Under the pieces are notes generated by a model. That model saw only the letters and a program-made list of their open reading frames with translations, was not told the DNA's origin and searched no databases. Both the position numbers and the translations under genes were made by a program. Positions 1 to 64,000 of a DNA stretch of 64,000 bases are shown here, piece after piece (the first letter of the stretch is position 1; each line of letters begins with the position of its first letter). The stretch is from Blepharisma stoltei ATCC 30299 (lineage: Eukaryota > Protista > Ciliophora), in contig CBFDEM010000046.1 of assembly GCA_965603825.1 (NCBI GenBank), positions 558,001-622,000 of the forward strand, written 5' to 3'.

Positions 1-1102
1 TTTTGACGTTGAGCACCAATGATCCTTCTTCTCTTCCATAAGACCCAAAAGCCATCCCTAATATAGTTTCTCCAATACTCAAAGAGTGTAATAGAACTTT
101 ATCTTTATAAAGCCTTATTTCTCCATTAGCTAATGCTACAAGTAGACCTTTGAATACACGAGCTCTTGTGAGCTTTAGCATTTCAATGCAGGAAACTTGT
201 TCAGGCATGTATAGAGTGTAAAGCTTTCTCCCTTTGATGTGGTAACAATGTACTTTTTGGTCAACAGATCCCACAAAAATGCTTCGGTCAATATTAATAA
301 GGCCTACTGAGTGGGTTTCCAGCTCTATGATGCTTGGCATCAGCTGCCCATTTTTTACTGTGTATATATTAGAATCCCTACAAGCCACAAGAATTCGATA
401 CTCACCACTAAAAAGTCCAGCAGTCGATATAAAGGCAGGGACATCTGGCAATACAACTTTTGTAATAATAGCTGAGCCTGTTTTATCTAAAACATACAAA
501 AACTTGTGCTCAGTCCCAATAACAAGCACTGATACTGCATTTTCTAGCTCTTGGTCTAATTTAAGCACTCCCAATGTGGTAATTGACGTATTTTGTACCA
601 GTGGAGTCAACTTAGTCGCTTCAATAAATTCCAGTCTTTCTTCATCTGAGTCATACGATAACAAATCCAAAGACCTATTACTTAGCAAACTCATAGATTC
701 TCTTAAAGAAGATAATCTTGCTATAGCTTCAGTTGGATCCATCCTGCTTTCTTTTAAAGCTTCCCATATAGAAACTTCATCAGGCGGAAGCTCAAGGTTT
801 GGCAATGTAAACTTAAAGAAAGGCCTCGAATTTTTGTAAATAAAAATAAATGAGCCAGACGCCACTGCTAAATTAGGAGGAGCGTCAATTTCTGAATAAT
901 AAATAGCCACTGCTGAAGGGACATCTAGTAACAAACTTTCCCACGCTATAGAAGTCCCACGGTAGACTCGGAGCTTCTTCTTTAAATCAGCGATTACTAA
1001 GTTGTACTCGCCGTCTGACTTTAAATCTCCTAAACACATGCAAGCAGAGGTTGCTTTGAGGCCTGCAACAGGGTCTTGTCAAGAGTTAGTCCAAAGTTCC
1101 AT
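1..1102 (-). CDS. BBS1: Bardet-Biedl syndrome 1 protein (BBSome subunit), 5' part; gene runs off the left edge
   Basis: Not in the ORF track. ATG at 1102 gives MELWTNSW(TGA 1079-1081)QDPVAGLKATSACMCLGDLKSDGEYNLVIADL...PNLAVASGSFIFIYKNSRPFFKFTLP...VLVIGTE, matching BBS1 N-terminal motifs. Confidence 0.9.
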
Positions 1103-1151
1103 TTTTTAAGAAAATATGAAAATACAGTTAAACTTATGCAGAAGTTGGTTA

Positions 1152-2858
1152 TTAATGGGCGTTTTTTCGAAGGCCTTTTCTGGTTCTCCTAGCAATTGGA
1201 CTGGAAAGATTGGTTTTGTGCTTAGGTTTGGATTTGAGAGGCTTTGGAGCTTGCTGGTTTTCTTTATTCTCTGTGTCCTCTTCTTTAATTTTTTGGGTAT
1301 TTTCTTTTATTTCTTTGATAAGTCCAAACTTTTCTTCAATTGGCTGTGGAGCATCTTCAGTTTGTATTGAAATTTCTTCTGTAACAAATGGGTTTAGGTA
1401 AATTTTTGGAATTGTGACTTCTACTATGGTTTCTCTTAAAGGGGATGTGCATGTATCAATACAATTGATATTTTTCTTTAATTTCGAAAGTTTGGAGGCT
1501 CACATTTCGTCCTTTGTTTTCATGATTTCATCATAGTTCTTTATAAGCATGTCTCTTGAAGTTTTATAGAGATCTGATTGTTTTGCAAGCATAGATTCAA
1601 CTTCTTGCGCGATTTTGGATCTAAGCTCAGACTCAAGCTCAAGCTCTCGTTGTTTAACATTTTGGAGCTGCTCTTGTGTTTTCAGCATTTCTTGTCTTTT
1701 AAGCTCTTCAATCTCTTCTTCTTTGGCTCGTAGAAGTTCTTCTAGTTCTTGCAGCCTTGCGATTTCTTGTCCTGGAACATTTCGGTGCTGTCCAAGTTTT
1801 GATTTCATTGGCTTAATTCCAGTTGTTATAGCTCCAAATTTCAAAACGCTAAGGGTTTCTTCAAAATCTTCTTTGCATTGATTAATATTGATAATTAATG
1901 AAATATTTTTATCTTCACCCATTCCAAAGAATTCTGAAAATATTTTGGTTAGTAAAGTGTCTCTAAAAGGGATCATGTCTTTTTTCCCTTTTGACTGATT
2001 GTTTTTGATAGCTTCCAAGCACCGGCCTAGTACACTTAAAGAGTTATTAATGTAGCTAGCCTCTTTTAATCTCTCTCCAACTGTATTAGCTCTTAAGGTG
2101 CGTTCTGCCCCAGCTAAATCTACAATTGCAAATTTGGGAGCATTTTCTCCTTCAAGCATTATCAAAAAAACTGAGTGGCTTCTTGAAGAAACTTGGTTGC
2201 ACGCAGTTTCCGCTAATTTCCTATTATTTAGCCCTAATCTTAGACAATCCATAGCTTCTGTAAAGGTTTGTATGCGTTTCTCACTGATTCCAATAATTTT
2301 CACATTAGAGCTGTCCTGCCTAACTTTCAAAGACTGTCTTTGTTCTTTTTTCGAATATTCTTGCAAAAGATCATAAACCCGATCATTATAAATTTCGAAA
2401 AACTGCACTTTAAAGGTTAAATTCCTATCAATTAAGTCTTTTAAAGCTCTGATAGTAATCCCAGGGTTTTCGTATGTCCCCATAATAGTATGAGTTTTAC
2501 CTGCGTTTGTAATTCCATAAGAAAATAAAAGCGCACTTTTCCCTTTTTCGACAAAATCATTGATAAGAGGATAACAAATTGTAGCTGCAACTTGCTCTTG
2601 AGTGGTGCATGGCCCAAGGATTGAAGTAAATTCAAATTGCTCTATTGCAGTTTCTGAGGCATGGGATGGAGGGTTGATCTTGAGTGAATGAGATGAGGTG
2701 ATTTCATAGATATCGGAAGGTTGAGAGGATACAGGGCGAATTCTGCAGAAAACTTTAATTGGGACGATATCTTCGGTATCTGTAATACTGTCTCGGTCTA
2801 GTGACTTTAATCTTTTGGGATGGCCTTCTTTGCTATCATCGAGCTTTCTTTTATACAT
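1152..2858 (-). CDS. Kinesin motor protein, kinesin-6 (KIF20/KIF23)-like, ~568 aa
   Basis: VFCRIRP, LLFSYGITNAGKTHT, SSRSHSVF, VDLAGAER, IPFRD motifs. ATG at 2858. Reading TGA 1500-1502 as Trp extends the ORF to ...SPIARRTRKGLRKNAH-TAA at 1152. Confidence 0.88.
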
Positions 2859-3750
2859 TTTAAAACACAAACCCGCTATAAAAAGGGAAGGATATTTTAG
2901 AGAAGATATTGAACTTAAAATTTTACAATATGAAATAAGTGAACTCAAGTAGCTTAAATAGAAATGAAAATATTAAGAAAATTAATACTAGGAAATTGTT
3001 TACCACTTATTCATTTAGTAGATTATATAAAAATCATTGTAATCTTTGCTGTAAGGCTTTCTGAATTTTCACATTAATTTAAGCTCCCAATAACCAGAGA
3101 ATAAATGTTTGTAGTTTATTTATTGCATATTTATAGATTTCTTTACTTTATATCAAAAATTGATAAATTCTAAGGAAATGAAAACAGAATGGAAACAAGC
3201 ACTTAGCATTATGTCTTCCTAAATTTAAATCAAATAGTATTTTTGACCAAAATTTATTTGGAGATCCTGCTGCTTTGCCAGAAATTAATAAGGAATTGGA
3301 GCATAACATTCTTCAATGAATACAGAGGATAAGCAGCTTATTTCAAAAATCGCTGGAGCTGTAATTAAAGCTTAGCAGACAAAAAAGACCTCAAGGATTA
3401 TAGGAGGAATTAAAAATATTGGAAAAGATCTATATGCTGTTGCAAAAGCCATCTTGAATTCTATAAATCGACGCTTCAAGAAGCAAGCCTATATTATTAA
3501 GTTGATCAATGCAAATTTCCAATTTTGACTAATAAATGACACCGCAGTCATCTATATCTAAAAAATCAATTAAGCAGTTCAATATACTAAATATTTCAAA
3601 AGCCTATGCACAATCAAATCGTTTTCTAATAAAAATTTTCATATGCATAAGAATGCTTCTTTCTTAAAAAATCCAATCAATCCATCAGTCTCTAATCTAT
3701 TACAAGTCAGGGGAAGTTTTAAAAAATTAAATTACCTATTCTATACTAAT

Positions 3751-4038
3751 ATGGTGGAATCTGCACAAAGAAGATTTGAGGTCAAGAAGTGGAACGCGGT
3801 TGCAATGTGGGCATGGGACATCGAGGTAGAAAACTGTGCAATTTGTAGAACTCATATCAGCGACCCTTGCATCGATTGTCAAGCTAATCAGCAATCAGCT
3901 ACCTCTGAAGAATGCAATGTGGCATGGGGAGTTTGTAATCATGCTTTTCACTTTCACTGCATTTCCCGTTGGTTAAAAACTAGGCATGTATGCCCACTTG
4001 ATAATAGAGATTGGGAATTCCAAAGACTTGGTAAATAA
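3751..4038 (+). CDS. RBX1: RING-box protein 1 (cullin-RING ligase subunit)
   Basis: [23 protein letters not shown]...[30 protein letters not shown]. Likely start is ATG 3751, not 3643. Confidence 0.97.
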
Positions 4039-4375
4039 GCTAAACCCTTTAAAGCAATAATAAAATATAAGTCTTGACTAATTAATTCGCTTTAGAACTT
4101 AAAATCTAAGTTTAAAGTGCCAGCTTTTAATTTAGAAATAATATCCAAGCTCAGCTTGGATTTAAATTAGCGAGCGTGCTGATTGCATTTATTAAGAAAA
4201 TACTGAGCTCTTTTAAAGTAAGTTTTATATGAATAGAAGAATTATTAAGAATGCTAAATTACTTCATAAAAGACAATAGAAATAATTGGCTATAAAAATG
4301 CGAATTTATCTATGAAACTATATGTTAGAGTTATAAGAAAAATTATCAATTTCCAATTCAAAAATTTTTGTCAAA

Positions 4376-5641
4376 ATGGATTTCATAGACTCAGACGAAG
4401 AAAATCCCAAAACAGGCTCATGAATCTCCATCAAAAATCTTAAAGCAGCAGCTGACGTGCATTCAGTATATCGCCAACAAAGCCGAGGATCGAGCCCATC
4501 TTCTTCTCCAAACGCTTCGCAGAATTCTAGCATCACAATGGAATGGAAGCCTAATACATATATAAACCAAAGCATTTGTTTTAGCTCAATGCATGATCAT
4601 TATTGTGAAGAAATAATAGACTCAACCCAAACCTTACTGAATGAAAGTGACGAAGGCTTAGCTTATAAACAAGATATCGATGCTATGAGATATTACATTC
4701 AAAGTAAAGAAAGTAAATTAAGGAAGCTACAAAGGAGATATCAACGAGACATTGGGAAATTAAAAGATGAGCTTGCTCAATCCAAAGCTGAGACTGAAGC
4801 AGCCCAAAAAGAAATTTATTTTTTAAATCAAGAAATAGATAGAATGCAACAAGATTTTACTCAGCAGCTGCTTAATAATCAAGCAAGGCATGAAAGAAAA
4901 CTCCAAAGAAGCAAACAAGATTTAGATGCCTTAATATCTGAAAATAACGAAAAAACAGCGATTTTTGTAGCTGAAAAATTAAGGGCGATCCATCAAGCTG
5001 AAATGGATAAGTTGAGGGATGACTATGAAGAACAAATAGAAAGGCTAAGAATGGAGCATGAGCTAGAAATACAGGAAAAAGAAGAAGAGTATGAGAGCAT
5101 AATAAGCAAAGAAAACAACTTCAAAATTGATGAAGAAAGGCTTGAAGAAATGGAAAGGGCACATAAAAAAAATATTGAATCGTTGGAAGACAAATATGAA
5201 GAAGAGATAGAAAGACTAAAAAAACAGATACAAAATATGAAAGAAGAGAGGCCAAAAAAGAATTTAATTATGAAATTTGAAGAAAATAAAATAAATGAAA
5301 AAGAAATTCAAGAACTACAAGAAAAAATCCAAATTTTCCAAGAAGAAGCTCAAGAGCAACGCAGAATTATTGAGCTACAAAAGAAGACCATTGAAGATCT
5401 AAGTAAAGAACTTCAAGGGACTTTTAAAAAACGGCCTGCAAAAAATCTGAAGCTTGAAGCTAGTATTGAAAAAGACTTAGAAAAAGACCTCAAAGGCTTA
5501 ATTGGACAAATAAGGTAATTTCTAGTTAGCAATTATTTGGACACGAGTGATCCAAATACGTCTAGAGATTTTGGTGACACTCTTCGGACTTTGCAAAGCC
5601 GAATTGAGTTTCTTGCAAGCTCAGAAAAGCTGAATTTATAA
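4376..5641 (+). CDS. Long coiled-coil protein, unknown function; 1 intron
   Basis: ATG 4376, TGA=Trp at 4421-4423, E/K/Q-rich heptads. Removing intron 5515-5529 extends the frame to TAA 5639-5641. Confidence 0.8.
5515..5529 (+). other. 15-nt spliceosomal intron GTAATTTCTAGTTAG
   Basis: GT..AG, A at position 10, contains the in-frame TAA that ends the track ORF; removal gives a further 37 sense codons. Confidence 0.85.
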
Positions 5642-5669
5642 GTTAATATGTTTATATAGCTAATTTTTT

Positions 5670-7346
5670 TTAGATTATGCTAGAGCCCACTTTATATTCC
5701 CATGGTCCAAATAGTGCCTCGACTAGTTCATTAGAAAGTCCTGATCCTGTTGAGTTCTTGCAAACTCCCTGCAATACGCTTGTTCCCCACGTAAGCTCAC
5801 AGACAAGATTATTTCTACAAGCAGCATTGCAACTTGAAGAAGGATTGCGGCCTGTATAGTAATTATCCCACCATTGCTGAGCTCCAGTAGCATTGCTAGC
5901 CAAAGAGTTAGCATATTCAAACATAGTCTGAGGAGTTAAATCAGAAACTCCATATAAATCTAGATACGAGTAAGCAAGTTCAAAGGTAGGGGTGACTGTT
6001 GGGTTAAGATTGGCAGCTGCTAAATCTAATCTATATTGATGGACATCAGTGACAAGCTTAGTCACAGTGTCTGCTTCATAGATTCTAAATGAAGGGTTTA
6101 AGCCTTGATAAGTAGTCACACTTGGAGCTACCCATTGAATACTGAGTGGTTCATTAGTTTTTATCCCTCTATTAATATGCCACTCATCATTATGAGTATG
6201 TCCGTAGAACTGTCCTGCAATAATATTAGAATATCTGTCAATCAAAGTGTTAACATGGGCTGCCCAAGCATATAAGCAGTCACCACTTGCAATTGGGATA
6301 TGTGCGTAAAAGTAGACAACTTGACCGCTTTTCTCAGCTTGGCTCAGCTCGTTTTCAAGCCATTCGATTTGTCCCAAAGGATCGGTTACATTTACAAACA
6401 AGAAGAAATTCCCGTTATTGCAAGCTTGGGTGTTAAGTGCTATAAGCTTAAGGTTGGTGCCTGGGTGTACCATAGAATAAGCCCATTTGCTTTTCAAGGT
6501 TGCAATTGCTTGGGCATCAAGCCAGCTTCCCCAGATTTCAGTGACTGGGTTTAAGAACCATGATGAATTTGTAGGGTCTAAAGCGTTTACTGGGAATGGT
6601 CCATGGTTTCCGAACATGTAGTAAACTGGAGTCGTTGGGAAATATTTCTCAAATAGGTTGGCCACAATGGACTGGTATTGCAAGTTATAGGATTGCGACT
6701 GATTCCAGACATCGTGAGGAGGCAAATCTCCAGTGATAATCACAAAGTCTAAGTCTTGGTTGCTCATTTGGCTGATAGCTGTTTCAAGGGTTTTGACTGG
6801 GATATCACAGTTGTAGTCTCCCCAAGACCCTGAAGTTCCAGGTCCATTCCATTCTCTACAGCATAGTGGTAGTCCACAATTGGAATTGGCTCCTTCTTGG
6901 TAAAAGGCATCAATATGTAAATCACTCATGTGCCCGAACTTGAAAGTCCCTTGATTAGAAGGTGTAGGAGCTGGAGCTGATGGCTTGGAGGCAAGTACGT
7001 TGTTTTGCCATTCGGTGAAATTTTCTCTTACATATTTAGGAGAATCGCAAAGTTCGATAGCAGAACAGGCAAAATCTGGGTCGAAATAGCGTCTTGCAAG
7101 ACTTTCTGTTACTATAAGAACATTTTCTTGAATGGCTCCACGGCAGACAGGCTCAGTATACCCATTGAATTTTATGCATATTTCAACAGCGACATCAATA
7201 GGGAAGCTTCATATGTCCGGATTAAGTGTCCATTTCTGGATATACTTGAACGCTTCTCTGCAGACTTCGCATTCTATAAGCTTATTTTTGGTTTCTAAGG
7301 ACCCGAATACTCCTAAGAGCATGCATATTAGGACTAGGGACTTCAT
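5670..7346 (-). CDS. Acid sphingomyelinase-like phosphodiesterase (signal peptide, saposin-B domain, metallophosphoesterase), ~558 aa
   Basis: ATG 7346 MKSLVLICMLLGVFG; saposin cysteines (CEVC...C...C...C...C) with TGA=Trp at 7209-7211; DLHID, TGDLPPHD, GNH, HIP and GHTH motifs; NPSFRIY. Confidence 0.93.
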
Positions 7347-7604
7347 ATTTTATTGTCCATATTTTGGCGACATTAAACATATTTCGAGACTAGTGCTTAT
7401 AATAAATATTTGTGGAGCATTTAAGATTCACCATGCCAAACATAATTTTCAGTTAGAATTTTAATAGGTAATTAAGTTCAACAGTAATACAAAACCTTGA
7501 CCTATGCTTGATGAAGCACAAAGAAATCAAGAATAAATAGCATTTTCAATTAGCATAATATCGCTTTTTACGAATGATGCTGAATTTTCAATTAATTTAA
7601 AGTT

Positions 7605-9749
7605 TTAGTTAACAAGTTTTGATTTTTTATTCAAAAGTTTAAAGTCCTTTGAAAATGCTTTTGCAGTTTTATTGATTTTGTTTATAAGTTTGTCAACATC
7701 AGATTCACATCTCATCGATACTTCCCGTTTCACATATTTTGCACTCGGTCTTACCAAATGAAGCCAGCCTTTTAATAATTTTTTAATTAACCCTTTCATT
7801 TTTTTCAACCGCATAATTCGAATATTTTCTCTTAATTTTACTTGCGCATTGCTTTTGTTTTTTAATGCAAATAGTGTTTTTCTTTTTAAAGAGTCCTTTA
7901 AAAAGTTTTCAGATTTCTTAAACATCTCCTGTTTTTGCATATTATATAGAGTAAACCCTTTAAGAGCTTTAAGTTTCAAATTCCTAGTTTTATAAAAATT
8001 AGCAACCTGCACCCTATGTGTATTCATCGCCAAACTATGTGCTCTTCACATAGAAATTATATTTTTCATTAAATTTCTACTATACTTTAAAACCGAGTTT
8101 TCTTCAAGCTGCTCCAAAGCAGCAATTTTTGCATTTTTCAAGTTTTTTAATATCAAAAACGCTTTTTCTGCCAATTTTAGCTTATATTTCGACTCAGCCC
8201 TTTCTTCTTTCCTCAGTCTTTTATAAAATATATCTTTCCAACTCGAAAATACCACGCATTTTCTTCTATCATTATAAAATTGCACAGCAGGGTCATCATC
8301 GTCATTAAGCAAATCTTCAATGGTCTGGCTAAGTTCTTCTCTTGACATAGAAAAATTCATATCACTCATTTCTCCGTCAAATTCCAGCCTAGAAACAATA
8401 TCTTTGTGCTCTAATTCCTCTTCAATAAACTTATTTGAATTAGGGATTCCAAGCCTATCTTTTAATATATTTTCATGAGGAAACTTCGGTGATAAATAAT
8501 CTGATTTTATTGATTCTAAATCAGCTGTTTGAAGCTGGAGTTTGTCTGCAGGCGATGCAAAATTCTGAGGAAATGAAGGGCTTGAATAGTCTTTTTCAAA
8601 ATGGTGAGGATTTTCAGGGTATGATAATTTATTAGGCGGAGATAGGATACTGTCTGCTGATTCTTCATATATAAATGAAGGCTGAATAGCTACAGAATTT
8701 GATTTTAAAGCAACTTCTGAAGGTAAAATTTCTCTTGTATCGTATAACAACAGTTGAGTTCTATCAATAATTAGAGCTTTAAGCGCAATTGCTTGCTTGT
8801 GAAGAACTGAATATAAAGCTCTTAAATATTCATTATTGCACCCAAATACTGGGAAATGCATCAATGACCCTGGGCAATAGCTCAACTGTGAGAAAAAGAA
8901 TAAATCAGAAGTAATTGCATCTATTGAGCCTTCGTGCTCATATCTTTGCAAAAAACACTGCAAATCAGGAGATCCACGATTGTGAAGATGAAGGATAATT
9001 TCACAATAAATTCATCGATAAATTTTACATACAATTTCTTCTTCGTATTCCTGTGTCATTTCATCGAAATTTTCTCTTATGTTTCTCATAAACTCAAGCA
9101 GCATATACGGTCTTATTTTCTTTTCATAATCTATGTTCCCTAGTTCAGGCATTTCTGGGTATTTATTGACTTCTCTATGATGAAAGCCCATTATTTCTTC
9201 ACTAGATGGCAGTATGTCTGGAGGTAACCTTTCAGCACAAAATTCTATTAATTCGAGCTTGAGATTTAAAAAGCTTAGATTTTGATGCAATTTTATCATT
9301 ATTTGTTCATTTTCATAAAAATAAGGAATCAGCTGCCTAGAAATTTCTTCAGCGTCTTTTATATCTCTTTTTGTAGCCTCATTTATAGTCTCACCATCAA
9401 TTTCACAAATTCTGGGAAAATTTTGGATAATTAAAGGAATGATATTTGGGTGTCTTGCAAGAGGGTTTCCTTTAATGCTGAGGACCATAAGTTTATCTCT
9501 TTTAGAAATTTTTTCAAGCTCTTCAAAGTTTTCAATCAGATTATTCGCAAGATTTAGATGGGTTAGACATATAAATTGATCTATTCCTTCTAAAGTAATT
9601 AATTGATTATATGATAAATCAAGCTGAGAAACTGTATGAAATTTTGAATCGATTTTATCAATAGCCTCAATGTCTCTAAATGTCAGTTCTATTTTATTGC
9701 TTTCATTAAATCCTTTTACTAAAAAATCTGAAAGTTTTTTCGCCTCCAT
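7605..9749 (-). CDS. N-terminal leucine-rich-repeat protein with C-terminal Sfi1-like helical repeats, ~714 aa
   Basis: Three track ORFs in one frame joined by TGA at 9012-9014 and 8046-8048. LRRs (LDLSYNQL, LNLANNLI, LSIKGNPL, IDG). C-terminal repeats such as RKCVVFSSWK, LMKNIISMW(TGA)R, LIKKLLKGWL. Confidence 0.82.
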
Positions 9750-9865
9750 CTTCAATTTAAATTATATTTTGGCTCAGCTATTATTTATTGATAATATATA
9801 TTGACAAAATCTTGAAAATAAGCATTAATTAGAAATTATTGAAAAATTTTGTATAATCTCAAAAT

Positions 9866-12823
9866 TTAAAGTGGGCTTTTGTCGCCAGTTGGCTTAAAAT
9901 GTGGATTTTCACCGGTTGATAAAGACTGCCTCAGAGGGCAATGATAAAACATTCGTTTTAAGCCCATTGGTGTTTGCATCGGCAGATTAAGGGTTTGGTT
10001 TACCAGGTTTTTGATTTCTGCAAAACTTGTTTTTGATAGTGGCTTCTTATCTAATTGGACTGACTCTTGCAGTTCCATAAATTTATGAATCCATTCTCCC
10101 AGCAGCTTATTTAAATTAATAACCTCAGATTGTTTCCTAGCCAGCTCTTTTTCACAATTATTTTTCAACTCAGAGAAAAACAGTTTCCATCTTTCTCTTT
10201 CGTTCTTTTGAGCTAGAAGGATTTTTTGCTCAAAATCATTTAATAATTTTTGGTACATTGCAGCTTGATTTTTATTTAGTTCGTTGCTCTTTTTTAATTC
10301 AGTATTGTAAAGTCTTTGCATCTCTAAACTCGTTTCTAATGCTTTGCTTTTCATTGTCAAGTTCAGTGGTTCTTGTGATTCAGTTTCAATATATGAACAA
10401 ATTGATAACTCAGAGCTTTTTTCACAATGCTCAGCAAATGTTTTTTTATTCCTTGGAGTCTGATATTTCTTTGACGGTCTTGGAGTAAAAGGTTTAAGTA
10501 TCACCGGCTTTGGGACTAATAAATTTTCAGTATTAAAAGACATTTTACAAGGATTTGGCTCTCCGAGCTCTGATAGTTTGGCTATATGAAGAAATGAATC
10601 ATGAAGATAATCAATCATTTCTTCAAGAGCCTTAATTTGTTCTTGCTGGTGTTTGCATAAATTCCTCTTTACTTCATACTTGTGTTTAATTAATTCTAAT
10701 TTCCATTCCAAAGAATAAATTGATCTTGTCATGTTGGAGTTTATCATGCTTGCTTGGACAACTTGATTTTTCAACTGGAAAATAGCGAAATCTTTGCTGA
10801 GCTCTGCGTTTTCTTCAATAGCACTTTTTATTTCAGAAGTATAGTGATTTTGGCTTAATAATTTTTCTTGGTCTATTGAGATATATTTTGTTATGGTTGT
10901 AATATTAATATCTCCAAGCGTCTCATCTGTGACGATGCTTGATGCATCTTTTACTAAGCTTGATTCTGAAATTTCATCAAATTCTATGCAAGTGCTTTCC
11001 TTCATATTTTTACTATTTTCAATAAAAGCTTTATATCTTTGGTCTAAGTCTTGCAAAGCATGGGCTAGCTTATTTATTTGTAAAGTTGCATGCTCATTTT
11101 GCTGCTTTAATAACCTACTTTCTTCAGCATCTTTATTTATTAGAAGCATACTTTTATGATAATGCTCATAATATTCATGAGCTTTTTGCTCTGCTTTAAG
11201 TTGTTTTTCTTTGGATTTTGCGAGCTTTTTTTCTAATTCACTGATTTTTTCGAAATATAGGCTATTTTCTTTTTTCAGCATATTTACTTTCTTTCTTAGC
11301 CTTTCCAACTCGCGTTCATAATTTTCATAGACTGTAGGAATTTTTTCACATCCCGGACTAGGGAAAAAATAATCATCAGAAGTTCTTTCTTGAGGCACAA
11401 TAAATGAGGATTGCAAAGAGTCACCTTCATATATAGAAAACGGTATTTTCTTAACTGTGTCTTCAGTAGAAATTTGCAGATCTTCGAGACACACATTCAC
11501 TTTTAAGTCTCCACCTGAATTAGGACGCTTATGCTTGGATTCTGGAGTTTCAATAGATTTGTAGCTCCTTATAGGAGCAGGTGATTGGCATACGCTTGAT
11601 TTTGTATCAGTACAAGATGTGGTTGATTCTTTTTCTGCTCGGAGCATTTGGATCTCACTTCTGGCTGAGCTTAATTCAAGCTTTAATTGTTCAATTATTA
11701 AATTAATGCTGTCAGGTGAATTTTTGAAATTTATTGACACTTTATTTTGTATATTTTTTGCTCTCATTGCAAATTTTAGGGTGTTTAATGTTTCTTCTTG
11801 AGATCTAGGTGAAGGTGAGCAGGCTACTATCAGTGTAGTTTTATAGTTTCCACCTAATGATTCTTGAAGAAGCCTTGTTAATTTTGAATCTCGATAAGGA
11901 ATATGGTCAGAATTAGAAATGAGAGCGTGGATCACATTTCCTAGCGCTGACAATGAGAGGTTTATTTTTTTTGCCTCTTCTAGTTTATTTCCAGTAACTC
12001 CTGATCTATTGACATTTTCGCTCCCAGCTAAATCAATTAGATTTAATTTTCCTTTTTTCTCGCTATCATTAGGCAACTTTTGGCTTACTTCAGTGATAAA
12101 AATTAAATGAGACCTAGACGATGTGCTATTTAATCTTGTAGAAGCTACAGTTCTCATTTGTTCCCCTAGTGCTAAGACCTCAAGCATGTCTTTTTCTGAA
12201 GTGATGCAGACTTCAGTCAGCCCATGGACATATATTCCTCTTCTAGGGCATTGTTTAATTTTAAGATTCACATGTTGGTGCTGTAACAAATCCCGTAAAG
12301 TTTCTTTATAAATTTCAAGCATTGAGCATTTTAATGTATACTCAACCTCTCCATAATCAGAATTAACTGTCTCAAAAATTTGAGATGCTGCTCTCGGGAT
12401 AACACCTCTAAACTCTTCGTCAAAAATATCTTTGCCCATCATTGTATGTGTCTTCCCTGACCCTGTTTGTCCATATGCAAAAATTGTGCCGTTGTAGCCA
12501 CTTAGTACATCTTCAATTGTGGGCTTGCCAAGCAGCTCATAAACTTCACTTTGGGTTGATTGAGGAGTGAATATATGGTCAAGCGTGAAAGATTCTGTGT
12601 CTTTGCCTAGGCCGATTGAAACGGTTTGGTCGGAAATAAATGTTATTAAATTTTTGTTTTCAGATAGACTCTGAATATTACTTACCATTTCAAAATCAAT
12701 TAATGGTCTGAACCTTCCAATCACCTTAATACTTGTGCTACGAGCTGTGTTTTGACTTGTAGTCAAATCTGAAGTTTGGCTAAGCGAGGTACGAATTGTT
12801 AAATTTTTTAAGTTCCTTGACAT
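9866..12823 (-). CDS. Kinesin heavy chain (kinesin-1-like) motor plus coiled coil; probable in-frame intron
   Basis: GYNGTIFAYGQTGSGKTHTM, SSRSH, LIDLAGSE, INLSLSALGNVI, HIPYRDSKLTRLLQESLGGN. Confidence 0.93.
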   Translation of the reverse strand: MSRNLKNLTIRTSLSQTSDLTTSQNTARSTSIKVIGRFRPLIDFEMVSNIQSLSENKNLITFISDQTVSIGLGKDTESFTLDHIFTPQSTQSEVYELLGKPTIEDVLSGYNGTIFAYGQTGSGKTHTMMGKDIFDEEFRGVIPRAASQIFETVNSDYGEVEYTLKCSMLEIYKETLRDLLQHQHVNLKIKQCPRRGIYVHGLTEVCITSEKDMLEVLALGEQMRTVASTRLNSTSSRSHLIFITEVSQKLPNDSEKKGKLNLIDLAGSENVNRSGVTGNKLEEAKKINLSLSALGNVIHALISNSDHIPYRDSKLTRLLQESLGGNYKTTLIVACSPSPRSQEETLNTLKFAMRAKNIQNKVSINFKNSPDSINLIIEQLKLELSSARSEIQMLRAEKESTTSCTDTKSSVCQSPAPIRSYKSIETPESKHKRPNSGGDLKVNVCLEDLQISTEDTVKKIPFSIYEGDSLQSSFIVPQERTSDDYFFPSPGCEKIPTVYENYERELERLRKKVNMLKKENSLYFEKISELEKKLAKSKEKQLKAEQKAHEYYEHYHKSMLLINKDAEESRLLKQQNEHATLQINKLAHALQDLDQRYKAFIENSKNMKESTCIEFDEISESSLVKDASSIVTDETLGDINITTITKYISIDQEKLLSQNHYTSEIKSAIEENAELSKDFAIFQLKNQVVQASMINSNMTRSIYSLEWKLELIKHKYEVKRNLCKHQQEQIKALEEMIDYLHDSFLHIAKLSELGEPNPCKMSFNTENLLVPKPVILKPFTPRPSKKYQTPRNKKTFAEHCEKSSELSICSYIETESQEPLNLTMKSKALETSLEMQRLYNTELKKSNELNKNQAAMYQKLLNDFEQKILLAQKNERERWKLFFSELKNNCEKELARKQSEVINLNKLLGEWIHKFMELQESVQLDKKPLSKTSFAEIKNLVNQTLNLPMQTPMGLKRMFYHCPLRQSLSTGENPHFKPTGDKSPL
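12671..12685 (-). other. Probable 15-nt in-frame, stop-less intron GTAAGTAATATTCAG
   Basis: Matches the intron consensus (GTAAG, A10, CAG); reads VSNIQ if retained. Confidence 0.7.
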
Positions 12824-13428
12824 TTAAGTTTATATAATAGGGTAAGATTAATTCTGTCATATGAATAAGGCTCGAAAAAGATTAATATATAATTTTGTAA
12901 AAGAGTTTTAAGGATTTGCAAATAGTGCCATATATTGTTTGCAGATAAAATAAAATTGATCTAAGAGGTAATAGCTTTTTTTATTTTAAAGTGGCTGATT
13001 AAATTCTATTCAAATTAATTTAATATAATATAAAAACTTTGTTATTTACTTTAAAAGAAAAAACTTAAGCGATGAGTTTATTAAGAAATTTTAATGTCCA
13101 ATTGATTATTTTAATTAGAGACTATCATGTGTGCAATAAAATATAAATCTTAAATAATTATTTGATATAAGCTTGATAAATTAATTAAAGCATAGCTAAT
13201 TGGTGAAATAAACAAGTTTTCATAATATAAAATGCTGATAAGTCAGAAAATTCAAAAACATTTAAATTTGCAGCAGGAGAACAAATATCATTATTTTTCC
13301 TCAGCCTTTTATTTCAAAAAATATTGCAAAAATTGCATAATTTATAATCTATTTCTAAGCATTTTAGTCAAAAATATATAGAATTACTCTCACTCAGTTA
13401 ACTATCGAAAACATATACTTTAATAATA

Positions 13429-14940
13429 ATGGAAGAAGAGAAAATTCATTTTAGTTTTTGGAAAAGAATCGAGAGCTCTAAAGGCATTTTTAAGCCAGGT
13501 GAACTTCTGGATCCTGAATCAGTTATTCTTAACAATCGTTTATTTATAACCGGAAGAGATTCAGAAAATAACCCAGTTGATTTAAGAGAATATGACTTTG
13601 GTACAATCTAATTAGAAAATGACACATGAGACGTTCATTCAGTCCAAGGCTTCCATCCCTGCACTGATGGCAATTCTACTATTTATTTGCTAATAATCCC
13701 TGACAACTCCGACTACAGATACCAAGTTATTGAATATTCTTTAGAAACCCTGACTGGCACTCTGATCGATACAACAGGTATCGCTCCAAAGAAAAGAAAA
13801 CCTACAGTAAGTTCTTTATATTTTCAAGGCTGTATTTATTTTTTTGGCGGAATGCAAATATATCGAGGAGATGCGACAGGGAGTTTTGTATATCGCTTAG
13901 ACTTAGAAACAAAAGAATGAAGCAATGTAGAATATTCAGGCCAATTCCCTGCTACAGTCCCTCATGCGCCACATACAGGTTGTAGATCAGGACACAGCAC
14001 TGTACTTGTAGGACACAAAGCATATATTTTTGGAGGGACTATGATAGAAGATTCTTTATTAAATGCTGAATGCTTGACTAGCTCAATTTTTGACAATTTG
14101 TAAGATATATACAGCAATACCAATGATTTGCATGAATTTGATATTTTGCAGTCGAGATGGAGCAAGATTGCGTATAAGCCGATAGCCTGCATGATACCAA
14201 CTATGACACAGCATGCAGCTGCAGCAAATCAACAATTTATGTATATTTATTATGAAGAAAAAATCTATCGATATGAATTTCAAACACAAAATTGTTATAA
14301 ATTGAAAAAAAGCTTAAAAGCTCCAAAATGCAAAGGCCAATGCACAATGCAATTAATTAATAATTACTTGTATTTGTTTGGGAATACTAATGAAGGAGCA
14401 ATGCTTTATAGGTTGAATTTAGGAAAAGGCTGGGTTTGGGTGCCTGGAGACACGATGCCAGACTATTCAGTAAGCTTTATTTAGAATTTCTTTAATCATC
14501 AGCCTACTTCAGACTTATTAGTAAAAGTTGGTGATCAAAAAATTTATGCCCATAAACAAGTTATGTGTAGGTTTTCAAGCTTGCTAAGAAGACAACTGAC
14601 TCCTGGGATTCGGACAATTTCTATTAGTGAATTTCCTTTTATAGTAATTAACATGCTTGTGGAGCAACTATACCAAGATTGCCAATTAGAACTGCCTAGA
14701 GAATTATCACATTTTTTGCAACTTTACAGAGCAGCACATTGGTTAGGCGTTGAAGAAATCGTGATGAGGTGCCAAAGTGCGTTAAATGTAAGTCCAGCTA
14801 ACTTAAGAGCTGTTATTGATTTAGTTGGTGACATCCCTTCAGCAAGACAAAAGTGTTTGGATTATGTAAAAACACATTTAAAGGAATCTGCTATGCTCCT
14901 TGCTCCTGAGCAACTTTCTGAATTGCTGCAGAATTTATAA
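13429..14940 (+). CDS. Kelch-repeat plus C-terminal BTB/POZ protein (LZTR1-like architecture), ~488 aa, 3 introns
   Basis: Kelch GG motifs (YFFGG, YIFGG) with Trp encoded by TGA (YDFENDTW 13627-13629; LDLETKEW 13918-13920). BTB start SDLLVKVGDQKIYAHKQVM. Introns 13601-13615, 14100-14114, 14470-14484. Confidence 0.9.
13601..13615 (+). other. 15-nt intron GTACAATCTAATTAG
   Basis: GT..AG, A10, removes in-frame TAA and restores kelch YDFENDTW. Confidence 0.9.
14100..14114 (+). other. 15-nt intron GTAAGATATATACAG
   Basis: GT..AG, A10, removes in-frame TAA and restores FNTNDLHEFD. Confidence 0.9.
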
Positions 14941-15684
14941 GAATGATCTTATCATAGTATTTGAATTAAACAAATTTAGTTTTATAATTTATATGAGAGG
15001 TATTAACACTCAAAAGATTATTTATTATGAAGAAAAAATCTATCGATATGAATTTCAAACACAAAATTGTTATAAATTGAAAAAAAGCTTAAAAGCTCCA
15101 AAATGCAAAGGCCAATGCACAATGCAATTAATTAATAATTACTTGTATTTGTTTGGGAATACTAATGAAGGAGCAATGCTTTATAGGTTGAATTTAGGAA
15201 AAGGCTGGGTTTGGGTGCCTGGAGACACGATGCCAGACTATTCAGTAAGCTTTATTTAGAATTTCTTTAATCATCAGCCTACTTCAGACTTATTAGTAAA
15301 AGTTGGTGATCAAAAAATTTATGCCCATAAACAAGTTATGTGTAGGTTTTCAAGCTTGCTAAGAAGACAACTGACTCCTGGGATTCGGACAATTTCTATT
15401 AGTGAATTTCCTTTTATAGTAATTAACATGCTTGTGGAGCAACTATACCAAGATTGCCAATTAGAACTGCCTAGAGAATTATCACATTTTTTGCAACTTT
15501 ACAGAGCAGCACATTGGTTAGGCGTTGAAGAAATCGTGATGAGGTGCCAAAGTGCGTTAAATGTAAGTCCAGCTAACTTAAGAGCTGTTATTGATTTAGT
15601 TGGTGACATCCATTCAGCAAGACAAAAGTGTTTGGATTATGTAAAAACACATTTAAAGGAATCTGCTATGCTCCTTGCTCCTGA
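14244..15684 (+). repeat. Direct 666-bp duplication: 14244-14909 and 15019-15684
   Basis: Offset 775 nt. I saw one mismatch (C14837 vs A15612, Pro to His). The intron is retained in both copies. Confidence 0.95.
14470..14484 (+). other. 15-nt intron GTAAGCTTTATTTAG (identical copy at 15245-15259)
   Basis: GT..AG, A10, in-frame TAG; removal joins the kelch region to the BTB domain. Confidence 0.9.
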
Positions 15685-15733
15685 CTCCCTGGTACCTGGC
15701 TGGCTCTACATAATGTGAGGAAAAAACATATAA
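14993..15733 (+). CDS. Putative truncated paralog (last kelch repeat plus BTB) formed by the duplication; may be non-functional
   Basis: ATG 14993 (MRGINTQKI) is in frame with the duplicated segment; intron 15245-15259; new tail DSLVPGWLYIMW(TGA)GKNI-TAA 15731-15733. Confidence 0.45.
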
Positions 15734-15743
15734 AAACAAAAAA

Positions 15744-16085
15744 ATGGTTTACTTGTGCACTTACTCTGAATGCAAGAAGAGACTAAGCTCAAAATACAAC
15801 CTTAAAAGGCATATAGAGTGTTGTCACAAGAAATTGAGGAGATTTGAATGCAATGTATGCTATAAAAAATTTTCATCTGCTCAAAATTTGAAGGAGCATA
15901 TGTTTCTTCATGAAGAAGCTCAGCAAGCAAAACTTTCACTTCCTGAGAATTACGTCCCAGAACGTGATATTTGTATCCCTAAACTCACAGATCTGGTCTT
16001 TTATTCTATTGATCCAGAAATCCGTCCATTGATAAAAGTGATTCGCTTCTATCCATATTCCCCAGTGACGGTAACTAAAATATAA
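15744..16085 (+). CDS. C2H2 zinc-finger protein (two fingers)
   Basis: CTYSECKKRLSSKYNLKRHIECCH and CNVCYKKFSSAQNLKEHMFLH. Confidence 0.9.
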   Translation: MVYLCTYSECKKRLSSKYNLKRHIECCHKKLRRFECNVCYKKFSSAQNLKEHMFLHEEAQQAKLSLPENYVPERDICIPKLTDLVFYSIDPEIRPLIKVIRFYPYSPVTVTKI

Positions 16086-16727
16086 CAATTTTAATTTAAA
16101 ATTATTCATAAATAATAAATTATGTTAGCTTCTTTATTGTTTCAATTTTTTAATTCTTTTCGGTTCCATGATTAAAGGAACAAATGAAATAACGGATAGC
16201 TGTAATTATTCAATAGAAAAGAGAGTAAAAATTCAGTAAAATTTTCTTGAAAAGATAATTTGCTATATAAATCTTATTTTAAGGATATAAATGAATTCAT
16301 TTGAAGCTTCATGCTTTTTCAATAAATAATAAAAATAATTTAGATTTAATTTTATGCTCAATAGCATACACAATCTTAAATTGCTTTATTATTTTAGCTG
16401 GTATCATTTTTATGAAATTTTAATTAATAAATTACTCTAATTAATCTTTTACTTATTAAAATTATAAATCTATATTAATATTGATTATGCATTTTCTTAT
16501 TTATAGTTTTTAAGATAACTTTATTTGCTATTTTTATTACTTATAACCTTTTAATTTATGTTTATTTAGATGCTTTCTTAATTAAAAATTCTTATTTATT
16601 TTTATTCAATTGTCATCATTGTTTATCAGCAGATCTAGAATTCCTGCAAATACATTTGGACTCAAAATCACAGCATCAATAAACTTTAGGCTTTTTTATG
16701 TTTATATAATAATGCAAAGTTATCATA

Positions 16728-17570
16728 ATGGCTCACGCAATACAGTACTCATAACTTAGGCAGCCTCAAGAGCTCTTACTTGAAAATGAGCAACTAAAAG
16801 CCAAACTTCTTGAAGCCACTACAATAATTGATGCTTTAAGAAAAGAAAATGCAGCATTAACGAAAAGATTAAACTCCTTTTTGAATACCCAAGTAATTCA
16901 AGGAGACTCTACTTTTGTAACTAACAGTGGAGACTTAGCAGCTCAATGTGACAATTGTGGACAAGAAATCCCTAGACAAAATATACAAATTCATACAGCG
17001 CAATGCATAAGAAGAATCAAAAGGTGCCAAGCATGCAATAAAGCAATAAATATATCAGAAATTGATGCCCATATGAAAGAACAGATCGGAGAGTTCAAAG
17101 ATATTATAGCAGACATCGAAAGTAACAATATTGAAAGTCTAAGCCAAAGGGAAGCCCATGGTGCAAAATTTGATATTAAAGACGATAATCAAAATTCTCT
17201 ATTGCATGTTGCTTCTAGGTGTGGGAATCGAGAAATTGCTCATTTTCTAATTAGCAGAGGTGCTGGCGTAAACTCACAGAATATTTTTGGAGAAACTCCA
17301 CTGCATTTAGTGTGCGGGAAAAATAAAGATATTGGCATGGTACAATTTTTGCTAACTCAAGGGGCTGATTCAGGAATAGTTAACACTATAGGCGAATCCC
17401 CACAATCTATAGCTCAGCGGAGTGGATTTCATGAAGCATCAATTTGTTTTTCTCAGCATACGCATGCACCGATTCGGCCGAGGACTTCAGCAGGTGGGAT
17501 CCGAGCAAAAACACATAGTTCTTCTAGAAGGGGTTCAGGACCATCTAATAACCCGCCTTTTAATTTATAA
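16728..17570 (+). CDS. Coiled-coil, TRAF-type zinc finger and ankyrin-repeat protein; 1 intron
   Basis: ATG 16728 plus intron 16745-16759 gives MAHAIQQPQELLLENEQLK...; CDNC..H...C..CQAC..H; ankyrin repeats SLLHVAS, GETPLHLVC. Confidence 0.85.
16745..16759 (+). other. 15-nt intron GTACTCATAACTTAG
   Basis: GT..AG, A10, removes in-frame TAA and links the ATG to the downstream ORF. Confidence 0.82.
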
Positions 17571-17648
17571 AAGTTATGCATAATCCTAGTAATTGAAAAA
17601 CTATCATTCAGATTCCATCAAATGGAGATAGAGAAACTGACAAAATAA

Positions 17649-18539
17649 ATGGCAGCAACTAATTTCATTGAAAGATTCAAGAATAAAGTCTCAACGATCG
17701 GTAAATCTGGGGAAATCGAATTTGATTCATCAAGGCCTGCTCTTAAAGCAAATAGTGCCCAATTCCACAAATCAATAATGCAGCTATCCGCATCAAATAT
17801 CATAAGAAACAATCTTCAATCACCGAAGGTAAAAACTTTTGTATCATCTAGGCCTGTAAAATTGACTGCAAAAGATGATAGTCCAACATCTCCTAAATCA
17901 CATGCTGGGACTTTTCAAAACTATAAGCCAGACACTATTAGTGAAGCAACGACAAATACCCCGAAACCTACCTTAAAAGAGCAAAAAATAAAAAGAAAGT
18001 CAAGCCACTCAGCAGCCCCACTGAGAAATAAACAATCAAACGAAGCCCCTAAGTCTAGTGATGGTGCAACTCAATCTTTTGAAACGAGATATGTAAAAAA
18101 ACAGCAAACTATTGATTTTTCGCCTTATACACTTAATGATTACCACATGATAAAAAGTGATGAATATTACGAATTAGGAGGACTTGGCTGCGCAACTGTA
18201 GGGACTGAAGAGTGGACTAAAAGAAAAGAAATGCAAGACAGAAGAAAAGACTATGCAAGGCAAGTTAAGTATACGAACGCTGCGAATTTGCCTCCATCTG
18301 GAGCAAGAAAATCACTTAAATCAATAGAAAAAGAGCCCAGCAAGATGCAGAAAGCAAATGAATTTGCGAAAAATATTCCGAAGCCAAAATTAAGAAGTCC
18401 ACCAATGGATGTAAAGAGTACTCCATTGGAAGTAAAAGAAAGCTCTAGCGAAAAAACCTTTGGTCAATTAGAGTATCATCTTGATAAGCATGATAATTAT
18501 AGGGCTCTTATTGATGAAATCAAGGCAGATCTTGATTAA
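17649..18539 (+). CDS. Jhy-like (ciliogenesis) protein
   Basis: C-terminal PYTLNDY...ELGGLG...RKDYARQVK...KANEFAKNIPKPK resembles the conserved JHY C-terminal domain (recalled motif, not searched). Confidence 0.7.
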   Translation: MAATNFIERFKNKVSTIGKSGEIEFDSSRPALKANSAQFHKSIMQLSASNIIRNNLQSPKVKTFVSSRPVKLTAKDDSPTSPKSHAGTFQNYKPDTISEATTNTPKPTLKEQKIKRKSSHSAAPLRNKQSNEAPKSSDGATQSFETRYVKKQQTIDFSPYTLNDYHMIKSDEYYELGGLGCATVGTEEWTKRKEMQDRRKDYARQVKYTNAANLPPSGARKSLKSIEKEPSKMQKANEFAKNIPKPKLRSPPMDVKSTPLEVKESSSEKTFGQLEYHLDKHDNYRALIDEIKADLD

Positions 18540-19584
18540 AGTTTTATGTTTCTAATAATTTAAAGCAATACAATTTAAAAAATAGGTGGGTTCATCTTTA
18601 TAAGTATTATTTTTATTCTTCGTTGTCAAAAGAAATCCATGCATTGCATCATATTTAAGTATTAATATTGTACAAATTTTCAGTTTTGAGAAGAAATTAT
18701 TTAAGGATAGAGACTGCTAGGAATCTAGGAGGGTTAGAGACGAAGGAAATTTAAGTGTCAAAAGTAATAGGTTAGATTTTATTAATTATTTCTGTTTCAA
18801 AGATCATTAATGAAAGTTAAGATGAAGATTTGTATATGAAAAAGAAAAATTAAAGACCATTTGCTAGATAATGATTGATGATAAAATTATGATGAAGGGC
18901 TATCTTTTATAAATAACTTACTGACTGAAATATAATTAAGCGAGATTACTATTTTATGTGTGCTTACAACACTTTACTAATTTCTACTTTCATATGTATG
19001 TTTTAAATTTACTAAATGTTTATAATGAAGTCTTCAGCTGAATCAATTAAATTAAAATTTTTCAATTATAAACACTATATAAAAGTTAAATGCCTCTTCA
19101 AAATATCAAAAAAATCTACATGCCATTTGAAGGAAGTAATAAAATTATCTTTAAACTAGCAAAATTTCTCTTTTATCAACTACTAAAAGAAATAAGCGAC
19201 TCATTAATGAATTTATTCACAAATCCTATACTTTAGCAATTCATTTGAATTTCCTTTTCTGCTCTATCTTTCCTAAAATATTTTCTGATAAATTTCGGAA
19301 AATTTATCTGAAAATGATAATTCTTAGGAATCTCTTTTCTTTTATATCTTGCAGCTTCTATTATCGAAGTAAAGCTAAATATCATATATATTTACACATA
19401 TTACCCAACTTTCATATAATTCTATAAGAAATGCTTATCTTCAACACTTGGCTACCAAGCCTACACCTTTCCTCAACCTAAAATAAATAATCCCCTATCA
19501 CACTCTTTTCCTTCAATAATCAATTAAATCACCTTAGCACCCAATAAATAACCCATAAATATGATGAATTCTTGGTCTCTATAA

Positions 19585-21987
<2,403 letters not shown>

Positions 21988-22069
21988 ACCAACCATTTCT
22001 AGAATATTTGCATTTTTAATAAAGCCTTAAGTAATGGAATTATAAAAGTGAAAATTCTATTATTTTTTG

Positions 22070-25000
22070 ATGAATGAATCATTTCTACGCCAAACTAGAT
22101 ATTTAGTAACCTTCAAACCTCATATTTCAAAGCATAGCGTTGGACTATTTGATGAGACTTTGGTAAAGCCTGGAGCACCAATTTCAATATATCGTTTGGT
22201 TTTTACTTTTGAGGTGAAATATCAGCATGATCGAGATCACAACTTTGATTGATTTATAAGGCGAACTTTTTGTGAGTTCCAAGAGCTTCATCAAAACCTG
22301 CTGAAAGAAATATCTAGAGGAAACATGCTGACAGTGCCTCTGTTTCCGGACGGTGAACAATTTTTATCATCAACTCCAGATATACAGCTTGAATATTTAG
22401 AGAACTATTTACTTGCATTAACAGGTCAAATTGATGCATGCAATAATCCTGAATTTTGAAGCTTCTTAGAAGTCAGCGCACTCTCATTTGATGGGGCAAG
22501 CAAAAAGCGTAAAGAAGGCTACGTCCTTAAAAGAACAGGAGGAAGAATTAGTAACGAAAGAAGGTGCTTTAACTGTTCTAAGCATTTTAAAAGACTTCAA
22601 AAGCGCTGAATGATTATCAGAGATAATATGGTTGGGTATTTATCAACTCATATAAGAGATACACTTCATGAGGTGCTTATGTTCAAAGGGAGATTTGAAG
22701 TAGAATATGGGCTAAAAGAAACAGGATATGAAGATGGCATTAGAATTATTACGCTTAGAAGAGATTTTATATTCAGAGCTGGGAGCATTTTAAAAAGAAA
22801 TGAATGAGTAGAGTCTATTCAAGAAGCTTATAATCAGTCAGAATGGCACAATGAAATCATCAGATATGAGTCTTCTTTTCCAGTGAGGAATAATAATTAT
22901 GTTAAATGATATATTGACGCAAGATTTTATTTCAATGAAGTCTACGAAACTTTAAAACGTGCCCAACGTGAAGTTTTCATATCAGACTGATGGCTAAGCC
23001 CTGAACTTTACTTAAAAAGGCCTTCCAAAAAGTTTGATTATTCCCAAGTATGTGAAATCTTAGGAGCTTTGGCAGATAGAGGTGTAACCGTTTATGTTCA
23101 CGTCTATAAAGAAGTATCTTTAGCGTTAACCATAAACTCTTTACACACAAAAAACACTCTTCAGCGGAGAAACCCAAACATAAGAGTTGTTAGACACCCA
23201 CACCGATCTGCAGTCGGTGGAGAATTCCTTTGAACTCATCATGAAAAAATAGTCTGTATTGACCAAGAAATTGCATTTATAGGAGGGCTTGATTTATGCT
23301 ATGGTAGAATGGACACAAATGAGCACCTTTTAACTGATTTGCAAGAGCCTTATTTTTGGAATGGCATTGACTATTCTAATGTCAGAATCGCTGACTTCTC
23401 AGAAGTGGCAAATCATGAAAGAGATATTATTGATAGAAATACGCACCCAAGGATGCCTTGACATGATGTCGCTTTAAAAGTTGTAGGAAAAGCGGCTGCA
23501 GATATAGGAATGCATTTTATTGAGCTGTGAAACCATGTGATGACTGATATAACTGGAGCATATTATAAAAATAAAGACTTACTGCAGCCTAACTATTCTA
23601 ATAACCGTAGAGGTGGGAAAAAAAGATCAGTTGTAGAAATGAGTAGGCCGATATCAGTAAACAGCTCATTATCATTTCTTAAAGAAGAAGCCAAAGAAGA
23701 GCCACAGAGTATAAGTGAAAGCTTGGAAAGTTCTTGCCCAGCGATGCAGAGAAGCAAATCCCATGGATTTCCTGAAAATTTGTTTCAAGAACAGATAAGA
23801 GAAAGAGGGACTTTATCATTGTCAGGGCCATCAAGAAGGATTAATGTTGCTGAACTTGATAAGAAAATTGAGGAAGAAAACAATCAGTCTATTGATACAG
23901 CAATTCATATAGATAGGACTCCATTGGATTCTAACACAAAAAAAGCTGTCAATAATTTAATTTCAAAAGGAGGAGGAATAATTGAAGAAAGCACTGACAG
24001 GAAAATGAGTGTCGTAGGTGACCAACTTACAGTTGTAAGTCCGCTCAGAAAAAACACACAAAGTATAGTCCTTAGCCCGATAACTGACCATCAAAGACAA
24101 ATCCGAGAAAAATTAGAAGCAGAAGATGAGGCCAAGCTACAGAAAGAACTCGAAGCTGACCAAGAAGAAGGCGACGAAGCATTTTCAAAAAATCTGCTCC
24201 ACCCAAAAATGAAAGAGCTCGGACAAACAGGTACATGTGAATGCCAGGTATTAAGAAGTGCAGGCTTATGATCCTTAGGCCTTGAGCACACTGAGCATTC
24301 AATCCACACCGCATATCTAAATTTAATCGACCAAGCTGACCATTTTATTTACATTGAAAACCAGTTTTTCATATCCAGCACTGCTGGAAACCCAGTGAAA
24401 AATCAAATTTCTCAAGCCTTGGTTGAAAGAATTAAATGCGCAGCTAAAAGAAAAGAAAAATTCAAAGTAATTGTAGTCTGTCCTTTATTGCCAGGCTTTG
24501 AAGGCTCCATAAATGACCCTGGAGCAGCTGTATTGCGTGTTCAGCTCCATTGGGAGTATCAAACGATATGCCGAGGTATAAATTCTTTATATGAGCAGCT
24601 AAAAAGTGACGAAAATATTTATGATCCTTTAGAGTATATACGATTTTATGGGCTCAGAACTCATGATATGCTCAACGATACCCCAGTCACTGAAATCGTA
24701 TATGTCCATAGTAAACTTATGATTATTGACGACGATATTGTATTAATGGGCTCTGCTAACATTAATGACAGAAGCCTATTAGGGTCAAATGATAGTGAAA
24801 TTGCTATGATAATTTCAGACCAAAAAAAGAAACAAAGTATAATGAATGGTCAGCCAAAAAATAAATCGTGTTTTGCTTATACGCTGAGGATTTCGCTATT
24901 TAAAGAAATCTTAGGAATTGATGATGAAGCGATAATAGAGGACCCGCTGAGTGAGGCGTTTGATGAATTAATGTGATCGACCGCGTCAAGCAATACTGCA

Positions 25001-25222
25001 TTGTATAAACATATATTTAGATGTTATCCGGATAATGAAATTTTGAGAATTAGTGATATTGTGGGTTTTGAGTCTCAGGCTCAGATGAATGATTATGTGG
25101 TATTGAGGGAAAATTTCAAAGGGTTTATAGTAGATTTCCCAATGGATTTCTTGAGGGATGAAGATTTGAGGATTTCGATTTTTCATAAGGAATATTATAT
25201 CCCTGATGTCAATTTTGTATAA
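22070..25222 (+). CDS. Phospholipase D (PX-PH-HKD-HKD type), ~1050 aa
   Basis: One frame with 11 TGA=Trp. PX ([14 protein letters not shown]), [70 protein letters not shown] (W* = TGA). Confidence 0.95.
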
Positions 25223-25417
25223 AAAGAAATGGCATCAATATGATTTTGTAGCAAATAAAGTAAATTCGTTATTCCAATATAAAATTGCTCAGGCTTGTAT
25301 AATATAGCTTCTTAAAATTTTATTATTGTCCACTATTTATGTATAGTATATATCAAATTTATGCATTTATTCTTAATTTTTATTAATTTTACTGTAAAAA
25401 TGTTATTTATTGAAAAA

Positions 25418-26869
25418 TTAAGCCAAATTTCTATCCAAAATAGAATTGCTGCATCTAAAAGTTACTGTGGATTTTGAAAAGTCACCATTTAACACAGTAT
25501 CTTGCGTATTTGGCCTTGTAATAGATAGTGTAGACATTTTCCTAAACAAATTACTATTTTCTTGCTCTTCAAAAGCCTTATTAATTTGCCACTCATCCAA
25601 TATTTTTCTATTTTTAATTTTTTCTGGCCTGACTTCAGTTAATGTTCCATTTGCTTTTCTGGCTAAAATTACAATATAAAGGATTGATGAGAGTGCAAAA
25701 CATAAAAATCCTGCTAAAGAAAGGGTTGCCCCTTGCTCAGCACAAAACGATATATCATTATCTCCTGCTTTTATTCTGCAAGTTGAACTAAAAGACGCCC
25801 CAGATACTATAAACCAGCTTATATTTCCACAAAGGTTCGCAATGGTTGTGAAAATTGGCCAAAAATAATTTAAGCAAAAGATCCCAAAGTTAATTTTTAG
25901 AGCCAAACAAATAAGATGCTCTATCCATATAAGCAAAAAAGCATATGAAACAAAATTGATACCCAAATAATAGTAGCTTGCGGATCCTAATTTGTGAAAA
26001 GCATTGCAATCTCTTATTGAGTTAGTATACTGTGGAGTAATTGCGCAGTTTGGACCACTAATACACATATAATCAAGCTGGCTGTATTCTTCATATTTAT
26101 TCATGCTCATTAGACTACCATAAATTCTGTTAGGACTATGATAGCTGATCCAATCCCATCAATGTCCCATAACTGTAAAGCAAATTGCTAATAAAACCAT
26201 AGGAGTTGCTTTTATTAAAAATCATGAGTCATAATTTCCAAATCTCAGAGTCTCTTTTATTTTTTTTTCATTTGATTTGTCTCTGGATTTTAAAATAATA
26301 ACAGTAAGCATTGCACATAATCACGAAATCAGTGAAGATTCTATTAAAAACCAGGGGCCTTTTTCATTGCATATTTCATGATCACTATTGCAATTAGAAC
26401 TAAGGTTTGTGCTGCTTAGAATAATATAAGTTCCAATTCCAATAAGCTTGGCGATTGCTGGAATAATCGAAAATGCATAGAATACTATAATATTTCCATA
26501 AGATTTTCTTAAAGACATATAAAACAGCCTTTCAAATAATAGTAAAGAAAAAGCTGTGCCAAATCCTTCAAATACTAAAAGTACAATTTTTGCTTTGTTT
26601 AAGAGTTGAGCTTTATCACAAAGAGAATCTTTTTCAGTATCATTGCATGTAAGTGATCCTAAACATGAGTAATTTGTATGGGCATACTCAGCAGGACACT
26701 TTTCACAATCGAAAAGCCCATAATGAAAATTTTGTTCCATAAATGAAAATGATGTCCATTCTGACATGAAAATGCCTACTATAGATAGGATTCATTCAAC
26801 AATTATAAAGAGTAAGGTCATAAAAGTAAGTAAGGCTATAAGGGTAGTTTTTTTGAATTTTATACCCAT
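25418..26869 (-). CDS. Multi-pass membrane protein with two tandem 4-TM claudin-like units, ~483 aa
   Basis: ATG 26869. TGA=Trp at 26792, 26321, 26222 and 26159 joins the track ORFs. Each half shows TM, a W...GL/GSL..C Cys-rich loop, then three TMs. Confidence 0.72.
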
Positions 26870-27332
26870 TTCAAGTTATATTTGCAAGCCATCGAAAATG
26901 ACAATAAAAGATGAAAAACTCATTATAATTGTTTAAGTAGCAGGAGAGTTTTGGCTTGCTATAAATTTCTAATTTGATTTAATTAGAGGCATTAGTTTAC
27001 AGAAATAAACATGAGCAGCAAATGGAATGGAAAGAATTTTTTGAAAAACAATCAAGAGCTAATTTTCCATACATAAAATACCTTAAAATGCATTTAATTG
27101 ATTAGATTAGGATTTATATATAAACTTTCAAATTATTGTTTATTTTTGTAACAGACTTTTACTCTTGGAAGTATTTGTATTCTAAAAATTTTTAAAAAGA
27201 TTTTTTATGGATTCTGTGGCATCATTTAATAAATTGGTATTAAAGATGAATTGTATAGAGGTCAAGTAAAGTCGCAAATGAATTTTCTAAATAGTCATAA
27301 TTTCATATCTACTTATATGAGTTTAGGCATAA

Positions 27333-27742
<410 letters not shown>

Positions 27743-27894
27743 GTTCCTAAACAATCTATCTGTTATATTTTAATATTCCTTAAATACCTCTAGCAATATT
27801 CTAATATCCTTTTCTCCTTATCTAAAAATATTTACATAAAGCTCGTCTGAGAAAAAATTTTCAATAAATGTAAAACACGTGTTTATAATAAAAT

Positions 27895-29283
27895 ATGATA
27901 GGAAGCAGACTTTATATATTCGGGAGTATTTTATTAACAATTATTGTTATTACACATACATATATATCTGAAGATCACTTCTACTCAACAATTACCCACA
28001 TTGCTAAGTCAAGATCAATTTTATTAGTTTTATTCAATTTCGGGATCGTGATCTGTATTTTATTTTTCCAGTTTTTGATCTATATTTTCTTCCAAACGCT
28101 AAAATCAGCAGAAACCCAACATATGCAGAGCCAAGCCATACATCATGGATTTCAGCTGGTAATGGTACTTTACATGCTTGATATAGAATTTGATTGAGTG
28201 ATTGCGATGCATGCTGCAACAAATATTGCGATAACAGCTTGGCATGCTTTAGCAATGAAAAGAGTTGAATATGTAATTATTATACAGCTATTCGCAGAAA
28301 GATATGCAAAATCTGCTTATGTCAGGATGATGATTCTACATATATTGCTAATAGTCATCGACTATATTTTTATTACATTGGAAATCAATAATAAATTTTA
28401 CGAAACTTTGAATGTCTTTTTGAGCTATGAAGTAATTTTTACTTAGTATATACTTATGCTTTTTGAAATACTAAGATCATTGATTTCATTTTTACTAAAC
28501 ACTTTTGAAAGAATATTTAAACCTGAAGGCTGGGAATATAAAGCAAGCTTGCTTAGCATTACTGAGTTCCTCTTTAATGTGATTGCATTAGGAATCATAA
28601 TTGTCGAACTCTCTATTTTATCACGCAGAAGTGCTATGGGCATCTATTTCCTCGACAGAGCCATTAGCTCAATTGTAGGCATCTACAAATGCTTTAAAAC
28701 CTTCATTAGCTCCAGAAAACTCCTCACAAAAATTGACAAATTTAAAGACGCAACTCCTGAAGAAATCCACGCAGCAAACGATAAATGCATTTTCTGCCTC
28801 GACCACCTAACCCAGGCAAAGAAAATCAACTGCGGGCATCTTTTCCACTACAAATGCTTAAGAGACTATTTCCAGCAGTCAAATGAGCAGCATAAATGCC
28901 CTACTTGTAGAGCAGACATTGATGAGGTAAACCCTATAATCCAGCATAAATATAATGAGCAAAGTCAGCAGAAAATAATCAAATCTATGATGATAGAAGA
29001 GCTTCCAAAAGGATTTGAGCAAGGAAAAGTAGTAAGTATTGGCGCTGTTGTGTGGGGATTGCCACAAGCTGTGACTTATCATAGGATTTCAAGTTATGAA
29101 GAAGAAGTGAAGCAGTCTATTGAAGAAATAAATACTTTTATGATAAGGTTTTATCAGCATCCGCCAGATCAGGTGGAAGATGAAGTTTTTGAGGAAAGCA
29201 AAGAAAGCAGTCCAGAAGAGTTCTCTGGGAAAATCCCAAAAAGTGCGCTGTCTAGATATGAATCGTTGAGCATAAATCAGTAA
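27895..29283 (+). CDS. HRD1/synoviolin-like ERAD E3 ligase (multi-TM plus RING-H2); 2 introns
   Basis: N-terminal TMs with HRD1-like QTLKSAETQH and KRVEY; DATPEEI..ANDKCIFC...CGHLFHYKC...CPTCR. TGA=Trp 28195-28197; introns 28273-28287 and 28432-28446. Confidence 0.88.
28273..28287 (+). other. Probable 15-nt in-frame, stop-less intron GTAATTATTATACAG
   Basis: Consensus match (GTAA, A10, CAG); reads VIIIQ if retained. Confidence 0.75.
28432..28446 (+). other. 15-nt intron GTAATTTTTACTTAG
   Basis: GT..AG, A10, in-frame TAG; removal gives FLSYEYILM, similar to HRD1 FEYAIL. Confidence 0.9.
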
Positions 29284-29372
29284 TTATTAATTTTATATTT
29301 ATAAATTATTGAAGATAAATATAATTTTTCTTTTGCTTATATAGCCCGAAGACTGAATTAAAAATCTAAATA

Positions 29373-32300
29373 TTATATTTGATTTCTTATTAAAAAATAC
29401 GATTTTATATCTTTTACCATCGTATTAACATGGATTTCCTGGTTAAGCTCAAACCCAAAAATTCCAGGCTTATAAATGTTCACAATCTCCTTTGTAGCTT
29501 CACTTACTGAAATTCTCCCCGCGACTCCATTGCTTTCTATCTTATTCGCAATCAATACATCATTTCCATAAATATCATACCTAATAATATTCGTACCCAC
29601 AACTCCTCCAATAATATTCCCAGTATGCATCCCAATCCTCATAGCCAGCTGCAGCGAGTTTTCCCTATTGATTTTTTCAATAACCTCAATCATTGATTCT
29701 GCAAAACAAATCATATTATAGCACTCTTCAGCTGAATTTCTCTCTTTATCATCCCTATATCCCATTGCAACATAGCAGTCTCCTATAGTGTGGACTTTAT
29801 AAGCATGATGTTTTTCGCACATTTTATCAAAATTCCCAAAAAGATTAGAAAGCATCCCTATAATAGCAGTCGGAGTCTCATTAGAAGATCATAAGGTAAA
29901 GCCTACAATGTCAGCATAAATTAAGGTTACTTGACTTAAAGAATCTACAATAGTATTTTCTTCTCTTAAATTATGATATACGTGGAGAGGCATCATTTTT
30001 GTTAGGAGATTATCAGTGTTTGTCAGTTCTTTTTGGGAGTATTCTTTAAGGGCGGAAAATATCCGAAGATTTTTTTCTTTATTATAGGTGATAAAGGCAA
30101 GAATGGAAAGAAAAATTAAAGAAAAAATGAGGGATTGATAGAAAATATTTGAGGGGAAAATTATGATATGGCATAGTCAGATTGATCATACTAGAAGTAA
30201 AGAAATAATTATGTGTTTGTAGAATAAGCAGGAACATTGGGTCAGCAAAAGCATGTAGAAATAAGCATAAGCTTCTTCTGTGGCAAATGAAAAAGATTCT
30301 TCACTGTCAAAATCAATGAGTGATGAGGCTATGATGGAGAGTATATAGATTAATTGTAACAACCACGCAAAATATTTATTTTTGTAAATGTTTCTATTGA
30401 GAAAAGTAAAACTTCCAAATATTATAATTTGGAAAAATGCAAAAATCACCATTTTTATACGATAAGGAAATTCATCAGAATCTAAACATCCTAATAAATG
30501 GATTCAAAATAATATGAAATTTGCTATAACAATCAGAATAAAAGAGTAAAATATGATTGGTTTATAAATTTCAATAATCTGCAGCCTAAGCTCAGTTTCT
30601 TTTTCAGTTTCTTTAAAGTTGCATGTGAGAAAATGCATTTCTTCTATATTATCTGTATCTTCCCTCCTAAACAATTGAGAAGTTTCCTCTAAATCCAAAC
30701 TGCTTAAAATAACTGATTTTCTTTTTGTTTCAGTCCTTATTGAATTATCACTAAAACTTGCTCTATTGGCTACAGAACTAAATGAATAATTCGACATAAG
30801 AAAAGCCCTTGGAGAAGGGTTATTTAAATAGCTCTGAGACTGAATATCGTCGACTTCCATGATTTTTATATGCAGGGTATTCATCATCCCTTTTCCTTTT
30901 ACATATACTGTTTGTTTAGAAAAAACAAGTCCTGATTTATCATCTAATAAATTGTAAGAAGCTTCAGAAATTTGGATCATAGATGGATCTGCCAGTGTAG
31001 AAGCCATTCGGCTGGCTGTATTAACGGTATCTCCTACTAATAAAAACTGAGGTTTATGGTCACCTACAACTCCTGCAGTAACTGAGCCGCTATGTATGCC
31101 GATTTTTACTTTTAATGAGACTCCTTTTCTTAGGTATGTTTTTTCTGCAGTCTTAAGTATCCCAATCCCCATTTCAATCGCTCTCCTTACATGTGATACA
31201 GAACTAAAGCATGGATCTAATTCAGTTTCACTGTCTTTTAGCCCCGCACAAGCCATATAAGTCTTTCCAACAGTTTCTATTTTCGTAGCCCCAACCATGT
31301 CGCATACTCTATCAAATTTCTTATAAACTTCATCAAGAAACTCTGTTAATTCTTGCAGCCCAATTCCTGATATAATTTCTTCAAAATCGCAAATATCGCA
31401 AAAAATGACAGAAACAATTCCTTGATTTTCTGAAATATACCGGACTCCATCCTTTACTCGATTCCTTACAAATTTCGGTAAAACGCAATTTAATACCATT
31501 TTAGATTTTTCAACATCTATCTCTACCTTTTTAACAAGGGTGTATTTTTCACGAACTGATTTTTCAGTAAAATAGCCAACTAATCCTGAAAGAATGATGA
31601 TTGAAATATGGATTATAACGTATTCGGATGCGTAAAGGATAATTTCTTTTGGATCACTATAGTGATGAAGTAGTTCATATAAAATGCCACCTAAAACAAA
31701 TAGCTCAGAAAATAATAAAAACATGGAATTTCAGAATCAATTAAAACTTAGGCCAATAAGAAATAATGGAGGGAGGATAAGAATTTCTCCAGGAATGAAA
31801 GTGTCAAAAAATATGGAGCAGACTAAAAATAAGGTGATATGTAAAAAATAAAGTAATAGGATTAACTGATTTTGGCATTTTTGAAATATAGCTGTACAAG
31901 TAAAGAAAATAAAAATCCCATGAACCCCTAATAAAAAATATTCATATACTTCAATTCAAGTTGTATTAGAATTCATTATAGACTCATAAATTACTAATAA
32001 AGTAATCACCAGAAAAAGATTGATAAAAAAATAGCGGCAATTAAAAATATTTTCTTGCAATTTTTCTAGTTGATACTCAGTCTCACGAGTCTTTGATTTA
32101 TATTTTAGTAATAAGCTACTTACATCAAAAGAATCATAAATTTCTTTGGTTTTATTATTTTCAGTAGAAATATAAATACTTCCAAGGCGGCCATTGAATT
32201 CGTTTATCCTTGGTGAGAAATTAAGGTTCGAGAATTTTTTAAAAATTCCTTGTTGTAAATAGTTGCAAAGGCTAGGAGAAAATACTTCAAATCATGCTCT

Positions 32301-35300
32301 ATAAAAATGAAAAATAATTGCAAATAATAAAGTAAGCATAATTATCCAAATAATGTAACTGATTGAATTGCTTATCATTTGAAAGGCTCCATAATTCAAA
32401 AATTCATAAACTTGAACTGAAGGAATAATTCTGAAAATAAATAATAAAACAAATGAAGAAAATATAGAAAAAACTGTTCATATATTGAAAGATCAAATGC
32501 TTTTTATTATAAAGCATAACAAACAACTAAATAGTGCAATTATCACCATAATTTGGTCTAACTCGAAGCTATCATTATATCCTTGTTTATTAATAATTCC
32601 ACCTAGTAAATAAACAAATGAGATTGTAACAATTGCTGCAATAAATGAGCAAATGACAGCTTTTATCATAATTTTATTAGAAAAATGCATGTTTTTGATT
32701 CCTTCTATATAAATTTGTGGAAAATTTATTATTCTTGCATCAGATACAAATTCATCATAAATTCCAACAGTAATAATCAAAATGCTAAAAAAAATATAAT
32801 TAAGACAAAAAATATCATATGCCTCAAGAATTGAATTCCCCGATGATCCAACACAATTATCATATAAAAAAATACTAAAAAATACTGTCACACTTATAAA
32901 AACTGAAAAAACCACAGTTCTCGAAGAATTTATGTAGATTTTGTATCCATCTATCAAAATCAAATCTTTTAGTTGAGAAAAACTCTTGATATTAATATGG
33001 CTTAAATTTTCAGCTTGATTAGCTGCACTTGTATGCACACATACACCTATGTGTGCAGCCTGCATCATCCCAATGTCACTATTACCATCTCCCACAGCAA
33101 GAATCATCGGCTTATATGAAACATTTTCTTTTAATAATTTTACGACCATTGTTTTATCGTCTGGAAGTAGCGAGTGAAAAGTGACGACTTGAGCTGCACA
33201 TAAAAGAGCAATAAAATATTTTCGGTTTTCTTTAGTGCTTAATCCATATTCTAATCCACTTCGGTCTATAGATAAAATAAAATAAATCGAATTGCAATTA
33301 AAATTTGAAGATAGAAGTGAATGTAGCTCTAATGGCTGAAATAGCTGGGGATCAACTGATTTAAAGATTTGAAGAGCATTTGGTCTTTGGATTTGGTATC
33401 GATCATTTTCTAACTCAGGGCTATTTTGTGATTCATGATTGAACATTATTGGCTCTGTATACGCATAATGTAGCATTCTAAAAGAATCTGGCGACTCTGT
33501 AGGACTCTGAGTCTGCTTATTATCGTTTTCCTTATGAAAAATAGAAGAGTTTATGTGTCTTATTAAATCCCTCTTGCAGGCTATTTCTGAAGAATAATTT
33601 GTCAATTTTACAATCCTAGCTTCTTTTTCAAATAAATTTGCTGACAGCCCTGAAGATATTGTGCTTTCTTCACAATCCCCACTCAGCATCCAAATTTTTA
33701 TTCCTGCTTTTGTTAGTAACGATATCGTTTCTTTGGCTCCCTCTTGAATTTTATATTCAAGACACACAACGCCCAGATACTCTAAGTTTTGTTCTAATTC
33801 GTCAAATAAGTCTTCAATTCTTCCTTCACTATTAACTGGTGATAATTTCGCATTACTATATGCAAATTTAAATTGGTTATATTCTTCTAGGGTTAGGATT
33901 TTACAGCCCATATATATGGATTTTACTCCAGATAAATCTTTCATAAGCATTTTATCGTCAAGGTACTGCCTTTGTTCAGAGGTTAAATCTAAAATTCGTA
34001 TCATTTTTTCTCTGGGGCCTTTTACATATAGAACTGCGACGGAATTATTGATATCTTTGACAACTATTCGGGTTTTATTGGTTGCGGAGTTATTTTGGGC
34101 TGCAATTATAGGAAATCTTTCTTCAGTTCCTAAAACATTTAGCAGACATTTTTTGCTGGTTCTTCTGATCAGCTTAAAACCGAGTTTTCCGCTAGTTTTT
34201 ACTAATGCATGATCATCTGCGGAAGTTGAAAAATAGCTGCAGTGCTTTTTTATTGAAACTTGATTGCAAATAGCCATGCATACCATGTAATGATAAAGAA
34301 TAGATTTTCGATCTAATGCTCCTAAGAAATCTTTCCTCAGCTTTGAAAAGTTTATCTTGGAGTTTCCATTTGGATAGCTAAAGCATCTATTAAAGCATGT
34401 GCTTTCTGTAAAAGCGTTGCTGTCCACTCTTACAAATTCATGGACATCATTCAAATAATCATCGTCATGCTTAGTATAAATGCTATTATTAATTATGCAT
34501 GCCTTTACTGAAAGATCACTAGTCGTGATTGTCCCCGTTTTGTCTGCTAATATATATTCTATTTGTCCTAAGTCTTCAATAATATTTGTAGTGTTGAAAG
34601 TAATTGATCCGTTTTTCTTTTGTATTTTCTTGGCCTGGAGAAATCTAACGATTTCTAAATTCAAATAGATACAGATTGGCACAGCTTGGCACAGCTGTAC
34701 GAGCAAATCTTGAAATAGCTTGAGTAAATTATCATCATATTTCAAACCATAGTATAAATAATTAAAAAATAAGGTAAATATCAGGACAATAGATTCTGCA
34801 ATTATGATAAGAAATACATACCTATTTAATGTTTTTTGAAAGCGGGATATATGTTTTGTATAATTTAAATCACTTATTGGGCTTGTCCCTTCTTTTCCAG
34901 TGTATATAACCAATCCAAAAATTCATGAGGTTTCAATGATTATTGACCCTCTTTGAACAAAATTATTATTAGATAAATTTATTCTTTTTGGATTCTGTTT
35001 AAGTTTGAAAAATCCTGAAAATTCTTTAAATTTAAAAGGTGCAGGAACTTTTACTTTAGCTTCAAGCTTGCACAAGTAATTTCCAGCTTCAATATGGTCA
35101 AAAGAATTAATAACCATCTGTGAGTCATTTATGGGTTTTTTAATTAAAATGCATTTTTCTCCAATAATTTCACTCGCATCAACATAACATATTTGTTCTT
35201 CTTCACCAATAGAAAGAACTAAGATATCAGCAGGGACATATTCTTTCTCAGTTACCAAAATAATATCTCCGACTTGCAATTTTTTTCTTTTTATTTTAAT

Positions 35301-35672
35301 AAATTCGTGCCCATCTCATTTATTGCAAAATTGATTATTAATACTTTCATCGTTTAAATATCTTTTAAAGTCTTGGTATATATCAGAAAACATGGTAAGC
35401 GATAATAATAATGCTAAAAAAATGAAAGGAAATCATGGGTAAGTTTCTGATCAGATAGAATTATATATGGATGCAAAAAGAAAACAGATGCCAACTGGAC
35501 TGTGAAACTGTGCAAAAAGACTTAAAGGGAGAAAGGTTTTGAGGGTATAGCGTGAAGTTTTTATTTTGTTGCTAATGAATCCGCTTAAATGGGAGCTCGG
35601 GACATTAATGATTCTTCAATTTTCTGGGCGTTTTTCTTGGCTAATATCGTTTAGCTTGGGGAGATTTTCCAT
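29373..35672 (-). CDS. Alveolate-type P4-ATPase-like / guanylyl cyclase fusion, 2099 aa
   Basis: Single 6300-nt frame with 15 TGA=Trp; gaps between track ORFs translated by hand with no TAA/TAG. P4 motifs NKIKTSRYTLKTFLP, VPADIL, EDLGQIEYILADKTGT, GIKIWMLSGD, LAVGDG. Two TM blocks and two class-III cyclase domains (KIETVGKTYMAC..GDTVNTASRM..KGKG; YADIVGFT..KVHTIGDCY..RYDIYGNDV). Confidence 0.93.
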
Positions 35673-36014
35673 TAAATTTATATTTAATTATTTTCTTGCT
35701 ATATAAAGCTTAAAAATTCCTTTATTAATATTAAATTTAAAATAGAATTAATCTTATGCTATAATTGTATATTATAGATATAGATCATATATTTAATTAA
35801 ATGCCAGGTCATCCTAATATAATGACAATAGCTAATGAAGCTTAAATACTGATCATAAAAATTATACTCATTAAATTTGTTCATACTTTTGATAAATGAT
35901 TCTTAATATCATTGAAAAAAGAAGACACACAATTGCCTTTTATGAATGGCCATATGTTATTATTTGAAGGAAAGCATCCTAATTGATTTAAAATTTTTCG
36001 CCTAAACTAAAAAT

Positions 36015-36920
36015 TTATCTTAATATTGGGTTTCCATCCATGAATCCATCTATATCAACAATTGTATATTGCCTTAGCCACTCAGTAAACTTTTCAGAGA
36101 AAAATTTATCGCACTTCAAGAATTTTAATATCATATTCCAAAGATACCCACTTGGCAATGTCATATAATCCAACCTTAGTGAATGAAATTCTTTTTTGTT
36201 TGGATCATTGCTGCCTCCACACACAGCATTATTTTGATCAACAACATAAAGTTTATATGAACTAAGTATCCCTATATCATAAGTTGCAATAAAAATTGGG
36301 AAACTTCCCATTGCTACGAAAATTTCTTTTATTTCAAGAAGATATTGCTCTATATTTTCATCTTGATTTATCTTCTTAAAATCCAATGATAAAAAATCAT
36401 TTAAATATTTGCGTTTTATGTTCCTATCTTCAATACGATAAGAATGAATAGGCAATCGTCTCTTAAATCCAGGGATCAAAGTATATTCATATTCGCTTTT
36501 TGGGAAATTAAGGTTCCTATATGGTAAAAAATTGCCTGAAGTGCAAGTTTTATCTAAAACAGTAACTTTGGCATCATCAATGCTTCCTGTGGTCATTATC
36601 TTATACCCTAGTTTTTTGTACTCTTCTCATGATGTCTTAAGCTTTTTAAGCATATTAAATTCAACTAAATCTTCAAGGCTGATAAAATTTTCTTGAGCAA
36701 TTGAAGATAAAAGAGTTTCAAATACTGCTTTTATCCCTTCTGAGTCTCCTTCTTCTTTGAGAAATTTGTTGTTTTCTACTTGTGAATCGTGCTTTTCTTG
36801 CATTATATCTGGCTCTTCAGAATCAAACTGTAGCGGAAAGTCTATAAGGGCCTGTGCGAGATTTTTGGGCTTGAGATGATAGGGATAAGCTACAGAAAAA
36901 TATCTCTTGAGAAAATTCAT
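36015..36920 (-). CDS. Hypothetical protein, possibly mitochondrial, ~301 aa
   Basis: Two track ORFs joined by TGA 36627-36629; presequence-like start MNFLKRYFS; ends TAA. Confidence 0.7.
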
Positions 36921-37017
36921 TTATAAAATAGTGCTTAAAATGAAATTTAGCTGCTATAATAAATTATGATTGATTTAAGATATTTTATTAATTAAATTTA
37001 ATTATCATAGTATCATC

Positions 37018-37608
37018 CTAAGTATTCATCTGTCTTCTCCAAGTAACCATAAGTTCTTTGAATTCTTTTTTTGTTAATATATCTTGGGAGTTCACAGTTC
37101 TGAATCTCGCCCTTTTTCATCTGCTTCTATTAGTTTCTTTGATTTCGTCATATTTAATTCTTGAAATAAGCTTAATCTCGTCTTCTAATATTTCGCATTT
37201 CTTTTTTGTTCTATTTAATTTGGATTGTAGTTTGATATTTGAAGCTTGGTTAATATTGGATAATACACTATTTATTTTATCTAATCTCTCTTGTTGCTTT
37301 GGAGATACAGAAAATAGTTCAGTGGCACTGCATGAATTATAATTTATTTTGAATGCTGAAGGTAATTGAGGGTCTTTAAGGAAAGGAATAAAAGAGCCTT
37401 GACGAGATAAGCCTTGTACTGTATGAGAAGATTCACGTGTTAATCTTCTGCTTTTAAATGTTAACAATTCATTTCTTGAAGTAAAAGCATGGGGATCAAG
37501 ATTGAGAAAAGCATCAGAGGAGGAACGACTGTGAAAGAAAGGCAAAGCTATTTTTGGTGAATTATTCTTTGAAGAAAGCTGGGTTTTTGTATTTATTGAC
37601 GCTTTCAT
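37018..37608 (-). CDS. Hypothetical basic protein, ~196 aa
   Basis: TGA 37117-37119 read as Trp extends to ...WRRQMNT-TAG at 37018. Confidence 0.65.
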
Positions 37609-38787
37609 TTATTGTGCTTACTACTATAAATTCATATTGAATCTGAAACATCAATTAAATTTGAATTTAATGGAAAATTGGCAAAGCTTTTAATATGCGT
37701 GTTTATGTGCTCGACGCCCTTTATCCATTTACTTCTACCAATCGTCACATTTCTGATGCATTTCAGTGAATCTGCTCTATTTGGTCTAGTACACAATGCT
37801 ATTAAATATGCGATAATGTGACGCTATATGTGGTAGGCATTATTGACATGCTATGCATGATGCAATTGAAATGCATGCCAAATTGACCTAATTTTAAGTA
37901 TGCACGCTACATGGCTTCCAGATGTGTTTTTTAATGAACATATCTTACTTAGATTTATGTTCTGGAGTATTTTCTTTGCATGTCGGTTCATCACGATTTA
38001 TCATATTTGTGAGATAGAACAAATTTGATTCAAATTGAGCAATTATTTTGACTAGAACTTGAATCAGGCTTTTGTCGAGTTAGAGAGATAAGTAGAGTAT
38101 AAGATATAAGAAACCGATATATCAATAAAAAAAAATTTCAACGTTTCATAGCGATGAGAAATCGTTAAGTACTACAAGAAACTCATAATAATAGCAAAAA
38201 ACCCATTAAATATAGCAGTAAAAATATTTTTTAGCCCTAAAAATATTTTGCAGCTACAAAAACTATAATACCTTTAAGCCTATAAAATAACTTTAAAATG
38301 AAGGAGATAAATTATCAAATAAGGTCAATATGCTACTTTAATTTGAAAATTAATACTATAATAAATAAATATAGTGAGCTTATTAATGCCCGTCATCAAT
38401 TACCAAAATAAGTTAGTTTTGACTAATTAATCCCATAACTTGTAATTTGCCTGCATAATATTCTAGGCAAATTTTATCAAATTACGCAATTTTTATATTC
38501 TGATATAACAAGAAAGGCCATTTCTTCCCAAATTAGCCTAAACTAATACAATTCTGACACAAATTATACTCTCTTCCCTATTTTGCAGCTCAGCTATTAT
38601 AATTGATTCCAACTTTTAAACATTAATTTTCTTATACCAATTTATAGGCCATTAATACTATTCAAATAATTTTTCAATTATCTCCACTTATATCAAGCTT
38701 TTAAAGTAAATACTAGAAATCATATTTATTTTATAACGTTGGCGATACTATTCGCTAAATAAGCTAATAAAATGATACAAATAAAAT

Positions 38788-40282
38788 ATGAGTAATCCAA
38801 ACTCTAACATTAAACGAGAAATTCCATCAAATTCCTTATCAAATTCTCATAAAACACTTCCAAGTAATAAAAGTTTCACTTCATCTAGATCTCATTTACA
38901 AGAGTTGCCATCTAAGCCTTCCCGTGAGCAAGAAAAAGCAACTATTCTCGCAATGGAAAATAAGGACTGCAATGTAAACTATCTTATAGAAGCGTCTTGA
39001 ATTAAAGACTGAGCTCTATATATCTCAGGAAGCGAACCTCCTGGGAAAATGAGGACAAAAAAGCTGCTAAACTCGAAAGAAAAGCTTAAAAAGAAATTAT
39101 CTTTCAAAAAAGACTATAGGGTACTTAATAAAGACCAATGGTATTTTCTGAAATCTATACATGGAGCTGATCCTTCAGTTAAGAAAAAAAATAAACAAAG
39201 GTATAGCGAAAGCAAAAAAATAGAGCAAGAAGAAAATAACCAAGACGATTCTCAAAGCACCCCAAAAAACTGTGCTTTAAATCTAAGACTGCCTTCGAAT
39301 ATAAGATCATCTAGCACCGCTGACAACTCTTTTATTGCTCCAAAGCCATCACATGTACGAACTCTTTCAGAAATTACAATCCCCAAAAAGCAAACTATAG
39401 TTACAGAAATCGCCAATTTAAAACCTCCTCCAGCATCAGCAGAATTGAAGTCTGGGAAGGATACTTTAGAATCTTACACAAGAAGCACCATGCATAGCAC
39501 TCCTCAAGAATCGAATTCTGATTTTGCTTTAATAAGCCCTTCAGATTATTTAAAAAAAGGATTAGTAGGGCTAGATAACCCTAAAAATTATTGCTATATG
39601 AACGCTGGGGTACAATTGTTGCTATCAATTGTACCTTTGAGAGATTTTTTTTACAAACAGAAACTTGATGGAAATGATTACCCATTTACACAGAGTTTCA
39701 TTAATGTAACGACGTCAGTCTTTAAGCTAAACCATGGAAGTACAAGCCAAATATTTTGACCCTTTTATATTTAATGGAATGACTTCGAGCAGACTTAAAT
39801 GCAAAAGATGTGGAAACGTGTCAGAAAAATATGAGCCGTTTATCGATCTCCAACTTGCATTAGCTCCAACACTCAGACAATGCGTTGTACAGTATGCAGA
39901 AGAAGAAACATTACATTATCGCTGTTTAGAATGCCGTCAAGACGCTGTTTCTTGTAGGAGATTTATATTGTCAACACCTCCTAGATATTTACTTATTCAG
40001 ATAAAAAGATTTAAATCTGAGCCAAGTCCAATTAAATTAGACAGCACTTGCCGATTTCATAAAATTTTGGATCTCACAAGCTTTTCTGAACAAAAAACAG
40101 AGTACAAACTTATTGGGATTGCTGTACACATTGGGTCTATGAGTTCTGGGCATTATAAAGCATATTGCAAAAGAGGCAGAAATTGGTATTGTTTTGATGA
40201 CAGTTTCTGTACAAAAATCAGCTTAAAAGAAGTTCTTTTGCAGCAAGCTTATGTTTTGCTTTATAAGTGTATTAGTTTGTAA
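38788..40282 (+). CDS. DUSP plus USP (peptidase C19) deubiquitinase, interrupted by a +1 frameshift and apparent deletion near 39735-39775
   Basis: DUSP (YLIEASW*IKDW*ALY, KKDYRVLNKDQWYFL), Cys box GLDNPKNYCYMNAGVQ. In the next frame: CKRC..EPFIDL, LLIQIKRF, His box VHIGSMSSGHYKAY..WYCFDD, QAYVLLY. Confidence 0.8.
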
Positions 40283-40301
40283 TTATATTTAAAATTATTA
40301 A

Positions 40302-41066
40302 TTAATATTGAGAATAATCATCTGAGTAGCTATAGCAACCGTTTTCATTTCTTATAAGCTTTATATGCTGCTTAATTTTCCTTCGGCTCAGCATATTCTG
40401 AAAATTAATCGGCCTGAATTTGATTTTTTCATTTCGAGGTTTTGGTGGTCGATTTAAAATATTGAAATATTCCATTATGCTTTTTTCATTATCTATTCTT
40501 CTCTCTGGATATTTAAAGGTTTCTGGAGTAGATTCACTATGCTTCAGCGTGCGAAAATTAATTTTAATTCTTCTTTTGTGCTGACGCAGATTACTTTGAC
40601 TGCGAGTTTTTGAGGAATGGTCACTGAGAAGATTTCGGTCTATGAAGTCGTCTACAGGACTGTTAACTCTTAACAGGTTTTGTAAAGAAGGGGATTTGGG
40701 GGTTTCTAGATATAGCTTGCTAGCTTCAGGAGAAATTCCAATTCCTCTGAAATAGTCTGATCTTGTTTTTGCTCTTGGAATTTTAATTCTTTTGGAAATT
40801 GGAGCAAGATTTCTATCAATTGATAAATTTATAGATTTACAGTTGGAACTTATTATTTTCTGGCTCAATTTTTCTTCAGTTTTTCTTTTTTCTTGGAAAA
40901 CTCTTTCTGAAGCTTGATCAGGGTCACACTGGATACCTATTGAGCTTTTTTTGTGAAACTTAAGTTTAAGATCATCTCTTCTGATTCTTGGCTGGCTCAA
41001 GTTATTATGATTCGGCTTATAATTCAAAATGATTGAGTTGTGCTTCGAAACATAATCGCTTTTCAT
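40302..41066 (-). CDS. Hypothetical basic low-complexity protein
   Basis: 254-aa ATG-to-TAA ORF filling the space between neighbours; no recognised domain. Confidence 0.65.
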   Translation of the reverse strand: MKSDYVSKHNSIILNYKPNHNNLSQPRIRRDDLKLKFHKKSSIGIQCDPDQASERVFQEKRKTEEKLSQKIISSNCKSINLSIDRNLAPISKRIKIPRAKTRSDYFRGIGISPEASKLYLETPKSPSLQNLLRVNSPVDDFIDRNLLSDHSSKTRSQSNLRQHKRRIKINFRTLKHSESTPETFKYPERRIDNEKSIMEYFNILNRPPKPRNEKIKFRPINFQNMLSRRKIKQHIKLIRNENGCYSYSDDYSQY

Positions 41067-41118
41067 TTCAAGTTACTTAAAATTTTCATATATTATCAAA
41101 AAGTCAATAAATTCCAAA

Positions 41119-42387
41119 TTATAGTTTAAAATATATTGTTATCCCCCAACCTACTACAGCAGTTATAGCAGCTCCGATAATTAAGTACTTTCAACTCCAT
41201 CTTTTTTTAGGTTTTACATCAACTTCAGCGTTTCTTTTCAGCTTTTCTTCTTCGCTACATTTATCTATGCATCAATTTAATAACTGGTCATTCAATTTGC
41301 CTCCACTAAAGGTCATCGATATTTTGAATTTCTTGATGGACTCTACTGAGCATATAACTTTTTTATCTTGAGGGTCAAATCCTGACTCTATCAGTTCATG
41401 CTTAAGTGTCTCGTTTTCAACTGTTAAATCTAAAATTCTTTTCATTTTAAAAAAAATTGGTTGAACTTCTCCCATCTCTTTTCTGACTCTGGATCTTTGT
41501 AAATATTTATTCCCTTCTTGATAAAATCGTAAGATTTCTTCATATTTTTCGACCATTTTGTTTACGACTTTTTGCTCAAATTCAACTTCATTAGACAATT
41601 CTTCTGAGTCGCCAATACCATGCCTAACTAACGAAGTTGTAATTTCTTTTACCAATGTGAGCTCTTCAGACTTATATTCATTGAATTTCGCTTCCAGTTT
41701 ACCAATTAAACTTCATTTGACCCCTGACATCTGCGCATACATTTTAGCATCCTCTATTGCCAATTTTAATTCTTTTTCATTCGCTGATAAATCATGATAT
41801 CGTATTTGGCTTCTTTTAGCATACAAAGACACATTATCTGAGTCATATTCTAGTGCTTCAGTTATAGCAGCTATAGCTTCATTGAAATGCCTTAGTGGCA
41901 CCATTGCTGCAGCTAAATTAACCAAAATAGTAACAATTGGAGACTTAAAAAGCTTTATTTCATTGATTTCTTTAGGGAAAAAATAAGTAAGAGAATCATC
42001 TGTAATTGTTTTCAGCTTTAATTCGTCTTCAATCTTAAATTCTAGATATTTGAAGAGCCCATAAGCATACTCGTAGCATTCTAGAGCTTTTTCATAGTCT
42101 TTTGTGTGGTAAAATTTGTTGCCAGCTTTTTTGAAATCGTCAAATGCTGATAACTTGTCAGATAACTCCCGCTTTCGTAGTTTTTTGCAGTGGTCTGGGT
42201 GGAATAAAGTATTTTTGAGATAAACTGGACGCTTATTGAATTTTTTGCGTTTCTGGGCTAATTCTGCAGGTTTGCAGTAATCAATAAAGTTTTGAAAAGG
42301 AGAAGTTTGTGTTATAGGGTAGCCATCTTCAAATAGAAATTCGTCTGGGTCTTGAGTATTTTCACTATTTCCTTGTTTGGAAGACAT
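41119..42387 (-). CDS. TPR protein with C-terminal transmembrane tail anchor, ~422 aa
   Basis: TPR motifs (FKKAGNKFYHTKDYEKALECYEYA, NLAAAM..AITEAL). TGA at 41713 and 41272 and one more read as Trp; ends KYLIIGAAITAVVGWGITIYFKL-TAA. Confidence 0.83.
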
Positions 42388-42652
42388 TTTGGTTTATTAA
42401 TAAAAGAAAGAAATAATAGCTGAAAATTAGTAAAAGAATTTATATTGGTCTTTTTATGCTATTATGATTCATTTTAATTGATTTTTATAGGATACAAATG
42501 AGGAGGAGAGATTGGCCTATATTTAAGATTAAAATTGCGACTAACAAGTGGAGCCTAGCCACATATCAGTAAATTCTTTTTTGTGGAAAAAAGACTCCAC
42601 ATGCAAGCACAGTCTTATATTTGACAAAGAATTTGATTAATTAAAATAGATA

Positions 42653-44239
42653 TTAAATTCAAGCTTTATTAAATATAGAGGTTTTGATACCTAACAAAAG
42701 ATCTTCATACTCTTGACATTTCTTATGCCCTCCACCATAATTACAGAATGAACAATAATTTGACTTGCATTTTTTGCACTTTATTTTGTATGGCCTCCAG
42801 TGTTGTGGATGCAGCTTGGTCCATGAAAATGCTTTGCATATTCTGCAGACTATTTTTTCTTGGTTTTCTTTAAAAAGTTCACGAAATATAGCTTCTTTTT
42901 CATCAATTCGATGAGACTTATTTTCCATAGGAGCTATCATAATAGGAGTTTTGTACTGTTCAGGCAGAATGTCTTTACATTTTTCTAATTTTGTTGATTT
43001 TTTTTCCTCTTCAAATTGTTTTATTGGGTGGATCTCTTTTTTGTGGAATAGTTTACTTAGAATTTGTATTGAAGGTTCATAGTTAGTGTCAGAAATTTCA
43101 TTTGGATAACTTGAAACCTTATCTGAGTTGCAAGAAGACGCAATCTCTAGCTTATATAATGTAGAGCTAGATGATTGAGAGGATAAGTAATTGCTTGTCG
43201 GGTTTTGGGGATCACTTGGTTCAAAATCATTTAAATCTGGATTATAAGCTTCAGAATCTTTCTTAGATATATTTCTTTTTTCAGAATCAGAAGAAGTCCT
43301 CTGTGACTCTATAGATATAGTTTCACTTTCTGCAATACTTTCTTCAGATTTTTTATAGCTTTCTTCTTCCTCTTCTTCCTCAATTTCATTTGTTTTATAA
43401 TAATTATGTCGAAATTTATTAATACTCTGGAATTTAGCTAACCAATCCCTAACCTGCTCAATTTTTCATCTTTTTGGGACTATTGGATCTAGCATACCTG
43501 ATAATAAAGTTATAAAGCTTTGTGGGCACCAGCGGCGAGAAATAATTGCATTTCGGATTTCAAGATCTATATCTGATTGAATAGATATTCTTTCAAACGT
43601 AACCATTTCATAAAATGTCATACCTAATGCTCAAATATCATCAGAATCTGGAGACGAAATAATGTGTTTCATGTACCTTCTTGTTTTTAGCTCAGGCGAC
43701 ATATATGGGACTGTCCCTAAAATTGTATGGAACGTATACGGCAGTTCTTCTTTTTCAGAAAACTTTGATATTCCATAGTCTCCAAGCCTCAAATCTCCGT
43801 TTTCATTAATAAAAATATTCTGCGGCTTGATATCTCTATGCCAAATAGAATTTATATGCAGAACTTCAATTACATCAGTTAAACAAGAAAAATAATACAC
43901 TAGGGCTTCTACAGAAAAGTGACGATTTTTTGACCTTTTTTCTTTTATTTCTTTCCTTAAGTCTCCTTTTATGCAATCCTCCATTAGGATGTAGAATTGG
44001 CTATTTTGATAGACTCCTGATGCATAATATTTTACTGTCCATGGATGTAGTGAATTTACCCTAATCATCATTTCTGCTTCTTCTATTCCTCTGTTCTCCA
44101 TTGATAAATATCTTTTCATAACTGCATTCTTTGGGAAATTTGATTTATGAGATCAGTTTGTAAATAAGACTTTGCCTATTTCAACCTTAGATTTTCTGAG
44201 AAGATCATCTTTAATCTCAAAGTTTTTGTAATACTCCAT
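42653..44239 (-). CDS. Ser/Thr kinase (NEK-like) with acidic linker and C-terminal Cys/His (IBR-like) zinc domain, ~528 aa
   Basis: AVMK, HRDIKPQN, DYG, GTVPYMSPE, DDIW(TGA 43631-43633)ALG; C-terminal CRIC..CKKC....CSFC.....HKKC; frame open by hand to TAA 42653. Confidence 0.85.
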
Positions 44240-44452
44240 TTCATATTTACCAATGTTATGATTTTTGTCTCTAAAAATCAGAGAAAACAGAGATTTTTAT
44301 AAAGATTTTACAAGAAATAAAACAATCCATTTTATAAAAAATATAGAACAATTACCTAATCTAAAGTTAAATTATTTATGCAATAACAGAAATATTAACT
44401 ATTAAATTCAATTTCTTACGAACATTATACCCGCAAGCATTAGAATTTAAAT

Positions 44453-44989
44453 ATGAGCCGAAGATCAACTACAAGCCCTCTTAAAAAAGCAAGTGCAAGG
44501 CGACGTGTAGCTTTGGACGAAGAACAGCTCTTAGAAATAAAAGAAGCTTTTAACCTATTTGACACAGATCACCGAAATCAACTAGACGCTAGAGAATTAA
44601 AAGCGGCAATGAGAGCACTCGGCTATAACACTAATAAAGCTGAAATCAGGACCATAATGCAAGAACTAGAGCTTGATATTCATGACAGAGTTGATTATAA
44701 CCAATTTCTTACCATTATGACTCCAAAAATGCAAGAAAAAGACACCCGTGAAGAAATTTTAAATATTTTTAGGCTTTTCGATGAAGATAAGACAGGGAAA
44801 ATTTCGTTTAGAAATTTGAAAAGGGTTTCTAATGAACTAGGTGAAACTTTAAGTGATGAAGAGTTACATGAAATGATAGAAGAAGCTGATACGGATGGAG
44901 ATGGGCTGATTACATTTGATGACTTTTATAGGATAATGAAAAAGAGAGGAAATGAGCCGCTTGATGATATTGATAGTGATGAAGATTAA
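44453..44989 (+). CDS. Centrin (EF-hand protein)
   Basis: [60 protein letters not shown]. Confidence 0.95.
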
Positions 44990-45361
44990 AATAATCATAA
45001 ATAAGTTAACTGAAATAGATTTCGAATTAAAAAATTAGCTCAGCTTTATTATAGTAGAGGCAAATTTATTAATAAAATTAAATAGTGCCGCTTTTTTAAT
45101 ATTAGCCTAAATAAAATATTTAATTGCTTTTTCTTTATAAGAGGAATGATAGGGATGATAGAGGATGAGGAATTGCCTTGTACGGCTTTGAATGCATATA
45201 TAGAAAGATCTTAATTTTTCAAGGACCACTATTATTTTAGTGCGAAAATCTCATCGATAAGCTTTGCTACATATATATTAAATGAAACCTCAATTTCGCG
45301 TATTTTTTATAAGACAATTCTTGTATATTAATAAAAAGCTAAAAATGATATGAAAAATTAC

Positions 45362-47284
45362 TTATCTTTTCTTTTTGAATAAATTTTTACGCTTCACTGG
45401 AGCTAGCTCAATGTTATCCAGCCACCCAATCCTTATATCTTTTTTATCCGAAATTTTTTGTTTTTTTGTCGTAGTTTTAATTTTTCTGTCAGAAGAAAGC
45501 TTATTTTTCAGCGGCAATTCATATTTCTCTTGGATGCTCTGTGGGATTTCTTCTCCTTCTTCTAAATCCTGCGGCTGCGTAGCTTGTGTAGTTTCTTGGG
45601 TTGTGTTTTCAATTTCCATCTCCATTCCTTCCTCTACCACAATTTGGAAAATCGACGTAAAGCTTTCCGCAATTTTTTGGCATTTTTCTTTCATTTTTTG
45701 GCTTGGCTCTAATTTATTTTGTGGAGCAAAAATTGAAAGTTTATTGCTTGGTATTAGCTTTACAGTGAATTTTTGTTCATACAAAACTGGCCTATGCGTC
45801 TCAATTTTCTTTTGTTTCTGCACAGGCTGTACAATCTTTGGTAGCTTTTTAACAGCTTTTTCGCTTTTTTTCGCAAGTGTTTTTTTAATTATTTCAACAA
45901 TTGTGTTCGCTTCTTTTTGAAGAATGCTGCTTTGTTGATGCACTTTGACTAATAACTCTTTTACAGTCTGTGGTGGGTCTGTTGCCAAGCTAATTAATGT
46001 TCTTCCTTTCAAAATAAAATTCGGATTTTCATCTTCTCTTCTAGCTACCTCATCTCTCCAATTCGCTAATGCATCTAGTATACTTTGCTGCTGAGGATTT
46101 AAAAATTCAATACCTCTTTTCAATGCTACCCACTTTAAGTCTTGTTTTTCGTATCTTTTTAAGCAAATATCTCTGCTTTTTTGGAAGACTTCTCGTGCTA
46201 GCTCTAATGGGTGGAGTCTTAGCTGTTGAGCTTTTAGAGAGAGCTCGTTTTTTAGCACGTCAAAAATATGGAGCAAATAGTGAGTGTCCATTCTGGCATA
46301 TTTTATCATTTCTGGGGATAATGGGCGGACTCTTCAGTCAGCAAGTTGGTAGGATTTGTCAGTTTTTACACTGCAGATTGTTTCGAGTAGATATGCAAGC
46401 CCAAATCTCGCGTACATTAAAATTCTAGCAGCTTGGCCAGTATCGAACATATTCACGATGTAAAGTTTGAAATCTTTTTGCATCCAAGGGATATCTGAAT
46501 CAGCGCCATGCAACACTTTTATTATTGCAGGATTAGTAAAGACGCCTAGAAGTTTTGGCATCAAATCCCATACTTTTAAGGTGTCTATAATATAATCTGT
46601 ATTTCTCGTTGATATCTGCATAAGGCACACAAACCCTTGATAAGTCCTAAAAGAATGATGCTCTAAATCAATCGCTATTTCTTTAGCTTGTGACAGCTCA
46701 TTAAGCATCCCATAAAACCCTTCTGGGTTTTCCACCATAATAAGTGAGACTTCTTCAAGTTCTTTGAATGGCTGGACTTGTGAAGGCTCTAATTGCCAAA
46801 ATTCTTGAGCTAAGGATTCTAATTCATACTGGTAAGGGTGCATCCCTTCACTATAAACTTCTAAAGGAACCATTGCATTTGGCTTTTCGTCTAAGCTTGG
46901 CACGAATGGGGATTCACTGTTATCAATTGTGTGTTTAAAAATTTCTTGCGGTTTAGGAAGCTCATATAAGCTGAGCTTAGATAATGCAAGATCAGGCACT
47001 GCTTTAATGCCTGCTTTATTATCAAGTCCTGCTGCTACGTATTCTAAGCATTGGTCAGCCGCTTCTATAATATCGTCATACTCTGTGCTTTCAGTCTGAG
47101 GAGTCACAAACCTGACTAAATTAGATATCAAGTCACTTATTTTCATTTGAAGATCTGTGGTTTGAGCTTCATAGGACTTATCAGTTAAGGCAAAAGCAAG
47201 GTTTTCGCCTGTTGGGAGCTGATTTGAGATATTTGCAGCTTTGACTACAGTCTGGAGTAAGTGTGGGATATTGCAATATTCCAT
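45362..47284 (-). CDS. RRP6: Exosome 3'-5' exoribonuclease RRP6/EXOSC10 (DEDD exonuclease plus HRDC), ~640 aa
   Basis: EIAIDLEHHSFRTYQGFVCLMQISTR, LHGADSDI, DKSYQLADW(TGA 46334-46336)RVRPLSPEMIKYARMDTHYLL, WRDEVARREDE. Confidence 0.95.
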
Positions 47285-47359
47285 TTAATTGTAATATGTA
47301 AAAAATATATAAATTAGGAAATACTTAGCTATAAATTAAAGCAACCCATAAGTTTTTAA

Positions 47360-48262
47360 TTAATTAAAAGGAAACGAATTGATCCAATCTAAAAATCTAT
47401 GAGCTGGGGTATAGTGATAAAGGTCAGCAAATCTCTTTGATACAAGTTGTTGATCAAAGCTATGAGCAAATAAAAAGAATCCATAAGGTTCTGAAGAGTG
47501 AGCTCATGGACTATCAACTTTTTCTATTTCATGGATATTTCCAAGTGTTGAAACCCTTTCAATTACAGTCTCCAGCGATACAGCCTCTGGCTCAGTTGCA
47601 TTGAAAACTCCAACAGCTCCGTTTTCTATCAGTATTCTATACATATTAGCTAAATCTTCATGATGTATAAAAGGAATATGATTATTTCCTGCAAGGGCAA
47701 TAATTTTATTATGAGATTTGCACGCATTTATCCATTGATCAACATAGCTTTTGCCATAAACCCAAGTAGGTCTAATAATGGCGCTTCTCAGATTCCCTGC
47801 AGTTGAATTTACAATTTTTTTGTCCCTTAAGACTCTTGCTTTTAGCATGTCGAGACAATGAGAAGTATCCTCATGATCTTCGTCCTGAACTCCATTAGTG
47901 TTCCCATATACCAAACATCCTGAGCTATAAAGAAGAGAGACAGGCTTAGTTTCAGCTGTTTTTCTTGCTGCGCTAATTAGAGCATCAGTAGTAATATCTT
48001 CTGCTTTAGTTCCAGCTTCACCAAAGGCTTGTTGAACGCAATGGACGATTGCGTCGTAGCCTGCAGCTAATTCAGCAAGTTGATGAGCTGTATCAGGATT
48101 AATGTCAAACACTATAAAGTGCGAGCTTGGACTTTTGCTTGCGAGCTCTTCTCCTTTCTGGGCACTTCTAACTGTTGATGTAACGTCATGGCCGTGAGCT
48201 AGGAAGTTATCCAAAAGAGAGCTTCCAATAGCTCCAGTTGCTCCTGTTAAGAAAATTCTCAT
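47360..48262 (-). CDS. NAD-dependent epimerase/dehydratase (atypical SDR), ~300 aa
   Basis: MRIFLTGATGAIG Rossmann motif, IRPTWVYG, FIHHEDLA; TGA 47504 read as Trp, ends TAA 47360. Confidence 0.88.
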
Positions 48263-48703
48263 TTTTACTATTATAATTGTTGGAAGATAAATGATGAATT
48301 TTGGACTAAAAAAGTGTTGCCATTTTTAGGAAACTATAGTAAGCACTGACAAAAACTAAAGAATAAAAAAGAAGATAAATTATTTAGAGTGCTGCTTTAA
48401 TTATCATTTATTTAAATTTGAAAAGTTTTATCTAAAACATCAAAAATTAAATTTATAAAATTTTGCAGATTTTATAGCGCTTAAGATGATTTTCATTTTC
48501 TTTATATAACCATTTAGATAATTATTAAATAATGATATTTACTATTAAATTATTTCTTCTGACATCTCCATTCTTAGTAAAACTAAGTCAAAATAAAGAT
48601 GCGTTAATAAATTCTACCACCCTTTCATACATAATTAGAAGAATATAAAAGATTGAGATTAGATAAAATAGATATCAATAATTAAAAGATCAAATATTTT
48701 TAT

Positions 48704-49195
48704 TTAGAAGTTGTATTTTGGAATGATATCGCCTATATTATCTTTCATCAATTTTTCATCGTGAACTTTTCCAAAGTAAGAAACATAAAACGAGCTGTCT
48801 CCATAATCAATTTTACGAAAAGTCTTTCAATCATTTGGAAAAGGTGACTCTTTGCAAATACTAATAGAGTTTTTAGGTATTTTTACAGTCCCAGTTGGAA
48901 GCTCGACAATTAGAGATTGTGAGTCTTCTTCTAATGAAATCTTTAAAGCTATTTCATTTTTGATGGCATTATATGAGTAAAAATTCATTCCAAGACCACT
49001 CCATACTGCAAGTATAAGTCCAGCATGCATTAATTCTGGAACTCCATGTGATATGTAAAAAACTAGCCCAGTTATAGCTGATGCACCAATTGTAGATAAA
49101 ATATAGCTCGTTCTTAGCTGATGGGGATTACTATTTGTGTAAAATAGCTTGTGTTCAGGAATTGCAGAGAAGCACCTTAGGCTATGCCTTATCAT
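48704..49195 (-). CDS. Small two-TM protein with mitochondrial presequence-like start (TMEM70/186/223-like), ~163 aa
   Basis: MIRHSLRCFS start, two hydrophobic helices; TGA 48827 read as Trp, ends TAA 48704. Confidence 0.65.
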
Positions 49196-49271
49196 GAAAT
49201 TATTATTTCTAAAATGATACTCTAAAAGGTGGTAAACTGCAATTTCTAATTAATTTATTTTCACTATACAT

Positions 49272-49892
49272 CTAAATCCCACACAAAGCTCCATCAATAT
49301 ACTCTCTTTGAACGATATCCAAATTGCTATTAATAATACACCCAGGTCCATGCCACTTACCATTCCTAAAACTCCCATAATAAATGCTTCCATCCTCACA
49401 AAATTCTCTTCCTGAGTCTCCATGAGGAACTCCTTCTTCATTCAATTCTCCACTATAAATATTCCCATTCGGAAGCACAATAGTCTTTACTTCTTCTGCG
49501 GGGACATCTGAATCTCCATTTAGGCTTTGTCTATTTCAATTAATTTTTGTATTTTCTTCTAATTCCACAAATTTCTGATAAAGCTGTTCCATTCTCTCCT
49601 TAATCCACGGGACAATCCATATTTCTTTTTCCTTATCCTTCAAATAAATACAAAAGCTATTCCCGCTTTTCACCCCAACCCTAAAATTGTTCAGCTGCAG
49701 CACCTTATTAAACTCTATTTCACTAATCAACTCATTAATTTGTGTGTTCGGACTCAATCTGTTATGTGCCTGATACTGATCTTCAAAGCATCTCATACAG
49801 GTCGACTCTAAATCCAATATAAAAAACCTCGTAATATGCTGTTTTGTCGATTTCGAGACTTTCATAAAACAGCCCATATAGTCTTCAACCAT
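49272..49892 (-). CDS. PH-like domain plus MORN-repeat protein, ~206 aa
   Basis: YMGCFMKVSK...RFFILD N-terminus; TGA 49536 joins it to MORN repeats (YSGELNEEGVPHG, YYGSFRNGKWHGPG); ends TAG. Confidence 0.78.
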
Positions 49893-49917
49893 TTTAAGTT
49901 AATAAGATTTATCCAAA

Positions 49918-51375
49918 TTAAAAAGGCCTTTTGGCTCTGAGCTCATCTAAAAGCTGCATTCCTCTCTTTTTCTCTTCTTCAATCATTTTCTTATACTGGA
50001 TTTCTGCTAGCTTTGCTGCTCTTTGTTCGTACATTTCTTCTTGCAGTTCTTTTTTCTTTCTTTCGTTCTTTTCGTCAATTTGCCACTTCAAGTTGTCTTG
50101 GTGATTGACTTTGGTCATTCTTAAAGCAGTCTTGCGCATTTGTTCAATTTCTTCAGCTTTGGCGACTTCTCGGGCGATTCTTTCTTTTTCTTCGATCTCC
50201 CTCTGGTTTTCCTCTTCTTCTTTCCTTTTTCTCTCATAAATGGCATCAGCTCTATTATTATAGACTTCTTCAAGTAGCTTAATTCTGGCTTCTTCTCTTT
50301 CTCTCCATATTCTTTCTTGTTCTTCCCATTGTTGTTGGCTTTCCATATTAGCATATTCTTCAATCCTCCTATCTAATTCTGCATCTTCTTGTCCTCTTAA
50401 CTTATAATGGGACTGCAGCTCTTTGGCTTCTTCTCTATGTCTCCTTCTTTCTTGTGCTTCAAATTCTAGCTGATCTCTTTCTTTTTGTACAATCTGTGCA
50501 ATAAGCATTTTATCGAGTTCTTTTTCTCTCAATTCTTCATCTTTTTTGATCTGTTTGGTAAGCTCATTATGCTGGATGATTTCTAAATTTCTGTCCCTCA
50601 TAAATCGTTCTCTTTCTCTCTGCAGAGCGATTTCATTTTGCTTTTCTTTTTCCCATTCGTCGTTCAGCATCTTTTTTTCATCCCTGTCTTTTTGGGACTG
50701 GTTTTTCCTGTTCTGTTCTCTCATTGCTAGCTGTTGGTTTAAATAGGCCAGCCTTTGTCTATTTAGCTCTTCTTTTTTTTCTAGCTCTTCAAGCTCTTTT
50801 TGGTCTTTTTTTATTTTTTCTCTCATCCAGAGCTCATCATAAATCGCGTTTTCTTCTCTCAGCTGTTTTTCCCTTTGTTCTTTTTCCCACATTTGGTGTT
50901 CTTGTTCGATTTTGCACCTCATAGCGGTGAGCTGGGAGTCCTGAGTCCTCAATTCATCAGCGCTTTCTTTCCACCTTTGCATCATTTTGGAGTTTACTTC
51001 TTCTTTGCGCTCTTTTTCTCTGATTGTTTTGAGCTCTTCGAGACGGACTGCCATTCGCCTTCTGATGTCTTCAGGAGTTTCTTGGGTATCGAGGTACTCT
51101 TTGCGATATTGCTCATCTTCTCGCTGGTAGAGCTCTCTAAGCTTGCTACGTCTAGTTTCAAGCTGCTGGTTGTGGACGGCTCGCAACTCCTCGAAGCGTT
51201 TTTTTGCTGTGACTTGGGTGATCACCTTGTCGGTTTTTTGTTCCCATTGGGCCTTGTGGCGAAGCTTGTAGTCAGCTGCAATGTGGGCGTTTAAACCTTC
51301 AAGCTGAGCTTCCTTAGCGCGTCGTTGTTGAATCAAATAGTCAGCTCTTATGGCACTCTAAGTAAAATTTACCAT
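49918..51375 (-). CDS. CFAP53: Cilia- and flagella-associated protein 53-like (trichoplein/TPH family coiled coil); intron directly after the ATG
   Basis: ATG 51375, intron 51358-51372, then SAIRADYLIQQRRAKE. Motifs RRSKLRELYQRE, QRWKESADELR, W.RE.EARIKLLEEV. Confidence 0.8.
51358..51372 (-). other. 15-nt intron GTAAATTTTACTTAG immediately after the start codon
   Basis: GT..AG, A10, in-frame TAG; supplies the only nearby in-frame ATG. Confidence 0.85.
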
Positions 51376-51616
51376 TTGAATAAAATTATTATGAAAATTT
51401 TAGTTCTAGATGATTTAAGATGTTTTAAATGCAGTAACAAAGTAAATCCAAAAGCATTAAAAATTTTCTACTATCATCGCAAATTCAAAAGATTCGTTTA
51501 TCTGAATACTAATTTAAACTGCTATATTAAATGGGAGGAAATATTGACGTAATGCTATAAAAAGGTGTTGTAAAAGTTCTGAAGATCCAATTCCTGCTGA
51601 ACAAATAGCGACTGAT

Positions 51617-52519
51617 ATGATGATGATTCACCGAGAAAACCTAGACTTTTTAAACCTTTCAATTGACGAAGCAAAGGAACAAAATAAAGCTACACTGACC
51701 GCCATAAAACAAAGCATTGGAATACCAGATACTCCAGGAAAATGAAACAGTCCAGCAAGACTCGAAAAGCTTTTATCAGTAGCCAAGCAAGGCAAGCTCC
51801 TTAGGCTTAAAGTAAAAAGTTCGCTGATTTTGCCTAGAAACTCAGTTATAAACATAACCCCACTCAAATATGAATTAAGCGGACGAACTTCAAGCGACGG
51901 AGTTACATATTTTGGGTGTAAAAAGAAAGACAGGCATAAAGGAAAAATTGTCTGTGACTTTATTATTCCTTATAACGACAAGCAGCTTAACAACTCTTTG
52001 AGGAACCCGCATTTTATGATTCATTATAACCCTTTTGCTGATTCCTATTACATTCGCGATCTTGGCATTGGATCTGGAGTTTATGCAAAAATTGACTATA
52101 CCCTGGCTTTATTAAGAAGACAATATATAGTAAACTTTGGCGAATCTCATTTACTTATATCAGTTATCCCTTCCAATCCTTACCCAAGACTCTGCCTAAA
52201 AGTATACGGAGGAAAATCAGCTGGCGAGCTCATGTTTTTTGAAGCCCACGAGTATCATGTAAACCAAGTTTTCATCGGAAGAGACAGAGACTGCAATGTC
52301 TGCATTGACGACGCCTTAATCTCAAAAAAACAAGCCACTGTCTTTTACAGCCAAATTAAAGGGTGGATGCTAGTTGATGGAGATTTGCAGACCCAAAGAC
52401 CCAGTACAAATGGGACCTGGTATTGCTTATTTAGACTCTATTTAAATGAAGATGTAGAATTACGAGATGGCATGGAAATCAAAGCTTTTCAAACGCTTTT
52501 CCAAGTAAATATCTATTAA
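51617..52519 (+). CDS. FHA-domain protein (ciliate type); start uncertain (51617, or 51531 via a 16-nt intron)
   Basis: YYIRDLGIGSG, IGRDRDC, ISKKQ, STNGTW FHA motifs; TGA=Trp 51743-51745; intron 52420-52434. Confidence 0.82.
52420..52434 (+). other. 15-nt in-frame intron GTATTGCTTATTTAG splitting a Trp codon
   Basis: Consensus match (A10, TAG); removal deletes the insert in STNGTW(YCLFR)LYL and leaves TG|A. Confidence 0.8.
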
Positions 52520-52527
52520 TTAAATTC

Positions 52528-53160
52528 TTATAATTTATCATTTACTTTTAAGCTAGAAGCCAATTTTTCCATGGTGATCTGCAATTCTTGTATTTGTTTT
52601 TCCAGCCCGCTTAGCCTTGAATCATAAGAAGTCTTCATTTCTTGCAAAACTTTATTTGCGTCTTCAATGCTTTGGTCTATTCTATGACTTTCAGTAAAAA
52701 TTCCTTGAGAATGGGGCTGATGGCGATCTGGCGTTTTCTCAGATTGATTATAGCTCGCAACTGAACAATTATCAGACACATTTGTAGGAGTGCCTTGGCA
52801 AGGATAATTAACAGCATTAATTAATATTGGTTTTCCAATAATATCTAGCTTGTTATCTACGACGATGAATTCCTTTAAAGCAATTATTTTGTCTTTTCCG
52901 TCTTTACTTGTGATTAAATCATAAGAATTTACTTGGATTACGCAATTTATCGATAAATCACGATTGGTTGAGCTTTTAGCTGCAGCTGTTTTCGAAACAA
53001 CTGCATTAAATATCCAGCATGAGTCAGATATTTCGATTTTATAATATTTTTGCTGTATAAACTTGATCTTAAGCACTTGAAAATAGAGAGGAAGTTGAGC
53101 CCTTTTTTTGAGCATATCTTCTACTGAGCCTGAAATTAAACATATATCAAAATTTTCCAT
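52528..53160 (-). CDS. RPA1 N-terminal OB-fold-like domain plus C-terminal coiled coil
   Basis: FQVLKIK..YKIEISDS..NAVV..NCVIQVNSY..IIALKEFIVV..IIGKP resembles Rep-A_N; no further OB folds. Confidence 0.7.
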   Translation of the reverse strand: MENFDICLISGSVEDMLKKRAQLPLYFQVLKIKFIQQKYYKIEISDSCWIFNAVVSKTAAAKSSTNRDLSINCVIQVNSYDLITSKDGKDKIIALKEFIVVDNKLDIIGKPILINAVNYPCQGTPTNVSDNCSVASYNQSEKTPDRHQPHSQGIFTESHRIDQSIEDANKVLQEMKTSYDSRLSGLEKQIQELQITMEKLASSLKVNDKL

Positions 53161-53192
53161 ACTTTTATAATCTTAATGCATATAATTAAATA

Positions 53193-54389
53193 TTAATGTC
53201 AGGAGTTTGTAGTGTTTGGCTTATGGAAAGACTCTCGTCTCACCTTTTTTGGAGGCGACGTACATCTAGTCGGTGAAGGGCTTCTATTAATTTTCATTGA
53301 ATTAAACCTCCTATAATGCCTGCTATTAGTTTTCGTTGAAAAAGTCATAGAAATCTTCGGCATTTCCGCTTCACTTGGGACTAATTTTTGAACGTTTTTT
53401 TGAGGATTTTTTAAAGTTTCTATATAAGAGTTTTGCAGTTTAATTCCAGAATTTGTGATTAAATAGCTTGCATATATGGTAGCTTGTAAAAGACCTCGGA
53501 GCTTAAGTTTGTCATTAAATTGGGTAATTCTTTCTAAATACGTAAGCGGGGGCTTTTTATCAGCTTCTCTTGTAACCCAAGGGTGTCTTAACGCTTGCTC
53601 TGCTGTGTATCGTTGTAAAGGATTCACATGGGTAAGTTTCAGGAACAAATGTTTAGCTGAGTCACTAAAATTTGCAGGGAATTTTCAGTGAGGGTTTTCT
53701 AGCTTCCTTAAATAAGACCTGACGCTTTCTTTTGGCTCCATTAATGGGTGTTTCCCAGCTATCAAAATATACATTAAAATCCCACAGCTTCATATATCGA
53801 CTGGCTTTGAGTATAATTTTGACCCTGTTTGTTCTGGAGCCATATAAATGATAGTCCCTACACTTTCATCTAAGCCTGGACCTATATAGTCTAAAGCCCA
53901 TTGAGAACTTAAGCCGAAGTCTGTCACTCTGACTGATTGTAAAGAATCATCAGCAAACATAATATTTTCTGGCTTAATGTCGCGGTGGATGATATCGTGC
54001 TGGTGCAAGTAATGAACTGCACTGAGTAAACCTCGCATAACTGTGGCAGCATCATTTTCTGAGAAAGCACCATTAGAGATCCTTGACTCAAGGGTGCCGC
54101 CTTTGAGCAATTCCATTTCAAGCATGATATTTTGAGGGCTTTCATTTCACTCCTTCATTTTCACAATGTGAGGGTGATCTAGCTGGCTAAGAATTTTGGC
54201 TTCTGAAAGAAATTCAATTGCTTTGGATTTTGAGATGGATTCTTTGTTTAGGACTTTCACTGCGACTTCTTCTCTGTGCATTTTATTGATGCATTTATAA
54301 ACTTTCCCAAAAGATCCACTGCCTATTTCAACGCAGTCTTTATAATACTGCTGAAAAAGTAAATCTTCAACTGACTTGTCCATCTCCAT
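53193..54389 (-). CDS. CAMK-group Ser/Thr kinase, ~398 aa
   Basis: IGSGSFGKV, VAVK, HRDIKPEN, DFG, YMAPE, PVDIW(TGA 53790-53792)SCG, HPW; four TGA=Trp; ends TAA 53193. Confidence 0.92.
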
Positions 54390-54843
54390 CAATAAATTTT
54401 AAAACTTAAAATTTCATTTAGTAATGGCACAAAATCTGATATATAAAAATTATGAGCTGGCTCACTTACTGTTAACTTCTTTTCGAAGCTAAATCTGATA
54501 TAAAAAATTATGCTACATAGCTTTGCTCCAAAAATTATTCTTATAATGTAACTTATAAAAAGGGATCGAAAATCCACATATCTGGTGACGATTAGACATT
54601 TCAGATATTGTAAATAATTTGCTTATTACTAAATAATTATTATAACAAGCCTTCGTTTCTCTATCTGTCTTAACAAGTTCGTCTCTTTGCAAATTAATTC
54701 CTTAAATTCTTAAATTTAAATATTCGTAAGTATTCTCTTATCTTTTTTAATGGTTCCCAAAGATTTTGTTTCCCCAAAGATAAGCTAACTTAAAATTCTT
54801 AAAGACAGGTTAAATGCAAAGAAGTTAAGGTTTTACAATTATC

Positions 54844-55362
54844 TTATTCTTGTTTTTGCCGCTTTTCAGGTTCTCCACAAGTTATTGGAACAAAAGCACT
54901 CATGTCACAGGAAATCTTCTCAGGAGAATTCCGGAAGTGACTGTATGAGTTGCTATAAGCAGCCACTGGCTGAGGGCTGCAAAATATGTCGCTGTTTCTT
55001 GAAGGGTTATTTTGGTGAGGATTTATCGATTTACTCAACTCCGCCATATACTTCACATATGCGCTGTACTGCATCATCTGCATGTACTTGCAGTAAAATT
55101 GTAAATGCAGGTTAGGTTGAAGGTTCGGCTTGGTAATTCCCTGAGGCTGGACTTTGGTAGCTCCATGCTTCTCAATCTTGATGAAATATTTCTGGGCATG
55201 AGATCGGATCTGGGCTCCAGTTCGGGTCACAACATGCTCTTCAACTTTTTTCCAGTTCTTGCCATACAATTCTATGGCTTTTAAGAAGCGTTGATGCTCT
55301 TCATGAGTCCAACGGCCTGGTCTTTTCCCAAGCGTTGCGGAGTCGTTTAATTCATGGTTCAT
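54844..55362 (-). CDS. SHAQKYF-class MYB-like transcription factor
   Basis: GRWTHEEHQRFLKAIELYGKNWKKVEEHVVTRTGAQIRSHAQKYF. Confidence 0.95.
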   Translation of the reverse strand: MNHELNDSATLGKRPGRWTHEEHQRFLKAIELYGKNWKKVEEHVVTRTGAQIRSHAQKYFIKIEKHGATKVQPQGITKPNLQPNLHLQFYCKYMQMMQYSAYVKYMAELSKSINPHQNNPSRNSDIFCSPQPVAAYSNSYSHFRNSPEKISCDMSAFVPITCGEPEKRQKQE

Positions 55363-55905
55363 GTTTAATTATGGGATTTCATGTTAAAAAGACTGAAATT
55401 TACAAAAACTGTTTTCTTAGAGAATTAAGCTAATTTTAGCTTTGAGATAGGTTTTGAAACCTTCAAAGAAATTAAGACATTAAACCGGTCGGTTACTATG
55501 GTTTACCCGGATCGGTTTTTTATTAAGGCAAAGCCTACTATTATGCCAATTTTTCAATTCTAACCGAATTATTTCGATAATTGACCACCAAGCGCTCAAT
55601 TCCAAAAGATTTATTCGGATTTAATGTTCAACTTAGATATCAGGCATTTTTATTCAACAACCAATTTAATGGAATTTTGGAATTCGAGAATGGTAATGGC
55701 GTAGCTTTTTAAATATTTGCCAAAATATATAGCTCTTTTAAGGATGATAAAAGATAAAAATTATTTTGAAGCCTTAAAAAACTCATTTAATTATTTCTTC
55801 AATAAAGTAAAACCAAAAAATTTTAATTTGGAATTTTAGTGAATTTTTGCAGCTTTCTTAGAGGTAAAATCATATAAAACTACTTATTTTATATTTAGCA
55901 TATAT

Positions 55906-56820
55906 ATGGTTGAAGACGCAAATGGAACTAATTTACAAAATTCTGCCAAACGTCATTGTATTATTGACTCCGAAGATGGCTTGATCATAAATCCTCAACT
56001 TGCACTAACCAAACAAATTTACAAGTCTTTTGGGAGTGCTACAACAGTTGAGCTTTATAATGATACAATCATAGACACTCCAGTAATAATTAAAAGGCTT
56101 GACAAAAAGTTATTATTTACTGAAGCCCAAAATGAGTCTGCCAAAAGAGAGCTTGAAATCCACAGATCTTTAAACCACCCAAATATTGTCCAGCTCTATG
56201 ATGGCTGTGAAACAAACGATGAATTTCTATTTGTAATGGAATATATCCCAAGACACGATTATTTCACTGAAAAAATTGAAGTGAATAATAGACCTTTTAA
56301 CTCTAAATCGGACGGAGGAATTGACAAGCTGAAGTCTTTTACTTATGATATATTAAAAGGTCTAGAATATCTTCATGATAACCACATTATTCATTTAGAT
56401 CTGAAGCCAGCAAATTTAATGGTAAAACCTGTGACGCAAAGCAATGAATATCCTCTTGTCAAAATCGGAGATTTTGGGCTTTCCAGAAGGTTCGGCGAAG
56501 AAGGAGGGGTTATTATTGATCAGAAATGTGGAACTGATAAATATATCCCTCCAGAAGTCAGGAGTGGAGCTTGAATAACCCCTGCAGTCGACATGTGGTG
56601 CTTTGGGCTCATTTTGCATACTTTGACTGTAGGCTTTGCGCCGTATGTTCTGAAGTGGAACCCAGGGCAAGAGATTCCTTTTAACCCTCGATGGTGGAAG
56701 AAATATAAAGATACAGGTCTGACTGATTTAATATCTAGCTGCTTAAAACTAGATCCAGCAGAAAGAATCACAGCAAAAGAAGCCTTGAATCATAAGTGGT
56801 TTGATTGCAGACTGGGTTAA
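55906..56820 (+). CDS. Ser/Thr protein kinase, ~304 aa
   Basis: VIIK, HPNIVQL, HLDLKPAN, DFG, CGT.KYIPPE, DMWCFG; TGA 56572-56574 joins two track ORFs. Confidence 0.9.
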
Positions 56821-56858
56821 TTAAGCTGTTATAAATACATTAAATATCGTTATTTATG

Positions 56859-57596
56859 CTAAGTGCTTCTTGCTAATATTGAATTACAATTCGAACATCT
56901 GTGGTATCTCATTTGGTTTATCCACATAGCCCCTCTGCAGCACTCTACCAGCGAGCTCAGGGCTTCTAAAATCGATATAGGGAACGCCGTCCTATTTTGA
57001 ATTTCTACCGTAGTATGCACATCTAACTGGCATTTATTGCAAAAAAGAGTGCATGGCAAAAATCCCACCACAGGCAGCCCTTCTGGGCTTTTTTCTTCAT
57101 TTTTTCGATCCATCGTGCTTTCTTTCGGGTTTTTAGTAGTCATCTCCGAAGTAATGATATCTGTTTTCAGCTTGCTGGCGTTAAATTCTGTATATTCTAA
57201 ATCGTCGATTTCTGAAATAATTATCTGTTTGGAATCACAGTCAGCTGGCAGCATTAAGTTTTCTATATGCAGCTTGGTTTTTTTTGAGATCGATTTTTTG
57301 CAGTTAAATAAATTGGTTGGAAAAAGCCCTACTGGGTGAGATAGGACCCTCCTATGTTTTTTCTTGCCACTCGCAGTTAAATGGCAGGTCGCTGGAAAAA
57401 TGCTTTTTAAGGACAGTCCTAAGTCTTCAGAGCCAAATTCAAAGCTAAGGCTATTGACATTTTCGTCTCGATTTATCGCAGTGGAGTCATCGAGTTGGTG
57501 CCTGTCTGAGTCTGGCCTTTCGGCGTCTGAAATTTCAAGCTGAGAGCTGGGGGTTAGTGTGGAAGTGTGGGAATTGAATCTTTTATGATGATACAT
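56859..57596 (-). CDS. LITAF-like zinc-ribbon domain protein
   Basis: C-terminal FCNKC..VHTTV..hydrophobic stretch..CC..HRCSNCNSILA. Confidence 0.8.
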   Translation of the reverse strand: MYHHKRFNSHTSTLTPSSQLEISDAERPDSDRHQLDDSTAINRDENVNSLSFEFGSEDLGLSLKSIFPATCHLTASGKKKHRRVLSHPVGLFPTNLFNCKKSISKKTKLHIENLMLPADCDSKQIIISEIDDLEYTEFNASKLKTDIITSEMTTKNPKESTMDRKNEEKSPEGLPVVGFLPCTLFCNKCQLDVHTTVEIQNRTAFPISILEALSSLVECCRGAMWINQMRYHRCSNCNSILARST

Positions 57597-57734
57597 TTCT
57601 TATAACTATTTTTCATTAATTTCAAAATCTGATTGAAGAAAAGGGTGGGCTTCTAAGAGCTTTCTTTAATAGAGAAATATAGGATATTATTAAAACATTT
57701 AATTACCCAGAAATTATCAATTAAGATAGGCAGG

Positions 57735-59909
57735 TTATTCTATGTGACGAGAAATATAGTCCATTTCTTCTTGGAAGCACTCAAATCTGTAAGAAAATCT
57801 GATCCATGATACGTTTGACTTGTGAGGATCGTAAGAGTTAGGCCAGCCGTCCTGGAAGTCTTTTCCTAGCCATCTTTTTTTGTCTTCAAGGCTAAACCCA
57901 CTTTGTAAAACACTGTTTCTTGCAATTTCACACATGTCGACAACAGTCATGTCGAGAGCTTGTGTAACTACATTGTATTCTTCAAGCAGCGGCTCTCTAG
58001 TTAAATGGATCATTAATGGGTCATCAGTTGACAAGGCGACGTTAAGGCCTTTTGCAAAGAAGCTTTGGAAAGGGTTGTTTAGGAATTTCATTACAAGCTT
58101 ATTGTTGGACAGAGGAGAAACAGATAGTCCGATCTGCTTGAGATAATACAGATATTGGAGCACAGGGGACTTTTTAAGCTCAATTCCATGGTTTATTGAG
58201 TGTGCTATTAGATAGGCAGTTGCAAGGTGGTCACCGCTGCCAGCTTCTCCACAATGAGGTCTAAAGGAAAAAGTGTTCATACCTCTTGCTCTTCTGAGGT
58301 GATTTATAGAGACTATATTAGCGTAGATGTAGTAATTGAAGTAACTGTATGGAGGATTATCTGATGCTGTCCAGTCTTCTGGGGTTATAACTTTGTAGTT
58401 GCTGTAGCTCGTCACTTTTTCAATTTTGTTTTCATTGTCAATTGTGTCAAAACCAACCACTTGGGTTAAGGTTTCAGCAATTTCAGGGTATGCCTCGGGC
58501 TCAAGTGTTGCTTTTATAATAGGCTCAAAAATATTTCTTAGCATTTCTTGGAATGATTCTATATCTCCAGCCTGTTTATAAGCTTTATAAAGTCTCGCTA
58601 TTTGAATTAAGTACTTCACACAGTTAGATTTCATATTATAGGTCACAAACCAATGTGACAAATTCTGCCAGTCATCGTAGCTTCTTCCATATATCGAGAG
58701 TCTATATTCCGCCAATACATATTTTCCAATCTCTAGCTCATTAATTAGCTCTTTCACAATTTCTGCAAAAAATTTTCCACCAAAGTAGTTATCAGTCTGT
58801 AAGAAAATTTCCCTCAAAATCGCTTGTCCGATAGGGTTGTATTTGTTATTGAACCTATCAAATCTATGAAAAGTATTTTTATCAGCATAACAATTAAGCA
58901 CATCCACAGTTAATGATTCTGGCCTAATCCCAAGTGAATCAAATACTTGTTTTAATGTCAATCCATTACCATTTTCAGAGGTCACAATGGTATCTGGTTC
59001 AGTCTTTAGCTTCCTTTTTATGAATTTCAGCAAGTGTTTTTGGTTCATTGCAGCAGAAAGATGTACATGGTTATCTACCTTTGTAATGCTGTAAAAATCT
59101 TTTGACGGTCTTGAAGTCACATGGATATTTTCTCTGTTTGCGTTGCACATCATATGCATTTGGAACTTCATTTGAAGCAGTTTAAGCCTGGTATAGCAAA
59201 AAGATTTGTTTGGAGCTTCATATGAAGACCTAAGCACGAACTGTAAATCTGAGTAAAATTCTCTAGCTGAAATAATTCCGATATTAACAGGCTCATTATT
59301 TACTTTGTACTTATAAACGCCATCTTCCACATAATAGGCCAAGCTTTCGTCCTTAAGAGCTTCATACAGAGTTGCTGTGGCTCCTTTGTCTCGAATAGTC
59401 TTTACAAGTGGGTGCTGGAAAATTTCCTTATCAAAATATATGTATTTATCTCTGATTTCTAATAAATCCATCAAGCAGCTACAAGATTTAAGGGTTTCAT
59501 CTTGTTCATATTGCGGCTTAAGGTGATTAGGAATACTGCTTAATAGGACTCTACGGTAAATATAAGGGTCATTTTCTTTGAAAATTCTGCTTTCATCAAT
59601 AGACACTGCACGATTTGTCCTGGTTTTGTGCTCTTCTTTTTTGTAGCTGTCGTTGCGCTGGAGCTTTGTTTCTTGGACCTCTAGCCACTTTTCGAAATCA
59701 TTGAGCTCTTTTTCGTCGATTTCTCCGAGTTTTCTGGGGGCAGTTCTTAATGTTTTTTGTTTGTCGCCAGGATTGTAAGGATTAAGAGAGGAATAGGAGG
59801 GCTTACTAGGGAATAAAGGACTGCCAGACTCTGGCCTGATTTGCCGTGTGGGGCTGGTGGGTTCTTTCACTGTAGCTACAGTCAGATTATAAGTTTCTCT
59901 GCTCATCAT
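57735..59909 (-). CDS. AMPD: AMP deaminase
   Basis: KVDNHVHLSAAMNQKHLL, FHRFDRFNNKYNP, EYRLSIYG, FRPHCGEAG, SPLSNN, LSTDDP, ARNSVLQSGF. Confidence 0.96.
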   Translation of the reverse strand: MMSRETYNLTVATVKEPTSPTRQIRPESGSPLFPSKPSYSSLNPYNPGDKQKTLRTAPRKLGEIDEKELNDFEKWLEVQETKLQRNDSYKKEEHKTRTNRAVSIDESRIFKENDPYIYRRVLLSSIPNHLKPQYEQDETLKSCSCLMDLLEIRDKYIYFDKEIFQHPLVKTIRDKGATATLYEALKDESLAYYVEDGVYKYKVNNEPVNIGIISAREFYSDLQFVLRSSYEAPNKSFCYTRLKLLQMKFQMHMMCNANRENIHVTSRPSKDFYSITKVDNHVHLSAAMNQKHLLKFIKRKLKTEPDTIVTSENGNGLTLKQVFDSLGIRPESLTVDVLNCYADKNTFHRFDRFNNKYNPIGQAILREIFLQTDNYFGGKFFAEIVKELINELEIGKYVLAEYRLSIYGRSYDDWQNLSHWFVTYNMKSNCVKYLIQIARLYKAYKQAGDIESFQEMLRNIFEPIIKATLEPEAYPEIAETLTQVVGFDTIDNENKIEKVTSYSNYKVITPEDWTASDNPPYSYFNYYIYANIVSINHLRRARGMNTFSFRPHCGEAGSGDHLATAYLIAHSINHGIELKKSPVLQYLYYLKQIGLSVSPLSNNKLVMKFLNNPFQSFFAKGLNVALSTDDPLMIHLTREPLLEEYNVVTQALDMTVVDMCEIARNSVLQSGFSLEDKKRWLGKDFQDGWPNSYDPHKSNVSWIRFSYRFECFQEEMDYISRHIE

Positions 59910-60197
59910 TATTATTTCAATACAAATAAACCACTCTCTTTTAATCTATCTAAATAATAAGCAAAAAGAAAGTAGCCTGAAGTCTTAATGCATCTTAACT
60001 AAAGCTGTTTCCCATGATTAATTACTTAAATACTTGCTATTGGCAGCCATTTCAGCCAGAATAAAAGACTGATTTTGTTTTCAAAAAAGTCAGCGAAGGA
60101 GCATTTTGCAAATTAAAAACCCAAAGTCAAAATTTTATAAAAACTTACGCTAAAATTACGCTGAATAAACCATAATCAGCCAAGAAGTTTGTGAAAT

Positions 60198-60668
60198 TTA
60201 CTGGTTTTCTTCATCTATCTTCACCTGTATTGGCTTCAATCTCTCTTCTTCTGCACGTCTTTCCTCCTCTTCTAATCTCTTTTGTTCCAAATTAAGTATA
60301 TGCTGTCTCCGAATAATCACAACAAGAATTGCCAAGACGAAGGCTACCCAAATGCATCCCCATACTACCATGCATGTGTATGTATCATAAAGCATCGGCT
60401 CCATCATCGCCCACATAAAAAGTCCGAGGAATATATAATATATTATGAAAGCTCCCAAAATAATCAGCCAATTCTTCCAGCATGGTATTGAACAGGTGCA
60501 TTTTCTTGACCTCTGGAAGCTGGAAGCATAAGTACTTGGGACCTGTTTGAGTTCTTTTGGCAATTCTGGACCTTCATCGTCTGATGAGCTTGAAGAGCTT
60601 CCTTCAATGTCATCGATGACTACTTTATTGAAGTTTTTTGAGTCAAATTTTCCATTCCTAGTCGCCAT
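60198..60668 (-). CDS. Two-TM membrane protein, unknown function
   Basis: Two hydrophobic helices followed by a charged coiled tail. Confidence 0.7.
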   Translation of the reverse strand: MATRNGKFDSKNFNKVVIDDIEGSSSSSSDDEGPELPKELKQVPSTYASSFQRSRKCTCSIPCWKNWLIILGAFIIYYIFLGLFMWAMMEPMLYDTYTCMVVWGCIWVAFVLAILVVIIRRQHILNLEQKRLEEEERRAEEERLKPIQVKIDEENQ

Positions 60669-60923
60669 TTATTTAAGTCGTTTGAATCCTTTTGCATAAG
60701 ACATTTTTCAAGTAAAGCAAATTAACAGCAATCAGGGGATCAGAATTTTAATATAAATTATGAAATTTTTAGATATTTGATTGGTTTTGAAGCTTATATA
60801 ATTAGTTATGGACCTATATTTCTTGAGTTTGATTTTTGTTTTTTCTTAGCCACTCATTAAAAAATTATTTAAACCAATCAGCCTTGCTGGAGAAAATATT
60901 AAAAATTGTATTATGCTTATTAA

Positions 60924-61271
60924 TTAAATTTGACTTTCAATTTGACCTCTCATAGAAATACTTAAGAAAATAGGTAATCTATGCTTTGATACAATTGTGT
61001 GTTTGAACTGGCATCTTTCACCATAGGTACAACACCCAAGCTCTGAGAAGTGCTTGCATTCTTTTGTGCGGACGCCGACTTTGTCTCTTAGTTCCTCTTT
61101 CCCATGGGCAAACGCACAAGCTTCTCCAAAAGGACAAAATCCATTTACCCAGTTCTTACAAATTTCTGTCTTGAATTTTACTTGAAAGTCTTGCTCTTTG
61201 TGCTCTTTTAAGGCTTTGGGGCTTTCTTTTTTGAAATGACTTTGAAGATCTCTTTGATCACACTCTAACAT
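60924..61271 (-). CDS. Tandem CCCH zinc-finger (TIS11/tristetraprolin-like) RNA-binding protein
   Basis: KFKTEICKNW..GFCPFGEACAFAHG and RTKECKHF..GCCTYGERCQFKH. Confidence 0.92.
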   Translation of the reverse strand: MLECDQRDLQSHFKKESPKALKEHKEQDFQVKFKTEICKNWVNGFCPFGEACAFAHGKEELRDKVGVRTKECKHFSELGCCTYGERCQFKHTIVSKHRLPIFLSISMRGQIESQI

Positions 61272-61567
61272 TTATTTTTTATTAAGGCTAGACCAGCACT
61301 GTAAAATATGTCCAGTTAGCGGTTCAAAAAAGTAAAAGACTGTGTTAAGAAAAAGCTCAGGAATTTTTAAATTCACCAGCACCATAGCCTTGCAAAATCT
61401 GAAGTTTTTACTAAGTTTTCCCTCCTATAAAAAAACAAATTATTTTCAAATTTATTGCAATCCTTCTTTCCTTTACCTTTTGCCTCTCATAATTTTCTAT
61501 TTTGCTTAGACTCAGGAAAAATAATTTCTTATTTGTTTCTAAATATGCCATTATAGATCTCACTTAA

Positions 61568-62287
61568 ATGAGCAGCTTAAATCGCTCGACGATGCTAGGA
61601 AAGGAAAAGAAAAATATACATCTTAAAGAGCCTCTTTTTTGGGCAATATCTGGCTCAATTACTTTTTGCATCTTATTTACAGGGATATTGTATGGGTGTA
61701 TTTTTAGTTTCAGCTGTGCAAGCTATTTTCCTACGATTTCATATCTCGCTACTTTTAGAAGCCACGACAGGTGAATTGTATTTGGCATCACTTTTTACTC
61801 CACCTTAATTCCTCTATTATTTATTTCAGTAAAAACTAAACTTTCTGCTTATCTTACATGACTGACGAATCTTATAGGACTTGCTGGGTGTTTTTTGATA
61901 ATAATTACAGGCGTTGTCGATGAGGTTAATGGTCTTTATTTCATGCCTCTGGATAAAGCCCATCCTTTTCTAACTTTATTTGGGTATTTTTCTTTTGCTT
62001 ACTGAATTCATTCAGTTCTTAAAGCTTTTGAAAGTATTCAGCTTGAATTTTCAGAAAGATTTTGATTACTAAAATGCAAGAAAACAGTGATGGCTATTCA
62101 TGTTCTTTTCGTAGTCACTGGTTTCCAATGGCATTTTGCCTATACAATTTATTCGAATTTTCTAGTCAACGAAGTCGTCGAAGCATTGTGTGAGTGAAGC
62201 TTAATTACACTAGCGTTAAGTTTGCCATATCAAATTTCCAGGATAACAAACACAAGTATCAGCTTGACTTGGCTAGCAAGAAAATAA
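61568..62287 (+). CDS. Frag1/DRAM/Sfk1-family multi-pass membrane protein, ~239 aa
   Basis: FPTISY after TM1 and EALCEW(TGA) before the last TM; five TGA=Trp; ends TAA 62285-62287. Confidence 0.8.
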
Positions 62288-62321
62288 GAGAAGAAACAAT
62301 TTAATTGAATTCGTAATAAAT

Positions 62322-63194
62322 ATGATAATCTCAGCTATCAATAGCGTAAGCAGGAGCTTCGCAGGTGCTCCAGGCTTACTTTCTGACTTCCGTTTGATGC
62401 TGCATGGGTTTGCAGCTGGAAATAAAGCTTACTTATTCCAAGAGGAGTCACAAATTGACAGAACCAGGATGACTGAATTCCATATTCATCGTTTTCTTCC
62501 TGAGCAAGGCAAAGGAACGTTTGTCCAGTCATACTGGATTGATACCAAGCAGTGCGGGCCTATGGTCTTAGATGCTCTAATAAAAATCAAAAACGAAATC
62601 GACCCAACACTGACCTTTAGACGATCATGCAGAGAAGGGATTTGTGGATCTTGCTCAATGCACATAAATGGATTGAATTCTCTTGCCTGCATCACTGAGA
62701 TCACTCCAAATACCAGAATGACGATTGGGCCGCTTATCAGAATGCCAATCATCAAAGATCTTGTTGTGGATATGACAAACTTTTATAACCAATATAAATC
62801 AATTGACCCTTGGCTCAAAAGAAAAGAGCCAAAGCCAGCTGGGACAAAGGAATACTACCAATCCCAAGAAGACAGAAAGAAAATCGATGGGCTATACGAG
62901 TGCGTCCTCTGTGCTTGCTGCGCGACTATGTGTCCTTCTTACTGGTGGAATCATCAACACTACCTTGGCCCTGCAGTCCTTATGCAAGCTTACAGATGGG
63001 TTATCGATTCAAGAGACCAGGCCACTGCTGAACGTCTGGAGAAGCTGTCTGGAGCTTATACGCTGAATAAATGCTACCAAATTGGAACCTGCACTGTCAC
63101 TTGTCCAAAGGGCCTAAATCCTAAAATGGCCATCCACCAATTGAAAGGGATTGCTGCTGAGTATGAGCACGCTAAAGCTGAATGGGCAGTTTAA
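62322..63194 (+). CDS. SDHB: Succinate dehydrogenase iron-sulfur subunit
   Basis: [59 protein letters not shown]. Confidence 0.98.
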
Positions 63195-63242
63195 GTTAAA
63201 ATTCAATGAATTTAAACAAGTCTTATAAGAATTAATTATGAT

Positions 63243-63839
63243 TTACAGGGGTCTTAGGAAAGGATGCTTTTTCTGCTTGTGAAGCGCCAAGCTGTATTTA
63301 TTGCAGACTTCTTTACCACAGGTTTCACAAATGACCCTTGTGGATTTGTAGTGGACTTGGCTTTTATGAGCAGTTAGAGATCCATCATTTGAGAAATATT
63401 TCCCACAGATATGGCAATATGATCTTTGGGAGACAGGATGAACTTTGTTCATGTGGATTTTTAAGCCTTTTTGAGACTTGAATCTTTGTGGGCATAACTC
63501 GCATTTAGCTTTTAGAATTTTAACTTCTTCTAAGTTTTCTATTTCGTCATCTTCTAAAGAATTTCTGAATTTTTTTTTGCGAGAACTGAATTCTGAGTTA
63601 TTATTTGTACTGGGATTCAAGGTTTCGTAGCATAAAAGGTTATTATGATTGTCATTTGAACTAGCAGTTGCACTATCTTGGATTTCAATTACGGAATCAT
63701 TTCTAATAAATATATCTGAGTTTTCGCGGGAAGGGCGAGATTGAGAATATTTTGGGAGATCTTTTTCAGCATTATATCCAATAAGTCTATGATTTGAGTA
63801 TAATAGAAGTGATCTGATCGCTTTTAAAGTATTTTCCAT
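63243..63839 (-). CDS. C2H2 zinc-finger protein (three fingers)
   Basis: CELC..H...H, CHIC..H....H, CETC..H....H. Confidence 0.9.
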   Translation of the reverse strand: MENTLKAIRSLLLYSNHRLIGYNAEKDLPKYSQSRPSRENSDIFIRNDSVIEIQDSATASSNDNHNNLLCYETLNPSTNNNSEFSSRKKKFRNSLEDDEIENLEEVKILKAKCELCPQRFKSQKGLKIHMNKVHPVSQRSYCHICGKYFSNDGSLTAHKSQVHYKSTRVICETCGKEVCNKYSLALHKQKKHPFLRPL

Positions 63840-64000
63840 GCTAATATAAAATTTAAAGGCGCGATTTTATTATAAATAGTGCTGAACGAATTTATTTTAT
63901 AGAAAATTGATTTATAATAAGAATTGAGAGGAGAATTAAGAAAACAAAGATAATTACTTTCTTTATGAAATAAATACTAAATCCTTCTTGTTATATTTTT

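Follow-up and report, generated by a model that had tools for sequence, protein, structure and literature searches.

Genes of the window and their in-frame TGA codons

The 64,000-nucleotide stretch of DNA analysed here (the window) holds a PX-PH phospholipase D (PLD) gene, a P4-ATPase/guanylate cyclase fusion gene, two protein kinase genes, an RRP6-like exonuclease gene and a Kelch-BTB gene, all of which carry TGA codons in frame (Table 1). The window is gene-dense, with a GC content of 33.7%. Neither a tRNA nor any Rfam family was found in the window, nor was a telomere repeat. An earlier note, made from the sequence alone, had read these TGA codons as tryptophan and had taken TAA and TAG as the stops. 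All eleven codons that it cited were found where it had placed them, each in the peptide context described.

Table 1. Features of the window, with the codons cited in the earlier note
Feature	Position	Strand	Description
TGA codons	13627, 13918, 22988, 23231, 23459	+	Codon and peptide context match
TGA codons	43631-33, 53790-92, 46334-36	-	Codon and peptide context match
TAG codons	37018, 49272, 56859	-	Codon and peptide context match
Kelch-BTB gene (bounds approximate)	13429..14940	+	TGA at 13627 and 13918; candidate 15-nt GT-AG introns at 13601, 14100 and 14470
PX-PH phospholipase D gene	22070..25222	+	1050 codons, 11 in-frame TGA, TAA stop
TGA, first W of DWWLSPE motif	22988..22990	+	W in 24/25 homologues
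TGA just before first HKD-type motif	23231..23233	+	W in 19/28 homologues, TGA in 3 others
TGA in RMPWHD motif	23459..23461	+	W in 23/31 homologues
P4-ATPase/guanylate cyclase fusion gene	29373..35672	-	2099 codons, 15 in-frame TGA, TAA stop
TAG stop	37018..37020	-	Followed by AT-rich sequence and more TAA; plausible by context
Protein kinase gene	42653..44239	-	4 TGA including DIW 43631-33; one two codons ahead of TAA stop
RRP6-like exonuclease gene	45362..47284	-	Single TGA, 46334-36, divides exonuclease domain
TAG, probable stop	49272..49274	-	Closes MORN-containing frame; plausible by context
Protein kinase gene	53193..54389	-	4 TGA including DIW 53790-92; one two codons ahead of TAA stop
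TAG stop	56859..56861	-	Two residues past C-terminal zf-LITAF-like match (ends at residue 244/246, below curated cut-off)

Open reading frames of at least 150 codons cover 63% of the window under the standard code, and 81% when only TAA and TAG are taken as stops. Sixty-two in-frame TGA codons are distributed over 20 frames of the window that run from ATG to TAA or TAG. As observed earlier, frames ending in TGA do continue in phase until a TAA or TAG is reached; every frame does this, and on its own it is no evidence.

The PLD gene is the best test case. It matches human PLD1 and PLD2, and Pfam PX and two PLDc matches are found on its stop-free pieces. Tryptophan is the most frequent homologue residue at nine of its eleven TGA sites. 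The three PLD codons that had been cited as tryptophan positions of the family are indeed so occupied (Table 1), and the TGA at 23528 is aligned with W in 20 of 21 homologues. A PLD paralogue of the same organism has TGG at the site that matches the TGA in DWWLSPE.

The fusion gene matches Pfam E1-E2_ATPase, PhoLip_ATPase_C and Guanylate_cyc, each on a separate piece. Its TGA at 35435 is aligned with W in 110 of 114 homologues, and its remaining TGA sites lie in weakly conserved columns. The P4-ATPase homologues are nearly all fish ATP8B2 proteins with about 24% identity, and tryptophan is backed at one of five well-covered TGA columns.

In the RRP6-like gene, positions 3-140 of DNA_pol_A_exo1 are matched before the single TGA and positions 144-172 after it; the exonuclease domain thus runs across the codon, by the continuity of the Pfam match. 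PMC2NT and HRDC are matched as well. In the second kinase of Table 1, Pkinase positions 2-64, 68-180 and 228-263 fall on pieces separated by TGA. The DxW motif is a known motif of kinase subdomain IX, and both this motif and the Pfam continuity favour the reading of the two DIW codons as tryptophan; the homologue column, with three Y, two W and one F in six divergent homologues, is a weak test of it. In an exon-by-exon search of the Kelch-BTB gene, the Pfam matches were clear for BTB and weak for kelch.

Tryptophan columns and stop codons

Homologues from outside the genome (39 metagenomic PLD loci, 119 P4-ATPases and 11 kinases) were aligned with the window genes, in which X was placed at each TGA, and a column was regarded as conserved when it held at least five homologues with 70% agreement. 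At conserved columns, TGA falls on tryptophan in 7 of 11 cases, whereas the remaining codons taken together do so in 11 of 1,176 (Fisher p about 2e-11), and in the aligned genes TGA is the codon most often found at tryptophan columns. A lack of such enrichment had been named in the earlier note as an observation that would speak against its reading; the enrichment is present. The kinase homologues comprise 11 divergent matches only; both this set and that of the P4-ATPases are distantly related and contribute little. Euplotes, in which UGA is read as cysteine, shares sense UGA and UAR stops with B. stoltei and differs in its cognate tRNA-Cys(UCA); the homologue columns in B. stoltei give tryptophan and not cysteine, and the cysteine reading was dropped.

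The stop types inside domain matches were also counted by hand over the whole assembly. The 134 kinase matches contain approximately 104 TGA vs 12 TAA or TAG, and the 150 WD40 matches contain 20 TGA vs none. The 12 TAA or TAG codons within kinase matches probably represent 15-nt introns. In addition, a TGA occupies the conserved tryptophan of an EQW motif in two eRF1 paralogues, and the third paralogue has tryptophan there. Among 106 long frames (about 250 kb), 90 end in TAA and 16 in TAG. Judged by these match counts and frame ends, UAA and UAG are stops rather than sense codons. A reassignment of UAR was dropped, TAA and TAG being rare or absent inside the kinase and WD40 matches. As for the three TAG codons proposed as gene ends, the one at 56859 adjoins a weak LITAF match, and those at 37018 and 49272 are plausible from their context.

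Source genome and published code

The assembly comprises 41,464,486 bp in 64 contigs, and the macronuclear genome of Blepharisma stoltei ATCC 30299 is described as 41 Mbp with 66% AT in 64 telomere-to-telomere sequences (PMC9942806). The main eRF1 of the assembly (locus L006) is identical to B. stoltei CAG9313497.1, and the first 140 residues of another locus (L008) match BSTOLATCC_MAC11380. Copies of the SSU rRNA are present in the assembly. The nuclear code of B. stoltei has been published as UGA = Trp with UAR stops, annotated with NCBI table 4 (PMC9942806; bioRxiv 10.1101/2021.12.14.471607), and its introns as 15 or 16 nt long (PMC9942806). PORC, a program similar to the Codetta named in the earlier note, has already been applied by the authors. 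UGA = Trp had been predicted earlier for B. americanum and B. japonicum (PMC4967479). Between the published genome and code and the present data no difference was found in assembly statistics, eRF1 sequence, code or the 15/16-nt introns.

The central claim of the earlier note, nuclear UGA = Trp with TAA and TAG stops, is therefore upheld by the enrichment at tryptophan columns, by domains that continue across TGA and by the published code of this species. Its assignment of the DNA to a heterotrich of the Blepharisma type, having tiny introns, agrees with the exact eRF1 match and with the candidate 15-nt GT-AG introns of the window. Its provision that another lineage would mean a new reassignment is moot: since the source is B. 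stoltei, for which UGA = Trp is published, that branch is closed, and a new lineage was dropped from consideration. The code and the probable tRNA mechanism have already been published for this genome. The discovery value is small: the genome paper gives the code, and a preprint of 2023, which uses this assembly too, describes the features of the tRNA and of eRF1. For practical purposes, annotation of B. stoltei needs UGA = Trp (table 4); otherwise the kinase, PLD and RRP6 genes appear broken.

Decoding of UGA

Both tRNA-Trp and eRF1, to which the earlier note had drawn attention, were inspected. The tRNA-Trp is encoded by six identical genes; its anticodon is CCA, and the top pair of the anticodon stem, A27:C43, is unpaired, so that the stem has 4 bp. 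Kachale et al. 2023 reportedly found that a tRNA-Trp(CCA) with a 4-bp anticodon stem decodes UGA. With that system B. stoltei shares the unpaired 27:43, the CCA anticodon and Ala67 of the main eRF1. The main eRF1 copy reads KSSNIKS, an altered recognition loop, and has Ala at the position that we take to be yeast 67, counting from NIKS; the other two paralogues have Ala and Ser there. The three eRF1 paralogues (62-73% identity) and a Pelota-like gene match the description in the preprint, according to which, among ciliates, Ala67 is neither required nor enough by itself (bioRxiv 10.1101/2023.10.09.561518).

The tRNA-Trp(CCA) sequence is the same as that deposited with the preprint, in which near-cognate reading of UGA by the 4-bp-stem tRNA-Trp is proposed for Blepharisma (bioRxiv 10.1101/2023.10.09.561518). 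The 4-bp-stem mechanism is described as tested in Blastocrithidia and Condylostoma, not in Blepharisma (bioRxiv 10.1101/2023.10.09.561518). No proteomic or ribosome-profiling test of UGA decoding in Blepharisma was found in the code and genome literature cited here. The base following TGA is A in 46% of cases vs 36% after TGG (p=0.045), a bias in the same direction as the 52.1% given for UGA in the supplement of the preprint (bioRxiv 10.1101/2023.10.09.561518).

Following the literature, the 4-bp-stem tRNA-Trp(CCA) would read UGA as a near-cognate codon and would outcompete an eRF1 that recognises UGA weakly; in the few SECIS-bearing mRNAs, UGA would be read as selenocysteine. It is likely that UGA is decoded by tRNA-Trp(CCA) in B. 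stoltei. Taken as a whole, the window is very probably B. stoltei macronuclear DNA in which UGA encodes tryptophan, UAA and UAG are the sole stops, and a 4-bp-stem tRNA-Trp(CCA) prevails over an eRF1 with weak recognition of UGA. In contrast to Blastocrithidia and Condylostoma, in which UAA and UAG are reassigned too, B. stoltei retains them as plain stops; since they are still ordinary stops, Blepharisma offers a clean system for testing near-cognate decoding by the 4-bp-stem tRNA.

The same code might instead be served by a cognate RNA with a UCA anticodon, either a tRNA-like RNA, perhaps charged by a second TrpRS, or a tRNA-Trp edited in its anticodon. A tRNA-like RNA with a potential UCA anticodon is indeed expressed, CCA-tailed and conserved across Blepharisma species, and there are two cytosolic TrpRS paralogues (bioRxiv 10.1101/2023.10.09.561518 supplement). 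However, no C-to-U editing of tRNA-Trp above 0.1% was detected in 172,929 reads, and tRNA-Sec is the sole UCA tRNA predicted by tRNAscan-SE and ARAGORN (bioRxiv 10.1101/2023.10.09.561518). A pattern search for UCA-anticodon tRNAs in the present analysis gave 73 matches vs 151 in the control, which is the background level; the four matches examined were one tRNA-Sec, one tRNA-Leu and two that are not tRNAs, so the one UCA tRNA confirmed here is tRNA-Sec. A cognate UCA decoder is considered unlikely.

It is very unlikely that UGA is ambiguous in the manner of Condylostoma and the karyorelicts, that is, read as tryptophan internally and as a stop near the 3' end of some mRNAs. Two kinases of the window end in TGA-x-TAA (42661 and 53201), and in a third frame a TGA at 39757 lies five codons ahead of TAA. 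In vitro, recognition of UGA by the eRF1 of B. japonicum is weak, and a depletion of UGA sets in from 25-30 codons ahead of stops (bioRxiv 10.1101/2023.10.09.561518). Against this, in the 106 long frames, a small sample that includes some antisense shadow frames, TGA shows no excess in the last five codons (4 of 530 positions vs 5.1 per 1000 inside genes; p=0.28), and the published depletion was not reproduced in this sample. In the published work, UGA was seen decoded as tryptophan only, and the transcripts of B. japonicum gave no genuine UGA stop (bioRxiv 10.1101/2023.10.09.561518; PMC4967479). Condylostoma magnum and the karyorelicts (UAR = Gln/stop, UGA = Trp/stop; PMC4967479) share with B. 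stoltei the internal UGA = Trp and have no cognate UCA tRNA-Trp; unlike them, B. stoltei has long frames free of in-frame TAA and TAG, and these gave no sign of a UGA stop. A partial ambiguity in B. stoltei itself, with termination at UGA very near the 3' end as in the two TGA-x-TAA kinases, is given the same slight chance; if true, Blepharisma would stand in between, with the standard heterotrich code on one side and that of Condylostoma on the other.

There is next to no chance that the TGA codons are true stops, in pseudogenes or through assembly errors, or that tiny introns or RNA editing take them out: the 15/16-nt introns of the genome are able to contain in-frame stops, but the stops inside matches are almost all TGA and are located at tryptophan columns, an enrichment that contradicts pseudogenes and assembly error, which were dropped. 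Contigs guessed to be RNA cover the PLD gene from 22081 to 25176 gap-free, with no change of a TGA among the differences listed, which were shown in part; removal of the PLD TGA codons by splicing or editing is therefore unlikely. The words sampled from the sequence are present at 98-100% in seven DNA runs.

Stop codons in metagenomic homologues of the phospholipase D gene

The homologue found on two JGI contigs, Ga0066843_10007766 and Ga0066834_10022917 (99.5% identity; GC 35%), aligns with the window's PX-PH phospholipase D over about 1000 residues. In the homologue alignment, its in-frame TAA and TAG codons fall mostly in Gln-like columns, and its in-frame TGA codons in Trp columns. Judging from these columns, TAA, TAG and TGA all appear to be sense codons in its source organism, as they are in Condylostoma, karyorelicts and Plagiopyla.

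A second homologue, on Ga0310697_10243161 (GC 24%), has about ten TGG codons and one TGA in its long frame, which contains no TAA or TAG. This sole TGA coincides precisely with the DWxLSP motif's invariant W. This single codon may represent either rare use of UGA for Trp in another low-GC eukaryote, or a sequence error or pseudogene.

Locations of the features described
Feature	Location	Strand	Remark
Phospholipase D homologue	Ga0066843_10007766 (L077): 257-3424	+	99.5% identical sequence on Ga0066834_10022917 (L074)
Phospholipase D homologue	Ga0310697_10243161 (L080): 338-1726	+	single long frame
tRNA-like gene	B. stoltei locus L044: 1489-1560 (contig C33 near 56570-56621)	-	Rfam tRNA, 46 bits
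Near-identical direct repeat, ~668 bp	window 14243-14910 and 15018-15685		spacing 775 bp
Guanylate cyclase/P4-ATPase gene	window 29373-35672	-	
Kinase gene ends	window 42653-42661 and 53193-53201	-	TGA-x-TAA

RNA genes in the B. stoltei assembly

The tRNA-like gene is present in a single copy. Its acceptor and T stems are perfect; its anticodon arm, which holds TTCCAA, is irregular, and no anticodon could be assigned to the gene by ARAGORN. Full-length SSU rRNA genes number at least twelve (L001-L004 and eight further places), with near-identical scores. They are spread over 11 different contigs at internal positions, and are not confined to one separate rDNA molecule.

Other genes in the window

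Through the direct repeat, the kelch-BTB gene has its BTB half, intron included, in duplicate, owing either to recent duplication of part of the gene or to an artefact of assembly. Elsewhere, a guanylate cyclase domain is fused to a P4-ATPase, an architecture known from alveolate guanylyl cyclases. Two kinase genes end in TGA-x-TAA, and these ends are ready sites for testing near-terminal UGA termination.
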